A DNA stretch of 64,000 nt from sequence record NC_023688.1. One strand, given 5' to 3'. The position numbers and the translations under genes were made by a program. Positions 1 to 64,000 of the stretch are shown here, one piece after another. How positions within the stretch are numbered: position 1 is the first letter of the stretch; each line of letters opens with the position of its first letter. A model generated the notes under the pieces. It was given only the letters and a program-made list of their open reading frames with translations, was not told where the DNA came from and made no database searches.

Positions 1-2205
1 TTATTTTGCGATTTTTACGATATCAGCGGCAATAGTGTCTTTGACATCATAAATCTGATTCAGATACGCGATGATCAGCGGGTTATTTCTCTCGAATTCA
101 TGAACCTTGATATAAGCGCGGTCATGAGCTTCTTTTTCGAGACGACGAACAATAACATCCAGCGTTTCAACAGACTTAGTACCAACAAGCTTCGGTCTTG
201 CGTTAGCCATACGACTCATAAACAGACCGGTATCGCTACGCGAGCCAGTAGTACCACACAGATTGTCAGTCAGCGGTTTAGTAATCGTGTTAGATGCCAG
301 ACGGCTAATCCAACGCTCGTTTACAGTCACGCCAAAATCATCGTGAGTAAGATTATCGATCAATTTTGTGGTGTAGTCAACAATCATTTTCTCTTCGAGT
401 TGCTGAATATCGCTATTCTTATGAGCGCGAGCCCAATGTTGATTCTTGAACACATAGATCGTTTTCTTCTCAAGCTTTGACCACTCTTTGATAATACGTT
501 CATCAAAGGTATTCGCAGATTTCCAGCTCTCGTACTTGTCGCGAGTCTTACCGTTTTTCAGAGTCTCGGTTGTGATTGTCGGAGTAACAATGCGCAATGC
601 GCTATACTCGGTACCACACCAAAGAACATCTTTCAGATCATCGATATCCTCGACATACATCTGAACTTCTGACGAACCGCCGTTTTCGATCTTGATCACG
701 TTGGTTGCTTTGCCAGTACGCTTTTTGACTTGAGTATGACCAGCGTCTTTCATCGCTTTCAAGATTTCGGCGCGAACTTTCGACAACAGAATTACTTTAC
801 CCTTAGTGATACGCTTAGGGAAGTATTTCAGATATTCGATCATGTTTTCGCGATTCGCTTTACCGGTTTTCTTGCTCTTCGGATTTTTGTCATCAATCGG
901 AGCATCGGAGAATACGTCATAAACATACGCGCCGTCAACCGGGAATTTGTTCAGTCGATACAGACCGTACATTACTTCCGCTGCACCAGTTTTCATGTCG
1001 TTGATGATTATCGGTCTGAAATTAGCTCCAAAACTAACGTCATGACCACCGTGCCAACGCTGTTTTACCTTACGAACAGTACCAGCACTAACACTAGCAC
1101 GAACTACCGGCAGATCTGGATATGGTCGTTCAAAAGAGCTAAATTTCTGCTTCCAGTCTTTGATAGTCTTTTTGTGGAAGACTACATTTTGCACCATACG
1201 ATTCCAAACGTCAGTCGGGAATCGATTGATCAGTCGGGAATGAAGTTCGCGAATGTCTTTACACTTTGCAAACTCTTCCGCGATTTGATCGTCGTGAACT
1301 TTGTTCAGAATACGCATACGCTTTTGAATAGAAGCAATGGTTTCTGGGTCCAAACTCAGTTCTTCGCGGCTCGGGGTCATGTCCAGTTCGCCAATTTCGA
1401 AACGAACATAATAAACTTTACGAGAAGCGTAGAGTCCGATCATGCTATCGTTCCAATACTCACTGGGGATTGGATACACAACGCCACCCATTACAGCATA
1501 CACACCGTTGCTATGCATCGGACGGTTGCCATAAGAACCCTCGATGTGACAAATTCCGTCTTTGTCGAAGTTCAGATAGTTAACAGTAATCGGTTTGCCA
1601 ACGAAACGTGGGCGATAGATGTCGAAAGAGCAGAAAACACGTTTCGCTTCATCTTCCCAAGTATTCATGTCGTTAGACACCGGAACAGTTACTTCAACGC
1701 CAGTCGGCTCAGTAGTATCTTCCTCGTACATTTTCATGATCTGCGGCTCGCCGTTTTTCATGAATGCACTGAATACCATTTTCTTCCCACCGAACCAAGA
1801 AGTAACGGTGAAAGTATCAGTGTAAGCGAATGGAGACTTAGACCCCAGACCAAAACCACCGATTTCATCATTACTGTTTGCTTTGGTACTTGCAAAGTAG
1901 GTCGAATAAAGACCTTCGATGTCTTCTTGACACAAGCCAATGCCGTAATCGCGAACACTGAATTGTTGATTCAACATACTCGGCAGAGTAACGTCGAAAG
2001 TTGAACGAGGCTCAACGCCAGAACGTTTCAGAGCAATGTGACCATCTACCGCATTACAACACAGTTCGCGAATGATAGCGCGTTGCTTGTACTTATACAG
2101 CGAACTAGACAGAATCTTAAACGCTTTGGCACTAGCCAGAATCTTAAAGCCGGCGCTTTGTTCGATAGAGCCAAAAATCTCGGTTTCTTCTTGATGAATT
2201 CTCAC
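1..2205 (-). CDS. rIIA: RIIA lysis-inhibition/membrane protein (N-terminal GHKL/Hsp90-like ATPase domain)
   Basis: AIIRELCCNAVDG (motif I), VRDYGIGL, KANSNDEIGGFGLGSKSPFAY; 734 aa; T4-like position next to topoisomerase; GTG start. Confidence 0.92.
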   Translation of the reverse strand: MRIHQEETEIFGSIEQSAGFKILASAKAFKILSSSLYKYKQRAIIRELCCNAVDGHIALKRSGVEPRSTFDVTLPSMLNQQFSVRDYGIGLCQEDIEGLYSTYFASTKANSNDEIGGFGLGSKSPFAYTDTFTVTSWFGGKKMVFSAFMKNGEPQIMKMYEEDTTEPTGVEVTVPVSNDMNTWEDEAKRVFCSFDIYRPRFVGKPITVNYLNFDKDGICHIEGSYGNRPMHSNGVYAVMGGVVYPIPSEYWNDSMIGLYASRKVYYVRFEIGELDMTPSREELSLDPETIASIQKRMRILNKVHDDQIAEEFAKCKDIRELHSRLINRFPTDVWNRMVQNVVFHKKTIKDWKQKFSSFERPYPDLPVVRASVSAGTVRKVKQRWHGGHDVSFGANFRPIIINDMKTGAAEVMYGLYRLNKFPVDGAYVYDVFSDAPIDDKNPKSKKTGKANRENMIEYLKYFPKRITKGKVILLSKVRAEILKAMKDAGHTQVKKRTGKATNVIKIENGGSSEVQMYVEDIDDLKDVLWCGTEYSALRIVTPTITTETLKNGKTRDKYESWKSANTFDERIIKEWSKLEKKTIYVFKNQHWARAHKNSDIQQLEEKMIVDYTTKLIDNLTHDDFGVTVNERWISRLASNTITKPLTDNLCGTTGSRSDTGLFMSRMANARPKLVGTKSVETLDVIVRRLEKEAHDRAYIKVHEFERNNPLIIAYLNQIYDVKDTIAADIVKIAK

Positions 2206-2288
2206 AATTAAATCTCATTGTTGACATAATATATTTCTCACTCGATTTCAGAAAATGGCATGATTTCGAAGTCATGCCAACGGTTTAC

Positions 2289-2600
2289 TTACAGATACTC
2301 GTCAAACCAACGTTCGCCCAGCTCTTTCAGATCTACTTCGTGACCGAAGATCAGACGCAAGTTAGCAGTTTTTTCGGTGATCTCTTTTGTCTCGGCGAGC
2401 GAATCGCGAAACTTCTTGATCTCTTTCTTTACGCTATAAAGAACAAGAATGTTGTTCTCAGCACAGTAATCTTCCCACTCTTTGAACTTGTTGTCAATGA
2501 ATTTAATGAACTTTTCTCGCAAGAAAGTCATTTCGCCAACTTTAACGCAAGGGCTGATTTTCTTAGAAATATCACCCAGATTTTTGGTCAGATTACCCAT
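2289..2600 (-). CDS. Hypothetical protein
   Basis: 103-aa ORF in operon orientation, followed by hairpin TGGCATGA/TCATGCCA at about 2257-2279. Confidence 0.6.
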   Translation of the reverse strand: MGNLTKNLGDISKKISPCVKVGEMTFLREKFIKFIDNKFKEWEDYCAENNILVLYSVKKEIKKFRDSLAETKEITEKTANLRLIFGHEVDLKELGERWFDEYL

Positions 2601-3073
2601 TTTGAGTTCAGAGCCTTTTTTGTTGCTTTGTTAGCCATACGACGATTGTTGTAACGCTTATCGCCAGTCACTTCGTCACCGACCCATTCTGGGAGCGGGA
2701 GAATTTCTTCGTTTTCGTGTGCCAGTTCAATCTCGGCAACTTTCAATCCACTATACATTTCGGTAGTGAATGTGTCAAGCTCGATTTTGTGTTTACCGTG
2801 ACGATAGACGCTTCGTGTCTTAGTCAGGATTCCACCCGGACGATGTTTCATCCAGAAGAATTCGTAAACGAATTTCGGGATTCTGGTTTCCAGCTCAATC
2901 TTCTTGATTCCTTTACCGAATTTCATATTCCAGTAATAGGTAGTCAGACCGTGAACTTGCTTGCGAAACCGCATCTTACCGATATAGAACTGATCGATAT
3001 CCATACTATACATCGGAACGTCTTTGATTTCAACGTCTTTTACCAAGAACTTTCGTTCGATTTCGTGTAACAT
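2588..3073 (-). CDS. CYTH-domain (triphosphate tunnel metalloenzyme) protein
   Basis: EIERKFLV N-terminal ExExK-type motif, KTR, IELDTF, LKVAEIEL, PEWVGDEVTGDKRYNN; SD AAGGAG before MLHEIERK. Confidence 0.8.
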   Translation of the reverse strand: MLHEIERKFLVKDVEIKDVPMYSMDIDQFYIGKMRFRKQVHGLTTYYWNMKFGKGIKKIELETRIPKFVYEFFWMKHRPGGILTKTRSVYRHGKHKIELDTFTTEMYSGLKVAEIELAHENEEILPLPEWVGDEVTGDKRYNNRRMANKATKKALNSKWVI

Positions 3074-3127
3074 TGTACTCTCCTTTTTCAAACACAGATC
3101 ACAGTCTATACTTGAAAAAGGAGGGTG

Positions 3128-4972
3128 TCAACCCTCCTCCTCTTCATTTTCTACATCTTCGACATCAAAACCAAGCCATTGTTTGCGCTTGCGCTCGTCT
3201 TTGCCGAATAGCATTTCCAACAACTCTGGTGTTTTGGAATCTACAACTACTTGTTCCAGAACAAGATTTTCAATACATTGTTTGTATTCGCAATCGTCAC
3301 CTTCAACGGTCAAAGAACCAAGTCCCTTGATGTGTCGATGTGTCCACTTGCTATCGAATTTCTTAGCTCGGAATTCTTCGCGTGAATAGCTCCAATCAGT
3401 TTTCTTGCCATTAGTGCTGATGTATTCGGGTGTTCTAACGATGTAGATACGACCTTGTTCAAACCACTGTGGCCAATACTTGTAGAAAAACGCGATTGCC
3501 AGCATAGCGATAGAACCTTTACCGTCTTGATCGGCGTCAGTCATGATAGCGATATCGCTATATGCTGGTGCCTCTTTCGAGCGCAGATCTACGTTCAGAA
3601 TGCCAAGCAGTTCTGAGATCTCTTTGTTTTTCAATACTTCATGATCTGGCAGATCCCAGACGTTCAGCATTTTACCGCGCAACGGATAAGATCCTTGTGT
3701 TTCCTCATTACGAAAACGAGTAAACGGACCAATCGCTGAATCACCTTCTGCAAGAAACAGCATGGTTTTAACACGACCCATACCAGACGCTTTTACGTGC
3801 TTGGCAACGTTCGCTTTCTTTGCTTTCTTTTGTGCTTTGGTTGCGGCTGCTTTATCAGCGGCTTCCTTTTTAGCCAATGCGGATTCGATAATCGGATCAA
3901 TAACTTCCGGTGTTTTCAGCATCTTGCGAGCAAGTGCCTTATAATCCAGATTCATGTGATCTCTAATCTGACTCCACGGAGAACTCAATCGTTCTTTTGT
4001 TTGACCATCATATTTCGGCGCAATCAGATCACGAATGAACAAACCAATCAACAGACATTCTTTGATGCGAGCTTTTGGAATCTCGATCTTATGCTGACGC
4101 TTGATCATCGGAATCAATTCATCACTCAGACTGTCAATAATGCCAGTAACGTGATTACCGCCCTGCTTAGTGTGAACACCGTTAACAAAACTCAGTTGAC
4201 GGAATTCATCAGAGTTAGCGATAAACAAACTAACATTGTCATCGTTATGACTGATTACTTCACCAAATTGTGCAGCGAACTTGTTAAACTTGCTCTCAAC
4301 TTTCTTGCCATTATACTTGAAAGTGATCTGCGGGAAGTTCACAGCTAATGTGATCAGTCGAGATTGTATCACTTGCTCAAACTGATCGTCAAGCTGAAAC
4401 ACACCAAAACGTGTGAAATCTGGAACAAAAGTAACAACCGTGCCTTTGAACTTGCCTTCTTTGGTCGTGTAACTCACTTCATCAGCGTTGTTTGTGCAAC
4501 GTACAGTAACAACAGATTTACCGTTACCAGTTTCACCAACAAAGCTATCAGAGAAAAAGTTAGTCAGTGCAGAACCAACACCGTTTTTACCAATGGTCTT
4601 TCGATCAGCGGAGAAGTTTGAACCAGCGCGAGCGCGAGTCCAAGCAGCCAACGGCAACGGAACTTCATCACCTTCCGGAGTCTTTACAATTTGTTGAGGC
4701 AGACCGCGACCGTTATCCTTAACAGTTACCTGATTGTCCTTGATAAAAACTTCGATCTGATTGGCGTGTTCGAAACTGGTTCGAATCGCTTCATCCACAC
4801 AGTTATCGATTACTTCGTCGGTGATCTTGACTAGACCAGGGACATATGCATGTGGGACGAATTTACCATCAACAAGAACATCGTGAACTTCTGTAGAAAT
4901 TGCCCCGATATACATGTCGGTGTTAATAAGGCAGTGTTCTTTATCAGATAAAACTTTAAAATCTTGTGACAT
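3128..4972 (-). CDS. 39: DNA topoisomerase II large subunit (fused gp39+gp60)
   Basis: EVIDNCVDE, DNGRG, GKNGVGS ATPase motifs; TOPRIM LAEGDSA, PLRGK, IMTDADQDG, IKGLGSL in one 614-aa ORF. Confidence 0.96.
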   Translation of the reverse strand: MSQDFKVLSDKEHCLINTDMYIGAISTEVHDVLVDGKFVPHAYVPGLVKITDEVIDNCVDEAIRTSFEHANQIEVFIKDNQVTVKDNGRGLPQQIVKTPEGDEVPLPLAAWTRARAGSNFSADRKTIGKNGVGSALTNFFSDSFVGETGNGKSVVTVRCTNNADEVSYTTKEGKFKGTVVTFVPDFTRFGVFQLDDQFEQVIQSRLITLAVNFPQITFKYNGKKVESKFNKFAAQFGEVISHNDDNVSLFIANSDEFRQLSFVNGVHTKQGGNHVTGIIDSLSDELIPMIKRQHKIEIPKARIKECLLIGLFIRDLIAPKYDGQTKERLSSPWSQIRDHMNLDYKALARKMLKTPEVIDPIIESALAKKEAADKAAATKAQKKAKKANVAKHVKASGMGRVKTMLFLAEGDSAIGPFTRFRNEETQGSYPLRGKMLNVWDLPDHEVLKNKEISELLGILNVDLRSKEAPAYSDIAIMTDADQDGKGSIAMLAIAFFYKYWPQWFEQGRIYIVRTPEYISTNGKKTDWSYSREEFRAKKFDSKWTHRHIKGLGSLTVEGDDCEYKQCIENLVLEQVVVDSKTPELLEMLFGKDERKRKQWLGFDVEDVENEEEEG

Positions 4973-4985
4973 TGATACCTCTTAG

Positions 4986-5036
4986 ATGTGGAGTGTTTAG
5001 ACTCCACATTATACACAATAAACCTGTCAGATAAAC
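4986..5036 (-). promoter_or_regulatory. Early-type promoter with overlapping 9-bp inverted repeat
   Basis: Minus strand GTTTAT-17-TATAAT (5036-5031, 5013-5008); IR atgtggagt 4986-4994 / actccacat 5001-5009. Confidence 0.7.
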
Positions 5037-5537
5037 TTAGATTACCTGTTTCTTCCACTTTTCGTTCTTGCTGATCATCGCGGTAACGATCAGTTCGCGA
5101 GCTTTATCGGCAATGAGCGATTTGTCCGGCTTGCCGCCCATTTCTTTTGCCATCTTTTCGTATAGCTCAACATAGACCAGATCGATGCCGCTGATAATCA
5201 GATCTGCGATCTCACAGTGCAGCGGTTCTGGATGCTGCTTGTGCGGCTTGTTAATGACTGTAGCAGCCTCGCCAAGCTCTTCGGTGCACTTACCAAGTAC
5301 ATAGTGCTGACTACGTTCAACGGGTGCAATCTGAGACGTCTCAAGCACGTTGGCGATAGGGTCAATCGGGTTAATACTGTGAGCAGCATTCCAACCCATT
5401 ACCCAAGTATTCCAGCAACTACCACGAACAATGAATTGCTGGTCTTCGTTCAGATTTTCCCAGTTGTAAGCTTTCTGAAATTCTCGCTCGCATTCCATAC
5501 GATTTTTCGGAGCAAGACGAACATCAAGTGGAAACAT
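5037..5537 (-). CDS. MazG-like nucleotide pyrophosphohydrolase domain protein
   Basis: KCTEELGE...EIADLI acidic helix motifs of the all-alpha NTP-PPase family in the C-terminal half. Confidence 0.7.
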   Translation of the reverse strand: MFPLDVRLAPKNRMECEREFQKAYNWENLNEDQQFIVRGSCWNTWVMGWNAAHSINPIDPIANVLETSQIAPVERSQHYVLGKCTEELGEAATVINKPHKQHPEPLHCEIADLIISGIDLVYVELYEKMAKEMGGKPDKSLIADKARELIVTAMISKNEKWKKQVI

Positions 5538-5539
5538 TT

Positions 5540-5743
5540 TTAACCCTTAATAAAAGCGTGAGCACGTTTGTAGCTGGCAATGATACCCTCAACGCGAGCA
5601 GCGATGTCGATATCAGACGGTACTCGAAGATTCATAATAGCGCGATTAATAACTTCGCGTGAACTTTCGATCAGATTGTAAACAGTGCGATCCAGAGTGT
5701 CGATTTGTTTTTGCTCGAACTCGGTAAAAATTCTTTCTTCCAT
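5540..5743 (-). CDS. Hypothetical protein
   Basis: 67-aa ORF tightly packed in operon. Confidence 0.6.
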   Translation of the reverse strand: MEERIFTEFEQKQIDTLDRTVYNLIESSREVINRAIMNLRVPSDIDIAARVEGIIASYKRAHAFIKG

Positions 5744-5745
5744 TT

Positions 5746-5919
5746 TTATTGCTCCTCGGTGTATTCGGTACCAGCATCAGAAACGATTCGTTCTGCCAAT
5801 GCCTTACCTTCTTTGTTGTAGATTACGGTGGTCATTTCGCCAAAGCCATACGAAGTCCGCTCAAAAGCACCTTCGACACTAGCCAGGATCTCGTTATAAC
5901 GTACTTCGTTGATTTTCAT
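5746..5919 (-). CDS. Small hypothetical protein (57 aa, not in ORF track)
   Basis: Hand-translated MKINEVRYNEILASVEGAFERTSYGFGEMTT...EYTEEQ; SD GAGG; fills the gap exactly. Confidence 0.6.
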   Translation of the reverse strand: MKINEVRYNEILASVEGAFERTSYGFGEMTTVIYNKEGKALAERIVSDAGTEYTEEQ

Positions 5920-5921
5920 TT

Positions 5922-6602
5922 TTAGCCTCTTAAAATGGAATGTGGGTCAACATTATCGCCAGTCGGAATTTCTTCCAATCCCCAAGCATAACGCTTAGAA
6001 AAAATCAGCATTAAAATGTCCTTGGCGCAGTCATGTATACTATCATGTTTCACGAACCCGTCAAGTGTTCCCTTTGGTAAAGGACAAATTGTTTGCATTC
6101 TTGAACACAAGTTTTGTTCAATAGCTGTTCTGATGTCGCGTTGACGACTAAAGTTAACAGGCTGTTGAAAGATTGTATCGTCTTGCTCTAATGACTCGGA
6201 AAGCATGTCCTCGAACATAGGAAAGTCAAAGCTATTCCCACGACACCAAGCCAGTGATTTCCAGTAGTCAATTTTGAAATCTGGACGTCTGATATAATCA
6301 TAGAACTTTGCCATCCCATCATTGATATCAACATCTTCCGAACTCGGTTTCAAGTTCTTTTTCGCATCGAATTCTTGTGTCTTCCACCATTCGATTACAG
6401 ACTTCATTTTATGTCGATTTGACTGAGACTTCAAGTTAAATTTGATTTTAATTCCACGAGACACAAGCTCTTGAAAGCTGGGAGGATTTTGAATATCCTC
6501 CCGATAAACGATAGCAGATAAATCCACTATCGTCGCATTCGCTTTGTTACTCAGTGTCTCCATGTCGATGATATAATCATCGTACTCGGGGACTTGAATC
6601 AT
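5922..6602 (-). CDS. dexA: DexA 3'-5' exonuclease A (DEDDh)
   Basis: IIDMETL, WCRGNSFDFP, RDIRT, HDSIHDCAKD; 226 aa. Confidence 0.92.
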   Translation of the reverse strand: MIQVPEYDDYIIDMETLSNKANATIVDLSAIVYREDIQNPPSFQELVSRGIKIKFNLKSQSNRHKMKSVIEWWKTQEFDAKKNLKPSSEDVDINDGMAKFYDYIRRPDFKIDYWKSLAWCRGNSFDFPMFEDMLSESLEQDDTIFQQPVNFSRQRDIRTAIEQNLCSRMQTICPLPKGTLDGFVKHDSIHDCAKDILMLIFSKRYAWGLEEIPTGDNVDPHSILRG

Positions 6603-7099
6603 TTGGTGCCAGAACTCCCGAAACCAGCTTCACCGCGAACGGTTTCGCGTGAAAACTCGGTGACTTCTTCCAGCTTAAAGCCTTTCACATACAGATGGAA
6701 TACCATTTGCACAACGCGATCACCCGGAGAAATAGCCAGATCGCTTTCGCCTTCGTTACGCAGCTTGATCATGATCTCGCCGTGGAAATCGGAATCGATA
6801 ACACCAGCGGTATTAGCGAGACGGACATAATGCTTGAAACCCAGACCAGAGCGCGGCAGAATGCAGCCATAAACGCCAACATCCAAGAAGAATGACGCGA
6901 GATCAAGCGCACCGATGTCCATTTTCAGACCAGACGGAATTACGAGATCTTGACCGGGTTTCAGAACCACGGTTTCTTCTAGTGCGGCTCGCAGATCAAT
7001 ACCAGCAGCTTCGGCACTCTTGAACTCAGGCAGTTCCCATTCGTCGCGATAATGAGGAAGACGAATAACAGGGATATTTTTCATTAAATTTTTCTCCAT
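6599..7099 (-). CDS. dut: Trimeric dUTPase
   Basis: AAGIDL, ILPRSGLG, GVIDSDFHGEI, GDRVVQM, RGEAGFGSSG (motifs 1-5). Confidence 0.95.
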   Translation of the reverse strand: MEKNLMKNIPVIRLPHYRDEWELPEFKSAEAAGIDLRAALEETVVLKPGQDLVIPSGLKMDIGALDLASFFLDVGVYGCILPRSGLGFKHYVRLANTAGVIDSDFHGEIMIKLRNEGESDLAISPGDRVVQMVFHLYVKGFKLEEVTEFSRETVRGEAGFGSSGTK

Positions 7100-8118
7100 T
7101 CGGATAGTCTAAATTTAGCACTCAAACCAGAAACGATATTCTGCTTCAAATACTGTTCGATTTGTTCGGCAGTAGCGCCTTCATCTTTGATCATGTCATT
7201 GACGTCTTTTTTATACCAAGGACAATCTAACCACACGACCACTTTTTCGCCAGCGTCGATAAGCTTTTCAAGACGTTCTACCGTCTCTTTCGAACGTGGC
7301 TCATTGTCTAGTACCCATACGCGCTTATCTTTGAATGGTGCATCATTCAGATGCATAGAACCACCAACGATAGCCAACGAGTTGGGAATAAAAACACTAT
7401 CAATCGGACCCTCAAAGTAAAACACAGTTTTTTTACCGTCAACACGTTCCAGACCATAGATCTTGTTTGCGGTATCATCAGGTTTAACGGTCAAGTAACG
7501 TTGATTTTTGTCAACATTGCCTAACGCTCGACCTTGAATACAGCTAATAGAACCATCAGCATTATGAATCGGGATAACTAAACGATATTCCTTTTCAACG
7601 TGCTTGTATGTCTCTGGCTTAATGTGATTACTCAGAGCTTTCCAATTGTCTGTGAAATAGAACAATTCTAGTTTATCTTTCGGCAAACAGCGACTAAGCA
7701 TGTAGCGAACGACTGGATGATCTTCTCTCAGTTCAGATAGTTTAACACAATACGGCAGTTCGCAAACAGATTTTTGTTCTTTTTTCTCAAGTTTTGAGCC
7801 AAGATTTAAGTTGACTTCTTGGCGCTTAGGACGTTCGTTGTCTTTGTACTTCTCTTTGATGTATTCACGATAAAGCTCCTCATGATACATCTGAAGATAT
7901 AGCGTGAACGGCAATTGTTTGCCACAGTTGAAGCAACCATACCAAACTTGACCTTCTCGCTCATAGAACCAACCACGAGATTTATACTTGTCTTTCATCG
8001 AGTCGCCGCAGATGTGACAACGAAAGTTGTATTTGATCTCATGCGCTCGACTGTGATCCGAAAACATTGGCAACACAAATGCTATCTGATGTGCCATATG
8101 ACGCTGTAAGTATAACAA
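7084..8118 (-). CDS. 61: DNA primase gp61
   Basis: FRCHICGDS...GCFNC zinc ribbon, QGRAL, FEGPIDSVF, VLDNEPR, KDVNDM; TTG start with SD GGAG. Confidence 0.96.
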   Translation of the reverse strand: MLYLQRHMAHQIAFVLPMFSDHSRAHEIKYNFRCHICGDSMKDKYKSRGWFYEREGQVWYGCFNCGKQLPFTLYLQMYHEELYREYIKEKYKDNERPKRQEVNLNLGSKLEKKEQKSVCELPYCVKLSELREDHPVVRYMLSRCLPKDKLELFYFTDNWKALSNHIKPETYKHVEKEYRLVIPIHNADGSISCIQGRALGNVDKNQRYLTVKPDDTANKIYGLERVDGKKTVFYFEGPIDSVFIPNSLAIVGGSMHLNDAPFKDKRVWVLDNEPRSKETVERLEKLIDAGEKVVVWLDCPWYKKDVNDMIKDEGATAEQIEQYLKQNIVSGLSAKFRLSEWRKI

Positions 8119-8161
8119 TGAGTTTCTCCAAATAAAAATGCCTCAATCAAGAGGCATTATG

Positions 8162-8635
8162 TCATTCGGTCTTAGATTTTGCAACCTTTTTCTTACCCAT
8201 ATTATCGGGTCCTTTATCGGTCACACTACCAGACTTCGCACCGGTTGCAATCGCGGTTGCATCGCCACCACAATCGCCACCTACCATTTCGATAAGCTTG
8301 TGCAGATCGCTATTTTCTTCACACTCGGTTAGAGGCATCATAGAGAGATCTGGCTCGCCATACTCTTTGATAATAGCATTCCAGCCCATTTTCAGAGCAA
8401 GAGCACTTGTACCAAATCCACCACTGAATCGCTGAATTGTCTGTTTTAGACTGCGAACCATGCTATGAAATTTTGTATAATGAGATTTCTCTTTCGGTGT
8501 CTCGGGTTTTCGCAAAACGTTCCCTTGATCATCGATGATACCTAGCTTGTGTGCTTCCCATTTCGCAAACGATTTGCCAAGTAGAGTCGCCAGTCTGTAT
8601 GCATAGACTGCATCCATTATTGATTTTGCACTCAT
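8162..8635 (-). CDS. 61.1: Conserved T4-like gp61.1 protein
   Basis: AYRLATLL..F..WEAHKLGIID..GNVLRKP..YTKFH motif; position between 41 and 61. Confidence 0.75.
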   Translation of the reverse strand: MSAKSIMDAVYAYRLATLLGKSFAKWEAHKLGIIDDQGNVLRKPETPKEKSHYTKFHSMVRSLKQTIQRFSGGFGTSALALKMGWNAIIKEYGEPDLSMMPLTECEENSDLHKLIEMVGGDCGGDATAIATGAKSGSVTDKGPDNMGKKKVAKSKTE

Positions 8636-8651
8636 AAAACCTCCAAAATCT

Positions 8652-8659
8652 TATTTATG
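8652..8659 (-). promoter_or_regulatory. Possible late (gp55) promoter upstream of 61.1
   Basis: CATAAATA on minus strand, one mismatch to T4 TATAAATA, just upstream of SD GGAGG. Confidence 0.5.
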
Positions 8660-8668
8660 AAAAGGGGA

Positions 8669-10123
8669 TTAAATCCCCCATTCAGCATCGTCTCCGATAT
8701 TCATATTCGCAAGCTGATCCATCTTATTACGAGTGCTCAGATCTTTGGCTTGAGCGACGTTTTCCTTGTGCGCTTGTTGAACTCTGGAACTGGCATCATC
8801 CAGATTACCACCAAAGTTACCATCTGGTTCAGACCATCGTTGTTTACCCTTATTAACACAAAGATTAAATCGTGTAAACTTGTTCTTGTCGCCATATCGA
8901 GATTTGATCTGTTTGAACAATTGTTGCTCGATCTCAGCGAGTTCTTCGGTTTCCATCGCAGCCAGAATAAAGTCAGCAGTAGCCGCAAGACCGGCAGATT
9001 CTGCAATGTCCGACATACTGATATCAGAACTGTCCCAACCACCGCGAGTGGTTTGAGCAGCAGACCAAACAACCACATTATGCTCTACCGCAAAGCCTCG
9101 CAGCTCCTCAGCGATTGCCTTTACCAATGTATAGCTGTTCTCGGAAAACGTGGTCATACGCTTTGAGCACATGATACCGAGATAGTCCACGATAACGATG
9201 TCTGGTTTGAAACCTTTCTTGATCTGCAAGTCTGCCATCAAGTTGTTCAAATGGTTGACGTTAGCCGCACCAGTTGGGAATTGCTTGACAACAAGCTTAC
9301 CGCAGTTCTTTTGTTTCAGATTGCCGAAACGACGCATAAAATCGGTTTCGGTGATCAGACCGTCGTCAATATCATCAAGTGTGACGTCCAGCAAGTTAGC
9401 ATCGATACGCTTACCGCAAACCTCTTCACCCATTTCCATTGAGACGTAAAGCACGTTATAACCTTGTAACAGATACTCACATGCTAAGTGACACAGACCC
9501 AGAGACTTACCAACGTTAACACCAGCAAGAATCAAGTTCAGTGTCTTACGTTCGACACCGCCTTTTGTGATCGTGTTCAGAATTTTGGTCATGAACGAGA
9601 TCTTTTTGGTCTTCATGCGATAGCTTTGAAAACGTTGTTCGACGTCATCAAAGTAATCATGACCAATCGCGAGATTAAACGCAACAGCTAAAGCGTTTTT
9701 CATGAGATCGGGAATAACACCGATATCAGGAATCTTTTTGTCTCGTTCATCGAGTGGCTTGGCATGATTTTCCTGAATACGAATTGCCTCGGACAGAGCA
9801 TTATTCATCGCTCGTTCTTGACAATACTTCTCAGTTTCTGCCATCAACCACGCTAGATCTTCGGGAACACCAATCAGCTCACCGATACCACCATAAGCTT
9901 CATCAAACTCGATCTGAGAAATACCACTACGCTTTTCAAGAGCAATCACCAGCGCGTTATGAGTTGGGATTGTCTTGTAGTTATCATAATGCTTTTTGAT
10001 CAGGTCGAAAATGATACGAATCGGACCTCTCGGGAAGTATTCCGATTTTAAGAATGGGAAGACTTGACGAAAGTATTCCTCAGAAACGAGGAGATTCGTG
10101 AGAATAGATTGTTCGATTGACAT
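8669..10123 (-). CDS. 41: Replicative DNA helicase gp41
   Basis: LILAGVNVGKSL Walker A, YVSMEM, IVDYLGI, AAQTTRGG, ESAGLAATADF, KSRYGD. Confidence 0.97.
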   Translation of the reverse strand: MSIEQSILTNLLVSEEYFRQVFPFLKSEYFPRGPIRIIFDLIKKHYDNYKTIPTHNALVIALEKRSGISQIEFDEAYGGIGELIGVPEDLAWLMAETEKYCQERAMNNALSEAIRIQENHAKPLDERDKKIPDIGVIPDLMKNALAVAFNLAIGHDYFDDVEQRFQSYRMKTKKISFMTKILNTITKGGVERKTLNLILAGVNVGKSLGLCHLACEYLLQGYNVLYVSMEMGEEVCGKRIDANLLDVTLDDIDDGLITETDFMRRFGNLKQKNCGKLVVKQFPTGAANVNHLNNLMADLQIKKGFKPDIVIVDYLGIMCSKRMTTFSENSYTLVKAIAEELRGFAVEHNVVVWSAAQTTRGGWDSSDISMSDIAESAGLAATADFILAAMETEELAEIEQQLFKQIKSRYGDKNKFTRFNLCVNKGKQRWSEPDGNFGGNLDDASSRVQQAHKENVAQAKDLSTRNKMDQLANMNIGDDAEWGI

Positions 10124-10365
10124 TCTTTTCCTTCTTTGATTTGCGCTTGTATAGCGGCTTGAACATGTTTGAATAATTCATCTTTCATTATCTCTTCTTC
10201 ACTATGAGGGGTGGACCAGTCGATGTGAACTCGTCCTTCGTTGTACGTCAGATCGTGAATATACGCGATAAAGGGCTCGCCGTCAACTAAAACAACAAGC
10301 TCTTGTTTGATGTCTTTTAGCGCCTCGTCTAAAACGTCTCGATAATTTCTTTCTTTGGTTTCCAT
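10048..10365 (-). CDS. 40: Head vertex assembly chaperone gp40
   Basis: KQELVVL.DGEPFIAYIHDL...IDWST motif; canonical position before 41. Confidence 0.8.
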   Translation of the reverse strand: METKERNYRDVLDEALKDIKQELVVLVDGEPFIAYIHDLTYNEGRVHIDWSTPHSEEEIMKDELFKHVQAAIQAQIKEGKECQSNNLFSRISSFLRNTFVKSSHS

Positions 10366-11054
10366 TGGTGTCTCCGTTTGCTTTGATACTTCCAGCTTTT
10401 TTCAACAGATCGACCCGCATTATCCCACCATCGCTCTCGATGCATGAAAGCATCTACCAGACTGTTACGACGAATCTTTGGAACTGGGACATCGCACCAC
10501 ATTTCCAAACAGGCATCATAAACACCGTTGTCGTAATATTCAACGTCCAGCTCTCGCTCATAATCGCTATAGCTGATGTCTTGCTTACGCTTTGACTCGG
10601 TGTAAGCAAACATTTTGCCGAAGATGTTGCGGTTGCGACTACCGTATGCGTGTTTACGAGCGCCGCGATCATTCCATTGTCGAGTCTTCGGCTTAACTTG
10701 CTTATCATACTCACGCAAGATCAGAACAGGATCAATCACTTTGTCCATGTCACCGAGAATGATACCAGCGCAGGTACTAAACCCACGAAAGATATCAAAC
10801 CAGCTTTCGCGTCCAGCATAGTTAGCTTTAGCGTATACATGTCCTGTCAGACGATAACCGTTATGAATGTAAAATCCGTGTTTATCAATACCGTCGCGAA
10901 TTTCGTGATAGTGTTTAGAGTAAGTACCAACGTGCAAATACGTCCCGAATTTCCACAAGCGATTGGTAGACTTAATCAGATTGATAAGAGTATCATCGCG
11001 ACGTTCGCCATTAGCAAACACAGCGGTGTGAATTTTATGCAGATCGATTTTCAT
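10329..11054 (-). CDS. Hypothetical basic protein inserted between uvsX and 40
   Basis: 241-aa ORF with SD AAGGAG; C-terminal RSVEKSWKYQSKRRHQWK basic/Trp motif. Confidence 0.7.
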   Translation of the reverse strand: MKIDLHKIHTAVFANGERRDDTLINLIKSTNRLWKFGTYLHVGTYSKHYHEIRDGIDKHGFYIHNGYRLTGHVYAKANYAGRESWFDIFRGFSTCAGIILGDMDKVIDPVLILREYDKQVKPKTRQWNDRGARKHAYGSRNRNIFGKMFAYTESKRKQDISYSDYERELDVEYYDNGVYDACLEMWCDVPVPKIRRNSLVDAFMHRERWWDNAGRSVEKSWKYQSKRRHQWKPKKEIIETF

Positions 11055-11106
11055 AAATCTCTCCTTGATTAGACTACAAACAGATTATCATAGTCTCACA
11101 CAAAAG

Positions 11107-11131
11107 TAAAGGGGCTTTCGCCCCCTTTTTT
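11107..11131. terminator. Intrinsic terminator after uvsX (possibly bidirectional)
   Basis: aaaggggc-tttc-gcccccttttt stem-loop with A/T tracts on both sides. Confidence 0.7.
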
Positions 11132-12365
11132 AATCCAGATTCTCAAACAGTTCGTCGGCATCAGATCCTTCGATGTCGATTTCTGTCAGTTGATCGAGTT
11201 CATCTTCTGTTGCGGTGTCAAGCTTGCGACCAAGTTCAACTGGGATTTCACCAGTACCGGAGAACAGGTCATCAACTTCATCAAACACTTCGTCCTTAAC
11301 TGAAACGGATTTCAGCTTGAAAGCGTCGGAGCAAGCGTCTTTGAACGGCTGATGTGAGAACATCGGTTTCCAGAATTCAAGACAGTTGGTGTCAGCGCGA
11401 CGCCACTTACGATCTTCTTCGACCAGCTCGCCAGTTTCTTCGTCAAGGAATGCACGACTAAACCAACCATTTGACGGCTTAACAACGAAACCGATGTCAA
11501 GAGCGATGTCAAGCATACCGGAGTAAGTGTTGATACCACCTTGGAAAGTTACTTCTAGCGGCAGCTTAGATTGTTCTTTGACGAAACGGGATTTCTCCAT
11601 GTTCAGAACAAAGTTATAACCCAGCAACTCTTTACCGTCTTTCTCTTGTTGACGACCGATAATGATCACGGTGTCGGCAGAGTAAGTGATACCAGTACCA
11701 CCAGAAACGACTTTTTTGGAATAAAGTTCTTGTGTGTCGTAGACGTGAGCAATAGCAATAGCCGGTATATCATTCATTGTTAGATAAGGCGTCATAATTC
11801 GAGTCAAAGATTTTAGTTGCTTCGCTCTCGTCATATCACTAACGGATTTCTCGTCGATAGCGTCATCAACTTCTTTCTTAGATGCAGCGTTACCAATGGA
11901 ATCGATAAACACAATAACGCGATCACCGCGCTCAATTGCCTCAAGCTTTTTAACGATGTCGAATTTCAGTTCTTCAATGTTTTTGAACGGGCAGTGAATA
12001 ACACGACTAACATCAACACCTTGTGATTCGAAATAACCCGGAGTAGAGCCGAATTCGTTGTCAAAGAACAGACAAACGGCATCTGGATATTTGCGCATAT
12101 ACGCGGCAATAAACACCAGACCTAGATTTGATTTAAAGTGCTTAGACGGGCCAGCAAGTACAGTCAGACCGGGAGCAAGACCACCATCAAGTTCACCGCT
12201 CATTGCCAAGTTAAGCAACGGTACGCGAGTGCGAACACTGTCTTTATCGTTGAAGAATTTACTTTCGGATAGAACAGCACTCATTTTATTAGTTGATGTT
12301 CCCGCCAGCTTAGACATAAGAGTGCCTAAGTTACCAGCTCTTGCAGTTTTAATACCTTTAGCCAT
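11130..12365 (-). CDS. uvsX: UvsX RecA-like recombinase
   Basis: LAGPSKHFKS Walker A, FDNEFG, FIDSIGN, VVSGGTG; 411 aa. Confidence 0.97.
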   Translation of the reverse strand: MAKGIKTARAGNLGTLMSKLAGTSTNKMSAVLSESKFFNDKDSVRTRVPLLNLAMSGELDGGLAPGLTVLAGPSKHFKSNLGLVFIAAYMRKYPDAVCLFFDNEFGSTPGYFESQGVDVSRVIHCPFKNIEELKFDIVKKLEAIERGDRVIVFIDSIGNAASKKEVDDAIDEKSVSDMTRAKQLKSLTRIMTPYLTMNDIPAIAIAHVYDTQELYSKKVVSGGTGITYSADTVIIIGRQQEKDGKELLGYNFVLNMEKSRFVKEQSKLPLEVTFQGGINTYSGMLDIALDIGFVVKPSNGWFSRAFLDEETGELVEEDRKWRRADTNCLEFWKPMFSHQPFKDACSDAFKLKSVSVKDEVFDEVDDLFSGTGEIPVELGRKLDTATEDELDQLTEIDIEGSDADELFENLD

Positions 12366-12433
12366 TTTACAGTTTTGCCTCTATTATCAGTTTTAGTTTC
12401 TATTTCATAATCTCCATAAAGTAGTCATCAACA

Positions 12434-12469
12434 TAGGGCTATTATCTCATAGCCCTACATCATTATAAA
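12434..12469 (-). promoter_or_regulatory. uvsX promoter with 9-bp IR over -10
   Basis: TTTATA-17-GATAAT; IR tagggctat 12434-42 / atagcccta 12449-57. Confidence 0.65.
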
Positions 12470-12470
12470 C

Positions 12471-15233
12471 TTACCAATCGCCAAAAAGATCGGTAAGACT
12501 TGTTTTCTTCTCTGTATCCCAGCCAATAGCCTCGCAGATATTTTCCAGTGGTTTCAGAAAATGCTTTCCATACATCCCAGTATAGTCCAGATACTTGTTC
12601 AAATCGAGTTCGAATTCATCTGGGATCTTCTCACCACTCGGGAACGCCAAGACGGGAGAATGTAACTGGTTCGGTTCTTTCAGCATGATAATCTGAATCT
12701 TTTCACCACTTCGAATCATATCAACGCGCTTTTGTTCGGCAAACTTGTTATAAGCCAATGCGCCTTTGATGTGACCCGGACAACCTTTGACAGGAACCCA
12801 GTTGTTGTGGTTCTTATCAATATTGTTCGCGCTCGATACGGATGCAATCTCTCGATAATCTTTCGTAGGATACGCTGCCTTAACTTCTGCAACGTGCTCC
12901 TGTAGAGCAGCTTCACCCTTAGTCAGGATTAGCTTGATACTCTTCTCAAGCGATTTACCAGCGAATACCGGTGTGCTTGAACGTTGAGTTTCGATACCCA
13001 TGATCTTGAGCTTGGGAACAACTTTACCGTGTTCGTCTAGCTTGCGTTTACCTTCTGAGTCCCACACGTTAGCAGCATAACGCTTTTTACCTGTGATAAA
13101 GAAAGTATCAGCGATGATCTCTCGATCCATGAACAACTGGTGATCATATGCGTTGGTATATTCTGCCAACTCACGATAGCTTTGATCGATATACGGCTCG
13201 CATTTCTCTTTAGCGAATTTCGACAAGAAATCAACCCATCGAATTTTCTCGATGCTATCAACTTCAATACCTTTTCGAGCTGCCATTTGACTTACGAAAG
13301 TTTCGAACGTCATATAAATGGAGTCAGTATCGCCGTAAACAACATAATCAATCTGATTGGTATTACACACAGCATTCATATATTCGTTCATCTTACGCAT
13401 AATCCAACGAATAGCGAGTTGACCGGATACAGTGATTGCCTCAGCGTTTCTTGTGTCAAAGTAACGGAAATGCTGATTACCCAATGCGCCATAAAGTGAG
13501 TTGATCAATACCTTACGTGCTTGTTGGTTTACGTTTTCAAGCTTCTCCATAAAGCGACACCAAGCAACAACTTCGCTAAGTGTGGCACTCGGTAGAGAAT
13601 GCAGAACAGATTTAAAATCTTCAAACTCTTGACCTTTCATAGAAAGATTAATCGAATGAATATCAAATCGCTCGGTGCTGAAATTATTTTCGTCCAGCTT
13701 ACCGTCTTGACGACCGACAATAATATCGTATGCGATTGTTGCGATCTTATCCGCTGTGAATTCGGCATTCTTTGCTGCTTTACGCTGCAAGAACACTTTA
13801 TCGATCTCGGTCGGGATAATACCACGTTTAGCGCGAGTATAACGCATCCCATTTGCTGCAAAAGTCATATCGTCTTTCGGGATCTCATATGTCTTTGCAA
13901 TCATACCGGTGCCAAATACATCTGGTACCATGCGATCTTTCACGAAAGTTCGCGGAACATCAACCTGTCCCATAATCGTCTCTGGACTAATGTTCAGCCA
14001 TTTGATGATGTGTGGATACAGTGATGTCAAGTCGAAACTCATAATCCATTTATAGAAACCGGGGAACGGTTCTTTAACAAATGCACCAGCGAATTTCTCT
14101 TTGGTCGAACGCTTGTTTTCTGGAACAACGATGCCTTGTACGATCAGACTATTGTGAATAATCGCGTCCCAAGTTTTCAGTGGACTAAACACGTTTTGAT
14201 AGTTGACTTTTGCGTAATACGCTACACTGGTAATCAGTGCCATCAACGACAAACGAGCGTCTAGTTTAACCAACAAGTCAACGTCTCGAATCAAATAGTC
14301 AATATATCGCTGTGGATTTTTCTGACTAAATGCGAGGTATGTCTTCTCGGTCATTTCCAACTTTCTCATACCCAGTTCAACTTGACCGATGTAATCCAAA
14401 CGATATGTTGGACGAGTCTTGAAAGTGAACTTCTTATAAGCTGCCATGTAATCGATACAAGCAATGCCCATAAGTTCATAGGTGATGATTTCTTCGGCAT
14501 CTTCGTCATCGTCATTGTGAGCTATGCGCTCAACAATTTGCTCCCAAGGACTAAGCTTGTTTGCATAGACTTCACCGAGAACCTTGCGATATCGATTTAC
14601 AATATAGCGCAAGTCGAACATTTCGGAGTTCCACCCGGAGAATACATCTGGTGTATTATCGCGGAAGAATTTCAGATACTTGATTAAAAGCTCTCGCTCA
14701 GACGCACAGAACGTATATTCTACGTGTTCGAGTGTGTCAACGCTCTTACCACTATCGTCTTTATCGAGAATCGATTTGGCGATGTCCCACGGTCTTGTGG
14801 TGAACAAAAAGAATTTCTTGCGCTTGGTACTATAATGACAGATACCATCAATTTCCCAATCGCAAATATGAGGTTCTGGGAAAGGTCCATCAGTCGGGAC
14901 CTCAATATCGACAAACGCGATATCCAGTTGCTCATAGTTGAATGAAATCGGACCGCTATACGTGTGATACAGATATTGAAGAATAAAGTCATCCATACCA
15001 AGCGGTTCGCGATTGATATCGCGCATTTCTTTCATCCAACGTCTTGCATCGCCAATGCTATCATGTTGAACAGCAACAGCAGCACGACCATAGATATCTT
15101 TTAGATCTCCGTTTGCGGAGTGCTTATACATAATCGGTTTAAACGGGACTTTGCGAGTTCGAGAAAGTCCAGAGTCATCGATAAATCGTTCTAAAACCTG
15201 ATTGCCTTGAATACAAATATTCGTGTAAAACAT
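12471..15233 (-). CDS. 43: DNA polymerase gp43 (family B, unsplit)
   Basis: Exonuclease DIEV, GWNSEMFD; polymerase SFDLTSLYP, KVLINSLYGALG, YGDTDS, KKRYA; C-terminal clamp peptide SLTDLFGDW. Confidence 0.98.
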   Translation of the reverse strand: MFYTNICIQGNQVLERFIDDSGLSRTRKVPFKPIMYKHSANGDLKDIYGRAAVAVQHDSIGDARRWMKEMRDINREPLGMDDFILQYLYHTYSGPISFNYEQLDIAFVDIEVPTDGPFPEPHICDWEIDGICHYSTKRKKFFLFTTRPWDIAKSILDKDDSGKSVDTLEHVEYTFCASERELLIKYLKFFRDNTPDVFSGWNSEMFDLRYIVNRYRKVLGEVYANKLSPWEQIVERIAHNDDDEDAEEIITYELMGIACIDYMAAYKKFTFKTRPTYRLDYIGQVELGMRKLEMTEKTYLAFSQKNPQRYIDYLIRDVDLLVKLDARLSLMALITSVAYYAKVNYQNVFSPLKTWDAIIHNSLIVQGIVVPENKRSTKEKFAGAFVKEPFPGFYKWIMSFDLTSLYPHIIKWLNISPETIMGQVDVPRTFVKDRMVPDVFGTGMIAKTYEIPKDDMTFAANGMRYTRAKRGIIPTEIDKVFLQRKAAKNAEFTADKIATIAYDIIVGRQDGKLDENNFSTERFDIHSINLSMKGQEFEDFKSVLHSLPSATLSEVVAWCRFMEKLENVNQQARKVLINSLYGALGNQHFRYFDTRNAEAITVSGQLAIRWIMRKMNEYMNAVCNTNQIDYVVYGDTDSIYMTFETFVSQMAARKGIEVDSIEKIRWVDFLSKFAKEKCEPYIDQSYRELAEYTNAYDHQLFMDREIIADTFFITGKKRYAANVWDSEGKRKLDEHGKVVPKLKIMGIETQRSSTPVFAGKSLEKSIKLILTKGEAALQEHVAEVKAAYPTKDYREIASVSSANNIDKNHNNWVPVKGCPGHIKGALAYNKFAEQKRVDMIRSGEKIQIIMLKEPNQLHSPVLAFPSGEKIPDEFELDLNKYLDYTGMYGKHFLKPLENICEAIGWDTEKKTSLTDLFGDW

Positions 15234-15315
15234 TCATTACCTCTTTCAGTGCGCCTTTCGGGGGTCGCATCTTGGGTGAAACATCCATAATATACCTCTC
15301 ACAAGTTGAAAGTCT

Positions 15316-15351
15316 ATTATAGATGCGCTCTCGATGTTAGTCAAGAGCGCA
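15316..15351 (-). promoter_or_regulatory. Gene 43 promoter with 8-bp IR around -35
   Basis: TTGACT-17-TATAAT (15344-39, 15321-16); IR tgcgctct 15324-31 / agagcgca 15344-51. Confidence 0.8.
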
Positions 15352-15361
15352 GAACGTTTTA

Positions 15362-15730
15362 TTAAGAGCCGAACTTGTATTTGTGTACCAGAGTCCAGTT
15401 TGCTTTCTCTTTGTGAGAGATCACGCGGAAGAAGTTGTTGCCGGGTGCGGTATGTTCGCTGATGATTTCACACATACCCCATTCTTGCAGCAGTACAGCG
15501 ATATCAGAACGACGATCAATATCTTCTTGACTGATTTCTACCACACGACCATCGAGCTGGAGCAGTTCTTTAAAGTGAACGATGTAGTATTTGCCTTGCT
15601 TTTGCAGAATGTGGCAGCTTTGATACAGGCGCTTTTCTACGTTGTTCGCGATACCGATACGGGTCAGAGTCTCACGAATTTTCAGGAAGTCTTCATCAGT
15701 TTTCAATTGGATTTGCAGCATCATTTTCAT
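15362..15730 (-). CDS. regA: RegA translational repressor
   Basis: FLKIRETLTRIGIAN, LYQSCHILQKQGKYYIVHFKE, WTLVHKY. Confidence 0.97.
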   Translation of the reverse strand: MKMMLQIQLKTDEDFLKIRETLTRIGIANNVEKRLYQSCHILQKQGKYYIVHFKELLQLDGRVVEISQEDIDRRSDIAVLLQEWGMCEIISEHTAPGNNFFRVISHKEKANWTLVHKYKFGS

Positions 15731-15739
15731 TATTTCCTT

Positions 15740-16318
15740 TTACCAAGAACGGATAGCGCGTTGAATTTTATCACGTTCGGTTTTAGTTGGGATCATTGCC
15801 AAGCACGGTGCGTTGACATCATTTACCATCGGAGAAAACATTTTTCTCAGCTTGGCTTTTTGTTCATCAGAGAAGCGATTGATATATTCTCTGGCTCGTT
15901 GTGTCGAGACTTCGTAAAAGTCAGAAACTAGGTATTCGAACACTCGTTCTTCCCAGTCGTCAGTGAGTTTAGCAAACTTGACTTTAGGCAGACTACACTG
16001 ACGAATGGTAAAATACATGTAATCATAATGCATTTGATCAGAAATGTGACCTTCCATCGTGTTGAGTTCGAAAGCATAACCTCTCATTTCAACATGCTGG
16101 GACAAAGCATTATTCAACATATGTTGGTCATAATCGGCAAATCGCGCAACAGACCCATGACCTAGTTTCTTGGTAACGTTGTCCAGTACCACAAACAGAC
16201 TTTGTTCAGCTGGAACTTTGAACTGTTTAGCCAGTTCTTTTACAGCGTCCCAATCTCTGGAACGCCATGCAACTTCGTGCTCGTTTAAGCTTTCTTCACC
16301 AAGAAAATCTAGAGACAT
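15740..16318 (-). CDS. 62: Clamp loader small subunit gp62
   Basis: NALSQH, ISDQMHYDY, YEVS..RAREY; position between 44 and regA. Confidence 0.9.
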   Translation of the reverse strand: MSLDFLGEESLNEHEVAWRSRDWDAVKELAKQFKVPAEQSLFVVLDNVTKKLGHGSVARFADYDQHMLNNALSQHVEMRGYAFELNTMEGHISDQMHYDYMYFTIRQCSLPKVKFAKLTDDWEERVFEYLVSDFYEVSTQRAREYINRFSDEQKAKLRKMFSPMVNDVNAPCLAMIPTKTERDKIQRAIRSW

Positions 16319-16321
16319 AAT

Positions 16322-17293
16322 TTATTTCCATGTGGTTTCGAGTTCAAACGCGAGATCTGCCAGCAGATCAAACAGGTGAATCTCCATGTTCGGAATGTCG
16401 TTTGCGTACTTCTGGTTTTCCGCAATCAGCTTGATCATAACACGCAATCCAGCCGGTTTGATTTCAGTAAACAAACGCTCATAAAGCTTGGTAACGAAGT
16501 TATCATAATCGACAGTAAACTTCGGAATCATAGCACGAATCGCGCCGAGTTTCTTAGTTCGAAGCATTTCGATTACTTCGTTCATATCCTCAGTTGCCTG
16601 AGTCGCTTTGGTCAAAACACCTTCATCGATCTTGCCAGACTTGGCATAGCTATCGAGAGTTGTAATGGTACCGCGCAGATCTGGGAAATTCATCTTAACC
16701 AGTGCAGCGATAGCCTTACGAGATTCTACTACAACACCTTCGATTTCGCAAATCTTTTCGCACCGAAGAATCATTTCTTTCATCATTCGGATCTTGTCTG
16801 CATCAGTCGGATTACCAAATTCGATCTGACGGAAACGAGACTTGAGCGGCGCCGGGATTGCTTCGACATGATTACAAGTCATGATCACAGAACAGTTGAA
16901 ACTGTATGCTTCCATCCAAGAACGAAGTTCTTCGTGAACTGCTTTCATACCCTTGTTATCACCTTCATCGATGATGATAACTTTGCCACCGGGCTTTTGT
17001 GTAGTAGTACACGCAAATGCGGTCAAGCTATTACGCAAGTCATCGATACGCAGTTTACCACCAGAGATAAACATCACTTCGGCGTCAATCTCGTTACACA
17101 GAACGCGAGCCATTGTGGTCTTACCAGTGCCGGGGCTCTTAGAGTAAAGCAGAATGTGTGGAATTCGACCAGAAGCAACAATACCTTTAAAACGCTCGAT
17201 ATCAGATTCAGGAAGAACACACTCAGAAATCAGATTTGGTCGGAACTTTTGTTCCCACATAAACTCATTTGGATCAGTAACAGTCACAGTCAT
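16322..17293 (-). CDS. 44: Clamp loader large subunit gp44 (AAA+)
   Basis: WEQKFRP, SPGTGKTT, IIDE, LKSRF, FPDLR. Confidence 0.97.
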   Translation of the reverse strand: MTVTVTDPNEFMWEQKFRPNLISECVLPESDIERFKGIVASGRIPHILLYSKSPGTGKTTMARVLCNEIDAEVMFISGGKLRIDDLRNSLTAFACTTTQKPGGKVIIIDEGDNKGMKAVHEELRSWMEAYSFNCSVIMTCNHVEAIPAPLKSRFRQIEFGNPTDADKIRMMKEMILRCEKICEIEGVVVESRKAIAALVKMNFPDLRGTITTLDSYAKSGKIDEGVLTKATQATEDMNEVIEMLRTKKLGAIRAMIPKFTVDYDNFVTKLYERLFTEIKPAGLRVMIKLIAENQKYANDIPNMEIHLFDLLADLAFELETTWK

Positions 17294-17383
17294 TTATATT
17301 TCTCTCATTGCGGGGTAAAACAGTTTAGAATAACTAGCATTATAAACTATTTTAAGTGGGGAGGTCAACCCTCCCCGAACTCA

Positions 17384-18061
17384 TTAAGCGGTATATTTGG
17401 ACTTGGCATCCAGCGAGATAATGTAACTTGCGTTAGCACCTTCAAAGCAGATTGCACCTTCTTTAGCAATCATTACTTTGTATTTCGCATCGGTCATTTT
17501 CATGTTACCAAGTGCAACGATGAAATCAAAGTTAGCGTCGTTACCTTCGTAATCGTCAGCAACCGGAATTTCAAAGGTATTGCTGTTAGCGTCGCCGCCA
17601 GTCAGTCGAGCCAGAATCTTGCGACCATCATTTACAAAGTGCAGATCAACCAGTGACATGGTAGAAGCAGATTTCATGATCTGTTTCAGTTGTTCTTCGG
17701 TCAGCTCAAACACAACGGACGCGGTTGGGATGCTGATAGCTTTCTTCGGATGAATGATGGTACCAGCTTCTGCCATCTTGATCTTAGCCATAGACTTGCC
17801 ACCGGCTGCATTCTTGATAGTGATGTATTCACCATCCTCAGTCACTTGAGCAGGCAGACCAATCATGTTGGCTACACCAATCAATTCACCAAGACTGTAG
17901 ATTCGCAGTTCGCTATCAATTTGATCTTTGATAGTAGCGGATGCATACAGAACGTTGTTGACGCTCTTGGTGTTGATAAAAGTACCCGGTTTCAGCACCA
18001 CAGACGGATTGATTTTGGCGAAGTTAGACAGGATTTCTACAGTTTCTTTGCTCAGTTGCAT
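17384..18061 (-). CDS. 45: Sliding clamp gp45
   Basis: MQLSKETVEILSNFAKINPS N-terminus; 225 aa; position. Confidence 0.95.
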   Translation of the reverse strand: MQLSKETVEILSNFAKINPSVVLKPGTFINTKSVNNVLYASATIKDQIDSELRIYSLGELIGVANMIGLPAQVTEDGEYITIKNAAGGKSMAKIKMAEAGTIIHPKKAISIPTASVVFELTEEQLKQIMKSASTMSLVDLHFVNDGRKILARLTGGDANSNTFEIPVADDYEGNDANFDFIVALGNMKMTDAKYKVMIAKEGAICFEGANASYIISLDAKSKYTA

Positions 18062-18105
18062 TTCATTTCCTCAGTTTCAGTTCAATATTCGGTTAGGTGT
18101 TTAGT

Positions 18106-18402
18106 TTAAGCTGCTTTCCACTCAGAGTAAACAAGCAGAGCGGCTTCGGTAACAAATTCTTCCAGATCGCGTTTGCAGTTCAGATTTGCAGCGCGGAATT
18201 CTTTAGACAGACGAAGCGCGGTTTCCATTACGTCGTCGTCAAACTCTTTGTAGACGTCGAAACGAACATCACGTTCCAGACACTGCAAACGGTCGTAATC
18301 TTCTTGACTGACCAGACAAACCCAGTTTTTACGAGCAAGGTTCTGCCAGTAGAAAGCGGCGCTAGTAGTTTTCAGAGAATCACCAGGGATAAAATCAATC
18401 AT
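18106..18402 (-). CDS. rpbA: Probable RNA polymerase-binding protein RpbA
   Basis: QNLARKNWVCLVSQ resembles T4 RpbA QNKIRRAWVLSLS (recalled); position upstream of 45. Confidence 0.6.
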   Translation of the reverse strand: MIDFIPGDSLKTTSAAFYWQNLARKNWVCLVSQEDYDRLQCLERDVRFDVYKEFDDDVMETALRLSKEFRAANLNCKRDLEEFVTEAALLVYSEWKAA

Positions 18403-18562
18403 TTCGAACTCCAGTCAAGTAAGTAATATAACGTTTCAATGAGCGAGAAAGATGTTTTCGAACTTTCTCACTGTCGTCGTGCATTATACACGATTTAAGC
18501 CACAAGTAAAGCACTATCAGACAAATGATTGGAAACATCAATGTCAGAATTATACGGTTCAT
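18395..18562 (-). CDS. Small membrane protein
   Basis: MNRIILTLMFPIICLIVLYLWL hydrophobic helix; TAATG overlap with upstream gene. Confidence 0.55.
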   Translation of the reverse strand: MNRIILTLMFPIICLIVLYLWLKSCIMHDDSEKVRKHLSRSLKRYITYLTGVRND

Positions 18563-18738
18563 TATAGCTTCCATGCTATCCAATGCGGGTCAAAGTTGTT
18601 GATAACCCTTGCTAAATGCTCTTCGCCAAATCTAGCAAGTAACTGATTATAAGTCAACTTGATTTCTTGGTTAAATCTCTTGTTTGATAGTACCCAGAAT
18701 TCCACATCTGGGTACACTTCATCTATATTATCGAACAT
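18562..18738 (-). CDS. Small protein at the T4 45.2 position (58 aa, not in ORF track)
   Basis: Hand-translated MFDNIDEVYPDVEFWVLSNKRFNQEIKLTYNQLLARFGEEHLARVINNFDPHWIAWKL; overlaps the gp46 stop. Confidence 0.6.
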   Translation of the reverse strand: MFDNIDEVYPDVEFWVLSNKRFNQEIKLTYNQLLARFGEEHLARVINNFDPHWIAWKL

Positions 18739-21046
18739 TCTCCACCATCGTAGTAAAGCGACCTTGCTTATGCATACGAATGTGGCGGTTAAAGCTGTCG
18801 TCTCCGGCGTCTTTGCGGTGTGAGATCACAAGAATATTTGATTTCATCTTGTCAAGCATTCGGTTGATACCGGCAATGCCTACGTCATCACAACTACCGT
18901 CAAACACTTCGTCCATACATAGCAAGTTGATATTAACACCACTAATCATACTGCTAACGTCACGCCATGTAAACAACAAACTGAGATTAATTCGTGCTTT
19001 CTCACCTTCTGAGAAGGAAGCGTAACAGAAATCCTCTCGACCTCTTGAACGAATCGACTCGTTAAAACTCTCGTCCAGTGCAAACACATAGTCAGCACCA
19101 AGCGATTTGAGATATTCGTTGATCTTCTTGTTAAAGACAGGGATATACCGTTTGACGATATGCGCTTTCACGCCATTGTCTTTCAGCATTTCACCAACGA
19201 TAGAACGATGATGCAGTTCGAGAACGATTGTAGCGATCTCTTTCTTGTAGTCATTCAGTCGTTTCGTTGCGTCTTCAACTTGAGAGCAATCATACTCTTT
19301 CGCTTTTAGTTCGTCAATCTGATTTTTCAGATTTTTTGCATTCTCTGCCGACTTGTCATAAGACTCAGTATTGCTAATGATAGCAGCGTTTAAAGCGTCT
19401 ACCGCAGCGTTATAGCGAGCCAGATTCAAGTTGTGTGCAGTCTCACGCTCCGAACGTTTGCGCTCTGCCTCGTCGTCCAGCTTATCGATAAGCTGTTCCA
19501 GTTCAGAACGATGTTCCTTGTAATAATTCTCACAGTCGCGGATCTCGTTGTTAATACGATTCAGCTTGTTGTGATAGTTATTGACCTGTTGAACATGATT
19601 CAGCTTCATGGATTCGATTTCGCGATCAATACGACGAATTTCTTCGTTGTGTTCTTCGCTCAGAGTTCGACAAGCTTGCGCATAGGCAGCGGTCTGTCTC
19701 TCATATGCTATACGAATCTGTGTGTTGCTGTCAAGATCAGATCGATATTGTTTTACTGCTTCATTGTAAGCCAGCTCTTGCGCATTCAGTTCAGCAAGAA
19801 TAGCTTCCTGTTCTGCAATTTTAGCATCAATCGCGGCGATTTCAACATCAAGTTCACCAATTCTTTCATGAGAATGAGTTGAGCAATCGGTGCCACAAGT
19901 CGGACACGCGCCACCTTTCTCGAAGAACTCACGGCGAGCCATGATCTTGCTCTTGTCGATCTGCATTGCAGTTGACAGTTTAGTGGCAAACTGAATATCT
20001 TCGCGGACATCAACCTTTACAGGCTCAACGACTTCGGCATAAACTGGTTCATCCGGAATAGGAACGAGCGCAGTCTTAGCCACAAGCTGTTCTTCGGTAG
20101 GCTTGCTGTCTTCCAGCATCATAACATCATGATCGAGCGCACATTCATATGGCTCCATCAGATGATGTTCACCTAACTGACACTTCAACTCAGCGATGTC
20201 GTCATCGAATTTTACTCTCAGATCTTCAATCTGAGACTCCAGATTACCGCGACGTTCTGCGATTTCTGTAGAATCATCCTGTTCAATGTAAACCGGCTCG
20301 ATCAGATTGTCAAGATCGGTTTTGCTTTTCGCAGCACGTTCCTTGTAATCTTTCGCTTGATCGATAATCTCGCGGAAATTGGTAGTCAACATAACGATCA
20401 TCATGTTGGTTTGCTTTTGTTGTGCAGCAATCGCACCTTCGGCAGACTCTACTTCATTAGTAGCAGATTCCAACTTGACTTTCAAGAGATCTTGTTGAGA
20501 TTTCAACTCCTTGATTAGACCTTTGTTCTGCTTGTCCATTTCCCCGATAACAGAGACATCAAGCAGATCTTCAACGAGTTCGCGACGCTTACCGGCAGGC
20601 AGCTCCATGAACGGCTTATAACCAGCAGTACCAAGAACGATGATCTGTTTGAAGCTATCATAGTTGATGCCTAACAGCTCATTCTCGAAATACGCTTGAT
20701 ACTCGGTCGCGCTCGCAACCTCTTTTAAAGGCACACCATTTTTCTGAATTTTCAGAACGTTAGGCTTGATACCGCGCTCGATGTGATAGCGATCTTTACC
20801 AACGCTCAATTCACCTTCAACAAACAGACCTTTCTTGTTCTGTGAGTTTACGAGTTGTGCCTTTGTGATGTCTCGAAACGCTTTCCCATAAAGTAGAAAA
20901 GTCAATGCTTCGATGAAAGTCGATTTACCAGCACCGTTAGTACCAGTTACCAAAGTCTTTTTGTGTTGGTCAAGAACAACTGTGATGGGCTTCGCGCCCA
21001 CCGACATAATGTTTTGATACTTGACCCAATGGAATACTACGTCCAT
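18728..21046 (-). CDS. 46: Recombination ATPase/nuclease subunit gp46 (Rad50/SbcC-like), elongated
   Basis: GTNGAGKST Walker A, CPTC zinc hook, FSEGEKARI signature, MDEVFDG Walker B. Confidence 0.96.
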   Translation of the reverse strand: MDVVFHWVKYQNIMSVGAKPITVVLDQHKKTLVTGTNGAGKSTFIEALTFLLYGKAFRDITKAQLVNSQNKKGLFVEGELSVGKDRYHIERGIKPNVLKIQKNGVPLKEVASATEYQAYFENELLGINYDSFKQIIVLGTAGYKPFMELPAGKRRELVEDLLDVSVIGEMDKQNKGLIKELKSQQDLLKVKLESATNEVESAEGAIAAQQKQTNMMIVMLTTNFREIIDQAKDYKERAAKSKTDLDNLIEPVYIEQDDSTEIAERRGNLESQIEDLRVKFDDDIAELKCQLGEHHLMEPYECALDHDVMMLEDSKPTEEQLVAKTALVPIPDEPVYAEVVEPVKVDVREDIQFATKLSTAMQIDKSKIMARREFFEKGGACPTCGTDCSTHSHERIGELDVEIAAIDAKIAEQEAILAELNAQELAYNEAVKQYRSDLDSNTQIRIAYERQTAAYAQACRTLSEEHNEEIRRIDREIESMKLNHVQQVNNYHNKLNRINNEIRDCENYYKEHRSELEQLIDKLDDEAERKRSERETAHNLNLARYNAAVDALNAAIISNTESYDKSAENAKNLKNQIDELKAKEYDCSQVEDATKRLNDYKKEIATIVLELHHRSIVGEMLKDNGVKAHIVKRYIPVFNKKINEYLKSLGADYVFALDESFNESIRSRGREDFCYASFSEGEKARINLSLLFTWRDVSSMISGVNINLLCMDEVFDGSCDDVGIAGINRMLDKMKSNILVISHRKDAGDDSFNRHIRMHKQGRFTTMVENVR

Positions 21047-22074
21047 TAAGCTCCCTTACCTGCGGTTGCGTTCGCGTACAAATCTTGTACGTATTTTGAA
21101 ACAACTGTTTTTTCGTCAGCATCGATAGGCATGTTTTTAACATAGTCTTTCATTTGCTCGATAACCTTTTTGGTTTCGGTGATGTCTTCTACATCAGACG
21201 AAAAGTTATACACTTGTTTGTGTTTGAATTCGTGACACACGTTTTCCAACTGTGCCATAACAGCGTCAAGCTTTTCATCGAATTCATAGACTACCAATTC
21301 TACCACTTTGCCTTTGCACTTGTCAAACAGCTTTTCATCAAAATCGCCACGATAGTCAATTCTGATGTGCCACATATCTGGGTTAGCTACAAACTCGAAA
21401 GTCTCGGTGTCGGTGTCAAACACCCAGAAACCGCGAACTTCGTTTGCGTCGCCCATAGTCAAAGTGTAAGGAGTCCCAGTATAGAACACGTTACCTTTGC
21501 GGCTCGATGTGTGATAGTGTCCACTGACAACCTGCTTGTAATCGCTCAGGAAGTCGATTGCTTCACCAGTTGACGGGATACCCTTGTAGAACTCGAAACC
21601 ATCAAGCTCCCAGTGTCCAGCGCAATATTCTGACTCGGATTTCTCAACGAAGTCAAGAATTTCTTTTTCATTTTCTGAACACTTCCACGGGAACAGATCC
21701 CAAAGTGTATCGCCAAACGCTACGGTAGTCGGTTTGTCGATGATGTGAACACCGGGAACATCATGAAACATTTCAGTAACAGAGTTCGGATGAATCTTGT
21801 CTTTCACATGCATATCATGATTGCCTACCAGCTTGTAACGTTGCTCGAAAGCTTCGGTGTAAAGCGGGTTCAGCTTCTCACGTTGAAAGTTCATAGTCGC
21901 TTGAGACAGACCAGAACGAACGTCAAACCAGTCACCTACTTGCAATAGTACAGTGATGCCGTTCTTCTTCGCGTAGTCACACAAGAATTTGGAACCCAGA
22001 TAGATAGCGTTTTCCATGTACTCGCTATCTTTATGAGTCCCAACATGCTTATCACCTTCAATGATAATCTTCAT
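21046..22074 (-). CDS. 47: Recombination nuclease gp47 (Mre11/SbcD-like)
   Basis: GDKHVG, GDWFD, VGNHD, GHWE, SGHYH; start MKIIIEG after SD AAGGA. Confidence 0.96.
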   Translation of the reverse strand: MKIIIEGDKHVGTHKDSEYMENAIYLGSKFLCDYAKKNGITVLLQVGDWFDVRSGLSQATMNFQREKLNPLYTEAFEQRYKLVGNHDMHVKDKIHPNSVTEMFHDVPGVHIIDKPTTVAFGDTLWDLFPWKCSENEKEILDFVEKSESEYCAGHWELDGFEFYKGIPSTGEAIDFLSDYKQVVSGHYHTSSRKGNVFYTGTPYTLTMGDANEVRGFWVFDTDTETFEFVANPDMWHIRIDYRGDFDEKLFDKCKGKVVELVVYEFDEKLDAVMAQLENVCHEFKHKQVYNFSSDVEDITETKKVIEQMKDYVKNMPIDADEKTVVSKYVQDLYANATAGKGA

Positions 22075-22102
22075 ATTGTTTCCTTTGTTGAATGATAAAG
22101 CG

Positions 22103-22131
22103 ATCATACACACTTCGAAACTGAATGTAAA
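22103..22131 (-). promoter_or_regulatory. Gene 47 promoter
   Basis: (G)TTTACA-17-TATGAT, T4-early-like -35. Confidence 0.7.
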
Positions 22132-22138
22132 CAAGTTT

Positions 22139-22248
22139 GTGCGCAGCACTTCGCGTTAGCGAGAGAAGATAAAATGTCTTATATATCTTTAATGAGAATC
22201 TATCTTCTCTTCTTCTTAGGTTTCAATGAGTTAGCGGCAAGCCGCAGT
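22139..22248. repeat. Non-coding palindromic element, copy A
   Basis: IR agagaagata 22162-71 / tatcttctct 22201-10 around an AT-rich core; aligns with the reverse complement of 38881-39001. Confidence 0.85.
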
Positions 22249-22265
22249 GTAAGCACAATAGATAC

Positions 22266-22288
22266 AAAAAAGCCACCCGAAGGTGGCT
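22266..22288 (-). terminator. Intrinsic terminator (UUCG loop)
   Basis: agccacc-cgaa-ggtggct with minus-strand U tract; a second hairpin agggagc-cgaa-gctccct lies at about 22307-22325. Confidence 0.85.
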
Positions 22289-22328
22289 AATTTATTAAGC
22301 TAATTCAGGGAGCCGAAGCTCCCTTTAT

Positions 22329-22721
22329 TTAGATAGAACAGACTGGAACCGTAGCAGTCTCTGGTTGCTCACCAGACGCTACCTCAGTGTTTTCATTTAC
22401 TTTCGCATATGCTTCCATCACAAGTTCATCGTAACGCTGTTTTGAACTCAACCAGAGCGATTCAAGAACAGAACGTTCGATAGGTTTCTGCATGGTCAGA
22501 ACACGAAGCTTTTCGATAGCGTAGATGTAACCATCTTTGTTACATACATGCAAACATTCTTCGGCGTGTTCGCGCAAACGTTTGATTTCTTTGCCATGTT
22601 TGGCCAAGTATTTCTTAGATTTCTTCTCGACCATAGCTTTAATCAAAGCTTGTTCGCGTTCTTTCGCTTCGTTAATTTCTTTTTGATCTTGATCGATAAG
22701 TTGATCGATATTCTCGTTCAT
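22329..22721 (-). CDS. a-gt.4: a-gt.4-like conserved protein
   Basis: KEIKRLREHAE...YIYAIEKLR motif; position. Confidence 0.7.
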   Translation of the reverse strand: MNENIDQLIDQDQKEINEAKEREQALIKAMVEKKSKKYLAKHGKEIKRLREHAEECLHVCNKDGYIYAIEKLRVLTMQKPIERSVLESLWLSSKQRYDELVMEAYAKVNENTEVASGEQPETATVPVCSI

Positions 22722-22966
22722 TACATTTCCCATTTAAACTTGTAGTGTGATTCTTCGGTATCGAGCGAAATGATTTCGCCAATTAGTTTACCATGCTTGA
22801 CGCTTATGACGTTAGAACGAATTGAAAGAGGATCAATAATCACCGGGATTCCAGATTCGAGTAATTTTATTTTGAGCATATAGGGGACTAATTCGGGTTC
22901 ATCATTGCACTCATGATAATTTTCCCAGAGTGGAATAGTTACTTCAATATTATTCGTCGGCATCAT
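22721..22966 (-). CDS. a-gt.5: a-gt.5-like conserved protein
   Basis: PELVPYMLKIKL...GIPVIIDPL motif; position after 55. Confidence 0.65.
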   Translation of the reverse strand: MMPTNNIEVTIPLWENYHECNDEPELVPYMLKIKLLESGIPVIIDPLSIRSNVISVKHGKLIGEIISLDTEESHYKFKWEM

Positions 22967-23474
22967 CGTCATCCTCAAGGAATGACAATCCGCCTAGTTG
23001 CTTTGGCTTTTTAGCTTTCTGATTTTTCATTGTAGCTTCAAAGTCGTTTGCTTTGGTCATCATGTCATTATAGAAAGATAGGTCAACTAATTTTGCCATA
23101 TCTTCATCTTCGGCATCATGGACGTGTTCCAAAAAATACTTATACTTTGCAGCTTCTTCTTTCTTGGAATGTCTAATTCGAGCAATGAACGAGCGAGCAC
23201 ATATCATGGTAATATATGCGTGTGGATTCGTATATCGTTCGGTGTCAAAGTTCTTGCAGTATTTCAAGCAAGTTTCAACAGCATCACCAACCATCAGCTC
23301 TTTCCAAGTGTCGGTATAACGACTAAATCGCCAATAATTCGTGAACCCATAAGCGATCTTCATGATTGAAGAACCAATGAACTCGGGCATTCGCTCACTG
23401 GGGTTTTCTTTCAACTTCTCTTTCCAAGCGACAAATGCTTGATAAAGTTCCTCGTTGTTAACGTAATCTGCCAT
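22950..23474 (-). CDS. 55: Late sigma factor gp55
   Basis: YVNNEELY, IMKIAYG, FSRYTDTWKELMVGDAVE, NFD...NPHAYITM. Confidence 0.95.
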   Translation of the reverse strand: MADYVNNEELYQAFVAWKEKLKENPSERMPEFIGSSIMKIAYGFTNYWRFSRYTDTWKELMVGDAVETCLKYCKNFDTERYTNPHAYITMICARSFIARIRHSKKEEAAKYKYFLEHVHDAEDEDMAKLVDLSFYNDMMTKANDFEATMKNQKAKKPKQLGGLSFLEDDDDADE

Positions 23475-23476
23475 AC

Positions 23477-23537
23477 AGTATACTTCCTTTGTTTTTGTCA
23501 ACAAAAGAAGTATACTATGTAAATGCAACTTTATAAA
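23477..23537 (-). promoter_or_regulatory. Gene 55 promoter and RBS-sequestering hairpin
   Basis: TTTATA-17-TATACT; 10-bp IR 23477-86 / 23507-16 whose 3' arm overlaps SD AAGGAAG. Confidence 0.7.
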
Positions 23538-24973
23538 CTCCGGAGCTTATTTATCCAGTCTGATACCAGTTTAACATGCTCGGGTTGTATGACGTCAAGC
23601 TTTAAATCCATTTTTGCTGACCATCGGTAGAACTTTCCTTGTTCTGCTTTTGTAAAGTCGAACATGTTCACGAAACTAAGTTTCTTTTTGCGAGGCAGTT
23701 CTTCTTTCTTTCGCTCTTTACGTGCTGGTCCACTAATCATGTGATTTGTGTCGATCTTAGCCTCTAACAGATATCTCGATTTCAGATACTCAGCAGCGCG
23801 TAAATCTGGGACCAACAGCGTGACTTTCCATGTTGAATGCTGATTACGAATATCGGTACGCAAGCACAATTGAAACACAGGCTCAAGATATTTCGATACC
23901 AAATAAGCATCAATCAACTTGTTTGTGTCCATGTCGTGACAGCTAGACAGACATTTCAGCAACTCGATTTGCCAAGGCATAGGATTATAGCTGAATAACG
24001 CTACCGCAGTTGTGTGGCTCATATAGCTGTTTAGCCCGTGTGGGTTATAAGCAACTCGATGTCCGACTTTCAATGCCGCACGATAACTATTTGTTGTGTA
24101 GATAAACGGCGTCATGCCAACTAAATCATACACGTTATCCTTGACCTTGTTGTAAACACTTTCTCCGTCGATATCTTTGTCGGCAGCATATCTAGACCAG
24201 ATACCATCGAATAATGGCACGATCTCGACTCTACTCGAATTCGGATACTGAATGAAATCCAGTTTTTTCATCAACGGGCTTGTTTTGAATTTCCAACCGC
24301 AAAAGTCTTTGAGAACAACACCGGTGAATGTCTCTTTAAAGTTTGCACAAGCGATTGTGATCTTAGAAAAGACGTTCCACTTTTGAGTTGTACTATCATC
24401 GATAAAGTATACCACGTTATCTTTGAGAATAACGGGGATATTTTGCAACAGAGATCTTGCTAATGAGAAAACAGAACTTGACACCACATCATGACCATAT
24501 AGACCATCGGTAGCAATCTTTTCTACTTTCGAACGACACTCTTCTTTTAATGTCATTCTGCCATCAACAGTGTCGCAGTATTTCCCGATAAAGTCAAGGT
24601 TGTCAGTGAATTTCAACTGATTTAATTGAACAAAATCAGGTACTTCATCGATATAGAGTTCATGATCTCTCATGTCTTCATAATCTGGATATGCCAGCAA
24701 TGCAGCATGAGTAATGAAAATGACTCTATTATGACCGATGCTTTCTTTTATTACCTCGGCGACGCTCTTGCTTCTACTAACATGATCTGAGTCAATGATA
24801 ATACTGTCATTGTCACCACTAATCTTGTTGTAAAAGTCAAAACTTTGTTGCGATAACTGACAACTAATTGACGCTATGATACAAGGCTTTTTGTTCTTTC
24901 GAACGTGAGTCAGAATAGCTTTTGTTTTACCAGCAGCAGGGACCGCCTGTAGAATCTCAACGCTTGATGCCAT
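23531..24973 (-). CDS. SF2-like helicase/NTPase of unknown function
   Basis: QAVPAAGKT Walker A, FITHAAL, LYIDEVP motif II, later Q...R(TDIR) motif VI-like. Confidence 0.65.
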   Translation of the reverse strand: MASSVEILQAVPAAGKTKAILTHVRKNKKPCIIASISCQLSQQSFDFYNKISGDNDSIIIDSDHVSRSKSVAEVIKESIGHNRVIFITHAALLAYPDYEDMRDHELYIDEVPDFVQLNQLKFTDNLDFIGKYCDTVDGRMTLKEECRSKVEKIATDGLYGHDVVSSSVFSLARSLLQNIPVILKDNVVYFIDDSTTQKWNVFSKITIACANFKETFTGVVLKDFCGWKFKTSPLMKKLDFIQYPNSSRVEIVPLFDGIWSRYAADKDIDGESVYNKVKDNVYDLVGMTPFIYTTNSYRAALKVGHRVAYNPHGLNSYMSHTTAVALFSYNPMPWQIELLKCLSSCHDMDTNKLIDAYLVSKYLEPVFQLCLRTDIRNQHSTWKVTLLVPDLRAAEYLKSRYLLEAKIDTNHMISGPARKERKKEELPRKKKLSFVNMFDFTKAEQGKFYRWSAKMDLKLDVIQPEHVKLVSDWINKLRSL

Positions 24974-25205
24974 TATCCACACCAAAAGCAATTACATCAT
25001 ATTCACGTAGAATGAAAGCAACCAGATGCTCACGCAACTCGTTTTTCAACCACTGAGTATTTGCAACTACCTTGGAGACATCAGCATACATCCATTCGAC
25101 TTGTTCGTCAAGCCATTTCGGATCACATGCCATACCGGTTTTCTTGCGAGCTTCAACAGCTTCAATGATACGAGTGTTACAGATATTACCAAATACAACG
25201 TTCAT
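24957..25205 (-). CDS. Hypothetical protein
   Basis: 82 aa, SD GAGGTG, own promoter. Confidence 0.6.
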   Translation of the reverse strand: MNVVFGNICNTRIIEAVEARKKTGMACDPKWLDEQVEWMYADVSKVVANTQWLKNELREHLVAFILREYDVIAFGVDNGIKR

Positions 25206-25225
25206 TTATTCACCTCTCGTTTAAT

Positions 25226-25262
25226 GTATGCATATTCTTGCATACTATTCAGTGTTCGTCAA
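25226..25262 (-). promoter_or_regulatory. Early promoter with 7-bp IR
   Basis: TTGACG-17-AAGAAT; IR gtatgca / tgcatac. Confidence 0.6.
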
Positions 25263-25281
25263 CAACAAAAAAGGTTCTGAC

Positions 25282-25824
25282 TTACGCCAGAACCTTGTTC
25301 CAATACTTGTATCCCATCTTTCGTGCGGTCTTATACGACTCAACAGCACTTAGCGGTTGCTTATGCAAACGTTTCGCACTCTTGACGACACCGGCACTAC
25401 CATGAGAATATATATAGATCAGTCCGACCCAAGAAGGAACTTCATCTGGCTTGACCAGTCCTTCGGGCACAGCATACCAGAAATAATTCGACATATGACC
25501 CGCTTCTAAAGCTTCCCGCTTCGACTTGCGCACCATTCTGTGAGTCCGGTATAGTGTAGGCTTCTCTAATTTTTCTGAGATTCGAACGTGTTTCTTTGCA
25601 TCCACTCTGAAATCAGATCGACTCACTTTGATTTCTATTTCATCACATAACCCACTAGGACGCAAGCAAAATAAATCTGCCTCGTTGTCATATTGAGTAT
25701 AGCAGTTCGGTACGATTATATCATACCTAAGTTGAAATTCGCGACTTCTGGCAATCGCTGCCTGTACGTCTTTTTCAGTCAAGACAACCTCCTTCAAACT
25801 TTTCGCTAAAAGTTTTGTATCCAC
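25282..25824 (-). CDS. PD-(D/E)XK nuclease-like protein (MmcB/DUF1052-like)
   Basis: EADLFCL..SGLCDEIEIKVSRSDFRVD.KK, NYFWYAVP, VGLIYI. Confidence 0.7.
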   Translation of the reverse strand: MDTKLLAKSLKEVVLTEKDVQAAIARSREFQLRYDIIVPNCYTQYDNEADLFCLRPSGLCDEIEIKVSRSDFRVDAKKHVRISEKLEKPTLYRTHRMVRKSKREALEAGHMSNYFWYAVPEGLVKPDEVPSWVGLIYIYSHGSAGVVKSAKRLHKQPLSAVESYKTARKMGYKYWNKVLA

Positions 25825-26065
25825 CTACCCATTTATCGTTGACAAAAATCTGAGGGTATGATCTTGGAGGCGTGTCTTTACCAGCTCTTACTCTACATTC
25901 TTCAATATTAGCACGATGATACGTGAAACCAATAGATGATGAATCTTTAATAAGAATCGGTATAAATGTAAATTCTAACCCATGAGAACGACAGAAATCG
26001 ACGGCAGCTTTACAACCGGGACATTGAACGAATTCTTCCGGTACGCCGTAGATTTCTATTTTCAT
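25775..26065 (-). CDS. nrdH: Glutaredoxin (NrdH-like)
   Basis: MKIEIYG..CPGC, YPQIFVNDKWVGGY. Confidence 0.85.
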   Translation of the reverse strand: MKIEIYGVPEEFVQCPGCKAAVDFCRSHGLEFTFIPILIKDSSSIGFTYHRANIEECRVRAGKDTPPRSYPQIFVNDKWVGGYKTFSEKFEGGCLD

Positions 26066-26334
26066 GCGTTTTCGTTAACCCAAGCTTTGAGTTCTTCGAA
26101 ACCACCGATATAATGACCGTCGATGAATGCTTGTGGCATAGATGTCACAACAACGCCATGTTCTTTAGCGCGACGAGTCAAATCGGCTTTATTGATTTTG
26201 TGTTCTTCTGTCTTGCTGATCTTGGCGATAGGCAGAAAAACATAGTCTACCAGTCTGGTATCAAGCAGACGCTTGGCATTCAGACAAGGTTTGCATTCGA
26301 GTTCGAGAGGATCGAATCCGTATAGCTCAATCAT
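26062..26334 (-). CDS. nrdC: Thioredoxin/glutaredoxin NrdC
   Basis: YGFD...CKPCLNAKRLL, MPQAFIDGHYIGGFEEL. Confidence 0.85.
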   Translation of the reverse strand: MIELYGFDPLELECKPCLNAKRLLDTRLVDYVFLPIAKISKTEEHKINKADLTRRAKEHGVVVTSMPQAFIDGHYIGGFEELKAWVNENA

Positions 26335-26343
26335 TTATATTCC

Positions 26344-26721
26344 TTACATGCTTTGAGTAAATGTTCTGGAGATTACGTCCAGTTGTTGTTCTTGTGTCAG
26401 TGCGGCGAAACGAATAGCGTAGCCACTAACGCGAATTACCAGATTCGGATATTTCTCTGGTTGTTCCATAGCCAGAACGAGTTGTTCACGACTGAGAACA
26501 TTCACGTTCAAATGTTGGCCGCTGTTATTCATAACTTCGAGTTCAACATCGCGAGTTTCGTTAAAATCAATCTCGGATTTGATAGCGTCGAATTTAAGAC
26601 TACCAGCTTTGAAGACTTGATCTTCGCCATAACCGGGAGCACAAATAACACGAACAGCGTCTTCGGTAATAATAAAGATGCCGCCTTTCAGACGACCTTT
26701 AAGAATTTGTAGAGCTTTCAT
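26344..26721 (-). CDS. grcA: Autonomous glycyl radical cofactor (GrcA/YfiD, T4 vs.6-like)
   Basis: GQHLNVNVL...[15 protein letters not shown]...[10 protein letters not shown]. Confidence 0.93.
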
Positions 26722-27199
26722 TTAATCTCTCTATGTGAATGATTCGTTGATTGCTTGACCCTCTGAAATTCAAATCGATGTCTTTTAATTCGGACACGAA
26801 CTTTCCATCCACGAGTACGTCAATCAGTGATGTAACTATAACATGTTTTCTTGATTCAAGTAAACATTCTTCTCTTGTGAAACCAGTCCACAGCCAAACA
26901 GTTTTGTTCGGGAACTCAGCACGAAACCACTTGAGGAATGACACCAAACCGTCTAGGTTGCGTTCATAGAACGGATCGCCCCCAAGTAGTGATATCCCAT
27001 CACGCTTAATACGGGAATCGCTCATATCACGTCTGACGCGCTCACGTAAATCAATTTCTTCTTCTGTCTGACCTTTCCACGCCCATGTGTGTTTGCTGAA
27101 ACAGCCGGGACACTGATGATCACAACCAGCAAGCCAGATGCTCGATCTTGTTCCTGTGCCGTTTAGCACATCCAATGATTTATAGTCAAGTATTAGCAC
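26699..27199 (-). CDS. nrdG: Anaerobic RNR activase (radical SAM)
   Basis: [44 protein letters not shown]. Confidence 0.96.
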
Positions 27200-27228
27200 G
27201 ATTATTTTTACTCCAAACTTGAAATGTT

Positions 27229-27247
27229 AAAGGGCCCGAAGGCCCTT
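27229..27247 (-). terminator. Terminator-like hairpin after nrdD
   Basis: aagggcc-cgaa-ggccctt. Confidence 0.7.
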
Positions 27248-27248
27248 A

Positions 27249-29363
27249 TTACAAATGTTTAACACGTTTTTGCACTTCGTCCTGCTTGCCGGCATTAAAT
27301 GCGCGAGAACCGGGGTTCCCCAAATAACCGCAGACGCGACGAATAACGTTCATTTTGGTATCATCATGATTGCCGCACTTAGGACATTCATATCCTTTAG
27401 ATGTAGCAGTGAATTCGCCGTGATAACCGCATTCAAAACAAACATCAACTGGGGTATTGGTCCCATAATACGGGGTATTCCTATAAGCATAATCCCAAAC
27501 ATCTTCGAGAGCTTTCAGATTATCTTTCATATTCGGATATTCACCGTATGAAATAAAACCACCAGAACTAAGCGGAATGAATTGCTTTTCAAAATCGATC
27601 TTGTCATACGGATTTGTATTATGACGAACGTCCAGATGGAAACTGTTGGTATAATAATCCTTATCAAAGATTTTATGATTCGGATATTTTTCACTGTCAA
27701 TCTTCGCGAAACGATAGCACAGACTTTCAGACGGAGTACCGTACAAACTGAATGCTAAACCGGTTTCAGCTTTCCAAGAGTCAACAAGTTCTTTCATTCG
27801 AGCAAGAACTGCCAGCGCAAAAGTCTGCTTCTCTTTATTTTCCATGATATGTTCGCTAATGCTTGACATCATGATTTCGGTAACTTCATGCATACCGATG
27901 TAACCGATACTAACAGATGCGCGACCGTTGTCAAATGCTTTCATGATATCGTCATCTGGGTTCAGACGAACACCACAAGCACCTTCAACGTAAAGAATCG
28001 GAGCGACGCTGGCTTTAACGCCACGCAGACGATCAACGCGAGCCATCAAAGCTTGCTTGGTGATTTCCATACGTTCTTCCAGAAGATCCCAGAAACGCAT
28101 AGGATTGCCATTTGAATCAAGAGCGATTCGCGGCAAGTTCAGAGTGACCACACCCAAGTTGTTACGGCCTTCATGAACTTCAACACCGTTTTCGTCTTCC
28201 CAGCGATGCAAGAAACTACGGCATCCCATTGGGAATTTGAAACTACCAGTCACTTCAACGATCTTATCATAGCTCAGAATGTCCGGATACATACGTTTCG
28301 CAGCGCATTCCAGAGCCAACTGTTTGATACGATACAGCGGATCAGTCGGGTTCAAGTTGTGTCCGTCTTTCAGAGCGAATACCAGTTTCGGGAAAACAGG
28401 GGTGATACCCTCTTTACCAAGACCAGCCAAACGAACTTTCAGGATTGCTTCTTGAATCAGTTCTGACTCCCAGCTAGTACCAAGACCAAAGCCGAAGGTA
28501 CAGAACGGAGTTTGACCATTTGCGGAGTGCAGAGTGTTGACCTCATACTCCAGACCTTGCATAGCATCATATACAGCTTTGCGAGTCTTTGCAATAGCAT
28601 ATTGCTGTTGATCTGGAATTTTCCAGTAACGAGCTTCATCCAAGTGCTTTTCGTGTGTCATTTTAACATACGGTGCCAGCACTTCGTCAATGCGATTGAT
28701 TGTGTTACCGCCATAAATGTGACTTGCTACTTGAGCGATGATTTGAGCAATCACGGCAGCAGCGGTAGAAATGCTTTTCGGAGTCTCGATTTGAGCATTA
28801 CCCATTCTGAAACCACGTTTCAACATTCCTTCAACATCTATCAACATGCAGTTAAACATTGGGAAGAACGGTGAATAATCAAGATCGTGGAAGTGAATCC
28901 AACCATTTTCGTGTGCTTGCATAACTTCAACAGGCAGATAATGCTTGGCGAAATGCTTACTAACGATACCAGCTACCAAATCGCGTTGAGTTGGAATTAC
29001 CTTGGCGTCTTTGTTTGCATTTTCATTCATGATTGATTCATCAGATTGCTTCATCAGTCCCATGATGCGTTTTGTCATGTCTGAGTTCAGGTCGCGAGCG
29101 ACATCGCGATCATAGCGATATTCAATGTATGCGCGAGCCACAGCGGGATAGCGCGATCGCATCAGTGTATCTTCTACAACGTGTTGAATTTCGCCAATCG
29201 TCACCATAGAGCGACCAATGAGCTTACGAACAACTGCTTCTGTAGCGTGATGTGGGAAGGTGGGATCGGTAATACCGATAGATTGCAGAGAATTAGAGAT
29301 TGCTGTTTCAATAAAAGATTGATCGAAATCAACGATTCGACCATCGCGTTTTTGTACTTGCAT
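27249..29363 (-). CDS. nrdD: Class III anaerobic ribonucleoside-triphosphate reductase with N-terminal ATP cone
   Basis: VQKRDG ATP cone, IHFHDLD, PMGCRS, TPSESLC, CFEC/CPKC zinc site, RRVCGYL glycyl-radical loop. Confidence 0.97.
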   Translation of the reverse strand: MQVQKRDGRIVDFDQSFIETAISNSLQSIGITDPTFPHHATEAVVRKLIGRSMVTIGEIQHVVEDTLMRSRYPAVARAYIEYRYDRDVARDLNSDMTKRIMGLMKQSDESIMNENANKDAKVIPTQRDLVAGIVSKHFAKHYLPVEVMQAHENGWIHFHDLDYSPFFPMFNCMLIDVEGMLKRGFRMGNAQIETPKSISTAAAVIAQIIAQVASHIYGGNTINRIDEVLAPYVKMTHEKHLDEARYWKIPDQQQYAIAKTRKAVYDAMQGLEYEVNTLHSANGQTPFCTFGFGLGTSWESELIQEAILKVRLAGLGKEGITPVFPKLVFALKDGHNLNPTDPLYRIKQLALECAAKRMYPDILSYDKIVEVTGSFKFPMGCRSFLHRWEDENGVEVHEGRNNLGVVTLNLPRIALDSNGNPMRFWDLLEERMEITKQALMARVDRLRGVKASVAPILYVEGACGVRLNPDDDIMKAFDNGRASVSIGYIGMHEVTEIMMSSISEHIMENKEKQTFALAVLARMKELVDSWKAETGLAFSLYGTPSESLCYRFAKIDSEKYPNHKIFDKDYYTNSFHLDVRHNTNPYDKIDFEKQFIPLSSGGFISYGEYPNMKDNLKALEDVWDYAYRNTPYYGTNTPVDVCFECGYHGEFTATSKGYECPKCGNHDDTKMNVIRRVCGYLGNPGSRAFNAGKQDEVQKRVKHL

Positions 29364-29390
29364 TTAGGTTTCCGTTGTGAGTGTATGGGA

Positions 29391-29451
29391 AAAATAAAAA
29401 ACGAGTCTTTCGACTCGTTTCTATTGTACTGCTATTTAGTGTTTCGATAAA
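29391..29451 (-). promoter_or_regulatory. nrdD leader: promoter(s) followed by terminator-like hairpin
   Basis: TTTATC-17-TACAAT with nested ACTAAATA (29440-33), then aaacgagtc/gactcgttt hairpin plus U tract. Confidence 0.6.
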
Positions 29452-29452
29452 C

Positions 29453-29848
29453 TCAACCGAACAAAGAAAGTAGCTCGGTGTCTTCTTTTTTCAGATTGGC
29501 AACGATGTTAGCCAGCGCAGCATAGCGGATAGAACAACGACCTTTATTTACATCGATACCAGCTTCTTTCAGCGCAGACAACGGAATCGGACGAACGTTA
29601 TCAAAAAAGATATCGTTGGTATTCAGTTCTTTGTCAGTCCAAGTGCCGGTGTAAACCTCGGTGATATCAGCGAAATAAGCTTTGTTCCCTTTGTCAACGA
29701 TTGCGATGTGTTTTACCTTGTTGATGCGTTCGGCAGCACCGATAAAACCTTCGGCTTTCTTCTCTTTCAGCATACGCTCAAAGCTCAGACAGCCAGCAGT
29801 ACCATCCATTTCGCGACTCGGGATTACAACGATAGTATCTTGTTTCAT
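29453..29848 (-). CDS. Hypothetical protein with possible C-terminal clamp-binding peptide (ELLSLFG)
   Basis: 131 aa from MKQDT; SD GAGGA; own promoter. Confidence 0.7.
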   Translation of the reverse strand: MKQDTIVVIPSREMDGTAGCLSFERMLKEKKAEGFIGAAERINKVKHIAIVDKGNKAYFADITEVYTGTWTDKELNTNDIFFDNVRPIPLSALKEAGIDVNKGRCSIRYAALANIVANLKKEDTELLSLFG

Positions 29849-29874
29849 GATTTGTTCCTCAGCTTTGTTTCGAT

Positions 29875-29908
29875 AGAGCCATCTTATCATGATGGCTCTT
29901 TGTGTCAA
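29875..29908 (-). promoter_or_regulatory. Early promoter with 9-bp IR
   Basis: TTGACA-16-(TGn)TAAGAT; IR agagccatc / gatggctct. Confidence 0.75.
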
Positions 29909-29916
29909 CTAACTTT

Positions 29917-30195
29917 TCAGATTTTTTCGATTCTTGGACAACCAATCACAGACAGACCGGCGTTTTCGAGTTTCTGGATGCAACTGATAACATCATAGTG
30001 TTCTTCGATTACTGCATATGCTTTTTTGTCTTCGAGGATCTCATTCAGATAATGATCTCGCTCGGGGTGAGTAAATCGCCGCATATGAGCACGATTCATC
30101 GCCTGTTGATTTTTCAGCTTGGTATAAGCAACGCGAGTTGTGATCCAAGCTTTCATCTGAGTTGGAGATACAAACACACATACAGTAACGGACAT
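29917..30195 (-). CDS. Hypothetical protein
   Basis: MSVTVCV start after SD GAGGA; co-transcribed with the mini-pilin ORF. Confidence 0.65.
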   Translation of the reverse strand: MSVTVCVFVSPTQMKAWITTRVAYTKLKNQQAMNRAHMRRFTHPERDHYLNEILEDKKAYAVIEEHYDVISCIQKLENAGLSVIGCPRIEKI

Positions 30196-30218
30196 AATAT
30201 TTTCCTCAGTTATCAACA

Positions 30219-30308
30219 TTAGTGGAACAGTGCTGGGATAGATACGGATGCCAGAATTCCGATAATCGCAACAACAACCAACAGTTCAATCAGAGTAAAG
30301 CCTTTCAT
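30219..30308 (-). CDS. 29-aa type IV prepilin N-terminal peptide (mini-pilin), not in ORF track
   Basis: MKG|FTLIELLVVVAIIGILASVSIPALFH*: class III signal with G-1, F1, E5, G14, P22 in exact pilin register; SD GAGGA 6 nt upstream. Confidence 0.85.
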   Translation of the reverse strand: MKGFTLIELLVVVAIIGILASVSIPALFH

Positions 30309-30337
30309 TTTCATTCCTCGTTTGTTTTGATGTGTCC

Positions 30338-30365
30338 ATCATAGCAGCACAAAAATCGGTGTCAA
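30338..30365 (-). promoter_or_regulatory. Early promoter of the mini-pilin cassette
   Basis: TTGACA-16-(TGn)TATGAT immediately after the nrdB terminator. Confidence 0.8.
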
Positions 30366-30374
30366 GGCACAAAC

Positions 30375-30400
30375 AAAAAAAATCGCCCGAAGGCGATTTT
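30375..30400 (-). terminator. nrdAB terminator
   Basis: aaatcgcc-cgaa-ggcgattt with long minus-strand U tract. Confidence 0.9.
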
Positions 30401-30401
30401 C

Positions 30402-31532
30402 TTAAACTTCCAGTTCCTCAAAGAAATCTGCATCAAGTGTGGGATCAACTTGACCGATCAAATAGCTAGACAATTCTGCCTCTTGTGCAGCAACTTGAAC
30501 GGAATCGGAGTTCAGCCATTTGCGAATCCACGGCAGCGGATGTTTAATCGGTACGTTGACTTCATCCGGAACAGGCAAACCGACGGACCGCATACGACTA
30601 CCAGTTAGATAATCGATGTAATCAATCATTTCGGCCAGACTCAATCCGGGAATACTTACGTTACCAAGCAAGTCTTTCGCCCATTCTTTCTCTTGTTCTG
30701 CTACCTCGATAAAAATAGAAACTGCTTTTGACTCAAGACGTCTAGCAATGTCAACCATTTCCGAGTCATCATCGCCGTTCTGCCAAGCACGAATGAGATA
30801 CTGAGTCCCTTTCAAGTGCAATTGTTCGTCGCGAGCGATCAAGCGCATGATCTTGGCGTTACCTTCCATCAAACCACGCTCACCAAATGAGAATGTGCAA
30901 GCAAAGCTAACATAGAAACGCATTGCCTCAAGAGCGTTTACGGCGTGCATTGCGAGATACATAGCTTCTTTTACATTGGTGAGCTGTGCAACTCTCAGCT
31001 CAGGAGAAAACACGGACTGACGAAGCAGGTCGTAGGTTTTCAGCTCGCTAATCAGATCGTCGTAATACTGGGTTACAGAAGTTGCGCGAGCCATAATCTT
31101 GGCGTCAAGCAAGATCCTATCAAAGACAGCAGACGGATCGACATACAGATTACGCATGATATGAGTATAAGAGCGACTGTGAATTGTCTCACTAAAACTC
31201 CAAGTCGTGATCCAAGTCTCAAGCGCAACATCAGAGACGATTGGCAAGAATACCAAGTTTGGTGCGCGACCTTGAACAGAGTCGAGCAGACTTTGATATT
31301 TCAGATTCTGAGTGAACACATATTGTTCTTGTTCGCTCAATCGAGAGTAATCAATCGCATCCTTAGACAGATCGACTTCCTCTGGTCGCCAGAAAAATGA
31401 GAGCGAACGTTCCGTTAATTTATCAATCGCTGGGTGTTTTACTGTTTCATATCTGGCTAATCCCATTGCTTCGCCCAAGAACAACGGAGCTTTCATATGA
31501 TCAACTACATTTTTATTAAATACGGTATCCAT
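30402..31532 (-). CDS. nrdB: Class Ia RNR beta subunit
   Basis: FFWRPEE, LDSVQGR, SETIHSRSY, LEAMRFYVSFAC, RDEQLH, AQEAELSSY; no intron. Confidence 0.97.
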   Translation of the reverse strand: MDTVFNKNVVDHMKAPLFLGEAMGLARYETVKHPAIDKLTERSLSFFWRPEEVDLSKDAIDYSRLSEQEQYVFTQNLKYQSLLDSVQGRAPNLVFLPIVSDVALETWITTWSFSETIHSRSYTHIMRNLYVDPSAVFDRILLDAKIMARATSVTQYYDDLISELKTYDLLRQSVFSPELRVAQLTNVKEAMYLAMHAVNALEAMRFYVSFACTFSFGERGLMEGNAKIMRLIARDEQLHLKGTQYLIRAWQNGDDDSEMVDIARRLESKAVSIFIEVAEQEKEWAKDLLGNVSIPGLSLAEMIDYIDYLTGSRMRSVGLPVPDEVNVPIKHPLPWIRKWLNSDSVQVAAQEAELSSYLIGQVDPTLDADFFEELEV

Positions 31533-31580
31533 TTTTATTCCTTGTTATAGGGGCCGAAGCCCCTAGTGATAGACTTGATA

Positions 31581-33815
31581 TTAGACCTTGCACGTCTCGC
31601 ATTCGGAAGAAGTATCTTCTGTGCCGTCTGCACCATCGCGGGTGTTTGAATAGTACATCGATTTAACACCATGTTTCTGTGCTCTTGACATATCTTTCAA
31701 TACGATTTTCATCGGGATTTTCTCACCCGGATACACAGCGGGATCATAGTATGTGTTAGCACTGATCATCTGGTCTACGAACTTCTGCATGATGGCAACA
31801 ATGTCAAGATATCCTTTCATGCCACGCTTAGTCATTTTCCAAGCGGTTTCGTATTCGCTACCAAGCATATCAACCTCTGGAACGAGTTGATTAAACACGC
31901 CATCTTTCGATTGCTTTGTGCTCATTAGAGCGCGAGGTGGCTCAATTCCGTTTGTGCTGTTGGTGATCTGTGAACTACTCTCACACGGCATAAACGCGCT
32001 CAGTGTGTCATTACGAAGACCATATTTCTTGATCTCAGCTCGCAACCATTCCCAATCCATTTTCAGATCATTCGGAACGATATTGTCAACATTCTTGTTG
32101 TACCAGTCAATCGGTAATAGACCATCAGCCCACTTAGTCTTGTGATGCCATTCATTTGCGCCACGTTCTTTAGCGAGTTCCATAGACGCAACAAGATTAG
32201 CAAATTGCATCATTTCCATGGTACGATGAACAAGCTTGTTCGCGTTGCCGCTTGAATAGTCAACAAAGTTCTTTGCTAAGAAATAAGCAAAGTTTGTTAC
32301 ACCAATCCCAAGTGCGCGACGCTTTTTGGCAGCAAGTGCTTGAACAACAGGATAATCCTGATAGTCAAGCAAGTTGTCCAGTGCTCGAACAGCAGCGCGA
32401 GCAACATTCAAAAAGTCTTCGTAACTCTCGATTGCACCAAGATTATATGCCGCAAGAGTACACAAAGCGATCTCGCCGGAACCATCACGCTTAACCGGAT
32501 ATGTCGGCAACGCGATCTCAATACACAAGTTGGACTGACGAATTGGCTCTTTGTACGGAGTAGCCGAGTTCACGTTATCAATAAACATCGGATAAATTCG
32601 ACCTGTGCCAGTACGCTCTTGCGCAAACAGGTTGAAGATCTCAGATGCTTTGATACGCTTTTTGCGAACAAACGGTTCTTCTTCCAGCATTTCGTACAAC
32701 TCTTTGAACTTAACGGGATCTTTATAGAACAGATCGTAAAGCTCGCCATTTTGAACATCAGGACTAAACAGCGTGATATAATCATCGTTTTTCAGACGTT
32801 CCCAGAACATTTTATTGATTTGGATACCGTAGTCCAAGTGTCTGATTCGATTTTCTTCCACACCCTTGTTGTTCTTGAGCACAAGGATTTTTTCAACTTC
32901 AAGATGCCACATCGGATAATACAGAGTAGCAGCGCCACCACGTACACCGCCCTGTGAGCAGCTTTTTACCGCAGTCTGAAAGTATTTCCAGAATGGGATA
33001 ATACCAGTATGACGAACCTCGCCAGAACGAATTCTAGAGCCTTCAGCACGAATAGCACCACCATTGATACCGATACCAGCTCTCTTGCTGATATAGTCAA
33101 CGATAGAACTAGCGGTTGCGTTAATGCTATCGAGTTCATCACCACTTTCAATCTTGACGCATGAGCTAAACTGACGGGTCGGAGTACGAACACCAGCCAG
33201 AATAGGAGTCGGAAGACTCAGCTTGCCAAGAGAAGTGACGTCATAAAAGTTTTTAACTTTAGCGAGTCTATCTGTTTTTTCGTCTTGATGCAAGCACATT
33301 GCAACCAGCATATAAAGCATTTGTGGAGTTTCGTACAACTCTCCGGTACTGCGATCTTTCGCCAAATACTTTTCTTTGAACTGCATTACACCAGCATAAG
33401 CCAGATTAAAATCGCGTTCGTGAATGATATAGTTATTCAGCTCACTGAATTCTTCATCAGTCCATTTAGTAGCAAGATCCGGATCATAGATGCCATCTTG
33501 TACCAGTTCGAGCGTATGGCGTTTCAGATGCGGAGGATCAAACTGATTATATGCTTGTTTGCGCAAGGCATACATTTGCAGACGAGCCGCAACATACTGA
33601 TAATCAGGTTGTTCAATAGAAATTCTGTCTGCGGCAAACTTGATTGCCAGCTTTTGAATGTCTTTTGTGCTCATACCGTTAGTGATAGACGACATGATAC
33701 CACTCATGATCTCAATCGGATCAATTCGTGTGCCAGTGGTAGCAAACGTGATTATGCGATAAAGTTTCTGTTTGTCAAAGCTTTCTGTAATACCACTTGA
33801 TTTTCTTACTAACAT
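31581..33815 (-). CDS. nrdA: Class Ia RNR alpha subunit (intact)
   Basis: ATP cone, PTPILAG, QFSSC, SQGGVRGG, QSNLCIE, PCESSSQI..STNGIEP, KSMYY, C-terminal CETC. Confidence 0.97.
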   Translation of the reverse strand: MLVRKSSGITESFDKQKLYRIITFATTGTRIDPIEIMSGIMSSITNGMSTKDIQKLAIKFAADRISIEQPDYQYVAARLQMYALRKQAYNQFDPPHLKRHTLELVQDGIYDPDLATKWTDEEFSELNNYIIHERDFNLAYAGVMQFKEKYLAKDRSTGELYETPQMLYMLVAMCLHQDEKTDRLAKVKNFYDVTSLGKLSLPTPILAGVRTPTRQFSSCVKIESGDELDSINATASSIVDYISKRAGIGINGGAIRAEGSRIRSGEVRHTGIIPFWKYFQTAVKSCSQGGVRGGAATLYYPMWHLEVEKILVLKNNKGVEENRIRHLDYGIQINKMFWERLKNDDYITLFSPDVQNGELYDLFYKDPVKFKELYEMLEEEPFVRKKRIKASEIFNLFAQERTGTGRIYPMFIDNVNSATPYKEPIRQSNLCIEIALPTYPVKRDGSGEIALCTLAAYNLGAIESYEDFLNVARAAVRALDNLLDYQDYPVVQALAAKKRRALGIGVTNFAYFLAKNFVDYSSGNANKLVHRTMEMMQFANLVASMELAKERGANEWHHKTKWADGLLPIDWYNKNVDNIVPNDLKMDWEWLRAEIKKYGLRNDTLSAFMPCESSSQITNSTNGIEPPRALMSTKQSKDGVFNQLVPEVDMLGSEYETAWKMTKRGMKGYLDIVAIMQKFVDQMISANTYYDPAVYPGEKIPMKIVLKDMSRAQKHGVKSMYYSNTRDGADGTEDTSSECETCKV

Positions 33816-33849
33816 GTTACCTCGTTGTGTTTGTATGGAGGAGAGATAC

Positions 33850-33888
33850 ATTATACATCATTCATGGTTGATGTAAACATTTTACATC
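33850..33888 (-). promoter_or_regulatory. nrdA promoter with 8-bp IR over -35
   Basis: (G)TTTACA-16-TATAAT; IR gatgtaaa 33870-77 / tttacatc 33881-88. Confidence 0.7.
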
Positions 33889-33928
33889 TTTAGATTTTTA
33901 AAAATCCCGACTTAACGGGATTTCTTAT

Positions 33929-34396
33929 TTACTTTTGATTGTAATGATTATCAACGAACGTCATCACATTGAGCCAATGTCTAGCTAGTTCAAGCCTAGC
34001 TTCATAGTATTTTACATTATTCCGGTAATAACGTTCTTCTGCATACTGCATTTGAGGACTACTACCGTCTTTGATGTCAATCAGAAACAAGTCGTTACAT
34101 GTTTCTTTGTCCCAGTGTGGATACATCGCCATAAGCGAATCGACTCGCAGAATACTAGCCACTTCAAATCCAACATGATAGCAGATGCCACACGCAATTG
34201 TCTTGCGCGCCAAAGTTCGATCTGAGATCTTATACAGTGTTTCCATTGCATCGGCATATCGATCAGGCTTTTCGATTCGCATTTTCAGCAAATCATAATA
34301 CTTTGTCAGATCCGAGTTGTCCAGAAATTTCAGTTTCAGACGCTCGTTCTTGCTCATGAAAATGGATTTGATTTTGGTTTGCAGTGCAGTAAACAT
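33929..34396 (-). CDS. Hypothetical protein, paralog family member 1
   Basis: GIC...W...YYEARLELARHWL motif. Confidence 0.7.
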   Translation of the reverse strand: MFTALQTKIKSIFMSKNERLKLKFLDNSDLTKYYDLLKMRIEKPDRYADAMETLYKISDRTLARKTIACGICYHVGFEVASILRVDSLMAMYPHWDKETCNDLFLIDIKDGSSPQMQYAEERYYRNNVKYYEARLELARHWLNVMTFVDNHYNQK

Positions 34397-34857
34397 TAAT
34401 TTATTCCTCTCGATAAGATAATGCCAGTATACGCTTTTTTCTCGTTTTGATACTGCTCAATTACTTTCAGCCAGTGATTGGCAAGTTCGACACGCTTTTT
34501 GTAGTATTCAATCTCCTCCGCCGGTTTCATCAGAAGTTGAGAGAAATCATGGTATGCATGAATACCACCTTCAATCGGATAAACGTGATCACCACTAAAA
34601 TATTTATAGTCGCGATTCGCATAACGCTTGAAAGCAAGATTCGCTAGTCCATTCATACAGACACACAGACCAAACCGGAGATCTTCCATATCCTTTGTGC
34701 TAACGCTTTTAAGAAAAAGAACATCACGCTTAAATCGTTCAGTGTCCATGAAAGCATCCAAGTGTTCAGTGAATGCTACTTTTTCGTGATCAATCGGTTC
34801 CGGTTTCTTGAACCAATTTCGAATCCAATTAAGCATCATTTTTCTCCAGACTAACAA
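34396..34857 (-). CDS. Hypothetical protein, paralog family member 2
   Basis: GLC...YFSGDHVYP...YYKKRVELANHWL. Confidence 0.7.
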   Translation of the reverse strand: MLVWRKMMLNWIRNWFKKPEPIDHEKVAFTEHLDAFMDTERFKRDVLFLKSVSTKDMEDLRFGLCVCMNGLANLAFKRYANRDYKYFSGDHVYPIEGGIHAYHDFSQLLMKPAEEIEYYKKRVELANHWLKVIEQYQNEKKAYTGIILSRGIN

Positions 34858-35263
34858 TGTTACTCAGAACCAGTTCAACGAATTTCACCCAGTGACAAGC
34901 CAATGATTTACGAGCTTCCCAGTATTCCGGATTAGTGTCATCAACTTCACCGCGACAGAACCGATTCTCTTGATTGTACTCTGCGATTGCTTGATCCAAA
35001 TATTCTTCATTGATACGACCGGACTCGGTAGTCTTATCAGAGTAAAGAACATAGCCACGCTGGCCACTCCAGTATTCGAAATCTTTGTTGATTTCTTTGG
35101 CAGTCAGATTGATAGGAAGCAAATCACACAGACCTTCCCGGCAATCATAACGGGTCAATTCACCAGTGATAACTTTCTTGAGAATTTCGCGAGCATCCTT
35201 CCATAGTTGAATTTTTTCACTGGTATAGATTTGTTCAGCGTAAACTTTTGCAATGTTTTCCAT
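34829..35263 (-). CDS. Hypothetical protein, paralog family member 3
   Basis: GLC...YWSGQRGY...YWEARKSLACHWV; start MENIAK. Confidence 0.7.
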   Translation of the reverse strand: MENIAKVYAEQIYTSEKIQLWKDAREILKKVITGELTRYDCREGLCDLLPINLTAKEINKDFEYWSGQRGYVLYSDKTTESGRINEEYLDQAIAEYNQENRFCRGEVDDTNPEYWEARKSLACHWVKFVELVLSNIVSLEKNDA

Positions 35264-35315
35264 GATATATCTCTCGTTTGTTGATGTAGCTATCTTAGCA
35301 GATTCGCAATCGGTG

Positions 35316-35486
35316 TCAATTAGTTTCGGAAAGAAATTTGATATCTTCTTTTGCGTCTTCAATACGAAGATATTCGCCACGCAGAACACTATCCATTACC
35401 ATAGCGGTAGATCGTTCGGTTTTGTCTTTGCTCTTGAGCATAGCGTTAATCTTTGATCTGATTTCAAATGCTTCTTCTAGTGTCAT
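35316..35486 (-). CDS. Small hypothetical protein (56 aa, not in ORF track)
   Basis: MTLEEAFEIRSKINAMLK...LSETN; SD GAGGA; own promoter. Confidence 0.6.
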   Translation of the reverse strand: MTLEEAFEIRSKINAMLKSKDKTERSTAMVMDSVLRGEYLRIEDAKEDIKFLSETN

Positions 35487-35510
35487 GATATTATCCTCTA
35501 AAACAATAAA

Positions 35511-35542
35511 GCCAGTCTATAGAAGACTGGCCGTTATGTCAA
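35511..35542 (-). promoter_or_regulatory. Early promoter with 8-bp IR
   Basis: TTGACA-17-TAGACT; IR gccagtct / agactggc followed by a U-rich tract. Confidence 0.7.
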
Positions 35543-35543
35543 A

Positions 35544-36029
35544 TCAATTATGAAGTTTTTTCATCTTTTTTGGCATTTCTTTGTTGAACACTTTGCAGAG
35601 TTCAGCCTTGGTCATGCCGTCGTTGTACGCGAAACCGTTTGCTTGTAACTCGGCAATCATTGTCGGTTTGTCTTGACGAGCGAAACGCTTTTTCAAATCT
35701 GGCAACAGTTTCGGGTGAATGTCATTTTCTTTGGTATCTTGTTCGAGATACGATATCAAGGTTTTTAGTTGTGTGATGTAATCGACATTTCTAGACGCCA
35801 GACCAGATCGCATAAACTCATGTCTAACCATACCTTCAAACTTGTTACAAAAGCAACACAGCAAACCGCGCACACGTCCAGCTTGCGGCCCATCTAATTC
35901 GTGATCATGATCAAGATGATTTTTGTTAATCTCTTTATCAAGCTCACGCTTACAGAGAGGGCAAATGCCGTTTTGTGCATGGTACAGTTTTTCTTTAGCG
36001 GCATCATAGGTTTTCGGTGTCAACAGCAT
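35544..36029 (-). CDS. 49: Recombination endonuclease VII (Holliday junction resolvase)
   Basis: MLLT, CPLC, HLDHDH, GRVRGLLC..CN, DIHP. Confidence 0.95.
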   Translation of the reverse strand: MLLTPKTYDAAKEKLYHAQNGICPLCKRELDKEINKNHLDHDHELDGPQAGRVRGLLCCFCNKFEGMVRHEFMRSGLASRNVDYITQLKTLISYLEQDTKENDIHPKLLPDLKKRFARQDKPTMIAELQANGFAYNDGMTKAELCKVFNKEMPKKMKKLHN

Positions 36030-36066
36030 AGAGTCATTTCCATTAGTGAATATGACTCTATTTAGT
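36029..36066 (-). promoter_or_regulatory. Late promoter plus RBS-occluding hairpin of gene 49
   Basis: ACTAAATA 36066-59; 9-bp IR 36029-37 / 36052-60 reaching the start codon. Confidence 0.75.
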
Positions 36067-36950
36067 TAGAAGTCACCGAACAGATCGGTCAACCCTTTAT
36101 CTCGATTGAATTCGTCAAGAGTTTTTAGCCATTTCATCGTCTCGTTTTCTTCGAGATCTTTTATCTCGGCGTCGAAGTCAAGAGATTTTGATTTAGCTTT
36201 CGCTAGATTAGCATAGTTATCTTCGCCTCTCCACTTGAACATCAGATAAGCTCTCGCGTACATTCTCGGCGGATAAGTGAATTCTCGATAGTCTATGCCT
36301 TTGCTATACTCGGGATAAGGCAATTTTTCTTTCTTGCACTTTACCTTTCTGTCTAGCCAATAAATGTAGCGATAAGTTTTGACATCAAACCACTTGCATT
36401 TATCATCGAGAAGCATTCTCCAACGTTCGAGCATAGAACCCGGTCGTTTTGTGTTCTCGAACGGAACATGATGAAACACTTCTCCGGTTTCGGTGTTCTC
36501 GGCAAATAGAGTTTGATCGAAACCGTAGTAATCGAAATTCGATGCTTTGTAGATTGTACCACAACCAAGTCTACCATCAGCAAAGCTTTGAATTGCTTTG
36601 ATATGAGGATAACACTTGCGAATGATTTTAAATGACGCACCGAGCATAGTGGTTTCGCCATTATGCCCGATACTATCATCAATCCACAATCGATTCAACT
36701 CGATTATGTTATTTGATTCAAGTTCATCTGAAATTGATTTGTAAGAACCCGGGTTCATCAGATTCCCAAACACAGCAACCCCAAGAAGAACATCATCACG
36801 AAACACGCCAATGTTCACTATTCCAAACGAGGTATTCCACTTTTTCGAGTAATGATTTTTCTCAATCATTTCTCTTGCAACGTCTCGGTCTACTTCCATG
36901 AATGTCAACAGACCGTTATTTTTTGTTTGTTTGTGTATAACGTATTTCAT
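36066..36950 (-). CDS. Mom-like DNA modification protein (GNAT fold)
   Basis: IEKNHYS, GVAVFG, IELNRLW, QSFADGRLGCGTIYKASNFDYYG; C-terminus GLTDLFGDF. Confidence 0.8.
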   Translation of the reverse strand: MKYVIHKQTKNNGLLTFMEVDRDVAREMIEKNHYSKKWNTSFGIVNIGVFRDDVLLGVAVFGNLMNPGSYKSISDELESNNIIELNRLWIDDSIGHNGETTMLGASFKIIRKCYPHIKAIQSFADGRLGCGTIYKASNFDYYGFDQTLFAENTETGEVFHHVPFENTKRPGSMLERWRMLLDDKCKWFDVKTYRYIYWLDRKVKCKKEKLPYPEYSKGIDYREFTYPPRMYARAYLMFKWRGEDNYANLAKAKSKSLDFDAEIKDLEENETMKWLKTLDEFNRDKGLTDLFGDF

Positions 36951-36958
36951 TACTCTCC

Positions 36959-37540
36959 TTATGCTTCCCACTTCAGGATTTGATGCGTTTCGATATATTT
37001 GATGTTTGATTTCACCATTTTGTCGTTTTTATGCATATACCAGTTGCCGTTTTTGTCATAAGCATAGATTAGCCCAGTCTGACCCATAAACAGCATTGCA
37101 TTCGATGATGGGTTATTAGTAAACGATGTATAACTAATGATCCCACCTTGTTCCATGAATCCCTGAACAAAGCCTATGAATCGAGTAACAACACGACTCG
37201 GCGGAATACCATTTTCTTGACTCATGATTCGAAGTGGGAAATTGCGACCAATTGCAATCTCTTTCTGACGTTTTACATCGGCACCGACCCAGATTTTGTC
37301 GTCTTTCAGTATCAGATTAATCGGACTCGAATACTCACTATTGATCCAGCTATCACCTTTCAGATGATAAAACTTAGCAGTGACATCCATATCACCGATT
37401 GTCATGAAAAACGTGGCTGCTTTTGCTTTCGAATCAAACTCAACAAGTCGGCAGCGTTTGCTTTTGATGATAGTATAATCACCAACACACAACTCTCGGT
37501 ATTGATCTTCTGGCTTTGCGATTTCTTCAATTACAAACAT
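36959..37540 (-). CDS. Hypothetical protein
   Basis: 193-aa ORF in tight operon. Confidence 0.65.
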   Translation of the reverse strand: MFVIEEIAKPEDQYRELCVGDYTIIKSKRCRLVEFDSKAKAATFFMTIGDMDVTAKFYHLKGDSWINSEYSSPINLILKDDKIWVGADVKRQKEIAIGRNFPLRIMSQENGIPPSRVVTRFIGFVQGFMEQGGIISYTSFTNNPSSNAMLFMGQTGLIYAYDKNGNWYMHKNDKMVKSNIKYIETHQILKWEA

Positions 37541-38061
37541 TAATCATATCTCCATGGCAAATCGAGTACATGTTCCAGACTACCGTCATTGGTAGAGTAG
37601 AGTTGAACGGCTTCATAATCGCCAGATTCAACAGCGATAGCATAGTGCGCCATGCCTTTGTTGTCAATCAAAATCAAACAAGGATCTGCTTCTATGATGC
37701 CAATTCGCACACCCTCAACTTTAGAGCTGATTTTATCCCATAGCAGTGTGATCCCAGTTTCGGCAACAACTTTCATTTCATCAACAAAATCACCAACATT
37801 AATCACGCTGCGATTAGTATAGAAAAGCTCTTCGTTTTCGATTGTATAGTCGGACATATGAATTAGATACATCGGGCGACCAATCGGATCTTTTGCATTG
37901 CGCCAGCGTCCATTTTCAAACACGAGTTCGGAATAAGCGATTTCTCCGATTGTGATCTTGATTGAGTTCGATGTTACCTCAGTCAAAACACCTTGCAGTC
38001 CTTTTACACGAACAACATTGCCGATTTCAACTTTTTTCTTGTCTTCTGAATAACGAAACAT
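37540..38061 (-). CDS. Hypothetical protein
   Basis: 173 aa, overlapping start/stop. Confidence 0.65.
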   Translation of the reverse strand: MFRYSEDKKKVEIGNVVRVKGLQGVLTEVTSNSIKITIGEIAYSELVFENGRWRNAKDPIGRPMYLIHMSDYTIENEELFYTNRSVINVGDFVDEMKVVAETGITLLWDKISSKVEGVRIGIIEADPCLILIDNKGMAHYAIAVESGDYEAVQLYSTNDGSLEHVLDLPWRYD

Positions 38062-38062
38062 G

Positions 38063-38635
38063 TTAACCCCGATATTGATTGACTACACAGATATGGGTAT
38101 TGTTAATGAACATACGGCCTTCCGAGTCCGGTTCTACAAAGTAGAGTGTTTGTCCAGTTGCAACAATAACACGCTCTTTACCGTCTTCGGTTTTCACCAC
38201 AATAGCGTTTCTTTCGGACTTGCAGTTATGAAAAATGATCTCGTTTTTAGACATACCAAACGAGCCCACAGCCATCACCACACCCTTGTAATAGATAGAC
38301 TCGACGCAGAAGTCGATAATCTCACCAGCAGCGATTGGCTGCTTTATACCGTAATCATACAGCATACCAAGACTCATGCCATAGCGAGAGTTCACACCGC
38401 TACCAGTAATTTCGTGACCGCGTATGTCATACGTCGCGTCCGGGTGATACATTCGATAACGATATGATTTGGAAGTCAGTTGATAAAAAACAACTTCTAC
38501 CTTTTCTCCCGTCTCTGAGTTAGTCAGATAAACTTTCTTGTCTTCAATTTTGTCGATAGTCAGGAGTTCGTCGCGATGCAAGCGAATCGAATCACCAACG
38601 GTCAGACGCTTTGGGTTAACAATTTTACAAATCAT
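38063..38635 (-). CDS. Hypothetical protein
   Basis: 190 aa, operon context. Confidence 0.65.
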   Translation of the reverse strand: MICKIVNPKRLTVGDSIRLHRDELLTIDKIEDKKVYLTNSETGEKVEVVFYQLTSKSYRYRMYHPDATYDIRGHEITGSGVNSRYGMSLGMLYDYGIKQPIAAGEIIDFCVESIYYKGVVMAVGSFGMSKNEIIFHNCKSERNAIVVKTEDGKERVIVATGQTLYFVEPDSEGRMFINNTHICVVNQYRG

Positions 38636-38805
38636 TTATTCATTCTCATTTCACGTTTAAGGCGTTCGATACGCTGTTTAATAGCGATACCGTCGGGAGT
38701 ACACACAGAAGCACCAGAAGCGGTATGAATCTGCATAGAGTACACATTGATTTTGATCATCGGCTTGTACTTCATACGATTAAGCAGACGCTTCAAGTAA
38801 TTCAT
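38632..38805 (-). CDS. Small hypothetical protein
   Basis: MNYLKRLL start after SD GAGGAG and promoter TTGACA-16-TATACT. Confidence 0.6.
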   Translation of the reverse strand: MNYLKRLLNRMKYKPMIKINVYSMQIHTASGASVCTPDGIAIKQRIERLKREMRMNK

Positions 38806-38880
38806 GATTATCTCCTCAGTTGAATACCAGTAGTATAGACGTTTCCGATATGATGTCAACTAAAAAATGTCGCGCCAGCG

Positions 38881-39001
38881 ACTGCGGAGCTAACTCATTG
38901 TAACCTAATGAGAAGAGAAGATAGATCTTCATTAAAGGTATATAAGGAACTTTATCTTCTCTTCTTTTAACATTTAGCGGCAAAGCCGCAGTGCTACGCA
39001 C
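38881..39001. repeat. Non-coding palindromic element, copy B
   Basis: 13-bp IR 38911-23 / 38953-65 and outer 7-bp IR actgcgg/ccgcagt; inverted copy of 22139-22248. Confidence 0.85.
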
Positions 39002-39003
39002 AT

Positions 39004-39462
39004 TTAGTATCTTAGATTGAAGCGAGTTAACACAATGTTATTGGTACTATAATCTAATGTGATGTTATACCAGCGACCATACTCGGTACATACATTGCTA
39101 TAACCGATCTTACAATTCGGACTTGCCCATTGCAGAGTGTTGGCAATGCCTTGATCTGTTCTATCTGAACTCATTTTGACCAGCACATTTTTACCAGTGT
39201 TTACTATGCAACCGCTACTAATGAAATCTTGATCGAACTCTTGTGGCTTAATCTCGATGTCAATCTTGCGAATAAAGCGCATAGGCATAGGCACCTCAGC
39301 ATCCTTTAGCTTTAGCATGACACTGTATTCAGCTAGGATATCAGCCTCCAAAACGCGATTGGTAAGCTGTGAGTGATACAGCTCGATTACTTGTTCTTTC
39401 GATAGATCTGGTTTATTTTCGAATTCATAGAAATCAACCATGTTTATAATTTGTACTCTCAT
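39004..39462 (-). CDS. Hypothetical protein
   Basis: 152 aa, SD GGAG. Confidence 0.65.
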   Translation of the reverse strand: MRVQIINMVDFYEFENKPDLSKEQVIELYHSQLTNRVLEADILAEYSVMLKLKDAEVPMPMRFIRKIDIEIKPQEFDQDFISSGCIVNTGKNVLVKMSSDRTDQGIANTLQWASPNCKIGYSNVCTEYGRWYNITLDYSTNNIVLTRFNLRY

Positions 39463-39476
39463 TTATTTCTCCAATG

Positions 39477-39498
39477 AAAAAGGGCCCGAAGGCCCTTT
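39477..39498 (-). terminator. Intrinsic terminator
   Basis: aaagggcc-cgaa-ggcccttt with U tract. Confidence 0.85.
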
Positions 39499-39502
39499 GT
39501 TT

Positions 39503-39721
39503 TTAGATTTCACTCAGATGTATACCGTTTATTGCTTCAACTTTGGTGCCGTCTCGCAACACAACATCAAATGAGTTATAGGCGTTTGCACAAATGATTG
39601 TTACGTGTTCGCCATACACCTGTGCTTTCAACAGCTTACCGAACACTACATCACCATAAGAGAATTCCCACTCGGATGCGTCTACCATGTCCAGTTTAAC
39701 GATTTTTGCTTTTGCTTGCAT
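39503..39721 (-). CDS. Hypothetical protein
   Basis: 72 aa, cassette RBS CTGAGGAAAACATAATG. Confidence 0.65.
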   Translation of the reverse strand: MQAKAKIVKLDMVDASEWEFSYGDVVFGKLLKAQVYGEHVTIICANAYNSFDVVLRDGTKVEAINGIHLSEI

Positions 39722-39775
39722 TATGTTTTCCTCAGTTGTTTTGCTTCAATGAGGATATAATATCAGAACCACGGA

Positions 39776-40129
39776 TCAGTGCAAGCACTTTTTCATAAAT
39801 TCGTGATGTTTTTTTCGATTGAAGGTATATCCGAACTCAGGACGAGCCACTATACCTTCAAACAAAACGTGTTTCTTTGCTACCACTGTGACATCATAGC
39901 CGATCAGTTCGCGCTCGCCATCAATATTCGGGACTTTGATCTCACGCTCTACCTGTTCTTGAACAACAACACCGTGAATAGTCCGGAACAAATAACCGGT
40001 AACTTTTTTCTTGATCATAACGGGAATAGTGAAAAGCTCTTTGATTCGAATTCCTTCGATGTGACCATTAGCAATCATTTGTTGATAAACAGCCAGAGAC
40101 GCTTTCCAATCTTCTTTCTTGATAAACAT
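39776..40129 (-). CDS. Hypothetical protein
   Basis: 117 aa, SD AAGGA. Confidence 0.6.
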   Translation of the reverse strand: MFIKKEDWKASLAVYQQMIANGHIEGIRIKELFTIPVMIKKKVTGYLFRTIHGVVVQEQVEREIKVPNIDGERELIGYDVTVVAKKHVLFEGIVARPEFGYTFNRKKHHEFMKKCLH

Positions 40130-40138
40130 AGTATTTCC

Positions 40139-40366
40139 TTAAATCAGCTCAATGAATTTTGATGGGATATCTTCAAACAAAACACAATTCAACTCAAAGC
40201 TATATCCGTTTTCCGTCTCTTCAATTTCAAACTCGGTCTTTCGTTCGGCATGATAGAAGAAAACATGAATACCGTGAATACCAATAAGTCCATACAGATA
40301 ATCACTTACATCGGATGAAACAAAGGCTTCGATGTTGATTCCAAAATCTTTGATACGTGCTTTCAT
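40139..40366 (-). CDS. Hypothetical protein
   Basis: 75 aa. Confidence 0.6.
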   Translation of the reverse strand: MKARIKDFGINIEAFVSSDVSDYLYGLIGIHGIHVFFYHAERKTEFEIEETENGYSFELNCVLFEDIPSKFIELI

Positions 40367-40746
40367 TAACGACCCTCACGACAAGAAATAAAACCAAAGA
40401 TACCATGAGCGGATGCTTGGCTCATTGCGGAACGCCAATCGGAAACGTTACCACGAACATACTTAGAAGCAGCTTTCCAGCCATTCGCTTTCATGATGTT
40501 ACCGTTTTCCAAGTCAACAAACCACACAACACTTCTGGAGCTACCGTTGTAATCAGCGCGATAAACTCGGGCATTCTTACGACCGTATTCTACACCGTAG
40601 ACATTGCGATTAAGGTTTTGCTTCATGAAACATTTAACGTGGTCTTCATCATAACGCTTTTTCATGTCAGGGATAAGAATGTTCCAGTAATGATTTTCAC
40701 TGAACTCATTCATTTCACGGATCATTTGCTCGATTGCTGCTTTCAT
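40366..40746 (-). CDS. Hypothetical protein
   Basis: MKAAIEQ start with cassette RBS; GRKNARV...VVWFVD..NGNIMKANGWK motif. Confidence 0.65.
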   Translation of the reverse strand: MKAAIEQMIREMNEFSENHYWNILIPDMKKRYDEDHVKCFMKQNLNRNVYGVEYGRKNARVYRADYNGSSRSVVWFVDLENGNIMKANGWKAASKYVRGNVSDWRSAMSQASAHGIFGFISCREGR

Positions 40747-40820
40747 GATGTTTTCCTCAATGTTTCGTTTCGATGTGGCCATAATAACAGATACAGCCAC
40801 ACGCGCAAGCACTTTCTTAA

Positions 40821-41393
40821 TTATTTTTCGATACCAGTGGTATTATAGTTGTGATCGATTTTATCGAAAAATTCGTTTACCAGTTCTTTCATTTCTTCAT
40901 TATGCAACGGACAATCTCGATTCACTCGACGGAACACATTACCCGGTATGTGTTGTGGACAAGTGCAGTGCGGCAAATTGTACTTGTGGAAAGACGAATC
41001 GATATCAAAACCCCAGAGAGATTGCAATTCGTATTCGATATCCCGTAGCCAAGCAAGATGATCAGCAATGCGTTGTTTCTGAACTACTTGACCAACAGTT
41101 CCAACATTGTAAAGTTCCTCGTTCTTTAGACGCTTTACATGCAAATCGCGATATCGTTGCAGTTGATCGATCTTGAGAATCGTTTCGTCTGATAGACCCC
41201 GAGAGATAGCCAGATCCAGATTAACGGTAGTATGACGCTGTTTGATAGCGCGTTCCCATTGTTCGGCCATATATGCAATGATCTTTTGTGCATTCGGTCG
41301 ATCTTTCGCTTCAAACGCACCAAGCAGTTTCAGCGCGTCTTTCTGTGCGATATTGATACGAAGTTTATCCGTATCGGTAATCAGTTTTTTCAT
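40821..41393 (-). CDS. Hypothetical protein with C-terminal Cys/His (zinc) cluster
   Basis: LQSLWGF...FHK..PHCTCP...CPLH. Confidence 0.65.
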   Translation of the reverse strand: MKKLITDTDKLRINIAQKDALKLLGAFEAKDRPNAQKIIAYMAEQWERAIKQRHTTVNLDLAISRGLSDETILKIDQLQRYRDLHVKRLKNEELYNVGTVGQVVQKQRIADHLAWLRDIEYELQSLWGFDIDSSFHKYNLPHCTCPQHIPGNVFRRVNRDCPLHNEEMKELVNEFFDKIDHNYNTTGIEK

Positions 41394-41617
41394 TTGACAA
41401 ATTCCATCAGTTGTTGTTCGAAACCACGAGCGTTAGCATAAGAAACAACGTCTTCTCCACCCGCGATCATGTGACGACGCAGAGATTCCAAAAAGTAATC
41501 GAACTCGCTAAAACCAACAGAACTTTGCATTTTCAAATGCCAGTTGATTTTTTGATCCAGTTCGGTCAGATTGATTGTGTGATGTTTCCAATGAAATATT
41601 CGATTTTGACCTTTCAT
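41390..41617 (-). CDS. Hypothetical protein
   Basis: 75 aa, SD AAGGAG, own promoter. Confidence 0.6.
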   Translation of the reverse strand: MKGQNRIFHWKHHTINLTELDQKINWHLKMQSSVGFSEFDYFLESLRRHMIAGGEDVVSYANARGFEQQLMEFVK

Positions 41618-41636
41618 AACAATCTCCTTTTAAGAT

Positions 41637-41671
41637 GGGAGCATTATTACATGCTCCCGGATTTTCGTCAA
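41637..41671 (-). promoter_or_regulatory. Early promoter with 8-bp IR
   Basis: TTGACG-17-AATAAT; IR gggagcat / atgctccc. Confidence 0.65.
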
Positions 41672-42589
41672 TCACTTTTTACCAACAAACCAAGCAACTA
41701 CCAGAGAGAAAGTGCGATCAGCGTTTTTGCAACCGGCAGCTTCATAAGCAGCGATGAATTCCGCTTTGGTCTTGATCCCGTTTTCCCAGATTTGAACAGC
41801 GGTCTTGGACGGTTTGTGAGCAACCAACAGACCACTCGGAGCCATGTGACGCTTCGGGGTAGCGACTGCGGTATTAGCAGCAACTGGCAGAGCTTTAGGA
41901 GCTACTACAGCAACAGGAGTAACAACCTTGGCTTTAGCAATAGCAACTTTCTTCTGAGTGTCAACCACGTTAGTTTTAACAGTGTAAGGAGCGACTTCGT
42001 TATCACGGGTCGGAACAACATTCATTGCAGTTTTCTGAACTTCGCCAACAAAGTGAGATTTGTCCAGACGACGGGAAACGCCGTTAACAGTGGTCAAGTA
42101 GTAATGACCTGCCATCACTTTGTTATGACGAACTTGACCGAGTTTAATAGATTTACCGTGAACATTGTATTCATATTCAGCGGTGGCCAGTTCCAGTTGG
42201 TGATAAGTGTGAGCTTGACCACCCAGCATTTCATGCAGGAACTTCCAACGAGAGTCATGACCGCTTTTTTGACGCTGAACATAATCAACAACGTGAGCGA
42301 TTTCATGGCTAACTGTTTCGTCCAGCATATGCCACCAAGCTTTTTCGTTCATGATCATCATGTTGACGTTGAAACGAATGGCATACTTGCGAGAGTCAAA
42401 ACCACCAGCTTTGCGACCAGTCATAACAGCTTGACCAGCGGCACGACCTTTCAGATTGAATTCAACTTTCAGATTCTTACCGATTACCAGATTCGCGTCG
42501 AAGTGTTCGTTTGCCATTTTCAGATCGTGATTGATGCGAGCGGTCAGAGCAGCGATGGCGTTTTGTTTCATTTCGATTGTAGTCAGCAT
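41672..42589 (-). CDS. SprT-like zinc metalloprotease with low-complexity C-terminal tail
   Basis: NLKGRAAGQA, IRFN, HEIAH (HExxH), GHDSRWK. Confidence 0.85.
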   Translation of the reverse strand: MLTTIEMKQNAIAALTARINHDLKMANEHFDANLVIGKNLKVEFNLKGRAAGQAVMTGRKAGGFDSRKYAIRFNVNMMIMNEKAWWHMLDETVSHEIAHVVDYVQRQKSGHDSRWKFLHEMLGGQAHTYHQLELATAEYEYNVHGKSIKLGQVRHNKVMAGHYYLTTVNGVSRRLDKSHFVGEVQKTAMNVVPTRDNEVAPYTVKTNVVDTQKKVAIAKAKVVTPVAVVAPKALPVAANTAVATPKRHMAPSGLLVAHKPSKTAVQIWENGIKTKAEFIAAYEAAGCKNADRTFSLVVAWFVGKK

Positions 42590-42670
42590 GATGTTTTCCT
42601 CAGTTGTGTATCTCGTTTCGATGTAGCTATATTAACAGAAACCGGATTCTGTGCAAGGACTTTTCCGGAT

Positions 42671-42701
42671 AAAATAAAAAAAAACCACCCGAAGGTGGTT
42701 T
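42671..42701 (-). terminator. Intrinsic terminator
   Basis: aaaccacc-cgaa-ggtggttt with long U tract. Confidence 0.88.
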
Positions 42702-42996
42702 AGACTTTCTTTGTAGCCATTTTCAGCAAGTGCCTGAGTTGTGCGCTATCAATATTCGTTTTGATTTGTTCTGCCAAATCAGCTGGGTTTAAATCTGGCA
42801 GTGCATCGGCATACGCTTGATAAACATCATCGGCACTGTCAAACCCACGATATCGCTTGATTCGATTCTTGGTTATTGACCGCATCAAGGACGATTCGAA
42901 TTGATCTCGATAGATTCCAGATTTTACCACCATTCGATCAATAAAAGCGGCGATATGATAGAGAACATACAACAAGACAAATTGAACGTATTTCAT
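42700..42996 (-). CDS. Hypothetical protein
   Basis: 98 aa, SD AAGGAG. Confidence 0.6.
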   Translation of the reverse strand: MKYVQFVLLYVLYHIAAFIDRMVVKSGIYRDQFESSLMRSITKNRIKRYRGFDSADDVYQAYADALPDLNPADLAEQIKTNIDSAQLRHLLKMATKKV

Positions 42997-43038
42997 ACTT
43001 CTCCTTAAATGAAAAGAGGGCTTTCGCCCTCTTATTGA

Positions 43039-43986
43039 TTACTGCATTTGTTTCAGAAACAGAGGAGCTTGACCGTTGCCCATCATAGTGAAGTTAGCAG
43101 GAACTTGACCATTCCAACCTTCACCAGCTTGTTTCATTTGAACTTCCAGACGCTTCAGCTCGATAATCTGCGGAGTCAGAGAAGATGCCAATTTCTGGTT
43201 ACCAATCGCGGTTTGTTCAGCCATGTAACGATCTGCATCAGCTTTTTGTTTTACGCCATCAGCATATGCTTTGGCTTCCACGAATGTCTTGTAAGCTTCT
43301 GCTTCAAACTTCGCTTTGTTCGCGGCAGCGTTACCCTTAGCGGTTGCTTCGGTAGTCTGTGCGGCAGTGGTAGCGATTCGCAGTTGAGATTTCTCAGCTT
43401 CTTCTTTCTGAATTCGATCTTGAGTTTGCAGAATCTGATTCTGAATACGCGGATCGAAAGTTACGTCCTGAATCAGAATTTCTTGCAGAGTGATACCGGT
43501 TCCAGTCAATGCTTCTTGCAGGCGACGCTTGGTATTCTCTTGCATGGTGGTAACGTTGAAACTGTCAGCCAGACCACGTGAATCCGCAATTTTACGACCT
43601 TCGTCTTTGATAATGCTGGTCAGGAACTGAGACATCGCTTTATCAACAAACATTTCCATAGTACCGTAGTTCTTTTTGATGAACGGGGTCTTGGAGTTAT
43701 CAACACGATACAGAACGGCAACGTTCGCGGTACTGTTGAAACGGTCTTTGGTCGGAATCAACAGATTCTCTTTAACAAACTTGTTGTTACGAGTGTCGAA
43801 AGTATCGAATCCCATCAGCGGGTTTACAAAGTGCAAACCTTCTTCCAGAGGACGATCTTGAACTTCACCCATGATGGTACCGACTTTGGTAGTACCAGCA
43901 TCAACGATTGTGTAAGAGTTCATTGCCAGAATAGCAGCAAACAGACCACCAACAGCAACACCACCAAGTTTAAACATATCGTTCAT
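43039..43986 (-). CDS. SPFH/band 7 (prohibitin-like) membrane protein
   Basis: N-terminal TM helix, EGLHFVNP, coiled-coil AAQ/EAEA repeats, LTPQIIELKRLE...WNGQVP. Confidence 0.88.
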   Translation of the reverse strand: MNDMFKLGGVAVGGLFAAILAMNSYTIVDAGTTKVGTIMGEVQDRPLEEGLHFVNPLMGFDTFDTRNNKFVKENLLIPTKDRFNSTANVAVLYRVDNSKTPFIKKNYGTMEMFVDKAMSQFLTSIIKDEGRKIADSRGLADSFNVTTMQENTKRRLQEALTGTGITLQEILIQDVTFDPRIQNQILQTQDRIQKEEAEKSQLRIATTAAQTTEATAKGNAAANKAKFEAEAYKTFVEAKAYADGVKQKADADRYMAEQTAIGNQKLASSLTPQIIELKRLEVQMKQAGEGWNGQVPANFTMMGNGQAPLFLKQMQ

Positions 43987-44330
43987 TAAACAATCCTTTT
44001 ATATTCTCCCATAACATCTTGATAATTTTCGACGTTAAAAGCTGGGAGAGAGCAGCTTAGATTAGAATCACAAAAGTGATTCACCAGTTGATCGATAACA
44101 GCATCATTAAGACGGAAGTTATCGGCTTCGTAAGTTTCCCAGGCATCACGTATCATTTGTTCGGTGACTGAGAAACAGAAATTGTTAACACCATACACTC
44201 TGATTTCGATTTCTTTGTTATCAAACAAAGCAATCAGATTTTGAACATTCGGGCTAGTAACCATGTTTGCGCGAGTTGCATTGTAGATACCACGAGCATT
44301 GATTTTAGCTTTTACAGTAACAAAGTGCAT
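43986..44330 (-). CDS. Hypothetical protein
   Basis: 114 aa, own promoter. Confidence 0.6.
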   Translation of the reverse strand: MHFVTVKAKINARGIYNATRANMVTSPNVQNLIALFDNKEIEIRVYGVNNFCFSVTEQMIRDAWETYEADNFRLNDAVIDQLVNHFCDSNLSCSLPAFNVENYQDVMGEYKRIV

Positions 44331-44356
44331 AATGTATTCCTCATTCGTTATTTGAT

Positions 44357-44391
44357 AGAGCCATTATTGCATGGCTCTGTGCGTTAGTCAA
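44357..44391 (-). promoter_or_regulatory. Early promoter with 8-bp IR
   Basis: TTGACT-17-AATAAT; IR agagccat / atggctct. Confidence 0.7.
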
Positions 44392-44398
44392 CAACTTT

Positions 44399-44686
44399 TT
44401 ATTCGGCTTTACAAATCATTGTGAGTTGCATAACCTTTTCAGAATCACCAGCACCAGACAACCAAGCGGTGTGATCCCATTGCTCAGTGATAGAAGCATT
44501 GGTGAACATCTTAGAACGAGACAGGTCGCGCTCGATTGCTTGCAGTGTGCCAACGTAGTCGGAAGTAACAACAATCATGTTATTGCCTTCACATTTACCA
44601 TCGAAGTTAACGATGATTTGCACATTACGAACAGAGTATTTGCGAGTTGCGAACAGTGCTTTGAATTCGGCGGCTACGTTTTTCAT
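44399..44686 (-). CDS. Hypothetical protein
   Basis: 95 aa, cassette RBS. Confidence 0.6.
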   Translation of the reverse strand: MKNVAAEFKALFATRKYSVRNVQIIVNFDGKCEGNNMIVVTSDYVGTLQAIERDLSRSKMFTNASITEQWDHTAWLSGAGDSEKVMQLTMICKAE

Positions 44687-44715
44687 GATGTATTCCTCAG
44701 TTGTCTTGATTTGAT

Positions 44716-44750
44716 AGAGACATTATCGCATGTCTCTTGGCGTTCGTCAA
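44716..44750 (-). promoter_or_regulatory. Early promoter with 8-bp IR
   Basis: TTGACG-17-GATAAT; IR agagacat / atgtctct. Confidence 0.7.
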
Positions 44751-44773
44751 CAACTTTCAAAAAACTTTTTCAA

Positions 44774-45175
44774 TTAACTGCGATCATCATCCAGTGATGG
44801 TTCATCCCAGTAATCATCCATTTCAAGAGGATAATCCCAAGAGCCAGAATCGGTATTTCGTTGCTTGATAATATCGAGTTCTTTGCACATTTTCACATAA
44901 CGATCCGCAGCTTTCTTTTTGAAGAACAACCGGTGATAGTTATAATTGTTGATTTCGCCAACGTTGCAATCACCAAGGCTGAAATCGCTATCGAATTTAC
45001 CGATAGTACCATCAGAGAATACAAACCCAGCTCGAACAAAGATGTATCCAGTTCTTGGACTCACATACGGACGCGAACGAACAATGTATTTGGTAACGAA
45101 TGAGTGTTCACCAAGAGCGTGAGCATAGTAAACAGTCTGACCAGCTTTGATATTCTTTGCTTTCATCTTTTTCAT
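44774..45175 (-). CDS. Hypothetical protein
   Basis: 133 aa, SD GAGGA. Confidence 0.6.
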   Translation of the reverse strand: MKKMKAKNIKAGQTVYYAHALGEHSFVTKYIVRSRPYVSPRTGYIFVRAGFVFSDGTIGKFDSDFSLGDCNVGEINNYNYHRLFFKKKAADRYVKMCKELDIIKQRNTDSGSWDYPLEMDDYWDEPSLDDDRS

Positions 45176-45178
45176 GAT

Positions 45179-45454
45179 TTATTCCTCATAGCTTTTGATT
45201 GAATTGATAATGCTTTCGATGAATTCTAGATCCGCATCTTCGAAGATAGTTGGTTCCAGATTATCGGTAACGTCATTATAATAATAAACAGTATATCCGA
45301 AAATCTTTGGATAAACAACTAACATCTTAGAGACTGGCATTCTGATGTAGACAGAATTCCCCGGAAACGCTATCGATCTATAACCATTGTATCCCAGCAT
45401 TTTAAAGAAAGCAATGAGTTTTTCGCATTTTCTTTCTTTGATGAACTCAAACAT
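45179..45454 (-). CDS. Hypothetical protein
   Basis: MFEFIKE start overlapping the upstream stop. Confidence 0.55.
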   Translation of the reverse strand: MFEFIKERKCEKLIAFFKMLGYNGYRSIAFPGNSVYIRMPVSKMLVVYPKIFGYTVYYYNDVTDNLEPTIFEDADLEFIESIINSIKSYEE

Positions 45455-45699
45455 TATTTGGCCCAACCCGGTTTGTAACATTCCCAAGTGATTTCGATGT
45501 CACATTCATCAGCGATTTGTTGCGCGGTTTCGTGTGCATCGACCAAACTATCTTCGAAATCTTCGAAAATCTCTTGACCAAAAACATCTTCGGCAGCACC
45601 AGTTGCTTTAACACCGTAATGCTCTTCCAAAACATCTTCATCTTGATCAACAACAGCTTCATAAGAATAGATGATAACTTGAGTGATTTCTTTGGTCAT
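45454..45699 (-). CDS. Acidic hypothetical protein
   Basis: MTKEITQ start, very D/E rich, own promoter. Confidence 0.6.
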   Translation of the reverse strand: MTKEITQVIIYSYEAVVDQDEDVLEEHYGVKATGAAEDVFGQEIFEDFEDSLVDAHETAQQIADECDIEITWECYKPGWAK

Positions 45700-45719
45700 G
45701 ATACTTTCTTCTGTCTTGA

Positions 45720-45755
45720 TATGGCTCATTATACAGTAACGAGCCATACCGTCAA
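45720..45755 (-). promoter_or_regulatory. Early promoter with 8-bp IR
   Basis: TTGACG-16-TATAAT; IR tatggctc / gagccata. Confidence 0.7.
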
Positions 45756-45758
45756 GCA

Positions 45759-46688
45759 TTAAGAAAAGATAATTCGAACTTTTTTCTTAAAAATTTTCCA
45801 CTTCAAATCGCTGATAATCGCATTCATGATAGGCATGATCTGCTTGTAACGATCTGCGCTTTCTGTGCTAGTACCATGAGCGTTTCTGATTCGCTCTTTA
45901 AACTTCTTATAGGTAATGCCATTCTGACAACCAGCACTCACACAAACCTCATTTTCATGAGTAAAGAACAACACGTTGCGACCGTACTTTCCACACCCAG
46001 CAAGCATGAAATGATCACCGAGATTCAATTCAGCGCGATCCGGCAGCTTAGTATTAGACAGTTTGACACTCTCGCCAATCTTAGCCGAACCAGCTTGAAC
46101 GGAATGCAAATCAACACATTGATCGATAACACTATAATCACCAATCGATGATTTGTCAATAGACACAGAACGTTTGATCTCGCTATCTCGTCCGATATTA
46201 GAACGACTAATATTAACTCCATCCCATAGATGCGTATTGTAACCGATTTTGGTACCGGTACCTAATGTGCAACTCGAACCGATTCTAGCACCACTACAAA
46301 TACAACATCTTTCATAAATCGATGTATTGTAACCGATTCTGACGCTGTTTTGAATAAGAGTATTCGACATAATCAAAACGTTCATGCCGATTTGAACTCC
46401 ATCTGAAATCATTACATCGTCTTTGATTCGAGCGCGACCTTCGATCACGCAATTCTCACCGATATAACAGCTTCCGAGTTTGGAACTCATTATATGAGGA
46501 TAGAAAGTGGTACCTTTACCTACCCACAATCTTTCTGTGGTTTTAGGCAACTTGACAAAACTTTCAATCTTGGCACCAACATCGCCAGCTTTAACAAATT
46601 TGTCGCGACTAGCGGCAGGATGATAAAAGTTGTAATCTACTAACGCTTCGATGCAACCATCTTCATTGATTTTCCAGAGTTCAGTCAT
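45759..46688 (-). CDS. Left-handed beta-helix (hexapeptide repeat) protein
   Basis: Many [LIV]-G-x4 repeats (YIGENC, QIGMNV, RIGYNT, RIGSSC, KIGYNT); C-terminal VSAGCQNG. Confidence 0.8.
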   Translation of the reverse strand: MTELWKINEDGCIEALVDYNFYHPAASRDKFVKAGDVGAKIESFVKLPKTTERLWVGKGTTFYPHIMSSKLGSCYIGENCVIEGRARIKDDVMISDGVQIGMNVLIMSNTLIQNSVRIGYNTSIYERCCICSGARIGSSCTLGTGTKIGYNTHLWDGVNISRSNIGRDSEIKRSVSIDKSSIGDYSVIDQCVDLHSVQAGSAKIGESVKLSNTKLPDRAELNLGDHFMLAGCGKYGRNVLFFTHENEVCVSAGCQNGITYKKFKERIRNAHGTSTESADRYKQIMPIMNAIISDLKWKIFKKKVRIIFS

Positions 46689-46948
46689 AGATCTTTGTCC
46701 AGTTTGATTAGAGTCTTAACAAAAGCAATTGCACCTTTGATATGATTGATTTCAACCACTTCTGGTGTGCAATCATTTGTAATCTTGTATTGCATTAGAC
46801 CGGGAGTAACCCAAAGCTTCATGCACTCCAACGAGACAACACAGCAATCACGATACCGTTCGAATGCAATATTTTCTTTCTTGAGTCGCTTTGCTAGTTC
46901 ATCAACTCGCCGCTTCATAATCATTTTCTTGATATCTGCGATCAACAT
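46685..46948 (-). CDS. Hypothetical protein
   Basis: 87 aa from MLIADI. Confidence 0.55.
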   Translation of the reverse strand: MLIADIKKMIMKRRVDELAKRLKKENIAFERYRDCCVVSLECMKLWVTPGLMQYKITNDCTPEVVEINHIKGAIAFVKTLIKLDKDL

Positions 46949-47247
46949 ACGGTTACCTTTGCATTCCACGCTTGAATCGCTTGAATCATTTCAACATCCG
47001 AACCAAAGATAGTCGATACTTTATCACACATACGCTTCTTATAGCTTGCAGTAGAGATACAACGGAAGTTTGTTTGCTTCACAAAGATATCAGCGATTGC
47101 TTGTGCCTGAACGTGATCTGAAATCCATACTTCCAGCTTAAAGCGATTACCGAATTCAGTAGAACTAACTACAACGTTGTGATAACTGTAACTCAGCTTC
47201 TCTAACAGTTGCTTTACAACAATTTGAAGTTCTTGCTTGGTAGTCAT
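46942..47247 (-). CDS. Hypothetical protein
   Basis: 101 aa. Confidence 0.55.
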   Translation of the reverse strand: MTTKQELQIVVKQLLEKLSYSYHNVVVSSTEFGNRFKLEVWISDHVQAQAIADIFVKQTNFRCISTASYKKRMCDKVSTIFGSDVEMIQAIQAWNAKVTVC

Positions 47248-47420
47248 ACGTTAGTCTCCAGAACATAGATGGAATGCAAAATGCTTTCGATTTCTTTTTC
47301 CCATACATCACGCTTATCTGCGCCTTCGGGTGTCCACACTTCATCATAAGATGATTCGATTTGATTTTGCAGATACTTGATTTGTGAACTCAGGACTTCG
47401 ATTGCTACTTTGTTTTGCAT
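47244..47420 (-). CDS. Small hypothetical protein (58 aa, not in ORF track)
   Basis: MQNKVAIEVLSSQIKYLQNQIE...LETNV; SD GAGGA. Confidence 0.6.
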   Translation of the reverse strand: MQNKVAIEVLSSQIKYLQNQIESSYDEVWTPEGADKRDVWEKEIESILHSIYVLETNV

Positions 47421-47430
47421 GATTATTTCC

Positions 47431-47661
47431 TCAGAATTTTTCGATGTTAGATTTTACAAACTCAACAACCTGTGCAGTCAGCTTTTTACCAAGCTTCTTG
47501 CTAGAACCCGGACGACCAGTGTTAGCATAAACAGTGGCAGTGCCGTTAACGTCAAACACTCGAACATAGATACCGTTGACCCATACCGCAACTTCGATCT
47601 TACCATTCATTTCTTGCTTAGAGAATTGAGCAACACTGATAGTTTCGATTTGCTTGATCAT
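47431..47661 (-). CDS. Hypothetical protein
   Basis: MIKQIET start with SD GAGGA. Confidence 0.6.
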   Translation of the reverse strand: MIKQIETISVAQFSKQEMNGKIEVAVWVNGIYVRVFDVNGTATVYANTGRPGSSKKLGKKLTAQVVEFVKSNIEKF

Positions 47662-47691
47662 GATATTTTCCTCTGTTCGTGTGTTTGACGT

Positions 47692-47749
47692 CTTGCGTCT
47701 TGATGTAGGTATAATATCAAACCGGTACCAAGACGCAAGCTCTTTTTTC
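47692..47749 (-). promoter_or_regulatory. Promoter flanked by 11-bp IR
   Basis: TTGCGT-16-(TGn)TATTAT; cttgcgtcttg ... caagacgcaag. Confidence 0.6.
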
Positions 47750-47751
47750 AC

Positions 47752-47985
47752 TTAATCCAAATAAACTTTTGGACCATAGTGTTCATAACCTTCGCGAATC
47801 AAGAATTCGCATTCTTGACCTTCTCGTTCTTCGTCATGAACATAGGTACCAGTCCACTCCCAAGCACCATCTTCACTGCGAACCGGCTTGGTCTTACACA
47901 CAAATCGAGCAACATGAAAGCCATAACACTCAACAAACGGAGTACCAACTTCCAGTTTCTTCACACATTCTTCAATTTTACTCAC
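47752..47985 (-). CDS. Hypothetical protein
   Basis: 77 aa. Confidence 0.55.
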   Translation of the reverse strand: MSKIEECVKKLEVGTPFVECYGFHVARFVCKTKPVRSEDGAWEWTGTYVHDEEREGQECEFLIREGYEHYGPKVYLD

Positions 47986-48217
47986 TCAAAAACCCCTTAG
48001 TATCAAGAACTTTACACGCTTCGCGAACTGCTTCGATGCTTTCGCTAATGCTTTCATCGTGACCGTATACAGCAATATGACGCATCACCTTGTCCATTGC
48101 ACCCGGCAGATTGTTGTTGTAGATCGCAGACACCGGATCTTTCAGCGGACGATGCTTAAAGAAAGTCGCCAGCATGATCTTGTTTACGTGATCTTTAGTC
48201 TCTTGCCAATAACTCAT
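47978..48217 (-). CDS. Hypothetical protein
   Basis: MSYWQE start overlapping the upstream stop. Confidence 0.55.
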   Translation of the reverse strand: MSYWQETKDHVNKIMLATFFKHRPLKDPVSAIYNNNLPGAMDKVMRHIAVYGHDESISESIEAVREACKVLDTKGFLSE

Positions 48218-48405
48218 TAGATAATCCCACAATAGTTAAACAGAAAATAAGACAGACTAATGAACGGAATCATGGTAGTCAAGCCAACGATATAACGTTT
48301 CATCGTTTGACCTTCATCCCAGACTTCCAAGAAACATACTACACCAAGTCCATATACAACGTTTATCAGTGTCAGACAAAGTGCGATGATTTCTTGATTG
48401 TTCAT
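48217..48405 (-). CDS. Small membrane protein
   Basis: Two hydrophobic segments; SD GAGGAG. Confidence 0.6.
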   Translation of the reverse strand: MNNQEIIALCLTLINVVYGLGVVCFLEVWDEGQTMKRYIVGLTTMIPFISLSYFLFNYCGII

Positions 48406-48429
48406 GATTATCTCCTCGTTTCGATAGAG

Positions 48430-49041
48430 CTATATTAACAGAACAAAAATCAGATTGCAAGCACCAAAAACGAAAAAACCACCCGAAGGTGGTTTTATTT
48501 TTACCAAGATAACATCAGTCAGACTTTCGCCCATAATGCTCTCTGCTTCTTCAATCCAATCGGACGTATCCGGTGAATCATAGAATTGTTCAACGCTTTC
48601 GAAAATAGCTTGCTTTTGTCCCATTTCGGTACGTTTCTTGGATTGAAATCCAGCAGTTCCCTTTGGGTACACAGTAGCAATTTCGATCTGTCTGTTCTTC
48701 ACACGACCAGCAACGCTAATATCCATTGACTTCGAATGAAACATGAACTGACCATTTCGAATCTTTTCATCTTCGACATAATGCGCAATCTTACGATAAA
48801 ACGCTTTCCAGTCTTCTGCGGATACATCATTGCGACGTTGTGCGGCGCGAGCCTGTGCATGAATAGAACTCATGAAATCATAAACACCAACTTTCATTTT
48901 GGTATTCAGTTTAGATTTCTTTGATAGTTCAAACTCCTGCTCTTTTGTCAGCTCGACAACTTGATTTTTACTTTTGTATACTTGCTTTGGTTCTGGAGCT
49001 TCTTTCACACTCTCAGCAAGAAAATTACTTAATGTCTTCAC
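48430..49041 (-). CDS. Probable internal head protein (capsid targeting sequence)
   Basis: N-terminus MKTLSNFLAE resembles T4 IP CTS MKTYQEFIAE with L-A-E protease site; downstream of a late promoter. Confidence 0.6.
   Translation of the reverse strand: MKTLSNFLAESVKEAPEPKQVYKSKNQVVELTKEQEFELSKKSKLNTKMKVGVYDFMSSIHAQARAAQRRNDVSAEDWKAFYRKIAHYVEDEKIRNGQFMFHSKSMDISVAGRVKNRQIEIATVYPKGTAGFQSKKRTEMGQKQAIFESVEQFYDSPDTSDWIEEAESIMGESLTDVILVKIKPPSGGFFVFGACNLIFVLLI
48474..48496 (-). terminator. Intrinsic terminator lying inside the 3' end of the annotated ORF
   Basis: aaaaccacc-cgaa-ggtggtttt with U tract. Confidence 0.85.
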
Positions 49042-49285
49042 TCTTTGTCTCCTTACGAATCTTTGCGCGTAGCATCAAATCAGCAACAGCAAAAACAACA
49101 ATAACACCAGAGAAATAGAGCGCAAACGGACCATCACTCTCAACGAATGTATCCGTAATCCACGCTTGTCCAGCAGCGAATGCCATAGAACCTAGCAACA
49201 GTTGCCAAAGTGTGCAACACAGTTTTTGAAAGAATTTGACATCAAACCCGGCCAATACTTTTTTCAGTTCTTCTTCATCGGTCAT
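49025..49285 (-). CDS. Two-TM membrane protein
   Basis: MTDEEELKK start, SD AGGAG, two hydrophobic helices, basic C-terminus. Confidence 0.6.
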   Translation of the reverse strand: MTDEEELKKVLAGFDVKFFQKLCCTLWQLLLGSMAFAAGQAWITDTFVESDGPFALYFSGVIVVFAVADLMLRAKIRKETKSEDIK

Positions 49286-49304
49286 TTTTATTCTCCTAAA
49301 ACTG

Positions 49305-49312
49305 TATTTAGT
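49305..49312 (-). promoter_or_regulatory. Probable late promoter
   Basis: ACTAAATA, same octamer as upstream of gene 49. Confidence 0.6.
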
Positions 49313-49496
49313 GAGAAATGAACATAACCGACTTGGCACCAAATTGAGCCAACACAATCAGCCATATGAATGCAACAAAAAAGTAAAACGAGTTCTTTCG
49401 TTTTTGTAATGTATCGGCAAACAACGCGCCATGAAGTGATATTACAATCGAGATTGTATACATCATATTCAACAAAAGAATGCCAAGTCCGGTCAT
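49308..49496 (-). CDS. Small membrane protein
   Basis: 62 aa, two hydrophobic helices. Confidence 0.55.
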   Translation of the reverse strand: MTGLGILLLNMMYTISIVISLHGALFADTLQKRKNSFYFFVAFIWLIVLAQFGAKSVMFISH

Positions 49497-49624
49497 TTTA
49501 TTAGTCCATTAGTGAGTAAGTAAAAAGCTACACCGAATCCAATAATGGCACCGCGAGTTATATTGTTGCCAACTATTAACAAAAACACAGCCGCAGATAG
49601 CAACAAATTGGATTCGATAAACAT
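49493..49624 (-). CDS. Small membrane protein (43 aa, not in ORF track)
   Basis: MFIESNLLLSAAVFLLIVGNNITRGAIIGFGVAFYLLTNGLIK; overlapping start/stop on both sides. Confidence 0.55.
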   Translation of the reverse strand: MFIESNLLLSAAVFLLIVGNNITRGAIIGFGVAFYLLTNGLIK

Positions 49625-49908
49625 CAGATTACCCCGAGTTCGATCAGTTCATAGTCATCGGCAGTCTTACGCTTGATATCATAATCAGTCAGAGACGGAT
49701 CATCAATGCCAGAGTTAAACCACTTAGTAACTTGATTGTGATGAATCACGTTTTCGAAGATACCACGATCTGATGAAATAAACGGGACAGAACACATGAA
49801 ATCGAAATCAGCGGTCACCGAATTGCAGAACTCAGCATTTTCGTTTGCGGTAGTTGAGATACCAAGCCACAGATCTTTCTTCTCTTTATGACGCATTGCA
49901 TAGAACAT
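49624..49908 (-). CDS. Hypothetical protein
   Basis: 94 aa, own promoter. Confidence 0.6.
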   Translation of the reverse strand: MFYAMRHKEKKDLWLGISTTANENAEFCNSVTADFDFMCSVPFISSDRGIFENVIHHNQVTKWFNSGIDDPSLTDYDIKRKTADDYELIELGVI

Positions 49909-49930
49909 GATATATTCCTCTTGATAAGAT

Positions 49931-49965
49931 AGGTCCTATTCTACATGAACAGGACCTGATGTCAA
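49931..49965 (-). promoter_or_regulatory. Early promoter with 7-bp IR
   Basis: TTGACA-16-TAGAAT; IR aggtcct / aggacct. Confidence 0.65.
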
Positions 49966-50295
49966 CTAGATTAAGCCAAGAATTTTCTTTTCTTCGTCAC
50001 TCAGTTTAGCAAGTGCCGCGGCTTTCTTCTCGTTGTTGATTTTTGTTTCGTAATCTTCGCGTTTGCGAATAACGGTAATGCGATTTTTAACTAGGAAGCT
50101 GAATTCTTCGCCGTCGATATCAAAAGTCATTACATCTTTTGCACCAGAGTAGCAAGCACCATTACCACCATACCAACCTTTACCCTTAGACAATTCCAGC
50201 CCCAGAGATTCGTTGGTTGAGTAACAGAACACACCGGATTGACGCTCGTCGGTAGCAACCGAGATTTCATAAACTTTTTCGCGTTTCAGATTCAT
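49966..50295 (-). CDS. Hypothetical protein
   Basis: 109 aa; C-terminal ALAKLSDEEKKILGL. Confidence 0.6.
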   Translation of the reverse strand: MNLKREKVYEISVATDERQSGVFCYSTNESLGLELSKGKGWYGGNGACYSGAKDVMTFDIDGEEFSFLVKNRITVIRKREDYETKINNEKKAAALAKLSDEEKKILGLI

Positions 50296-50489
50296 TACAG
50301 ATACTCCGTTGAAGAACTGATTTCTTTACCGTTCAGAGTGATCGACACTTTCAAAGTGACATCATTATAATAACCATGACGACGGTTAATATTGATGCTC
50401 AGATGTTGTTCCAGATATTCCTGAATTTTCTCTTCAAACCAGCCATTGTCATGACGGCAGCGTTCTTTGTCTTTATCGCTCATTACCAT
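50295..50489 (-). CDS. Hypothetical protein (paralog of next)
   Basis: KIQEYLEQHL...ISSSTEY. Confidence 0.6.
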   Translation of the reverse strand: MVMSDKDKERCRHDNGWFEEKIQEYLEQHLSININRRHGYYNDVTLKVSITLNGKEISSSTEYL

Positions 50490-50716
50490 TCATCCTTTTG
50501 ATTGATCATGTCACAAATGTATTCGGAACTGCTTGAAATCGTTTCGTCTCCGATGTTTATATCAACGCGGATTCGACCGCATTGTGTATAAAGCGATACA
50601 TTCAGATTTTCTTTCAGATAAGCTTTTATCTGTTCGTTGAGATTAAGTTTACTGGATTCTGCCTCGGTGTCAACATCTTTTTTCAGATCCGACCCATGTT
50701 CTTGTGTTCCTGACAT
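50483..50716 (-). CDS. Hypothetical protein (paralog of previous)
   Basis: QIKAYLKENL...ISSSSEY. Confidence 0.6.
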   Translation of the reverse strand: MSGTQEHGSDLKKDVDTEAESSKLNLNEQIKAYLKENLNVSLYTQCGRIRVDINIGDETISSSSEYICDMINQKDEW

Positions 50717-51171
50717 TGCGTAGTCCTATAACCATCAAATACACTTCTGGCACGATAATAGTCCTTGACTGTAAAGCCATTAGCACTATCAACGTGAATG
50801 AAATTTTCTTTTTGTGATTCCAACATATCGTCATCATCGTCAATGATAACATACTTTTTACAATCGAGGTGTTTGTCTAACCATTCTTTGATTAGCTCTC
50901 CGCGATGTTCACCAACGAGATCCCGAGTCTTGAAATCTTCATGCAGACATCCGGGAGGAAATCCAGCTAGTGCTAGATGATCTCTCACCATCTGAACATC
51001 ACAGCCAAGTCTCCAAGTGCTACTGTATACCACTTTCAAATTGTAGTCAACGATAAGTTTTGATAGGAGCTTTACAGCCCCTATATCTACCATTTGTCCA
51101 TATTTCAGATAGCTAGAATCAGAATGATAAACGCCATCAACATCGAGAAACAATACTCTCAGTTCTTTCAT
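50683..51171 (-). CDS. HAD-superfamily phosphatase (Swiss-Army-Knife RNA-repair HAD-like)
   Basis: LFLDVDGV, VYSSTWR, RGELIKEWL, YVIIDDDDDM. Confidence 0.85.
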   Translation of the reverse strand: MKELRVLFLDVDGVYHSDSSYLKYGQMVDIGAVKLLSKLIVDYNLKVVYSSTWRLGCDVQMVRDHLALAGFPPGCLHEDFKTRDLVGEHRGELIKEWLDKHLDCKKYVIIDDDDDMLESQKENFIHVDSANGFTVKDYYRARSVFDGYRTTQCQEHKNMGRI

Positions 51172-52415
51172 ATGTCAAGCGTCCACATTGTATCTTTCAG
51201 CCAAGACGGATATTCTCTACCTTCGCTGGTATCAGTTTCGTCTAGTGTGTTGCAATAAGCAATACAAAATTCTAACTGCGAACGTTGTTCTTCGCCGAGT
51301 AACGCAACCAAACGCTCTATGGCAGCGTTTCTATTGTCCAGCATATACTCGCAAGCGTAGATACGAGAAACGATTCTGGTAGCACCCTGACCAGCGTTGA
51401 GCATACGCTTTACAATACCTTCGAGTATGTTACCGTCACCGCACGATGGCTCAAAGAAAGTCGAACCTGAATTCAGATCATCGATGTCCGTATAATCTAA
51501 CATCTGATTAACGATTTCAATCGGAGTAAAGAATTCTGCCGTTTTCTTTTGACGTTCTCGCTCGATTGTGCTAGTGAAGTTTCTGGTTTCATCAACAACT
51601 TTCGTTTTGTGTCTGATACCAGAATAGTAATCTTCGATTACTTCCGGCACTTTATGTCTGATATGAGTTAATTCAAATTTCTCAAATAGTTCATCATCAG
51701 TCCAGCGTCTGGTCATATCTAACCATGGTATCGCATTCAGTTCTCCGCTGTCAAGATGAATGTTCATCTTATACAAAGAAAGCATGAATCTAGCGAAATC
51801 TGTTTTCAGATAAGCAACAAAGTTCTCTGCCTCTTCTAACGTTTTGAATGCAAAGTTTTGACCACGCTTAGGCATTTCAGTTGTCGGAACGTAGTCGGTC
51901 GGAAACATGGTAAAGAAATCAGAATTAAAGCGTTTGCCAGCTTCTGGTGGGTGTCCTCTAACACTCGCTATAGTGACGTAATGACTTGCGCCAATAACCT
52001 CACCGGAGCATTCCATATGCGCTACGCTAGGATATTTCATCTTGTCATAGACATCAGAACACCAATCGCCAAGCATATTGATTTTGTCTAAAGGCAATTT
52101 AGCAGTGTAATATCCAGAGACATCGATTAGATCTGATTTCTTTGTGGTATCAATAACAGTTATACTAAGCGGAGTCAGAAACCCAGCTTTGAAAACGGCG
52201 TTACCGTCGAACAAATGAATACTCGTTTTGTGCGCTTTCATGTTGCCAAGAAGTTCAGCAACGCGCTTTGTTTGTCGGGTCGGCTTTCTGTTTACAAAGG
52301 GGCCAGACGGATGCACAGCGATTGTGACATCACATTTCTTTACCCCTAAGTTAACAAAGTCAACGTGCAAACCCGCACTATATGGCGGGTTTGCGATCAT
52401 ATAATCAAAGCGCAT
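51168..52415 (-). CDS. Amino-DNA methyltransferase (N6mA/N4mC), permuted motif order
   Basis: N-terminal DYMIANPPY; C-terminal AEFFTP, FFEPSCGDGNIL, IYACE. Confidence 0.8.
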   Translation of the reverse strand: MRFDYMIANPPYSAGLHVDFVNLGVKKCDVTIAVHPSGPFVNRKPTRQTKRVAELLGNMKAHKTSIHLFDGNAVFKAGFLTPLSITVIDTTKKSDLIDVSGYYTAKLPLDKINMLGDWCSDVYDKMKYPSVAHMECSGEVIGASHYVTIASVRGHPPEAGKRFNSDFFTMFPTDYVPTTEMPKRGQNFAFKTLEEAENFVAYLKTDFARFMLSLYKMNIHLDSGELNAIPWLDMTRRWTDDELFEKFELTHIRHKVPEVIEDYYSGIRHKTKVVDETRNFTSTIERERQKKTAEFFTPIEIVNQMLDYTDIDDLNSGSTFFEPSCGDGNILEGIVKRMLNAGQGATRIVSRIYACEYMLDNRNAAIERLVALLGEEQRSQLEFCIAYCNTLDETDTSEGREYPSWLKDTMWTLDI

Positions 52416-53100
52416 GAGTGCTCAATCGCTCGCTGTATTCGCGCTCCATGCCGAACTCTTTCGCAATCTTCATAATAGCGATGTTCATTTTTACCAGCTT
52501 ATCACGTTCGACGATATAATCATTCATCATTACATCGAGTTCGAGTGCATGACGTCGCTTGATTTCAGCTTCAATTTGTTTGATTTGAAGTTTCAAAATG
52601 TCGGTAGAAACTTCTTTGATGTCCTTTTCCACTTTAGCGATGATCTCCGGTTTCGGTTGCTTAGGAGCTTTTTGTAGCAAATCGATTTTGCGTTCGGGTA
52701 TACGAACGTTCATTTTGAATCCATAATCGGTGCGCTTTGCCGCGAAAGGAGAAAATGCTTTCATTCGAATGAAAATCTCGTCAATGATAGACTGACTACC
52801 ACGACTGAATTCAAACTCAACGATGTTAACAATTATGCCTTCGCCGAGTTTCGTTACATTAACACCCATCAACTCCGGGAACTGACCGTCTTCAATATAC
52901 GCGCCAAACAGTTCGCTTAGATGCGCTTTGTTGAACGGACGACTACCAATCATCGATTCTGTATAGCGTCTGATGTTTTTGCGGAACTTCGCTGGGTCGA
53001 TATCGACTTTAGTTCCAGCTGGCTTGGTATGAGTTTCACACGCAATATTCAGGAATTTGTACCACTGATTACGCGCAACCAACTTTCGTTTTTCGTTCAT
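52405..53100 (-). CDS. Hypothetical protein with C-terminal coiled coil
   Basis: 231 aa, SD GGAG. Confidence 0.65.
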   Translation of the reverse strand: MNEKRKLVARNQWYKFLNIACETHTKPAGTKVDIDPAKFRKNIRRYTESMIGSRPFNKAHLSELFGAYIEDGQFPELMGVNVTKLGEGIIVNIVEFEFSRGSQSIIDEIFIRMKAFSPFAAKRTDYGFKMNVRIPERKIDLLQKAPKQPKPEIIAKVEKDIKEVSTDILKLQIKQIEAEIKRRHALELDVMMNDYIVERDKLVKMNIAIMKIAKEFGMEREYSERLSTHAL

Positions 53101-53139
53101 AATTTCTCCAATGAGAGGGCTTTTAACCCTCTCACTATA

Positions 53140-54318
53140 TTAGATACCAAACATAAAATCAAGCCCAGATTTAGCATTTTCTTTATCGTGTGCTTCGATT
53201 GCTTTCTTATACGCTTCGAGTTCAGACGGAACACCAATAAACTCATGAGAATAGCTAACGCGATCTTTCACAAACTTGGGATCGACCGAGTGTTTCATCA
53301 TTTTGTTTGGTGTAACTGGTGTTCTATTGCTGGACGTCGCTTTCCACTTGATAGAACGTTCGTGGTACTCTCCGAGCTTAGGGTTAGTGGTACGAGTATA
53401 GAATCTCTTACCTCTCGCCAGAAGCTGGTAGGCGACGGCCTCGGTCATCTTCGGACCAATCCCCATTCCCTGAAAGTCTGGAAGCACAACAAGACGATGT
53501 GCAATCCACGCATCTTTGACTGTGCCAGATGGCAACGGGAGAATACTAACGAATCCAACCGGTACATCACCCCATTTCATCAAGTAACAATGGCTTGCCA
53601 CGTTGATTTCGCGAGAGAGGTAGTGATGGTCGGCAAACCCAAGATCTGAGTAGGCTTTTGCTGATACAGGTGTGATGTCGAGCGCAATCGCTGGAAACCG
53701 CCTTTCTGACCCCCGAATAATTAGTTGCTCATTCGATACGTCAAACACCCAATCCGGTTGCAGCCACTCGATGATATCATAGTGACAAGACGCAAACACA
53801 AGACCTTTGATGCCAGTACGATCAACGTATTTTCTAATACTCTTTGAGCAAGAAATAGCAACGTTACGGTCAACAACCGATGTAAACTCGTCAATAACGG
53901 TATTATCAACCAGACTACGGGCCAAGTTAGCGCGGAACTGTTGACCATTAGAAAGAGAATGAAACGGTTTTGCCCAGTGTGGGACAGAGTTGAAACCAAC
54001 GGCACCAAGTCGTTCTTGCGCATCTTCAACACTATCAAAGTGTGAAGCAATCGCTTTGTTGTGTTCCCACTTTACTTCTTTTTCGATACCGAAATTACGA
54101 AGAATGGTTGACTTACCACTACCACTTGGACCAACAATCAAACCAATGCCGTATTCTTTCGGTACTTCATGTGGCATCAGATTCTTGATCTTGGTAGTGG
54201 TAGTTCCATCAAACTCAAAATCCATTTGCTTGGTTACTTCAACGACAATAGCGTCGAGTTCAACTTTGGTTTCGCGAGTGATATATCCACTTTCGTCGGT
54301 AAATTGTTCGAGACTCAT
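53140..54318 (-). CDS. ABC-type ATPase fused to GNAT acetyltransferase
   Basis: GPSGSGKST, LSNGQQ, VIDEF, SCH; GNAT HRLVVLPDFQGMGIG; C-terminus SGLDFMFGI. Confidence 0.88.
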   Translation of the reverse strand: MSLEQFTDESGYITRETKVELDAIVVEVTKQMDFEFDGTTTTKIKNLMPHEVPKEYGIGLIVGPSGSGKSTILRNFGIEKEVKWEHNKAIASHFDSVEDAQERLGAVGFNSVPHWAKPFHSLSNGQQFRANLARSLVDNTVIDEFTSVVDRNVAISCSKSIRKYVDRTGIKGLVFASCHYDIIEWLQPDWVFDVSNEQLIIRGSERRFPAIALDITPVSAKAYSDLGFADHHYLSREINVASHCYLMKWGDVPVGFVSILPLPSGTVKDAWIAHRLVVLPDFQGMGIGPKMTEAVAYQLLARGKRFYTRTTNPKLGEYHERSIKWKATSSNRTPVTPNKMMKHSVDPKFVKDRVSYSHEFIGVPSELEAYKKAIEAHDKENAKSGLDFMFGI

Positions 54319-54335
54319 TAAATTCCTCCAATAAA

Positions 54336-54378
54336 AAGCGCGTGACTGTAATTTACCACAATGTCACGCGCTTGTAAA
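54336..54378 (-). promoter_or_regulatory. Promoter/terminator hybrid with 11-bp IR
   Basis: (G)TTTACA-17-TAAATT; IR aagcgcgtgac / gtcacgcgctt followed by U tract. Confidence 0.65.
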
Positions 54379-54379
54379 C

Positions 54380-55171
54380 TTAGAATGTCAGAAGATTTGA
54401 ACGAGCTTTGTTGATTTCTTCGATGATTGCTTGTTCTTCTTTTGCCATTTCGACTCGCTCTTTACGAAGACGCTCAATTTCAGCGTCGTGCAGTCGCATC
54501 TTCTCATTCAGCAAACGAATACGGTCAAACTTCTCACCGTGATTCAGTTCGATGAAACGATTCACGCTTACCAGATACTGACGCTTGATTTCATTCTCAC
54601 TGACCGGCGGCAGAGAAGAAGTGATGGTCGGTTCATCCAGTTGTACTACTTCCACAGTTTCTTCCTTTTTGTATGGTTTCACCAGATCGGCAGCAACCAA
54701 TTCTTTGTTTTCTTGTTTAAGATACGGCATCATTTTCAGCGGTTTCAGTGTTTTCAGATCCGGAGACATAAAGATGTGAGCATCCAGTTGAATAACACCG
54801 TTCACAATCTTGGCATACCCCAACTTAACCATGTTGGAGTTTTCCATATGATTCACGTATTTGGAACGAATGACCATACGAATACAGTGAAACGATGCAA
54901 ACTGATTGATAGCGCGAACAACAGACGCAGTATCCCACACCACAGCTTCATCACCAAATGCACGATAGAACTTACGTTTCATGTTGAGATTGGTTTCAAG
55001 ACGATCAGCTTTCTTTACGTGTTCGGCGGTATAATCGTTATACACGCGAATGGTTTGACCTTTTACGGTAACATTCTTGAAAAAGATGTGATTCAGAATC
55101 GCACGACAAGCGTTATGATTCTTGATTGATTCTTTCATCTTATTCCGATTTGATTTTACTTGACTGCTCAT
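54380..55171 (-). CDS. Hypothetical protein with C-terminal coiled coil (paralog of next)
   Basis: ILNHIFFKNVTVKGQT N-terminal motif. Confidence 0.7.
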   Translation of the reverse strand: MSSQVKSNRNKMKESIKNHNACRAILNHIFFKNVTVKGQTIRVYNDYTAEHVKKADRLETNLNMKRKFYRAFGDEAVVWDTASVVRAINQFASFHCIRMVIRSKYVNHMENSNMVKLGYAKIVNGVIQLDAHIFMSPDLKTLKPLKMMPYLKQENKELVAADLVKPYKKEETVEVVQLDEPTITSSLPPVSENEIKRQYLVSVNRFIELNHGEKFDRIRLLNEKMRLHDAEIERLRKERVEMAKEEQAIIEEINKARSNLLTF

Positions 55172-56049
55172 TACGCTTCCTTAAAGCTGTATTTGTCGAG
55201 AATTTGAGTCATGATAGTGATTTTCGGTTGCAAAGTCAACATCACCTCATGATATTCTGCATATGCTTGTTGTTGTTCTGCAACAGCCTGATCAAGCTGT
55301 GCTTGTGCTTGTGCCAACAGTTGCTTGAACTGTTTCACATTGACACTCTTAGATTCAACAACGCGCTCCAGTTCTTGAAGTTGAGCGAAACCAGGCAGAA
55401 CTTTTTCGAAATCGATATTAAAAACATCTTGACTTTGAACTTCTTTCTTGCTCATTTCTTCCAGAGTTCGGACGTTCTCGGTTCTGGTGTTTTTATAGCA
55501 GATATCAAAGCCTATTGAATTTTTATCCGTGCGAACATCAAACAGTTTGTTTTCACCAAACACAGGAACAGTGATAACAACACGACTCTTATATTGTGTT
55601 GGGTCACAGTGCCAGACACGCATACCGGTTTCGCCGTCTTTGAATCCCCAGTTCTCCATAGAGAAGTGTTTGCCGAGATTTGAATTAAGCAGCTTCTCAG
55701 GAACTTGTGATTTGAAATACAATGCGATTTGCGTAGGAGAAATCACACGATATTGCCAAATGCTCGTTTGAAGACTAGGCCAAATCGGGCGCAATTTTTC
55801 GTATTGGTCATATTCCGCATTGACGTTGTTATACAACGATTTGCTAAAGAAACTATCGGTACCAAACATTGCCACGAATGCGGATGCAATGCGAACCAGA
55901 TTGGTACTGGAAAACATATTACCGTCAAACGCACGGGTCTGAGTCTTACCGTCGATAGTCACGTTTTCACAGAACAGGATCTGATTCATACGAACAACGA
56001 AGTTTTTGAATTTCTTGTCCTTGAATACCTGCTTACGTTCTTTTTTCAT
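55171..56049 (-). CDS. Hypothetical protein with C-terminal coiled coil (paralog of previous)
   Basis: MNQILFCENVTIDGKT; QAQAQLDQAVAEQQQ coil. Confidence 0.7.
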   Translation of the reverse strand: MKKERKQVFKDKKFKNFVVRMNQILFCENVTIDGKTQTRAFDGNMFSSTNLVRIASAFVAMFGTDSFFSKSLYNNVNAEYDQYEKLRPIWPSLQTSIWQYRVISPTQIALYFKSQVPEKLLNSNLGKHFSMENWGFKDGETGMRVWHCDPTQYKSRVVITVPVFGENKLFDVRTDKNSIGFDICYKNTRTENVRTLEEMSKKEVQSQDVFNIDFEKVLPGFAQLQELERVVESKSVNVKQFKQLLAQAQAQLDQAVAEQQQAYAEYHEVMLTLQPKITIMTQILDKYSFKEA

Positions 56050-56051
56050 TA

Positions 56052-56276
56052 TTAAGCCTCCGCTTTGATATAATCAACGATGTCGTCAAAGTTAGCAGAT
56101 TCCACGCCAACACCAGATTCATCATTGACACTAAACACCGTGCCGTAATCTTCATCTTCGCGTTGTGCTACAGTAAAAACTCGACCGTTCTTCATGTGGA
56201 CATTCATTTCATTTTGATTGTCCAGATCCAGATTGATGTATTTCACGGTTTCGATAGCGGAGATTTGAGCCAACAT
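56052..56276 (-). CDS. Hypothetical protein
   Basis: 74 aa, cassette promoter/RBS. Confidence 0.6.
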   Translation of the reverse strand: MLAQISAIETVKYINLDLDNQNEMNVHMKNGRVFTVAQREDEDYGTVFSVNDESGVGVESANFDDIVDYIKAEA

Positions 56277-56317
56277 GATGTATTCCTCTTTTGTTTTGAT
56301 GTAGCTATCTTAACAGA

Positions 56318-56851
56318 TCAGTATTCTACGTCAAGGACTTTTCTCGCATAATCCACGTTTTTTACACATTGAATTAGCTCACCAAGTTTTTCTTTCTTGA
56401 TAGTCAACGTGGTAAAATCACCGTCGCTATTCATATCAAAAATCACGTTCTCTTTTGACGTTCTAACACCAAGTCTTGAATCATTGATTTTCATTCGACC
56501 GACTTGAATGTCTTTAGATTTGAACACGGATTCGGTTACGATAGAATTCGATCTCTCGATAAACCTAACAAACTTGTCGTGGTCCGCTCGTTTCGGCAAC
56601 TGAAACAAAACCTTTTTATTAAAGTTCTCAGTTACCTCCATCACAGTAGTATGATCTTTGATATAAAATGAAATAGTGTAAAACTGATTGACACCAACAC
56701 CAGAACAAGCAACCGCTTCCTTATTGTTGGCAATCAACTGATTATAGAAATCCGACTGATCTACAATAGCGGCGTTTGCAGAACAAACCACAAACGCCAT
56801 TGCTATCTTAGTTGCCAGATTCTTCACATTCTTCGGGAAGAACGGAATCAT
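56318..56851 (-). CDS. Exported protein (Sec signal peptide)
   Basis: KNLATKIAMAFVVCSANA|A. Confidence 0.6.
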   Translation of the reverse strand: MIPFFPKNVKNLATKIAMAFVVCSANAAIVDQSDFYNQLIANNKEAVACSGVGVNQFYTISFYIKDHTTVMEVTENFNKKVLFQLPKRADHDKFVRFIERSNSIVTESVFKSKDIQVGRMKINDSRLGVRTSKENVIFDMNSDGDFTTLTIKKEKLGELIQCVKNVDYARKVLDVEY

Positions 56852-57131
56852 CACACAGCACCTCTTCTTCGTTAGTACCATTATCGACTTGTTGATCGTT
56901 ACCATTCTGCATAGCATTCATAAGCATCATGGTAGTTACCACGTTTGCGGCAGTGTTGGTATGAACTGCGGCATTGCTCACTGTAGTAGCAGGGCGAACC
57001 GGTGCGCTAACTGAGACTGGACGCGATACGGTCATCGGGCGGCTGATAGTCATTGGACGACTCATGCTAATAGCAGCGTTAGCAGAACCGATCATAGAAA
57101 ACAGAGCGATAGCCAGAATTGATTTTTTCAT
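56808..57131 (-). CDS. Exported low-complexity protein with SRPMT/SRPVS repeats
   Basis: MKKSILAIALFSMIGSANA|A then SRPMTISRPMTVSRPVSV. Confidence 0.7.
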   Translation of the reverse strand: MKKSILAIALFSMIGSANAAISMSRPMTISRPMTVSRPVSVSAPVRPATTVSNAAVHTNTAANVVTTMMLMNAMQNGNDQQVDNGTNEEEVLCDDSVLPEECEESGN

Positions 57132-57245
57132 TTGTACCTCAAACAGAATAGGCATAATGCCATGATAAGTATTGTTGTCAGTGTTTCCACTTTCTTAACC
57201 CTCTTGTAAAAGTTTTAAGAAAGTGGGGAACAAGTCCCCGACTTT

Positions 57246-57479
57246 TTAATCTACTTTTCTGATTACAACGTGAAACCCGTTGTTTTTCAGTTTTGTTTCA
57301 AGACGACAAGCTTTCTTAAAATCTTCAATCGTTGTTGTTGCGTTAAAACCGATTACATCACCAGCTTTAGAGCGAACAGCTACAGCTTTCATCACAGTAT
57401 CAACCAACAGAATTTCGTTGTTGTTGGTGATGGAGATATAACGCTCGGTCGGTACAACTACAGTGAAAACATATTTCAT
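57246..57479 (-). CDS. Hypothetical protein
   Basis: 77 aa, SD GAGGAG. Confidence 0.6.
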   Translation of the reverse strand: MKYVFTVVVPTERYISITNNNEILLVDTVMKAVAVRSKAGDVIGFNATTTIEDFKKACRLETKLKNNGFHVVIRKVD

Positions 57480-57524
57480 GATAAGCTCCTCTCAGAAAGT
57501 AGAGCTATCTTACACTCGCACGAA

Positions 57525-57854
57525 TCAGATGTCAAACATTTTCATCAAAGAAGATTTTTCTTTTTTCTCGACGTTTGTGGCAATAATCTCATGATCGCTT
57601 TTCGTCTTTGAACCACCGGTATATGTAACCGCAAAATCAACAATGCGATCAATTCCAAACGTTTCATCAAACAGTTGATGTTTTTTGTTGCAGAAAATGA
57701 CCTTATGTTTATTCATAAGATTCAAAGCATAACGCGATGATTCTTCTTGCAACTTATAGCCAAACGAGTTTCTATCGTCATATCTGGTAAAGCTATTGAT
57801 GTATGGCGGGTCCATAAACACCAACGAGTTTACGGGAAACCCGGTACTGCTCAT
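57525..57854 (-). pseudogene. C-terminal fragment of a Dam-like adenine methyltransferase
   Basis: VFMDPPY...VIFCN...HEIIATN with no SAM-binding motif I; has its own promoter and RBS. Confidence 0.65.
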
Positions 57855-57881
57855 TTATCTCTACTTTGTTACGATGAAGAT

Positions 57882-57910
57882 ATCATACTCGATACATACA
57901 CCGTGGTCAA
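57882..57910 (-). promoter_or_regulatory. Promoter of the Dam fragment
   Basis: TTGACC-17-TATGAT. Confidence 0.7.
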
Positions 57911-57916
57911 TCATTT

Positions 57917-58459
57917 TTATTGAAAATCGGAAACTTTTGTATGATTCACGCTTACATCGCTTTCAACCGCCGCATTCATCTGAGTACAGCCTTGAAGCAT
58001 CATGTATGGGTTGGTGTGCATCAACTGAGAACCAATCACAACGCCTTGTTCGAAACCGGCTTGAACCTTAGCGGCATCATAGTTCGGATTAGATTTCGCA
58101 TCTTTCAGAACTTTGGTCTTAAAGTGATTGTAGTAGCTGGAATTTGACATCCGAGCTTGAGCACACTTACTGGTGATACCAAGTCCACGACCCAGATTGA
58201 AAGAGAAGTTCTTGGCTTCATCTTCTGCGATTCGTTGATCGATCTTGGCGTCGTTCTGGCGAGACCATTCTTTCTGCTCTGCTTCGATAGCGTTACGCGC
58301 TTCGCGTTCTTCCAGATTGATTGTAAGCTGTTTGGCTTGTTCTTCCATGTTGTTCAGAAAGTTGATCTGACTATGACGCGCACCGATGTCGTATTCATCG
58401 GACGGGATAGAAGCACAACCACCAAGCAGTAAACCAGCAATCAGAATAAGACGTTTCAT
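57917..58459 (-). CDS. Lipoprotein
   Basis: MKRLILIAGLLLGG|C lipobox. Confidence 0.8.
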   Translation of the reverse strand: MKRLILIAGLLLGGCASIPSDEYDIGARHSQINFLNNMEEQAKQLTINLEEREARNAIEAEQKEWSRQNDAKIDQRIAEDEAKNFSFNLGRGLGITSKCAQARMSNSSYYNHFKTKVLKDAKSNPNYDAAKVQAGFEQGVVIGSQLMHTNPYMMLQGCTQMNAAVESDVSVNHTKVSDFQ

Positions 58460-58785
58460 TTGGCACCTACACAGTTAACAAAAATACGGAAATCGGACGG
58501 CGTGAGATTGATTTCAACGCGATCATTTTTTAACACAGGATTGTTGATGTTGTCAACCAGTTCCTGTTTGCTCATTTCAAAAAAGAAATGAGACGGGTCG
58601 GTTGGATTAAACGGGTCGGCAGTGTAGCTAGTGAACACAACACCGGTTTTTTGTCCAACGTGAGCGAAAGACATCAGAGAGCGATCATAACCACCTTCTT
58701 TGGTGAAAGTTTCGCACTCGGTAGTGGCAGCGGTAGCGCCGAAAGAAAACAGGGTAGCAACAAGAAACAGATTTTTCATTTTCAT
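58456..58785 (-). CDS. Exported protein (Sec signal peptide)
   Basis: MKMKNLFLVATLFSFGATA|A. Confidence 0.7.
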   Translation of the reverse strand: MKMKNLFLVATLFSFGATAATTECETFTKEGGYDRSLMSFAHVGQKTGVVFTSYTADPFNPTDPSHFFFEMSKQELVDNINNPVLKNDRVEINLTPSDFRIFVNCVGAK

Positions 58786-58911
58786 TTTATTTTCGCGACC
58801 CACTAACGATAGCTCTAAGAATGCCCCCATTCACCTAGCACAAACAATTAAGTTAAGTTAAAAGTTAGTGTAAGAAAAGAGCTACCGTTAGTGGGTCCCG
58901 TCTCCAATTTG

Positions 58912-59451
58912 TTATTTCAGATAAGAAGTAGCGGATTCAACACAACCGGAAATCATGTCTGCCGATCCGTTGATATCAACAGCATAACCACCAACGAGGG
59001 AAGAATCATCTTGAACACCGAGATAAACTTCGCCGGTTGCATACTTATCGACGTCAACCTTTACCTCATTGAAAGAAACGTATTCATACTGGAAGAATTC
59101 GTCATCAACCAATTCTTTAACATCGGAGTTTGCAACCAGTTTGATTTGACGGGCAAACTCAGTTGCATTTGCTTTGCTCATTGCGCCAAACATCGGAGAA
59201 AGAGCTTGATTACCTTCCAGCATGTAGCCGATAACAACAACGGTATTGGATTTCAGATTCACACCGATACCGAGTTGTTCGGGACCAACTTCGCCTGTAA
59301 AGTCGATGGTACACACGTTAGCACTTCGTTTTGCTGCCAGTTGTGCTTGAACTTCGTCCATAGTCAGTTGAACAAAGTTTTCGACGGTAGCGGCATTCGC
59401 TACACAGGAAAAGCCGAACAGCATTGCAAATACAGATTTCTTGAAATTCAT
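58912..59451 (-). CDS. Exported acidic protein (Sec signal peptide)
   Basis: MNFKKSVFAMLFGFSCVANA|A. Confidence 0.7.
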   Translation of the reverse strand: MNFKKSVFAMLFGFSCVANAATVENFVQLTMDEVQAQLAAKRSANVCTIDFTGEVGPEQLGIGVNLKSNTVVVIGYMLEGNQALSPMFGAMSKANATEFARQIKLVANSDVKELVDDEFFQYEYVSFNEVKVDVDKYATGEVYLGVQDDSSLVGGYAVDINGSADMISGCVESATSYLK

Positions 59452-59474
59452 GATTAAGTCTCTTTGTTGTTTCG

Positions 59475-59789
59475 TTATGAAGCTATAGTAATCTCTTTAG
59501 CGACTGAGGTCAAGGTGTTTTTGAAATTTTTTGCGATTTCGAGTTCAGTTTCACCAAATACTTGCACGATTTGCCACATGTAAATGTTATCAAAGTCTGA
59601 TGTTTCGTGAGAATAAACACTTCTCAGAACTACCCAGTGATCTGAATATTTGTATTCAGATACTCCCCACCCACGACTAACTCGTTCTTTTTTGGTAGCG
59701 AATGCAACAGCATAAGCACCACGAGGGACCGGACCATCATAGGTACTATCGCTAATATCGTATTGCTTTTCCTGAAAATAATACTTCAT
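59475..59789 (-). CDS. Hypothetical protein
   Basis: 104 aa, SD GAGGA. Confidence 0.6.
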   Translation of the reverse strand: MKYYFQEKQYDISDSTYDGPVPRGAYAVAFATKKERVSRGWGVSEYKYSDHWVVLRSVYSHETSDFDNIYMWQIVQVFGETELEIAKNFKNTLTSVAKEITIAS

Positions 59790-59791
59790 GA

Positions 59792-60253
59792 TTATTCCTC
59801 AAATGTAAGTAATGTAATAACACGGTCTTCGCGTCGAATAATGCGAACATCATTAGGTGGATTTTTAACATACTCACGAATTTCGTTTTGTAGCTTTTCC
59901 GTGAACATTCCGTGTCTATTACCCCATCTGATTTTCATCATATCAGAGTCAACAACAGGATACAAGCCATATTCCAGTTTTATTTGTTCTTCGTCAAACT
60001 TATAATCTCGAACTCGTTCCATATAGCGAACTAAAAAGTGGTCTGACAGATTCAGACAACCAACAGTTCGCCAAGTGTTATAACAAAAGTGATCTTGAAT
60101 TCGTCCATTCTTCCAGTCGCCCGGCAATACAGTTCGTTCAACACCATTCAAAATACGATTGCTTTCAGCAATGCAATCGTTAATCTCTTGAAGTTGTTGA
60201 TTGAGTTTTAGAACCTTCGACGGACGAACTCGTCTAAGTCTACGACCTTGCAT
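59792..60253 (-). CDS. Hypothetical protein
   Basis: 153 aa; LSDHFLVRYMERV. Confidence 0.6.
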   Translation of the reverse strand: MQGRRLRRVRPSKVLKLNQQLQEINDCIAESNRILNGVERTVLPGDWKNGRIQDHFCYNTWRTVGCLNLSDHFLVRYMERVRDYKFDEEQIKLEYGLYPVVDSDMMKIRWGNRHGMFTEKLQNEIREYVKNPPNDVRIIRREDRVITLLTFEE

Positions 60254-60255
60254 AC

Positions 60256-60843
60256 TTATTTCCCCAGATAAAAATCAATTGCCTTGTGTGGATCAACGAA
60301 GATCTTAACAAGCAGATCGGAAACATCACACTGACCACCGCCATCAACTTTAGTAAAGGTGTGTCGAGTCTCGGTATTATCGCAATACCAGGTCTTTCCG
60401 TCAATCTCTTTTGTTTCTCGATGATTATGACTATGCACTTTATGATTTCTGATTTCAATAGGCATCAGACGAATTTCGTTCTTAATAAACACCACATATT
60501 TGATCTCAATCATGTTTGTCATGCCAAGCATACGGCATTCGATCTGAGTCAAATCCATATTGTTGATGCGATTCACATATGCAGTAGCTTCATGAACAGT
60601 GGTAAACACACGATTGACCGTGTATGCGTCGTGATGCAGATCGTCATTAATGATGTTGTAATCATTATAATCAATCTCTTTGAATTGACCACTACCAACA
60701 ATTTGAATAACAGCTTTGTTGTCATTGATACTAACAACTTTACCGGTAAACATCAATGCGGTAACTTTATTATCGGTCTTGCGAACAATCACAGCGGACA
60801 AGTTATTATCGTATTTGATTTGATTTTTGGATGAAACTAACAT
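60256..60843 (-). CDS. Hypothetical protein
   Basis: 195 aa, SD GGAG. Confidence 0.6.
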   Translation of the reverse strand: MLVSSKNQIKYDNNLSAVIVRKTDNKVTALMFTGKVVSINDNKAVIQIVGSGQFKEIDYNDYNIINDDLHHDAYTVNRVFTTVHEATAYVNRINNMDLTQIECRMLGMTNMIEIKYVVFIKNEIRLMPIEIRNHKVHSHNHRETKEIDGKTWYCDNTETRHTFTKVDGGGQCDVSDLLVKIFVDPHKAIDFYLGK

Positions 60844-60897
60844 GATGATCTCCTATGTGTTTTCGACAATGAGCACTCGAAAGTGCTCATTAGCAAA

Positions 60898-61320
60898 TTA
60901 CGCAGTAACGAAATCGGCGATGATTCGCGGATTGGCAATGTGACCACTCAGTTTCCAGATAGAAACGGTGTCGGTCGTGTTCTTGATCTTGTGTTCGCGA
61001 GCAACTTCCATCGCTTGTTTATCAGTCATAGGACTCATAAACACGCTTTGACCGTCTGCATTAGTAATTTGAACGATAGAGGTCAGTTTGCCTTGTTTGA
61101 CACCAACACCAATATCACTCATGATCTTCTTGGCTTCGGTATCGTTGATCTCATCCAGAGACTTGATACTCAGATAAACACGTTTGCCGTCAATGCGCAG
61201 AACACCAGAACAAACACCATCACGCCAAGTATAATCTTCCATCTTAGCAACAGCGCCGTGATGCTTAGATTTTACGTTGTTTACACGAACCATACCACGA
61301 TAAGAAGTTTTTACAGCCAT
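60898..61320 (-). CDS. Hypothetical protein
   Basis: 140 aa, SD GAGGTG; hairpin atgagcact/agtgctcat downstream. Confidence 0.6.
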   Translation of the reverse strand: MAVKTSYRGMVRVNNVKSKHHGAVAKMEDYTWRDGVCSGVLRIDGKRVYLSIKSLDEINDTEAKKIMSDIGVGVKQGKLTSIVQITNADGQSVFMSPMTDKQAMEVAREHKIKNTTDTVSIWKLSGHIANPRIIADFVTA

Positions 61321-61328
61321 TTTTCACC

Positions 61329-61889
61329 TCAGATAAATTTGAATGTTTGTAGTGCTTCTTGACTAAGTTGCACTACCAGGTCTTTTTCGATACAGAGCTT
61401 TGAATACAGGTCCAGCTTATCAGCTTTCACCAGTATGTCAACGATTTTATCGAACTTTTCTTTTGCTTCCCAATCGCCGTCAGCAACGATTGTAAATTCA
61501 GCAGTCGCAACAACAAACTCGCCTTCTATACCACGCGCTTTGGTCAAGCTGTAGGCATAGAAATCAAAGCTTTCACGCTTTGCAACTGCGGCATATTTTC
61601 GCACTTCCTCGATGCTATGCATGACCGCATCAAGAGGGAACATTGTGTTGAAATTGTATTTCCACTTGCCATGATAGTCGAATGCGCCACAATGACGTTG
61701 CAGATCAACAAACAGGTTTTCATGACTGTCTTCATACATCGGACGATGTGCGCGATGATTCCATCCACAATGAGTATGGCCCATCTTACCAGCTTGTTGA
61801 CAGTTCACGCGCTCCAGATCATCTTGGATTGGTTTGCGTCCAGTGAACTTTTTAAACAGTTTGGCATCCATTTCGGTTTTAAGACGCAT
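61329..61889 (-). CDS. Hypothetical protein with N-terminal Cys/His motif
   Basis: TGRKPIQDDLERVNC..AG..GHTHCGW. Confidence 0.6.
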   Translation of the reverse strand: MRLKTEMDAKLFKKFTGRKPIQDDLERVNCQQAGKMGHTHCGWNHRAHRPMYEDSHENLFVDLQRHCGAFDYHGKWKYNFNTMFPLDAVMHSIEEVRKYAAVAKRESFDFYAYSLTKARGIEGEFVVATAEFTIVADGDWEAKEKFDKIVDILVKADKLDLYSKLCIEKDLVVQLSQEALQTFKFI

Positions 61890-62052
61890 ATGAGATCTCC
61901 AAAATACCGTATATGAAGATGATGAACATCACGATTACCCCATTTTTGAGACAGTCGATCATTTGCATCGGTGTGAACTTTGAATTAAACGTCATGTAAA
62001 TCATACGAGCTATGAACATCGCAACAAATACAATCAGAATATAATAACGCAT
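61879..62052 (-). CDS. Small membrane protein (57 aa, not in ORF track)
   Basis: MRYYILIVFVAMFIARMIYM...VIVMFIIFIYGILEISYAS. Confidence 0.55.
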   Translation of the reverse strand: MRYYILIVFVAMFIARMIYMTFNSKFTPMQMIDCLKNGVIVMFIIFIYGILEISYAS

Positions 62053-62315
62053 TACATGTCCTCCAGAATAACGATCTCACGGTCTTTCGGGTTTGCGTCA
62101 TAGTCAAAGAAAGACATCACGCCATCTTTGCGAGCGGTCAAATAACCAAGATGATTATCAACTTGCTCGATTGTGTAGCCGTTTTCTTTCAGAAACATAA
62201 CAACTTCTTGATGCGCGTGAGTGCGACCACACCCAGTCCAGTCAATCACAGCGGCTTTAGCACCAGCGTTGTTAGAAACAAACAGAGCATTGCGAACGTT
62301 ATTCGGATTAAACAT
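62052..62315 (-). CDS. Hypothetical protein
   Basis: 87 aa, own promoter. Confidence 0.6.
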   Translation of the reverse strand: MFNPNNVRNALFVSNNAGAKAAVIDWTGCGRTHAHQEVVMFLKENGYTIEQVDNHLGYLTARKDGVMSFFDYDANPKDREIVILEDM

Positions 62316-62337
62316 GGTGTATTCCTCTTGTCTTGAT

Positions 62338-62372
62338 ATGGTTCATTATACGCTAATGAACCATGGCGTCAA
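62338..62372 (-). promoter_or_regulatory. Early promoter with 11-bp IR
   Basis: TTGACG-16-TATAAT; IR atggttcatta / taatgaaccat. Confidence 0.75.
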
Positions 62373-62723
62373 TCACTTTTTCAAAGCTTTTGGATCAAAA
62401 TGCCAGAATCGAACTTTTTTACCGTTGTGCATGTATTGATCAAACACGATACCATGAGTCTTGCGCATATGCTCGATGTTTTCTTCGGACTGTTTGAATG
62501 CATTGCGAACGTCGCGCTCCCAAGTCTCAACCCAGCGAGTTTTAACAAACTCGTTGATCTTGTCGTCTTTTCGATTATACATGTCCAGATGTTTGTTGAA
62601 ATCTGAGTTTTCGCGCAGATAATCAACGATATCATTGTTACTGAATTTCACAAACGGAACACTTTTGATAGCCGGAATAGCATACATCAGAACGGCAGCA
62701 CGTACACTCAGTTTCTTTTTCAT
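62373..62723 (-). CDS. Hypothetical protein
   Basis: 116 aa, SD GAGG. Confidence 0.6.
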   Translation of the reverse strand: MKKKLSVRAAVLMYAIPAIKSVPFVKFSNNDIVDYLRENSDFNKHLDMYNRKDDKINEFVKTRWVETWERDVRNAFKQSEENIEHMRKTHGIVFDQYMHNGKKVRFWHFDPKALKK

Positions 62724-62726
62724 ATA

Positions 62727-62891
62727 TTAACCTCTTACGTTTTTAATTACGGATGAACCAATATCAGCGATTGTACCAACTGCGGCAATAAGCAGCACGA
62801 TAACAACCACACAGAAACCAAGTGCGACACTGGCAATATAAACCCAGTTTTCGATAATCCACGAAAACACACTAACAATTGAATCAAGCAT
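62727..62891 (-). CDS. Small membrane protein (54 aa, not in ORF track)
   Basis: MLDSIVSVFSWIIENWVYIASVALGFCVVVIVLLIAAVG... Confidence 0.55.
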   Translation of the reverse strand: MLDSIVSVFSWIIENWVYIASVALGFCVVVIVLLIAAVGTIADIGSSVIKNVRG

Positions 62892-63225
62892 TCAAGTGAT
62901 CCTTTAATACTCGAAGATGATCGGCACTCAGACCGCGAAGTTGTTTCTTCGCTTCTTCCAACAGATTGTGATCTCGATTCTGCTTTTCATCAACAACAAC
63001 ACGAAAAGAATCACCGAAAGATTTTGTGACTTTCACACCGTTTGCTTCATTCAGATGATTTGCATTCAGAACCTCAACTGGCTGAAAATTGTAGCCATAG
63101 TATGGGTTCTTTCCCTGCAACAGCAGAAGACTTACAATCTTTTTGATCTCACCAGAGTAAACACCAAGGTGACGAATTGAGCGACCTTCACAATCGCCCT
63201 CAGTTGTTACGCTATAAGTTGCCAT
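62884..63225 (-). CDS. Hypothetical protein
   Basis: 113 aa; TTEGDCEGRS motif. Confidence 0.6.
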   Translation of the reverse strand: MATYSVTTEGDCEGRSIRHLGVYSGEIKKIVSLLLLQGKNPYYGYNFQPVEVLNANHLNEANGVKVTKSFGDSFRVVVDEKQNRDHNLLEEAKKQLRGLSADHLRVLKDHLNA

Positions 63226-63233
63226 GATTTGCC

Positions 63234-63425
63234 TCAGATTTTAAATTTAACGATTTCGCTTTTGTGGATAACGATCACGGTTTGACGCTTACGCCAGAAC
63301 TGATACCACTTAACTCGAACGTAATCAGCCATTTGCATTACTTGCTCGACCGATGCGGTAGTAACAGAGATCTCACCATTAGGCAGTGACATCATAACTT
63401 GGTCATTCACGATTTGCAGATTCAT
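63234..63425 (-). CDS. Hypothetical protein
   Basis: 63 aa. Confidence 0.55.
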   Translation of the reverse strand: MNLQIVNDQVMMSLPNGEISVTTASVEQVMQMADYVRVKWYQFWRKRQTVIVIHKSEIVKFKI

Positions 63426-63435
63426 AATATTTTAC

Positions 63436-63537
63436 TCAGTTGAGTTGATTCAGTAAACTAGACAGTGCTTCGGCATATGCGAGTGCCAATCCTAAAAGGA
63501 TTACAACAACAATCTTACCGAATAGTTGATCTGACAT
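63436..63537 (-). CDS. 33-aa hydrophobic peptide (not in ORF track)
   Basis: MSDQLFGKIVVVILLGLALAYAEALSSLLNQLN; SD GAGGA and cassette promoter. Confidence 0.55.
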   Translation of the reverse strand: MSDQLFGKIVVVILLGLALAYAEALSSLLNQLN

Positions 63538-63632
63538 AATGATTCCTCGTTTCGATGTAGCTATATTAACAGAACCAATTAGGTACACAAGGACTTTAGG
63601 TGATTTTTTAACCAATTATTTTTCGAGACATT

Positions 63633-63655
63633 AAAAAACCCGCCGAAGCGGGTTT
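63633..63655 (-). terminator. Intrinsic terminator
   Basis: aaacccgc-cgaa-gcgggttt with U tract. Confidence 0.88.
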
Positions 63656-63875
63656 AGTCTTTCTTTGATGCTAACATAGCAGCCATCATTAGATCGTGTC
63701 GTCTTTGTTCTTCTTTCTCTTTGCGCAGATTCGGAAGAATCAACAGCAGAATGATAGAGAAAAGCGGGGTCAGAAACACAGTGATGATAAACCAACCCAG
63801 CACAGATCGACCGCGAGAGTTAGCCAACACCAAAGTTACGATCAGAAATACAAGCCACCCAATTGCGATTGTCAT
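63654..63875 (-). CDS. Small membrane protein
   Basis: TM-GRS-GW-TM-P pattern. Confidence 0.65.
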   Translation of the reverse strand: MTIAIGWLVFLIVTLVLANSRGRSVLGWFIITVFLTPLFSIILLLILPNLRKEKEEQRRHDLMMAAMLASKKD

Positions 63876-64000
63876 TTAATTACCATTATGATAGTTGATA
63901 GCGTATTCTTTCAGCTCTTGATAGAATGCTTGATACTCGATTGTTCGAATGATGTCCTTCGGACCAATGCCCTTCAAACGTCGAATATCGCTATTAGTCC
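63876..64000 (-). CDS. 3' end of a gene continuing beyond the window
   Basis: ...RRLKGIGPKDII... (helix-hairpin-helix-like) ending in TAA at 63876. Confidence 0.45.
   Translation of the reverse strand, partial: TNSDIRRLKGIGPKDIIRTIEYQAFYQELKEYAINYHNGN

Follow-up and report, generated by a model that had tools for sequence, protein, structure and literature searches.

Roughly half the early promoters of the window, a stretch of 64,000 nucleotides that equals positions 1-64000 of the Aeromonas phage PX29 genome (GU396103), carry a selected hairpin around the -10 box. The core set comprises 11 sigma70-type early promoters in which a TTGAC-type -35 is followed by a perfect inverted repeat with the -10 in its loop or 3' arm. 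These are probably composite cassettes of the PeSL (promoter-early stem-loop) type, as in RB49/phi1, T4/PST and KVP40/nt-1, and add one more case to a class of element already known, with no new mechanism. A preliminary description of this DNA had reported repeats of differing arm sequence over the -10 at 13 sites. The observation was confirmed and its interpretation was right in part: 11 of the 13 sites were as described, with arms that do differ, but the hairpin at 4986 lies downstream of the -10 and that at 23477 holds a Shine-Dalgarno (SD) sequence. The gene strand is minus throughout the window and the promoters and hairpins described below lie on it.

Promoters were defined blind to inverted repeats, by a -35 and a -10 followed downstream by an SD and start codon. 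Across the whole genome, 13 of 51 such gene-linked promoters had, in the region from spacer to +12, a perfect repeat no shorter than 7 bp. When the spacer and discriminator were shuffled, the mean was 0.63 and the maximum 5 in 2000 shuffles, confirming that the repeats exceed shuffled background. Only 6 of 250 promoter-like matches without gene context carried a repeat (Fisher p = 3e-7 against gene-linked promoters). In RNA folding the 11 hairpin promoters had z-scores of -3.3 to -6.5, compared with -1.7 to +0.6 in five early promoters that lack a hairpin. The occurrence of internal hairpins was not significantly complementary to that of upstream terminators (1/14 vs 5/23, p = 0.38).

The 11 hairpins share one geometry. 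The spacer forms the 5' arm, the discriminator the 3' arm and the (extended) -10 the loop, with arms of 7-11 bp and loops of 5-16 nt, and in every case the -10 is within or next to the loop. The stem's 3' arm stops at -1/-2 and a conserved ATC follows directly. A C-rich stretch at -3 to -1, and consistency with the 5' ends mapped in RB49, have been noted (Nolan 2006, PMC1524935). Each cassette is about 70 nt long and occupies a short intergenic gap, running from an A/T-rich upstream tract (73% A+T vs 58% for the genome) through a near-consensus sigma70 promoter and the stem-loop to an unstructured, A/C-rich leader starting with ATC, a GAGG-type SD and the start codon. Spacer and discriminator are the only promoter positions free to vary, and the hairpin takes these as its arms and keeps the constrained -10 within the loop, which would explain arms that vary while the geometry is fixed.

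Individual cassettes vary in stem strength and in their fate in the related phages Aeh1 and Ah1. The promoter at 62338..62372 (TTGACG, 16 nt, TATAAT) has a hairpin at 62338-62364 (11-bp arm, 5-nt loop; dG -13.4, z -4.6) whose loop and 3' arm contain the -10 and whose stem is followed by ATC; its Aeh1 orthologue has two compensatory pairs and two G.U pairs. At 54336..54378 (TTTACA, 17 nt, TAAATT; hairpin 54336-54373, 11-bp arm, 16-nt loop; dG -20.7, z -6.2) the hairpin is followed by a T run and is terminator-like, and a hairpin of other sequence takes this position in Aeh1 and Ah1. The stem at 49931..49965 (TTGACA, 16 nt, TAGAAT; hairpin 49931-49957, 7-bp arm, 13-nt loop; dG -17.2, z -4.5) is perfect over 7 bp and reaches 11 bp with one G.U, and Aeh1 has AGGCTC/GAGCCT instead. 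At 45720..45755 (TTGACG, 16 nt, TATAAT; hairpin 45720-45748, 8-bp arm, 13-nt loop; dG -19.5, z -5.6) 8 perfect pairs extend to as many as 14 with G.U, with one compensatory pair and one U.G in Aeh1. Three further promoters have 8-bp arms and 6-nt loops: 44716..44750 (extended -10 TGcGATAAT; hairpin 44716-44737), 44357..44391 (hairpin 44357-44378; dG -12.9, z -4.0) and 41637..41671 (hairpin 41637-41658; dG -15.3, z -4.5), the last with a compensatory change from G-C to C-G in Aeh1.

The second terminator-like hairpin with a T run belongs to the promoter at 35511..35542 (TTGACA, 17 nt, TAGACT; hairpin 35511-35531, 8-bp arm, 5-nt loop; dG -15.1, z -5.3), where Aeh1 and Ah1 keep the arms with an altered loop. 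The cassette at 29875..29908 (TTGACA, 16 nt, TAAGAT; hairpin 29875-29899, 9-bp arm, 7-nt loop; dG -14.9, z -5.0) forms the left edge of a segment replaced relative to Aeh1. A classic terminator (25271-25296) lies just upstream of the hairpin at 25226..25262 (TTGACG, 17 nt, AAGAAT; hairpin 25226-25245, 7-bp arm, 6-nt loop; dG -8.6, z -3.9), which Aeh1 and Ah1 replace with another 7-bp stem in a shifted register. Upstream of uvsX, the promoter at 12434..12470 combines a T4-like -35 (GTTTAT) and an extended -10 with a hairpin at 12434-12457 (9-bp arm, 6-nt loop, 13 bp in the RNA fold; dG -18.1, z -6.5), and in Aeh1 a compensatory change has turned an A-T pair into G-C.

Comparison with Aeh1 indicates that pairing of the promoter stems is under selection. 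Stems accumulated substitutions at a rate of 0.157, compared with 0.171 in their flanks, and after 20 substitutions 90 of 93 stem pairs were still canonical. A neutral simulation gave a mean of 80.2 and never exceeded 89 in 20,000 runs. Single-sided stem changes in the orthologues yielded G.U, and the orthologues of the promoters at 54378, 49965 and 25262 have a different hairpin at the identical position. It is thus structure and not sequence that is conserved, as had been proposed, and the expected covariation was found in the relatives Aeh1 and Ah1. We could find no such stem covariation and G.U evidence in the published PeSL description. The dyad symmetry centred on the -10 might suggest operator sites for a dimeric DNA-binding regulator. 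However, arms that differ among sites, compensatory changes between phages and loops ranging from 5 to 16 nt leave such a regulator with no shared recognition sequence, and we give this reading almost no credence.

The preliminary description had also proposed, as one of two options, control at the DNA level by supercoiling-dependent cruciform or hairpin promoters. An extruded cruciform, or a hairpin formed where the DNA is unwound, would mask or uncover the -10, making the promoters responsive to supercoiling, the phage topoisomerase or replication. In favour of this, the repeats are perfect in DNA, fold well as single strands (z -2.5 to -6.5) and keep the -10 in or beside the loop. Cruciforms extrude most readily when arms are long and loops very short, whereas these arms are just 7-11 bp, the loops reach 16 nt and the DNA dG is only -5.6 to -13.9 kcal/mol per strand. 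Non-Watson-Crick pairs within the promoter stems comprise eight G.T and no A.C on the sense strand, where every G.T equals an A.C on the other strand. Chance hairpins are already biased (36 G.T to 23 A.C), so the asymmetry is no more than suggestive of an RNA hairpin. At the RNA level the stems are further extended by G.U pairs. Moreover, the RB49 stem-loop can lie wholly inside the spacer, which would leave the -10 unsequestered. Supercoil-dependent extrusion was therefore unsupported and DNA-level control is highly improbable.

The alternative offered in the same description, a hairpin formed only in read-through RNA, is supported by the position of the stem. RNA polymerase initiating at the local promoter would use the A of ATC, immediately past the stem, as its first base. 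Transcripts made locally would then lack the hairpin, and those reading through from upstream would contain it entire. In nine of the 11 cases the hairpin is followed by AUCAAA-type A/C-rich sequence; a T run follows only those at 35511 and 54336, in line with the reported scarcity of U tracts. A terminator scan that called TTCG-loop terminators made no call on the nine hairpins without a U tract, and efficient termination is thus not predicted from their sequence. The cassettes resemble intrinsic (Rho-independent) terminators in placing a stable RNA hairpin at a gene 3' end and, at 35511 and 54336, in the T run. The intrinsic terminators of the PX29 genome, with a GC stem, a TTCG or GAAA loop and a T run, are however a class visibly apart. 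In the PeSL literature one stem-loop had terminator activity in a lacZ reporter (PMC2839356; PMC4122927). By analogy with the RB49 reporter assays, the PX29 hairpins may attenuate or terminate read-through, protect the 3' end of the upstream message, or both, which would leave its own promoter as the main source of expression for each small early gene.

A read-through hairpin might instead block ribosome binding, so that only locally started RNA is translated. This principle is established in T4, where genes e, soc, 49 and I-TevI have a promoter in the 5' strand of a helix that sequesters the ribosome-binding site (PMC3014915). As in those genes, the PX29 promoters lie within hairpin-coding DNA, with the structure expected only in transcripts started upstream; locally started PX29 RNA would also be without the hairpin. 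The T4 helices, however, contain the SD or AUG and a late promoter (PMC3014915), whereas the PX29 cassettes have an early sigma70 promoter and an SD outside the helix. In the main hairpin class it lies 15-25 nt 3' of the stem, and predicted SD accessibility averaged about 0.47 in local and about 0.46 in read-through RNA (12 promoters). Accessibility was likewise unchanged (0.61 vs 0.57) at 4986..5009, where a 9-bp hairpin with a 6-nt loop begins within the extended -10 (TGTGTATAAT), otherwise lies downstream of it, and stops 2 nt short of the SD of topoisomerase gene 60plus39. At gene 55, encoding the late sigma factor, the prediction differs. An imperfect hairpin of about 19 bp (23475..23518) holds its SD in the 3' arm, and the predicted unpaired probability is 0.12 in read-through RNA compared with 0.53 without the 5' arm. 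Aeh1 and Ah1 retain this hairpin, with compensatory changes, and it is predicted to sequester the ribosome-binding site of gene 55. Its loop contains a TTGACA that the relatives do not conserve, and 23477 was rejected as a promoter-overlapping repeat. For the cassettes themselves, translational gating is highly improbable.

The reading of the cassettes as PeSLs draws on close correspondence with RB49/phi1. The same parts occupy short gaps between small early genes, and the stem-loop is fixed in position and variable in sequence. The search script used on PX29, applied unchanged to the RB49 hyperplastic region, found the PX29 layout (spacer as 5' arm, loop holding the -10, discriminator as 3' arm, then ATC and a leader with ATCGAAAC or ATCAAGAC, as in PX29). 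This layout is that of one of the two main PeSL subclasses of RB49, which also has PeSLs whose stem-loop is confined to the spacer. PeSL stem-loops are reported to sit most often in the interval from -35 to -10 or over the -10 (Arbiol et al. 2010, PMC2839356). The claim that the PX29 elements are architecturally different from PeSLs was thus refuted. PeSL-like sequences near gene 43 of Aeh1 have been mentioned (Arbiol et al. 2010, PMC2839356), and the PeSLs of T4/PST and KVP40/nt-1 were described by Comeau et al. (2014, PMC4122927). Differences exist: arms are of mixed sequence in PX29, Aeh1 and Ah1 but G-run/C-run in RB49 PeSLs, and the -10-in-loop subclass dominates in these three Aeromonas phages, where the stem-in-spacer subclass that is common in RB49 is seldom seen.

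Because they are repeated and similar, the cassettes also serve as portable borders at which genes are gained and lost, as shown at one locus. PX29p062 (44399..44686) lies between two near-identical cassettes, 44716..44750 upstream and 44357..44391 downstream, which differ by one compensated pair (A-T vs C-G). Aeh1 lacks the gene and has one cassette, while Ah1 has the gene between two identical cassettes; a gene between two cassettes in one phage and a single cassette in a relative is again PeSL-like. Indel breakpoints fell within 60 nt of a cassette in 9 of 52 cases against Aeh1 and 8 of 54 against Ah1, compared with about 4% of random positions.

Such features could reflect a selfish cassette whose hairpin acts in single-stranded DNA during replication or recombination, through strand exchange, template switching or cleavage by a structure-specific nuclease, with any effect on transcription secondary. 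In RB49 one crossover was mapped to the loop and mini-circles were detected (Arbiol et al. 2010, PMC2839356), and the one-strand G.T bias would also fit a single-stranded DNA hairpin. However, the breakpoint enrichment holds only against random positions and not demonstrably against gene boundaries, about one in five of which has a promoter, and could in principle vanish given the preference of indels for such boundaries. Recent differences between PX29 and AsFcp_4 are mixed: many replacements lie at boundaries that have no cassette, and for one deletion a 9-nt microhomology within genes served. Homologous recombination also requires sequence identity, yet no part of the cassette varies as much as the arms. 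We thus consider a primary role in recombination or mobility unlikely, and prefer the PeSL reading with a hairpin in read-through RNA.

Three repeats reported over the -35 were all real. At 33870..33888 the 3' arm of an AT-rich 8-bp hairpin with a 3-nt loop forms the -35 (TTTACA) of the nrdA promoter, and a classic terminator (33902-33923) lies just upstream. Upstream of gene 43, the promoter has its -35 (TTGACT) in the 5' arm and 12-nt loop of the 8-bp hairpin at 15324..15351, which is kept in Aeh1 and Ah1 without covariation. At 47692..47739 an 11-bp repeat with a loop of about 26 nt, forming as many as 14 pairs when folded as RNA, has a weak -35 (TTGCGT) in its 5' arm, the -10 region in its loop and its 3' arm in the ATCAAGAC leader.

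Bases 1-64000 of Aeromonas phage PX29 (GU396103), a T4-like member of the Straboviridae, match the window exactly. The minus strand holds 100% of its annotated genes, in the order rIIA, topoisomerase, replication genes, nrd genes and then many small hypothetical genes, and features were therefore read on that strand. Inverted repeats (IRs) with perfect arms of at least 7 bp and loops of 3-16 nt were listed, and each site claimed in a preliminary description was also read individually. The listing splits into two plainly distinct classes of hairpin. The first consists of ordinary terminators, in which a GC stem capped by a TTCG or GAAA tetraloop is followed by a T run. Members of the second lie inside promoters and read TTGAC(A/G/T), 2-11 nt, 5' arm, a loop with the -10 box (often TG-extended), 3' arm and ATC.

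Both our own scan and an independent scanner found the promoters of these cassettes to consist of TTGAC(A/G/T), 16-17 nt and a TAnnnT-type -10, frequently with an extended TG. The 20 nt 5' of the -35 box are 73% A+T in 14 cassettes, where the genome averages 58%; AAAAAGT is a typical tract. The 3' arm of each cassette stops 6-8 nt past the -10, immediately 5' of the conserved ATC. The start codon follows 25-40 nt downstream of the -10 in all of them, and every cassette lies between annotated genes. Geometry accounts for where the hairpin lies, since its arms take up the sole stretches of a promoter whose sequence is unconstrained.

Thirteen sites had been described as IRs overlapping the -10, and eleven have exactly the form of the second class (62338, 54336, 49931, 45720, 44716, 44357, 41637, 35511, 29875, 25226 and 12434). 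Seven of the eleven fall at 41-63 kb, surrounded by hypothetical genes, and the PX29 genome as a whole holds ~17 hairpin-bearing copies. At 4986 the hairpin is real but begins within the extended -10 and extends downstream, whilst 23477 does not belong to the promoter class and is part of a separate hairpin that pairs the Shine-Dalgarno sequence (SD) of gene 55. All three IRs reported over a -35 box are genuine. Hairpins lie over the -35 at 15324, 33870 and 3119-3138, and just 5' of the promoter at 25271-25296 and 30379-30400.

We next defined promoters across the full 222-kb genome blind to IRs, by a -35 matching at least 5/6, a TAnnnT-type -10 matching at least 4/6, a spacer of 16-18 nt and a downstream SD and start codon opening an ORF. 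This gave 51 gene-linked promoters, every one on the minus strand (51/51). A perfect IR of 7 bp or more, lying between the spacer and +12, was present in 13 of the 51. When spacer and discriminator were shuffled separately, 2000 trials averaged 0.63 such promoters and none exceeded 5. Among promoter-like matches without gene context, only 6/250 carried an IR (Fisher p = 3e-7 vs gene-linked). RNA folds of the promoter cores of the eleven ranged from -8.6 to -20.7 kcal/mol (z -3.3 to -6.5), compared with z -1.7 to +0.6 for five early promoters lacking a hairpin. About half of the credible early promoters in the window have one. The overlay of early promoters by IRs was thus correctly observed and is well above chance.

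Conservation of the stems was studied in syntenic regions of the related phages Aeh1 (~82% identical), Ah1 and AsFcp_4 (99%). Since MAFFT did not preserve the register of 21 in-register cassettes (PX29, Aeh1, Ah1 and RB49), orthologues were instead mapped by anchoring on their flanks, and pairing was assessed by a permutation test. Compensatory changes were found in the orthologous promoters. The cassette at 62372 differs from its orthologue by two double compensatory changes plus G.U pairs in the flank-anchored alignment, that at 45755 by one compensatory change, that at 41671 by a G-C to C-G exchange and the hairpin promoter upstream of uvsX (12460) by A-T to G-C. The paralogous cassettes at 44750 and 44391 are one compensated pair apart. 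At 49965, 54378 and 25262 the orthologue has another stem sequence or register at an unchanged position; the mapping's 'broken' calls at 54378 and 49965 represent such hairpin replacement, and its rows for 25262 and 29908 are unreliable since inserted bases were ignored.

Stems are substituted much like their surroundings (0.157 substitutions per site, vs 0.171 in flanks and loops), yet 90 of 93 pairs remained canonical in eleven gap-free hairpins that had acquired 20 substitutions. Random placement of the same number of substitutions kept a mean of 80.2 pairs and never more than 89 (20,000 trials). The hairpins are therefore under selection for pairing rather than sequence, in agreement with the earlier proposal that structure is what is conserved.

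That pairing could be needed in RNA or in DNA, and a cruciform or supercoiling-gated promoter had been suggested. In promoter stems with one internal non-Watson-Crick pair, wobble-type mismatches on the sense strand were 8 G.T/T.G and 0 A.C, with 5 further mismatches of transversion type. One-sided stem changes in orthologues are likewise wobble pairs, and several RNA stems are lengthened by G.U pairs. Because a cruciform pairs both strands, each G.T in one of them would mean a mismatched A.C in the other. This strand argument is suggestive but not decisive, since chance hairpins already show 36 G.T to 23 A.C in a broad scan, made up mostly of chance hairpins in coding sequence and used only as a baseline. 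Symmetric two-strand pairing around a short central loop was not seen in the promoter hairpins, whose loops are 5-16 nt, and their single-strand DNA fold energies are only -5.6 to -13.9 kcal/mol. Arms of 7-11 bp with loops as long as 16 nt, the low DNA energies and the 8:0 G.T bias together argue against a cruciform.

The other proposal was a hairpin that forms only in read-through RNA, and it would fit the start site suggested by the sequence, just 3' of the stem. Early promoters of RB49 are C-rich from -3 to -1, in agreement with mapped 5' ends (Nolan et al. 2006, PMC1524935). Our script placed those C residues at the end of the 3' arm in RB49 cassettes. Transcripts initiated locally would start directly past the stem and so lack the hairpin, and transcripts reading through from upstream would carry it. 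A motif rich in A/C and poor in G, ATCAAGAC or ATCGAAAC followed by GAGGAATACATCATG, is common to the leaders of the early genes, as at 62315-62337, 44686-44715 and 29890-29874. The motif also occurs in RB49 cassettes, which suggests a conserved, unstructured and highly translatable 5' UTR in distant T4-like genera.

What the hairpin does in read-through RNA was considered in terms of termination and translation. Of the eleven, 35511 and 54336 alone have a U tract directly after a GC-rich hairpin, as in an intrinsic terminator; in the remaining nine, ATC and A/C-rich sequence come next. An independent terminator scan called the TTCG-loop terminators and not the cassette hairpins. The view that most are not simple terminators is thus upheld. 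In T4 genes of the e/soc/49/I-TevI type, the SD or start codon is paired in a helix of the read-through RNA, but this is not so in the main PX29 class, where the SD lies 15-25 nt past the stem. Translational gating was rejected for this class, as predicted SD accessibility across 12 cassettes was ~0.47 in local and ~0.46 in read-through RNA.

The published reading, in which the RNA hairpin would attenuate read-through and/or stabilise the upstream 3' end, has the best support; for PX29 we infer this functional step from RB49 experiments. Internal hairpins and separate upstream terminators showed a complementary distribution only as a non-significant trend. Since intergenic gaps are only ~60-90 nt, the hairpin would be fitted into those promoter positions whose sequence is unconstrained. 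It is improbable that the U-tract-poor hairpins form a distinct kind of insulator requiring a phage or host factor. Such an insulator might be, for example, a stop or a processing signal that depends on the hairpin and not on a U tract, or a structure recognised in the non-template strand of the DNA. Were they such insulators, the fit into spacer and discriminator would tune promoter kinetics (through a GC-rich discriminator) together with read-through control, and would not be mere space-saving.

The cassettes match the promoter-early stem-loops (PeSLs) described in phages RB49 and phi1. PeSL stem-loops fall into five positional subclasses (upstream, over the -35, in the spacer, over the -10 and before +1), most commonly in the -35/-10 interval or over the -10 (Arbiol et al. 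2010, PMC2839356). In RB49/phi1, reporter assays and inverse PCR showed attenuation or termination by the stem-loop and mini-circles from cassette pairs, and one stem-loop cut lacZ expression like rrnB T1 (PMC2839356). PeSL-like sequences were noted near gene 43 of Aeh1 in the same study (Arbiol et al. 2010, PMC2839356), and PeSLs also occur in T4/PST and KVP40/nt-1 (Comeau et al. 2014, PMC4122927).

Running our script on the RB49 hyperplastic region containing the tested PeSLs recovered two main forms. One has a G-run/C-run stem entirely within the spacer. In the other, the 5' arm occupies the spacer, the loop contains the -10 and the 3' arm serves as discriminator, followed by ATC and a ATCGAAAC or ATCAAGAC leader; this is the PX29 architecture, leader motif included. 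The PX29 elements had been held to differ architecturally from PeSLs, and this second form shows that to be wrong. They possess each sequence-level PeSL feature: an A/T tract, a promoter, a stem-loop within or abutting it at a published position (the eleven span the -10), an SD with a start codon, and repeated occurrence among small unknown genes. No Rfam family matched in the window.

The PX29 elements are thus a known phenomenon in a phage group where it had not been catalogued before, and no new mechanism is opened by the result. It brings the Aeromonas phages of the Aeh1/PX29 group (Angelvirus, Cinqassovirus) within the range of PeSL cassettes. As far as we found in the literature, the compensatory changes, fixed-position hairpin replacement and sense-strand G.U bias are the first comparative evidence of selection on the PeSL stem-loop itself. 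The cassettes can mark early transcription-unit boundaries when such phages are annotated, and would be compact promoter-plus-insulator modules.

Gene gain and loss was also checked. PX29p062 (44399-44686) lies between two near-identical cassettes, as in Ah1, whilst Aeh1 has one cassette and lacks the gene. By its sequence arrangement this locus is one clean case of the classic PeSL gene-shuffling signature. Among indels of at least 150 nt, 9/52 breakpoints against Aeh1 and 8/54 against Ah1 fell within 60 nt of a cassette, compared with ~4% of random positions, though indels prefer gene boundaries anyway and about one-fifth of boundaries have a promoter. The differences between PX29 and AsFcp_4 (99% identical) are mixed, one replacement ending at promoter 30365 and others at promoter-less boundaries. 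AsFcp_4 also lacks 47468-47928, a 460-nt deletion covering the claimed -35 site at 47692. The deletion lies between 9-nt TTGTTGAGT direct repeats inside genes, joins PX29p071 to PX29p070 and involves no cassette.

Two other intervals differ in gene content. Opposite PX29 22288-22307, between gene 47 and a-gt.4, Aeh1 has ~9.5 kb extra (22534-32083), with three very large ORFs (ORF025c-027c) and the short ORF028c, all absent from PX29. The same interval is ~1.1 kb in Ah1. It is a hot spot of gene-content change and adjoins a copy of a dispersed repeat. At 32462-32502, nrdA is intact in PX29 whilst in Aeh1 it is split by a mobE homing endonuclease gene (~0.9 kb extra).

Hairpins of other kinds were also present. 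On the minus strand at 23475-23518, a ~19-bp hairpin carries the SD of gene 55 (late sigma factor) in its 3' arm and is the only one found to pair an SD. The SD has a predicted accessibility of 0.12 in read-through RNA, rising to 0.53 without the 5' arm. The hairpin is kept in Aeh1 and Ah1 with compensatory changes, and no promoter was recognised inside it. From these predictions it looks like a translational control of gene 55. At 3119-3138 and 17358-17376, also on the minus strand, classic terminator hairpins have a TTGAC -35-like hexamer in the loop or 3' arm. In Aeh1 the stem at 3119-3138 carries A-T in place of G-C, a compensatory change. The 'promoter' at 17358-17376 is probably fortuitous, as its TTGACC is lost in Aeh1.

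The dispersed intergenic repeat is ~130-150 nt long, with seven copies that are 84-92% identical and occur in both orientations, at 38860-39010 and 22162-22235 in the window and at 76947-77089, 106112-106221, 135487-135618, 175491-175621 and 219160-219298 of the PX29 genome. It is also found at several Aeh1 loci. It has no Rfam match and does not figure among the mentions of 'repeat' in the Aeh1 genome paper. Internally it is palindromic: a central stem of 13 bp encloses an AT-rich core, GC hairpins flank it, and its RNA folds at -47 kcal/mol (z = -5). Candidates for its identity are a MITE-like element, a bidirectional terminator block and a replication signal.

Follow-up and report, generated by a model that had tools for sequence, protein, structure and literature searches.

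Location and composition of the two copies in the window

Megablast identified the analysed stretch of 64,000 nt (the window) as bases 1-64000 of Aeromonas phage PX29 (NC_023688.1), a T4-like phage of 222,006 bp (Straboviridae, genus Angelvirus), and window and genome coordinates are identical. The first copy of the element examined here (c1, 22139-22256, plus strand in core orientation) is flanked by a-gt.4 (22329-22733) and gene 47, which are both encoded on the minus strand. Directly upstream of it along the direction of transcription is the canonical intrinsic terminator of a-gt.4 (22271-22288, minus strand), and abutting it is the sigma-70-like promoter of gene 47 (TTTACA-17-TATGAT, 22103-22131, minus strand). 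This order of terminator, element and promoter is kept in Aeh1, Ah1 and phiAS5; the orthologous copy upstream of gene 47 is found in Aeh1 and Ah1, and in a degenerate form in phiAS5.

Sequence and folding place a small outer hairpin (GTGC-GCA-GCAC, 22139-22149) at the start of c1, followed by a left inverted repeat (AGAGAAGATA, 22162-22171), a 29-nt AT-rich core with some palindromic symmetry of its own and an apical loop of 8 nt (22172-22200), and a right inverted repeat (TATCTTCTCT, 22201-22210). An IHF-consensus-like site (WATCAANNNNTTR, one mismatch, 22221-22233) follows at a fixed distance from the core, and then a GC hairpin (GCGGC-AA-GCCGC, 22234-22245) belonging to a module whose stems covary among copies; all of these lie on the plus strand in core orientation. 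Relative to full units, c1 is truncated at its right end.

The second copy (c2, 38869-39001, minus strand in core orientation) starts 3 nt past the stop codon of gp051 and occupies the intergenic gap between gp051 and gp050, both minus-strand genes; it is syntenic in Aeh1 and Ah1. Its parts, all on the minus strand, are a GC hairpin (GCGGC-TTT-GCCGC, 38977-38989), a left inverted repeat (GAAGAGAAGATA, 38953-38964), the 29-nt core (38924-38952), a right inverted repeat (TATCTTCTCTTC, 38912-38923), the IHF-consensus-like position with two mismatches (38891-38903), and a right-end GC hairpin followed by a T-run (GTCGC-TGGC-GCGAC, 38869-38882), which is terminator-like by scan. Just outside c2 is the strong sigma-70-like early promoter of gp050 (TTGACA-16-TATACT, 38832-38859, minus strand), and this promoter is unmoved where the phiAS5 element is flipped.

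A sequence-only reading of the window had proposed that two stretches of ~110 bp align as reverse complements, and this palindromic pair is real. The inverted-repeat search ranked 22162-22235 against 38889-38962 (74-nt arms, 88% complementary) above every other inverted repeat of the window, and MAFFT reproduced the reverse-complement alignment of c1 and c2. The inverted repeat around an AT-rich core was confirmed as described, with AGAGAAGATA and TATCTTCTCT flanking the 29-nt core, as were the small GC hairpins (GCGGC..GCCGC, GTCGC..GCGAC), the opposite orientation of the two copies among flanking genes that are all on the minus strand, and the sigma-70-like promoter adjoining each copy (22131-22103 and 38859-38832). 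The unit is longer than had been delimited (22139-22256 and 38869-39001).

Anatomy of the element

Across its copies, the unit is a non-coding, hairpin-forming imperfect palindrome of 120-180 bp; full units elsewhere reach 165-180 bp, and a unit length of 170-180 bp follows from the tandem pairs found at one locus in Aeh1 and Ah1. Read in core orientation, the complete unit starts with an outer arm, (T)AGACTGCG, followed by a GC hairpin (e.g., GCGGC-GTA-GCCGC) or the module GCGAGCGTAGCGAGC, and then by GCTA(A/G) and a spacer of 0-25 nt. The centre consists of the left inverted repeat (10-12 nt), the 29-nt core and the right inverted repeat. The right arm, which has a constant length, ends in GTTAGC followed by CGCAGT or a related sequence, and the right end of the unit is formed by a second GC hairpin (e.g., GTCGC-TGGC-GCGAC) and a tail, TTTCTGGA..TACTATTTGAAC, which c1 lacks. 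Terminal inverted repeats thus enclose the unit, made up of the outer arms ACTGCG..GCTAA and TTAGC..CGCAGT plus the inner 10-12-bp repeat. Because the core is also partly palindromic (TCTC-TTA / TAA-T-GAGA around the 8-nt loop), the whole unit amounts to one long imperfect hairpin.

The IHF consensus WATCAANNNNTTR occurs at one fixed position in the right arm, being exact in 21 of 31 copies, with one mismatch in 8 and two mismatches in 2; the whole PX29 genome holds 30 exact matches to this consensus. We regard the right-arm match as a predicted IHF site, at which the protein would presumably bind. The central 51 bp have a GC content of 22-25% in every copy, as compared to 42% for the genome, which places them among the lowest 0.06-0.7% of windows. 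This AT-rich centre, and not the promoter-like ends, is the best-conserved part of the element.

In the alignment of 31 copies, 92.8% of the cells of the central hairpin are paired, versus 40-61% with slid partners. Three compensatory pair changes (CG/GC, AU/GC and CG/UA) were found in this alignment, corresponding to about three evolutionary events, and the stems of the GC hairpins covary while their loops vary among copies. The compensatory changes show that the dyad symmetry is maintained. They do not prove selection, since templated correction of the quasi-palindrome together with gene conversion could yield them, and they do not indicate the level at which the element acts. Covarying stems and free loops give the GC hairpins the appearance of RNA or single-stranded structures.

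Copy number and distribution

The element is twice-present inside the window, as the sequence-only reading had it, but genome-wide there are exactly seven copies in 222 kb, all of them intergenic (BLAST of the genome and an unfiltered nhmmer profile). Their core positions are 22162, 38889, 76990, 106128, 135510, 175511 and 219205. All seven gave nhmmer E-values <= 1e-20 and the next match had E = 0.9; the only other significant matches were weak opposite-strand self-matches, as expected of a quasi-palindrome.

A blastn search against 50,697 phage records found the element only in 13, which cover PX29, AsFcp_1, AsFcp_2, AsFcp_4, Aeh1, Ah1, phiAS5, phiWae14 and avDM12. The family is specific to one clade, the Aeh1-like T4-type phages of Aeromonas. 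A weak match in 'Acinetobacter phage MD-2021a' proved to be bacterial DNA and a chance match. IUPAC pattern scans of IMG/VR recovered only known carriers (four phage genomes), and the same kind of scan of JGI metagenome contigs found no element. Among 185,579 bacterial species genomes (one per species), the pattern scan gave two matches, both without arms. An origin of the element in the host was therefore rejected, there being no copies in the bacterial genome representatives or the JGI metagenome contigs. Metagenome contigs from four independent metagenomes contain a PX29-like phage in which c1 is identical. In the nearest outgroup, phage 65, the c1 locus holds just a 40-bp spacer and no analogous element; the gp47 protein of the Aeh1-like clade is <=45% identical to gp47 of any other phage. 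The repeat is not described in the five-genome comparison that includes Aeh1 (PMC1524935), the review of T4-relative genomes (PMC2993671), the mobile-DNA review (PMC2988022) or the PeSL paper (PMC2839356).

Synteny, flipping and concerted evolution

The search of relatives by BLASTn that the sequence-only reading had called for showed the element to be conserved at syntenic positions. As judged by tblastx of the flanks, the seven PX29 loci are all occupied in Aeh1, Ah1 and phiAS5 as well, representatives of three genera, and there are no extra sites. The loci are upstream of gene 47 (c1), gp050/gp051 (c2), gp270/gene 15 (c3), gp130/gp131 (c4), gene 26/gene 54 (c5), vs.1/pseT.2 (c6) and ndd-like/gp150-nudE (c7). 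The c1 copy of phiAS5 is shortened and degenerate, and two units in tandem occupy c5 in Aeh1 and Ah1. Coding DNA among the three genera is only ~77% identical; that the seven loci are kept despite this divergence argues that the elements are old, fixed in position and retained.

The orientation of the unit is not constant. Compared with the surrounding genes, the unit is reversed at c2 in phiAS5, phiWae14 and avDM12; Aeh1 and Ah1 have it reversed at c7. The flanking promoter keeps its place where the unit is flipped. An invertible switch, in which the core would invert relative to its flanks, was considered and rejected: it is the whole unit that flips, the arms are quasi-symmetric, and the contigs from the four metagenomes contain no inversion joints.

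Within one genome, copies from different loci share 95% identity in the inverted repeats, 94% in the core and 75% in the right arm. For orthologous copies across genera the corresponding values are 80%, 80% and 61%, which is no better than for non-orthologous copies. The higher identity within than between genomes indicates concerted evolution. The inverted repeat itself is species-specific, i.e., GAGAAGATA/TATCTTCTC in every copy of PX29 and GACAAAATA/TATTTTGTC in Aeh1 and Ah1; that of phiAS5 is mixed and imperfect, and the repeats are otherwise uniform per genome.

The elements break or corrupt assemblies, as the AsFcp records carry N and poly-T runs exactly there. Apparent natural deletions in AsFcp_1 and AsFcp_4 were rejected for this reason, the 17-39-bp differences being N or poly-T runs, i.e., assembly artefacts at the hairpin.

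Spacing and composition along the genome

On the circularly permuted map of PX29, the gaps between copies range from 16.7 to 43.7 kb, with a mean of ~32 kb. The coefficient of variation of the spacing is 0.276 in PX29 (P = 0.0019 versus random placement), 0.203 in Aeh1 (P = 0.0003) and 0.276 in Ah1 (P = 0.0018), in tests that are not independent, as the three genomes are syntenic, and that address a pattern spotted post hoc. The extra DNA of Aeh1 lies mostly in the shortest gap. Only 7 of ~340 gene boundaries hold the element, and three of the seven copies are in or beside late structural modules.

GC skew as an origin signal was rejected, because neither GC nor AT skew has a step at the seven copies; the right-minus-left GC skew at these sites averages -0.004 to -0.014, with a random standard deviation of 0.06. 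T4 oriA and oriC likewise have no such step, and skew is weak evidence for origins in PX29, where it follows the gene strand.

Coding, RNA and promoter signals

A protein-coding function was rejected. The ORF that starts at an ATG in the core (MKIYLLFF...) seems conserved in PX29 and Aeh1 but stops after 3-9 codons elsewhere, with early stops in several copies from phiAS5, phiWae14 and avDM12, in agreement with the earlier remark that the reading frame is not conserved. Within the window, no RNA family was found by Rfam at the gathering score and no tRNA by ARAGORN. The two strands of the element fold equally well by comparison with shuffled sequences, and far better than these (z of -2.6 to -5.4), and the antisense strand is the more stable one in 22 of 31 copies. 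This asymmetry was rejected as a sign of RNA because it follows the element's own orientation and not the transcribed strand: among the six PX29 loci with co-directional genes, the core is in sense orientation in two and in antisense orientation in four, and this changes where the unit is flipped.

Each copy is packed between an upstream stop codon and a downstream promoter. No conserved promoter, whether sigma-70 or late, precedes the unit on either side, and there is no strong sigma-70 promoter inside it, the internal matches being weak and the strong ones lying outside. The inward-facing match TTGAnn-18-TAGATT is a weak one, with a -10 that is disrupted in six of the PX29 copies. As to the ends, at c3, c4 and c5 there is a late promoter (CTAAATA) immediately next to the left hairpin; a -35 box (TTGACA) lies inside the c7 hairpin, and CTGACG-16-TATACT is located at the right end. 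The right-end motif TTYCTRGR-N-TAYTAT was considered as a class of MotA-independent promoter and rejected, since it occurs only inside the elements. Nor is it the gp270 promoter, because its -10-like hexamer abuts the gp270 start codon at c3. A sigma-54 promoter was rejected as well, as the right end misfits the -24/-12 consensus when compared by eye. A GC hairpin with a T-run is present only at the right end of c2, the other copies having TTTCT or nothing, and in the reverse orientation no hairpin is followed by a T-run.

In all genera, c1 lies behind a canonical terminator (22288-22271 in PX29) and ahead of the gene 47 promoter, and c3 lies between divergent genes. Both placements are ill-suited to an element borne on mRNA. 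At c3, the tail of the element contains the Shine-Dalgarno sequence and start codon of gp270, so this copy is at least partly transcribed, and transcription of the gp270 5' UTR must start within c3.

A DNA-level landmark as the tentatively favoured reading

The data presented here establish the copy number of the element, its synteny, architecture, concerted evolution, regular spacing and independence of orientation, and the lack of coding or known RNA signals. The suggestion of the sequence-only reading that it is a DNA-level site is supported insofar as it is non-coding, its orientation is not fixed, it is syntenic in relatives, and the placement of c1 and c3 fits a DNA site better than an mRNA element. 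By analogy with baculoviruses, we tentatively favour the reading that the element is a cis-acting landmark in the DNA, comparable to the baculovirus hrs and acting as an origin or enhancer, with a confidence that stays well short of even. This reading is based on the fixed syntenic loci, the even spacing, and the mixed orientation with flipping that leaves the promoters unshifted; on the position of c1 between terminator and promoter and of c3 between divergent genes, both poor places for an mRNA element; and on the low-GC centre, the kept dyad symmetry and the fixed IHF consensus. The concerted copies and the tandem c5 also speak for it, both features having been reported for baculovirus hrs (PMC4535591), and it fits the multi-origin lifestyle of T4.

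Several observations count against a DNA landmark. There is no skew step and no convincing conserved inward-facing promoter. The GC hairpins are RNA-like, the right end of c2 is terminator-like, and c3 includes the transcribed UTR of gp270. Furthermore, the origins of T4 are motif-less and are promoter-derived R-loops, the compensatory changes are ambiguous, and the regular spacing was recognised post hoc.

We infer that the element acts as DNA, is bound by IHF and a phage factor, and has an origin-like or enhancer-like function. In such a mechanism, the AT-rich centre of the dyad would melt easily, with GC clamps flanking it on both sides. Host IHF would bend the DNA at a fixed distance from the centre, and one or more sequence-specific factors would assemble on the resulting platform. 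The likeliest job of the element would be replication initiation or helicase loading, and it may also stimulate the promoters abutting both ends. Homologous recombination among the copies would homogenise them within each genome and occasionally flip or duplicate them.

A stronger form of this proposal, which we consider unlikely, is that the seven elements are initiator-dependent, sequence-defined, hr-like origin or enhancer sites where a phage factor and host IHF would melt or extrude the DNA, and that they replace the MotA-promoter/R-loop origins of T4. Candidates for the phage factor are gp270, whose start codon is inside c3, and the YonV-like SF2 helicase beside c1. gp270 (134855-135469, minus strand) is a Cys-rich protein of 204 aa that is confined to the Aeh1-like clade. 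It gave sub-threshold CapR and PHROG 'endonuclease' matches, its look-alikes in the Atlas are DUF723, DUF4379 and CapR treble-clef zinc-finger proteins, and its AlphaFold2 model (pLDDT 39) is unusable. The product of 23531-24973, which the sequence-only reading had called an SF2-like helicase, resembles DEAD/ResIII/YonV_C helicases in the ESM Atlas (TM 0.8), which upholds that description, but it has no Pfam match. The six other copies are far from this gene. Both proteins are leads only, as their sole tie to the element is proximity to one copy.

Alternative readings

The main rival is an RNA-level or transcriptional boundary cassette of the ERIC, Correia or PeSL type, a reading that we consider possible but on the whole doubtful. 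According to it, the hairpins in read-through mRNA would serve as a processing site (e.g., for RNase III), a 3'-end stabiliser or an attenuator, the element would also carry promoter parts for its neighbours, and the near-palindrome would fold either way round. The squeezing of every copy between a stop codon and a promoter, with ends that overlap promoter elements, is what such a cassette would lead one to expect, and the predicted terminator of c2 (right hairpin and T-run), the folding of both strands (z of -2.6 to -5.4) with covarying GC stems and variable loops, and the partial transcription of c3, whose right end holds the gp270 Shine-Dalgarno sequence and start codon, are in line with it. 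There are also precedents in the PeSL of T4-type phages (PMC2839356) and in the Correia elements, which have IHF sites, promoters at their ends and RNase III cleavage (PMC2649163). The distribution of the element fits this reading less well, since a cassette of this kind would be present at only 7 of ~340 gene boundaries and at regular intervals, with c1 behind a strong terminator in all genera and c3 between divergent genes. The AT-rich centre is better conserved than the promoter-like ends, the right-end motif does not represent a class of promoter found across the genome, no T-run follows the hairpins in the reverse orientation, and the better-folding strand tracks the orientation of the element instead of the mRNA strand.

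The sequence-only reading had also called the element MITE-like. This holds for the architecture but not for mobility, since all seven loci are occupied in the three genera without presence/absence polymorphism and no partner encoding a transposase was detected; gp270, the neighbour of one copy, is only a zinc-finger look-alike. An actively mobile MITE is thus not supported. The element could instead be the relic of a MITE-like selfish element that entered an ancestor of the clade, functionless and kept recognisable by gene conversion, which we regard as quite improbable. The terminal inverted repeats, the length of 120-180 bp, the internal IHF-like site, the intergenic position, the concerted copies and the c1 locus of phage 65 without an element would all suit a relic. 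It would not readily explain why seven loci have been kept in three genera at ~77% coding identity with no empty locus and no additional insertions, or why the spacing is regular, which is unexpected under random insertion; moreover, compact genomes of lytic phages tend to shed useless DNA. The element is also absent from the bacterial genome representatives. No consistent flanking direct repeat was recognised as a target-site duplication, in a comparison where the borders are ambiguous and the clade offers no empty site.

It is very improbable that the copies are primarily homology islands guiding recombination, either as boundaries of modular exchange between co-infecting relatives or as hotspots of recombination-dependent replication. 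Concerted evolution shows that the copies recombine, two loci are flipped and one is tandem, and the same role has been proposed for PeSL cassettes (PMC2839356). Anecdotal support comes from AsFcp_1, which changes from PX29-like to 99.5% Ah1-like sequence exactly at the right end of c4, for ~1.6 kb, and which may represent one case of exchange at the element; there is just this one junction, and the record carries the flag UNVERIFIED_ORG. The three genera do not differ by large inversions or deletions with copies at their ends, and T4-type phages are expected to recombine at any island that is conserved, so that recombination at the element may be a by-product. Finally, the notion that the copies are separate small-RNA genes, each equipped with a promoter and a terminator, is barely credible: a stable fold of ~130-150 nt that is better in antisense in 22 of 31 copies and a right-end hairpin followed by TTTCT (or by the T-run in c2) are set against the lack of a conserved sigma-70 or late promoter ahead of the element in either direction, of a proper terminator in most copies, of any Rfam match and of the right end in c1.

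Comparison with known systems

The choice of origins in T4-type phages is poorly understood and the regulation of the middle mode in Aeh1-type phages is unknown (PMC1524935), and it is here that a DNA landmark, as we tentatively favour, would be of interest. T4, with 169 kb, has at least five origins (PMC3016281), and the quotient is close to the mean gap of ~32 kb between the PX29 copies. The element and the T4 origins have in common that there are several (candidate) sites per genome with a mean spacing of ~32-34 kb, that the sites are promoter-associated with an unwinding element, and that some are inside late-gene regions. The T4 origins oriF and oriG differ in that they use an R-loop that starts at a MotA-dependent promoter and reaches into an unwinding element downstream, and T4 origins have no common motif (PMC3016281), whereas the PX29 element has a shared palindrome and promoters that point outward. 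MotA is lacking in Aeh1-type phages, and Aeh1 itself has AsiA but no middle-promoter consensus (PMC1524935).

A likeness to herpesviruses is pure analogy, and consists of the AT-rich centre of a palindrome and the presence of an SF2-like gene 1.3 kb from c1. The origins oriS and oriL of herpes simplex virus have AT-rich centres, inverted recognition boxes, a long palindrome and divergent promoters, and the SF2 helicase UL9 is their initiator. In the phage, by contrast, the helicase-like protein has no evident tie to the element, and its gene is distant from the other six copies.

Among T4-type genomes, the closest counterparts are the PeSL of RB49 and phi1 (PMC2839356), which are also repeated intergenic stem-loop cassettes adjacent to promoters and candidate sites of homologous exchange. 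They are, however, ~50-100 bp long, number ~50 per genome, are clustered in hyperplastic regions upstream of ORFans, and are defined by an internal strong sigma-70 promoter. The PX29 element lacks a conserved promoter of this kind, has seven copies and a long AT-rich dyad centre, and is also found in late-gene modules. The bacterial Correia, ERIC and RIP/BIME-1 elements (PMC2649163, PMC2229807) are likewise intergenic imperfect palindromes of 100-170 bp with an internal IHF consensus, promoter-like ends and, if transcribed, RNase III-type hairpins. These bacterial families have tens to hundreds of copies and insertion polymorphism, and Correia elements carry TA duplications, whereas the PX29 element belongs to a lytic phage and occupies seven fixed syntenic loci with regular spacing and no polymorphism. 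If the RNA-level cassette is the true reading, it would extend the ERIC/Correia type to lytic phages.

The baculovirus hrs, e.g., the seven of SpltNPV-II (PMC4535591), resemble the PX29 element in that both are dispersed, low-copy, imperfect-palindrome repeats of a large dsDNA virus, located at 7-8 loci round the genome in intergenic positions beside promoters, variable in the number of tandem units, and much closer to each other in one genome than they are across species. The hrs have been shown experimentally to be enhancers, bound by IE1, and origins, while for the phage element such roles and an IE1-like factor are putative. Usually, hrs contain 2-8 tandem units, as compared to mostly one at the phage loci; their host setting is that of an insect virus and not of a bacteriophage, and the two show no sequence similarity. 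Shared sequence, fixed positions and regular spacing provide seven precise and mutable targets for studying origin, enhancer or boundary function in a T4-type phage. If the hr-like reading is true, the element would represent a convergence between a phage and the dsDNA viruses of insects.

Element copies in public assemblies

In public assemblies of PX29-like phages, N runs or poly-T stretches, together with missing bases, fall precisely at the centres of the seven-copy element, the 120-180-bp quasi-palindromic intergenic DNA family. They occur in AsFcp_4 and AsFcp_1 at copies c2 (gp050/gp051), c4 (gp130/gp131) and c5 (gene 26/gene 54) (AsFcp sequences L044, L045, L046 and L048), and the AsFcp_1 record has one of its ends in the centre of c2. 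Sequencing or assembly is evidently disturbed by the element palindromes in these phages. Left of c4, AsFcp_1 (MN871440.1) resembles PX29; to the right of c4, ~1.6 kb of it are 99.5% Ah1-like (L047, about position 1656; L049), and additional diverged patches lie at about 91.9-92.9 kb. This pattern reflects either a naturally mosaic genome or a mixed assembly; the record is flagged UNVERIFIED_ORG.

Genes at the element copies

The right end of c4 encodes the final ~15 codons and the stop of gp131, an ADP-ribosylglycohydrolase (PX29 77063-77110; 13063-13110 of PX29 stretch L003), whereas the Ah1 counterpart appears to stop short of the element. The tail of c3 contains the Shine-Dalgarno sequence and start codon of gp270 (PX29 134855-135469; 20855-21469 of stretch L004; minus strand), a clade-specific, Cys-rich protein of 204 aa whose gene, on the strand opposite to genes 14 and 15, is inserted between them. 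Look-alikes of gp270 are the zinc-finger families CapR, DUF723 and DUF4379. These zinc fingers are DNA-binding modules typical of homing endonucleases.

Near c1, which lies between the terminator of a-gt.4 and the promoter of gene 47, the minus-strand protein encoded at 23531-24973 (480 aa), read from sequence alone as SF2-like, had no match in a Pfam search; its ESM Atlas look-alikes are SF2 helicases of the DEAD/ResIII/YonV_C type, with TM up to 0.80. At 22075-22107, the annotated start of gene 47 (22107) falls within the -10 hexamer of the gene's own promoter, and an alternative ATG at 22077 has a good Shine-Dalgarno sequence and gives a product that aligns with T4 gp47 from residue 2 onward; gene 47 as annotated is thus probably 10 codons too long at its start.

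Late and early promoters

The late-promoter consensus of PX29 is CTAAATA(W), as opposed to TATAAATA in T4, and is found 20-40 nt 5' of most PX29 late genes (those at 108.8-149.5 kb and others). A CTAAATA match also overlaps the stop codon of a-gt.4, followed 3' by two hairpins, the second a canonical terminator (22265-22333, minus strand). From this site a late RNA of ~55-60 nt, or late read-through toward gene 47, could arise.

Direct repeats of 30-60 nt, distinct from the seven-copy element, form many families at 29860-63600 and lie immediately 5' of minus-strand genes (e.g., 40762-40796, 42610-42644, 48413-48447 and 63544-63578). They bring together an RBS, a -10 and a -35, often with a small hairpin, and look like the PeSL (promoter-early stem-loop) type of early-promoter cassette of the T4-type phages RB49 and phi1.

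Follow-up and report, generated by a model that had tools for sequence, protein, structure and literature searches.

A conserved 29-residue pilin N-terminus encoded by Aeromonas phage PX29, a candidate subunit mimic of type IV filament machines

Type IV pilins have a 'lollipop' shape, with an alpha1 helix of ~50 residues whose C-terminal part (alpha1C) is packed against a globular head (PMC10191384). In the current model of filament assembly, the N-terminal part (alpha1N) slots laterally into the platform protein while a clamp holds alpha1 below the head (PMC10191384). The pili of Aeromonas are Tap, Bfp/MSHA, and Flp, and the prepilin peptidase TapD also serves type II secretion (PMC3658858). 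A pilin TM segment can be active by itself, since a synthetic 17-aa peptide of this kind impaired pili in Caulobacter and lowered susceptibility to PhiCbK by 77% (PMC7196804). Phage inhibitors of pili were said in the first-pass annotation of the DNA described here to bind the ATPase PilB. Those found in the literature have PilB, PilC, or PilZ as their targets, and none acts as a subunit mimic, as the same annotation had implied. In the searchable literature, no study was found that addresses the function of a phage short pilin.

The window analyzed here, a 64-kb stretch of DNA, comes from Aeromonas phage PX29. It contains one pilin-type motif, which lies in a 29-residue ORF referred to below as the mini-pilin; a looser 8-residue form of the motif is expected at 0.08 occurrences per mononucleotide shuffle.

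The mini-pilin gene and its surroundings

The features of the locus are as follows, in the direction of transcription.

30403..30376, minus strand: intrinsic terminator of nrdB, with a 12-bp stem (AAAATCGCC/GGCGATTTT) that includes 4 GC pairs, a TTCG loop, and a T-run
30365..30338, minus strand: near-consensus sigma-70-type promoter, TTGACA-16-TGcTATGAT, with 11/12 matches and an extended -10 TG
30319..30315, minus strand: Shine-Dalgarno sequence GAGGA, 6 nt 5' of the ATG at 30308
30309..30314, minus strand: in-frame upstream ATG-AAA, the GenBank start (31-aa version), with zero spacing to GAGGA
30308..30219, minus strand: mini-pilin coding sequence, 29 aa and stop, MKGFTLIELLVVVAIIGILASVSIPALFH, that is, MKG followed by the mature part FTLIELLVVVAIIGILASVSIPALFH
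30308..30300, minus strand: leader codons, with Gly-1 at 30302..30300
30299..30297, 30287..30285, 30260..30258, and 30236..30234, minus strand: codons of Phe+1, Glu+5, Gly+14, and Pro+22, respectively
30221..30219, minus strand: mini-pilin stop codon
29917..30207, minus strand: downstream, co-transcribed gene PX29p037 (92 aa; phrog_31756), with its Shine-Dalgarno sequence GAGGA at 30207..30203 and its ATG at 30195

The promoter, the nrdB terminator, the Shine-Dalgarno sequence, and the 29-aa minus-strand ORF are thus all where the first-pass annotation had placed them. The terminator shields the mini-pilin promoter from nrdB read-through. A promoter scan gave 4 promoter-like sites in 1.7 kb, this one among them, against 3.0 expected, which makes a match weak proof by itself; a homologous promoter and 5'UTR follow nrdB in Aeh1 and avDM12. 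The promoter is probably of the type found at early genes of T4-like phages, which would fit early expression.

The ORF had been taken as unannotated, and its novelty was overstated. GenBank record GU396103 contains it as PX29p038 (ADQ52757.1, 30219..30314), 'similar to N-terminal part of fimbrial protein (pilin)', and the Aeh1 counterpart, ORF040c, is likewise annotated as pilin-N-terminus-like. These annotations are years old, and KVP40-like, 44RR-like, and cyanobacterial T4-like phages also have annotated 'short pilins', of greater length. The mini-pilin counterparts in avDM12-TAAL, Ah1, AsFcp_2, phiAS5, and phiWae14 are without annotation. The 29-aa reading of the first-pass annotation is preferred over the 31-aa version of GenBank, because the ATG at 30314 is zero-spaced to the Shine-Dalgarno sequence and the orthologs all begin with MKGF. 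The spacing in the orthologs is 6–7 nt: GAGGA-6-ATG recurs in Aeh1, avDM12, Ah1, AsFcp_2, and phiWae14, and phiAS5 has 7 nt. The same GAGGAATGAAAA string is present in phiAS5, where its TGA is the stop codon of the upstream gene. The ATG at 30314 is probably a junction relic from the loss of an upstream 87-aa gene and not the true start.

Direct reading of the peptide places G-1, F1, E5, G14, and P22 in the exact register that had been claimed. The prepilin signature is present as MK-G followed by F-T-L-I-E-LLVVVAIIGILASVSI, with a basic leader, Gly-1, a hydrophobic residue at +1, Glu+5, and ~20 hydrophobic residues. The mini-pilin scores above the cut-offs of Pfam N_methyl (PF07963; 34.6 bits against 21.2, E=1.2e-8) and TIGR02532 (37.9 bits against 16.3), and its PHROG and Pfam matches are to pilin-N-terminus families only. 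Its scores lie below the full-length equivalog cut-offs (GspG TIGR01710, 31.8 against 88.85 bits; GspH, 29.1 against 80; PRK10574, 32.5 against 138). The full ~50-residue alpha1 and the globular head are absent: the mature part consists of 26 residues and ends exactly where alpha1C and the head would start. [quoted passage not shown] The peptide also falls outside the Flp/Tad class, as its motif, G/FTLIEL, is without Tyr6 and a Pfam scan to E 1 gave N_methyl only. These features, together with the conservation described below, indicate that the mini-pilin is a stand-alone gene under selection, whose product is limited to the alpha1N helix of a type IV pilin or pseudopilin and the class III signal peptide before it, with no remnant of the head.

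The next gene, PX29p037, is not pilin-like; no similarity to pilins was found for it in Pfam or PHROG. Its distant paralog, an 87-aa gene (phrog_23306), is situated 5' of the mini-pilin in relatives. At least one of the two flanking paralogs is present in every clade member, and either may be missing. A split pilin of the Geobacter type was rejected, since the flanking 87- and 92-aa proteins have neither a hydrophobic or signal N-terminus nor a pilin match, and each can be absent. The frame of the 92-aa ORF in PX29 stays open up to the mini-pilin stop codon. Fusion of the two by frameshift or read-through was also rejected, because in relatives the mini-pilin stop codon is followed by a promoter, by another gene, or by the scar of a deletion. 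In KVP40, the ORF that precedes the short pilin is not related to the flanking paralogs (hhalign probability 0.1%), and the idea of a two-gene module is left as an observation.

Conservation in Aeromonas phages and short pilins on viral DNA

An ortholog of 27–29 aa is situated between nrdB and nrdD in 9/9 phages with a PX29-like nrdB (the PX29/Aeh1/phiAS5 clade). The first-pass annotation had proposed that full-length pilins in relatives would mark the gene as a decayed fragment; none was found among the relatives, whose versions are all 27–29 aa. It had also looked to conservation and dN/dS, and against the phiAS5 lineage dN/dS is 0.06–0.2, with dS saturated (>1), as it is for nrdB. The value for PX29 against Aeh1 is ~0.5–0.7, which is weak by itself as it comes from 28 codons only. 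G-1, F1, and E5 are invariant in the orthologs, the peptidase/docking signature is invariant across the 7 sequenced ones, and the C-terminal P-x-(I/L)-F is kept in the clade. Gene turnover beside the mini-pilin differs by lineage, by loss or swap, and the mini-pilin itself is always retained in the clade; in Ah1 and AsFcp_2, a deletion begins right behind its stop codon. Taken together, the ortholog comparisons indicate that the mini-pilin is under purifying selection and is not a decayed fragment.

The exact 29-aa PX29 peptide is found on five further public contigs. The exact 27-nt 5' end common to PX29 and Aeh1 has 0 matches in 185,579 species genomes, and recent capture from a host was rejected on this result; as each species is represented by one genome, a strain-specific donor may have been missed. 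In Ahp1_CNU-2021, a more distant T4-like phage of Aeromonas, the gene is absent at this locus, so the mini-pilin is dispensable for a phage of that type. An Rfam search of the region found nothing above threshold, and the noise matches were all on the opposite strand.

The identical KGFTLIEL DNA pattern was scanned in viral contigs and bacterial genomes and the ORFs were de-duplicated. Among the matches listed, a mature length of <=100 aa was found for 39/76 viral ORFs against 2/101 bacterial ones (p=1e-15), and a mature length of <=60 aa for 21/76 against 0/101. Short or head-less pilins are enriched on phage DNA, and the head-less form was not found in the matched bacterial sample. No earlier account of this excess (half of the pilin-like ORFs on viral contigs against 2% in bacteria) was found in the searchable literature. 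The 3-residue leader of the mini-pilin is unusually short and has the same length in 3/109 sampled bacterial pilins. A 37-aa version occurs in AhP_Mru1, a T5-like Aeromonas phage, and a 33-aa version on at least 51 contigs, one of them a 122-kb phage-like contig. The hosts of 166 motif-bearing phage records are Synechococcus, Pseudomonas, Vibrio, Aeromonas, Acinetobacter, Xanthomonas, and similar genera, with no Escherichia or Klebsiella phage among the records. A search of 1.84 billion representative proteins gave many matches of 34–60 aa; most appeared to be contig-end fragments or frameshifted long pilins, and the search was therefore left out of the evidence for a class.

It is possible, although we consider it rather doubtful, that head-less or short-headed pilins serve a wide range of phages (T4-like, T5-like, PAK_P-like, cyanophages, and uncultured phages of the gut or the environment) as dominant-negative mimics by which the host machines for pili, type II secretion, and competence are jammed or capped, with the 27–29 aa peptide of Aeromonas phages as the minimal form. 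P22 is kept in 14/44 short viral pilins against 84/109 bacterial pilins; its frequent absence implies that the class may not have one common mechanism. If real, the class would be a mechanistically new anti-pilus and anti-secretion takeover factor, unrecognized until now, and the short viral pilins offer many natural variants for testing.

Possible functions of the mini-pilin

The reading that we favor, with a confidence a little short of even, is that the mini-pilin is an early-expressed, 29-residue inner-membrane peptide that acts as a subunit mimic and jams the type IV filament machines of the host. The peptide would be inserted post-translationally with its N-terminus inside, after which TapD would cleave off MKG and N-methylate Phe1. 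The head-less subunit might then enter the Tap pilus, the MSHA/Bfp pilus, and the Exe type II secretion machines like a normal subunit, by means of alpha1N and Glu5; it would fit into the platform protein from the side or dock beneath the last subunit. With no periplasmic alpha1C or head to grip or to finish the lattice, assembly would be stalled or capped in a dominant-negative manner. E5 is not needed for cleavage and is needed for docking and methylation, and its retention argues for a role beyond decoy cleavage. For a lytic phage that makes no use of pili, the gain could be a rapid loss of the pilus receptors of its competitors, and also the shutdown of pilus-, competence-, or secretion-dependent host functions. 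Against jamming, a 29-aa peptide cannot follow the co-translational SRP route of full pilins, so that its insertion and presentation to TapD are assumed. The unusually short leader, the weak PX29–Aeh1 dN/dS, the many short viral pilins without P22, and the absence of the gene from the Ahp1_CNU-2021 locus also count against it. Moreover, sequence alone cannot separate assembly jamming from signaling or from titration of the peptidase.

Two readings beyond those listed in the first-pass annotation are equally compatible with the findings. The first, which we consider unlikely but the best placed of the alternatives, is that the alpha1N peptide is read by PilS- or PleC-type histidine kinases as a full inner-membrane pool of pilin and, without entering a filament, turns pilin transcription off, causes retraction, or rewires c-di-GMP/cAMP surface sensing. 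In Caulobacter, the N-terminal 17 residues of mature PilA suffice for binding to TM1 of PleC, for a change in c-di-GMP, and for reduced attachment and susceptibility to pilus phages (PMC7196804), and intramembrane autoregulation through PilA and PilS in P. aeruginosa, as cited in PMC6058289 (Kilmury and Burrows, 2016), points in the same direction. The phage peptide is exactly the segment concerned, and both E5 and P22 are retained in the Aeromonas clade. However, a transcriptional route would be slow and of doubtful value to a lytic T4-like phage that seizes host transcription early, and P22 is the residue so frequently absent from other short viral pilins.

The second, also unlikely and placed behind the first, is a small membrane protein with no relation to type IV filaments, for which the pilin N-terminus would be a handy, ready-made TM helix; its role could be a T4 Imm-like block of injection, lysis timing, or activation of an envelope-stress protease via a periplasmic aromatic C-terminus. 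Small early membrane proteins are numerous in T4-like phages, the short pilin of Aes508 is two genes from rI, and a ...IF-COOH end is found in 6/7 Aeromonas T4-like sequences. In P. aeruginosa, a truncated PilA with an FTF end activates AlgW (PMC3684759). The PX29 end, ...LFH, nevertheless spoils such a C-terminal Phe signal. In addition, a generic TM helix would not hold K-G-F-T-L-I-E invariant at saturated synonymous divergence, and in the phage records the motif goes only with hosts that are known to have type IV pili or type II secretion.

It is improbable that the mini-pilin titrates TapD as a high-affinity or slowly released substrate and thereby blocks the maturation of all pilins and Exe pseudopilins together. 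The perfect cleavage motif with its invariant G-1 and F1, the strong promoter and Shine-Dalgarno sequence, and the fact that, in Aeromonas, pili and the type II secretion system depend on a single peptidase (PMC3658858) would all suit such a role. A normal substrate, however, turns over without inhibiting, and the sequence gives no hint of a non-cleavable or trapping variant; the strictly kept E5, G14, and P-x-(I/L)-F end would be superfluous for a cleavage decoy, and pilins already processed in the membrane pool would probably go on assembling during a short infection. Finally, it is very improbable that the mini-pilin is a functionless remnant of a pilin gene taken up from a host, or a chance ORF that is not translated: the ORF is very short and short 'pilins' in metagenomic databases are frequently fragments or frameshifts, but length, start context, and C-terminal motif are shared by all nine clade members at dS >1, adjacent deletions spare the gene exactly, no relative has a full-length homolog, the absence of the 27-nt 5' end from the species genomes means that any capture was not recent, no bacterial ORF of <=60 aa among the matches listed has the same pattern, and no Rfam match accounts for the nucleotide conservation.

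Should jamming by subunit mimicry prove to be the mechanism, no inhibitor of type IV filament assembly smaller than this natural peptide of 26 residues would be known, and the peptide would inhibit by mimicking a subunit instead of binding an ATPase. It would bear on how lytic phages exclude pilus-dependent competitors and silence secretion, competence, and surface sensing, as well as on what a pilin needs at the least for the peptidase and the platform to recognize it, a question that the assembly field has yet to answer. Even without an effect on pili, the mini-pilin is a conserved sub-30-aa phage gene of the sort that most gene callers overlook.

Relation to known pilins and phage inhibitors of pili

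The N-terminus of type IVa pilins and T2SS pseudopilins (PF07963, TIGR02532; PilA/TapA, GspG/ExeG) shares with the mini-pilin a basic leader up to Gly, Phe1, Glu5, ~20 hydrophobic residues, Gly14, and Pro22; the mini-pilin differs in ending at mature residue 26, without alpha1C or a head, and in being encoded by a lytic phage. PilA-N of Geobacter (61 aa, with PilA-C) and the Flp/Tad pilins are also naturally very short and mostly helix. However, the full alpha1 (~53 residues) is retained in PilA-N, and its head partner has a gene of its own, both of which are absent here, and Flp pilins have the G/xxxxEY motif and a peptidase of their own, neither of which is found here. The full-length pilins of the archaeal provirus SNJ2 are likewise virus-encoded and use the host peptidase and assembly machine (PMC12426801). 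In contrast to the mini-pilin, they are complete and build functional filaments, a gain of function, and their virus is archaeal and temperate.

Among inhibitory peptides, CIP, the 17 N-terminal mature residues of Caulobacter PilA, is likewise a head-less pilin TM segment, active alone and lowering pilus function and pilus-phage susceptibility (PMC7196804). It differs in being a fragment made for experiments from a Tad/Flp-type pilin, in acting through PleC, and in lacking a natural stand-alone gene, and its sequence likeness to the mini-pilin is one of hydrophobicity only. PfsE of the filamentous phage Pf4 is, to our knowledge, not pilin-like and without a prepilin peptidase motif. It is comparable as a tiny (~30-aa), hydrophobic inner-membrane peptide of a phage that blocks type IV pili for superinfection exclusion, and is set apart, by its description, by its reported binding target, the platform protein PilC, and by its source, a filamentous phage that is temperate (PMC8764522). 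Aqs1 (DMS3), Tip (D3112), and PlzR are phage proteins that also disable type IV filaments, Aqs1 targeting the T2SS and competence ATPases as well (PMC13436744, PMC11461919). By their descriptions, these are soluble cytoplasmic binders of PilB or PilZ from temperate Pseudomonas phages, whereas the mini-pilin would be a membrane subunit mimic.

Other phages also encode short pilin-like ORFs, namely KVP40.0030 and ValKK3 ORF231 (66–67 aa, phrog_13280), Aes508_086 (75 aa, phrog_11263), PAK_P5 (59 aa), Acibel004 gp97 (107 aa), and the cyanophage 'pilin' (phrog_3433). In the searchable literature, ValKK3 ORF231 is mentioned solely as a weak PilE match in a virulence-gene screen (PMC13142089). These proteins have a periplasmic tail of 30–80 aa, often with a Cys pair, that is absent in the PX29/Aeh1 type, and their loci share no synteny with that of PX29. 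They nevertheless share with the mini-pilin the N-terminal motif, the small size, and a setting among the small early or host-takeover genes of lytic phages.

The mini-pilin locus of PX29

By megablast, the window is from Aeromonas phage PX29 (GU396103), an Angelvirus of the Straboviridae that infects A. salmonicida; its coordinates are those of the genome. The mini-pilin is encoded on the minus strand between nrdB and nrdD. The first-pass annotation described this locus (terminator, promoter, GAGGA, ORF and the RBS of the next gene) correctly in every detail. Within the nrdB-nrdD interval, each small gene block has its own early-type promoter.

Features of the PX29 nrdB-nrdD interval
30403..30376, minus: intrinsic terminator after the nrdB stop
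30365..30338, minus: sigma-70-type promoter, TTGACA-16-TGcTATGAT, 11/12 matches
30319..30315, minus: Shine-Dalgarno GAGGA, 6 nt to the ATG at 30308
30309-30314, minus: upstream ATG of GenBank PX29p038 (MKMKG..., 31 aa), abutting the Shine-Dalgarno
ATG 30308, stop TAA 30221..30219, minus: mini-pilin ORF, 29 aa, MKGFTLIELLVVVAIIGILASVSIPALFH
ATG 30195, minus: 92-aa gene after the mini-pilin, with its own (second) GAGGA
29881-29908, minus: second near-consensus promoter, TTGACA-16-TGnTAAGAT, 10/12 matches, driving PX29p036
29453-29890, minus: PX29p036 (phrog_23814)

The ORF had been taken as new, but GenBank already lists it and notes its likeness to a pilin N-terminus: PX29p038 is described as "similar to N-terminal part of fimbrial protein (pilin)", and ORF040c, its ortholog in Aeh1, has a comparable remark. 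The start of PX29p038 is placed there at the upstream ATG (30314). This is probably wrong, because that ATG abuts the Shine-Dalgarno, the GAGGAATGAAAA string of phiAS5, also seen in PX29, includes the stop of the gene before it, and all orthologs begin with MKGF. PX29 lacks an 87-aa gene whose Shine-Dalgarno region is now fused to the mini-pilin, which would account for the spurious ATG.

The peptide scores 34.6 bits against Pfam N_methyl (cut-off 21.2; E=1.2e-8) and 37.9 bits against TIGR02532 (cut-off 16.3). Counted from the predicted cleavage site, F1, E5, G14 and P22 stand in register, as had been stated. G-1, F1 and E5 are invariant in the mini-pilins; G-1 and F1 are needed for peptidase recognition, and E5 for docking and methylation. 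Six-frame translation of the 64-kb window revealed no second such motif, and a looser 8-residue version averages 0.08 occurrences per shuffle of the window. By score and motif, the mini-pilin belongs to the prepilin N-terminal domain family. It comprises a class III signal peptide and alpha1N only, with its sole Lys on the cytoplasmic side and, at the opposite, periplasmic end, an aromatic residue. Lacking both head and alpha1C, it is not, to judge from its sequence, a structural pilin or pseudopilin; it also failed the tests for Flp pilins and for Geobacter-type split pilins.

Conservation in Aeromonas phages

Searches of 50,697 phage records by tblastn and blastn located the mini-pilin in every Aeromonas phage with a PX29-like nrdB (at least 76% nucleotide identity). 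These nine carriers (PX29, Aeh1, avDM12-TAAL, Ah1, AsFcp_1, AsFcp_2, AsFcp_4, phiAS5 and phiWae14) belong to Angelvirus, Cinqassovirus and Chrysonvirus. Seven of the sequences were read directly.

Mini-pilin orthologs read directly
PX29: 29 aa, as in the feature list
Aeh1 and avDM12-TAAL: 28 aa, MKGFTLIELIVVVAILGILFSVVAPAIF
Ah1: 28 aa, like Aeh1, ending ...FGVVAPAIF
AsFcp_2: 28 aa, like Aeh1, ending ...APTIF
phiAS5: 27 aa, MKGFTLIELIVVIAVLGIVAAILPKIF
phiWae14: 27 aa, like phiAS5, but ...IVMIA...

In all seven, GAGGA lies 6-7 nt before the ATG, and the stop positions, which come after a conserved P-x-(I/L)-F, differ by no more than one codon. In five GenBank records (avDM12-TAAL, Ah1, AsFcp_2, phiAS5 and phiWae14) the intact ORF is not annotated, a systematic small-ORF gap. 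Against the phiAS5 lineage, dN/dS is 0.06-0.2 (Nei-Gojobori) with dS saturated (>1.4), as is that of nrdB (about 1.4-1.5). Between PX29 and Aeh1, over 28 codons with the first 27 nt identical, it is 0.5-0.7, a figure that is weak alone.

The neighbours of the mini-pilin vary among these phages while the mini-pilin itself is retained. An 87-aa gene (phrog_23306) lies directly 5' in all except PX29; where both are present, stop and start mostly overlap as ATGA. A 90-94 aa paralog (phrog_31756) lies 3' in PX29, avDM12, phiAS5 and phiWae14, and is absent from that position in Aeh1, Ah1 and AsFcp_2. The two are distant relatives (BLASTP E=0.006), lack signal peptides and are unrelated to the ORF that precedes the KVP40 short pilin; at least one adjoins the mini-pilin in every phage of the clade (window 29917-30195, minus strand; L002 2743-3006; avDM12-TAAL locus L003 2753-3016 and 3162-3446; phiAS5 locus L129 2259-2516 and 2666-2938). 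In Ah1 (L004 2588-2640) and AsFcp_2 (L132 2606-2660), a deletion extends from directly behind the mini-pilin stop into the final 11 codons of the next-but-one gene. KEDTELLSLFG-stop, the C-terminus of the PX29p036-family gene, directly follows the mini-pilin stop, implying that the deletion took out the intervening genes yet halted exactly at the mini-pilin.

The more distant T4-like Aeromonas phage Ahp1_CNU-2021 has no mini-pilin in its nrdB-nrdD spacer, so that the gene is clade-specific. That unannotated 379-nt spacer (L257 6093-6470) holds only a decayed piece (…GRCSIRYATLAPIVG…) of a PX29p036-family gene.

Recent capture from a host was rejected, since the 27-mer common to PX29 and Aeh1 is absent from 185,579 bacterial species (one genome each). 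The first-pass annotation had named full-length homologs as the sign of a decayed fragment; all orthologs read have 27-29 aa and none is longer. Together with the dN/dS values, the sparing of the gene amid flux and the lack of recent capture, this leads us to reject the decayed-fragment reading.

Short pilins in other phages

This N-terminus is shared by 166 phage records, none from Escherichia or Klebsiella phages, and the ORFs are short wherever read.

Short pilin ORFs in other phages
Aeromonas T5-like AhP_Mru1: 37 aa
Pseudomonas PAK_P5: 59 aa
Vibrio nt-1: 61 aa
KVP40: 66 aa
ValKK3: 67 aa
Aeromonas Aes508: 75 aa
Vibrio 1.081.O: 82 aa
Acinetobacter Acibel004: 107 aa
Cyanophage S-CAM7: about 100-130 aa
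Vibrio 033B: 157 aa

Six PHROGs families have this N-terminus (five of unknown function, one named "pilin"), and none covers the 27-29 aa type. To see if shortness is characteristic of phages, lengths were compared by one degenerate DNA pattern (K-G-F-T-L-I-E-L) in IMG/VR and in bacterial and archaeal species genomes, keeping complete ORFs whose leader was plausible and whose helix was hydrophobic, de-duplicated at 70% identity; both sets are samples, and IMG/VR includes some host DNA (entries >300 aa). Among the matches listed, mature lengths of 60 aa or less were found in 21 of 76 ORFs on viral contigs versus 0 of 101 in bacterial genomes (Fisher p 3e-9), and of 100 aa or less in 39 of 76 versus 2 of 101 (p 1e-15); in at least 13 viral ORFs the mature part is no longer than 40 residues. 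In the viral and bacterial samples, Pro22 is kept in 14/44 short viral pilins (<=100 aa), 84/109 bacterial and 53/60 long viral ones, and leaders of short viral pilins are shorter (mode 4-5, down to 3). Unlike most short viral pilins, the Aeromonas clade mini-pilins retain P21/P22.

AhP_Mru1 (Demerecviridae; L131 2003-2116) encodes an independent mini-pilin of 37 aa, MKGFTLIELIVVIAIVAILVSIVLPMFTGGAVLTPRP, with a terminator-like hairpin behind it; the gene was either repeatedly acquired or exchanged among Aeromonas phages. The exact PX29 peptide is found on five other contigs, and a stand-alone 33-aa version, very widespread in metagenomes, on at least 51 public contigs. One such copy (P0161, L258 4001-4102; cluster representative P0106, MMQKGFTLIELLIVLAIIGILASIVLPALKNLLF) lies on a phage-like 122-kb ENA contig, adjoining a virion structural protein (phrog_1383), with an AAA ATPase and a DUF2201_N protein downstream and neighbours matching phage families. 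A recurring viral short-pilin family of about 64 aa with the conserved two-Cys tail …SKQSC(I/L)…GGKW(S/T)EG…LCTYN occurs on several unrelated-looking IMG/VR contigs (L017, L074, L096, L104, L090, L073, L010). In Aes508 (L008 1992-2393), an SPFH/band-7 protein comes just before the 75-aa short pilin (Cys pair), which is two genes upstream of rI; the ORF immediately behind the pilin, of 57 aa, has a lipoprotein-type signal (…AALSGC…). Together these may form a small cluster that targets the envelope.

Possible modes of action

In the current assembly model, alpha1N allows lateral entry into the platform, after which the machine takes hold of alpha1 directly beneath the head (PMC10191384). A head-less subunit could enter via alpha1N but offer the machine no part to handle; alternatively, it could add to the filament base and leave a gap. 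On the basis of this model and the peptide anatomy, a subunit mimic that jams or caps assembly is ranked first, albeit tentatively and at somewhat below even chances. Tap, Bfp/MSHA and Exe secretion of Aeromonas all depend on one peptidase (PMC3658858), and the N-terminus alone does not distinguish among them as the target. The main rival, itself unlikely, is signalling through a sensor kinase. It has a direct precedent in Caulobacter, where a 17-residue pilin TM peptide binds the TM helix of a sensor kinase and lowers pilus-phage susceptibility by 77% (PMC7196804); PilA-PilS autoregulation works in a similar way. A small membrane protein with an unrelated role comes next and is also improbable, titration of the peptidase is more doubtful still, and lack of any function is scarcely credible. 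The remaining probability is reserved for mechanisms not thought of.

What is new is the placing of the mini-pilin, by sequence comparison, as a conserved, selected and minimal member of a phage-enriched short-pilin class, together with explicit mechanistic alternatives. With a function that we infer throughout, it is a concrete candidate for a new way in which phages interfere with type IV filaments. No functional study of any of these phage short-pilin genes was found in the searchable literature, and the only "viral pilins" found described there are full-length archaeal ones. Of the phage anti-pilus proteins found in the literature, Aqs1 and Tip bind PilB, PfsE is reported to bind PilC, and PlzR binds PilZ.
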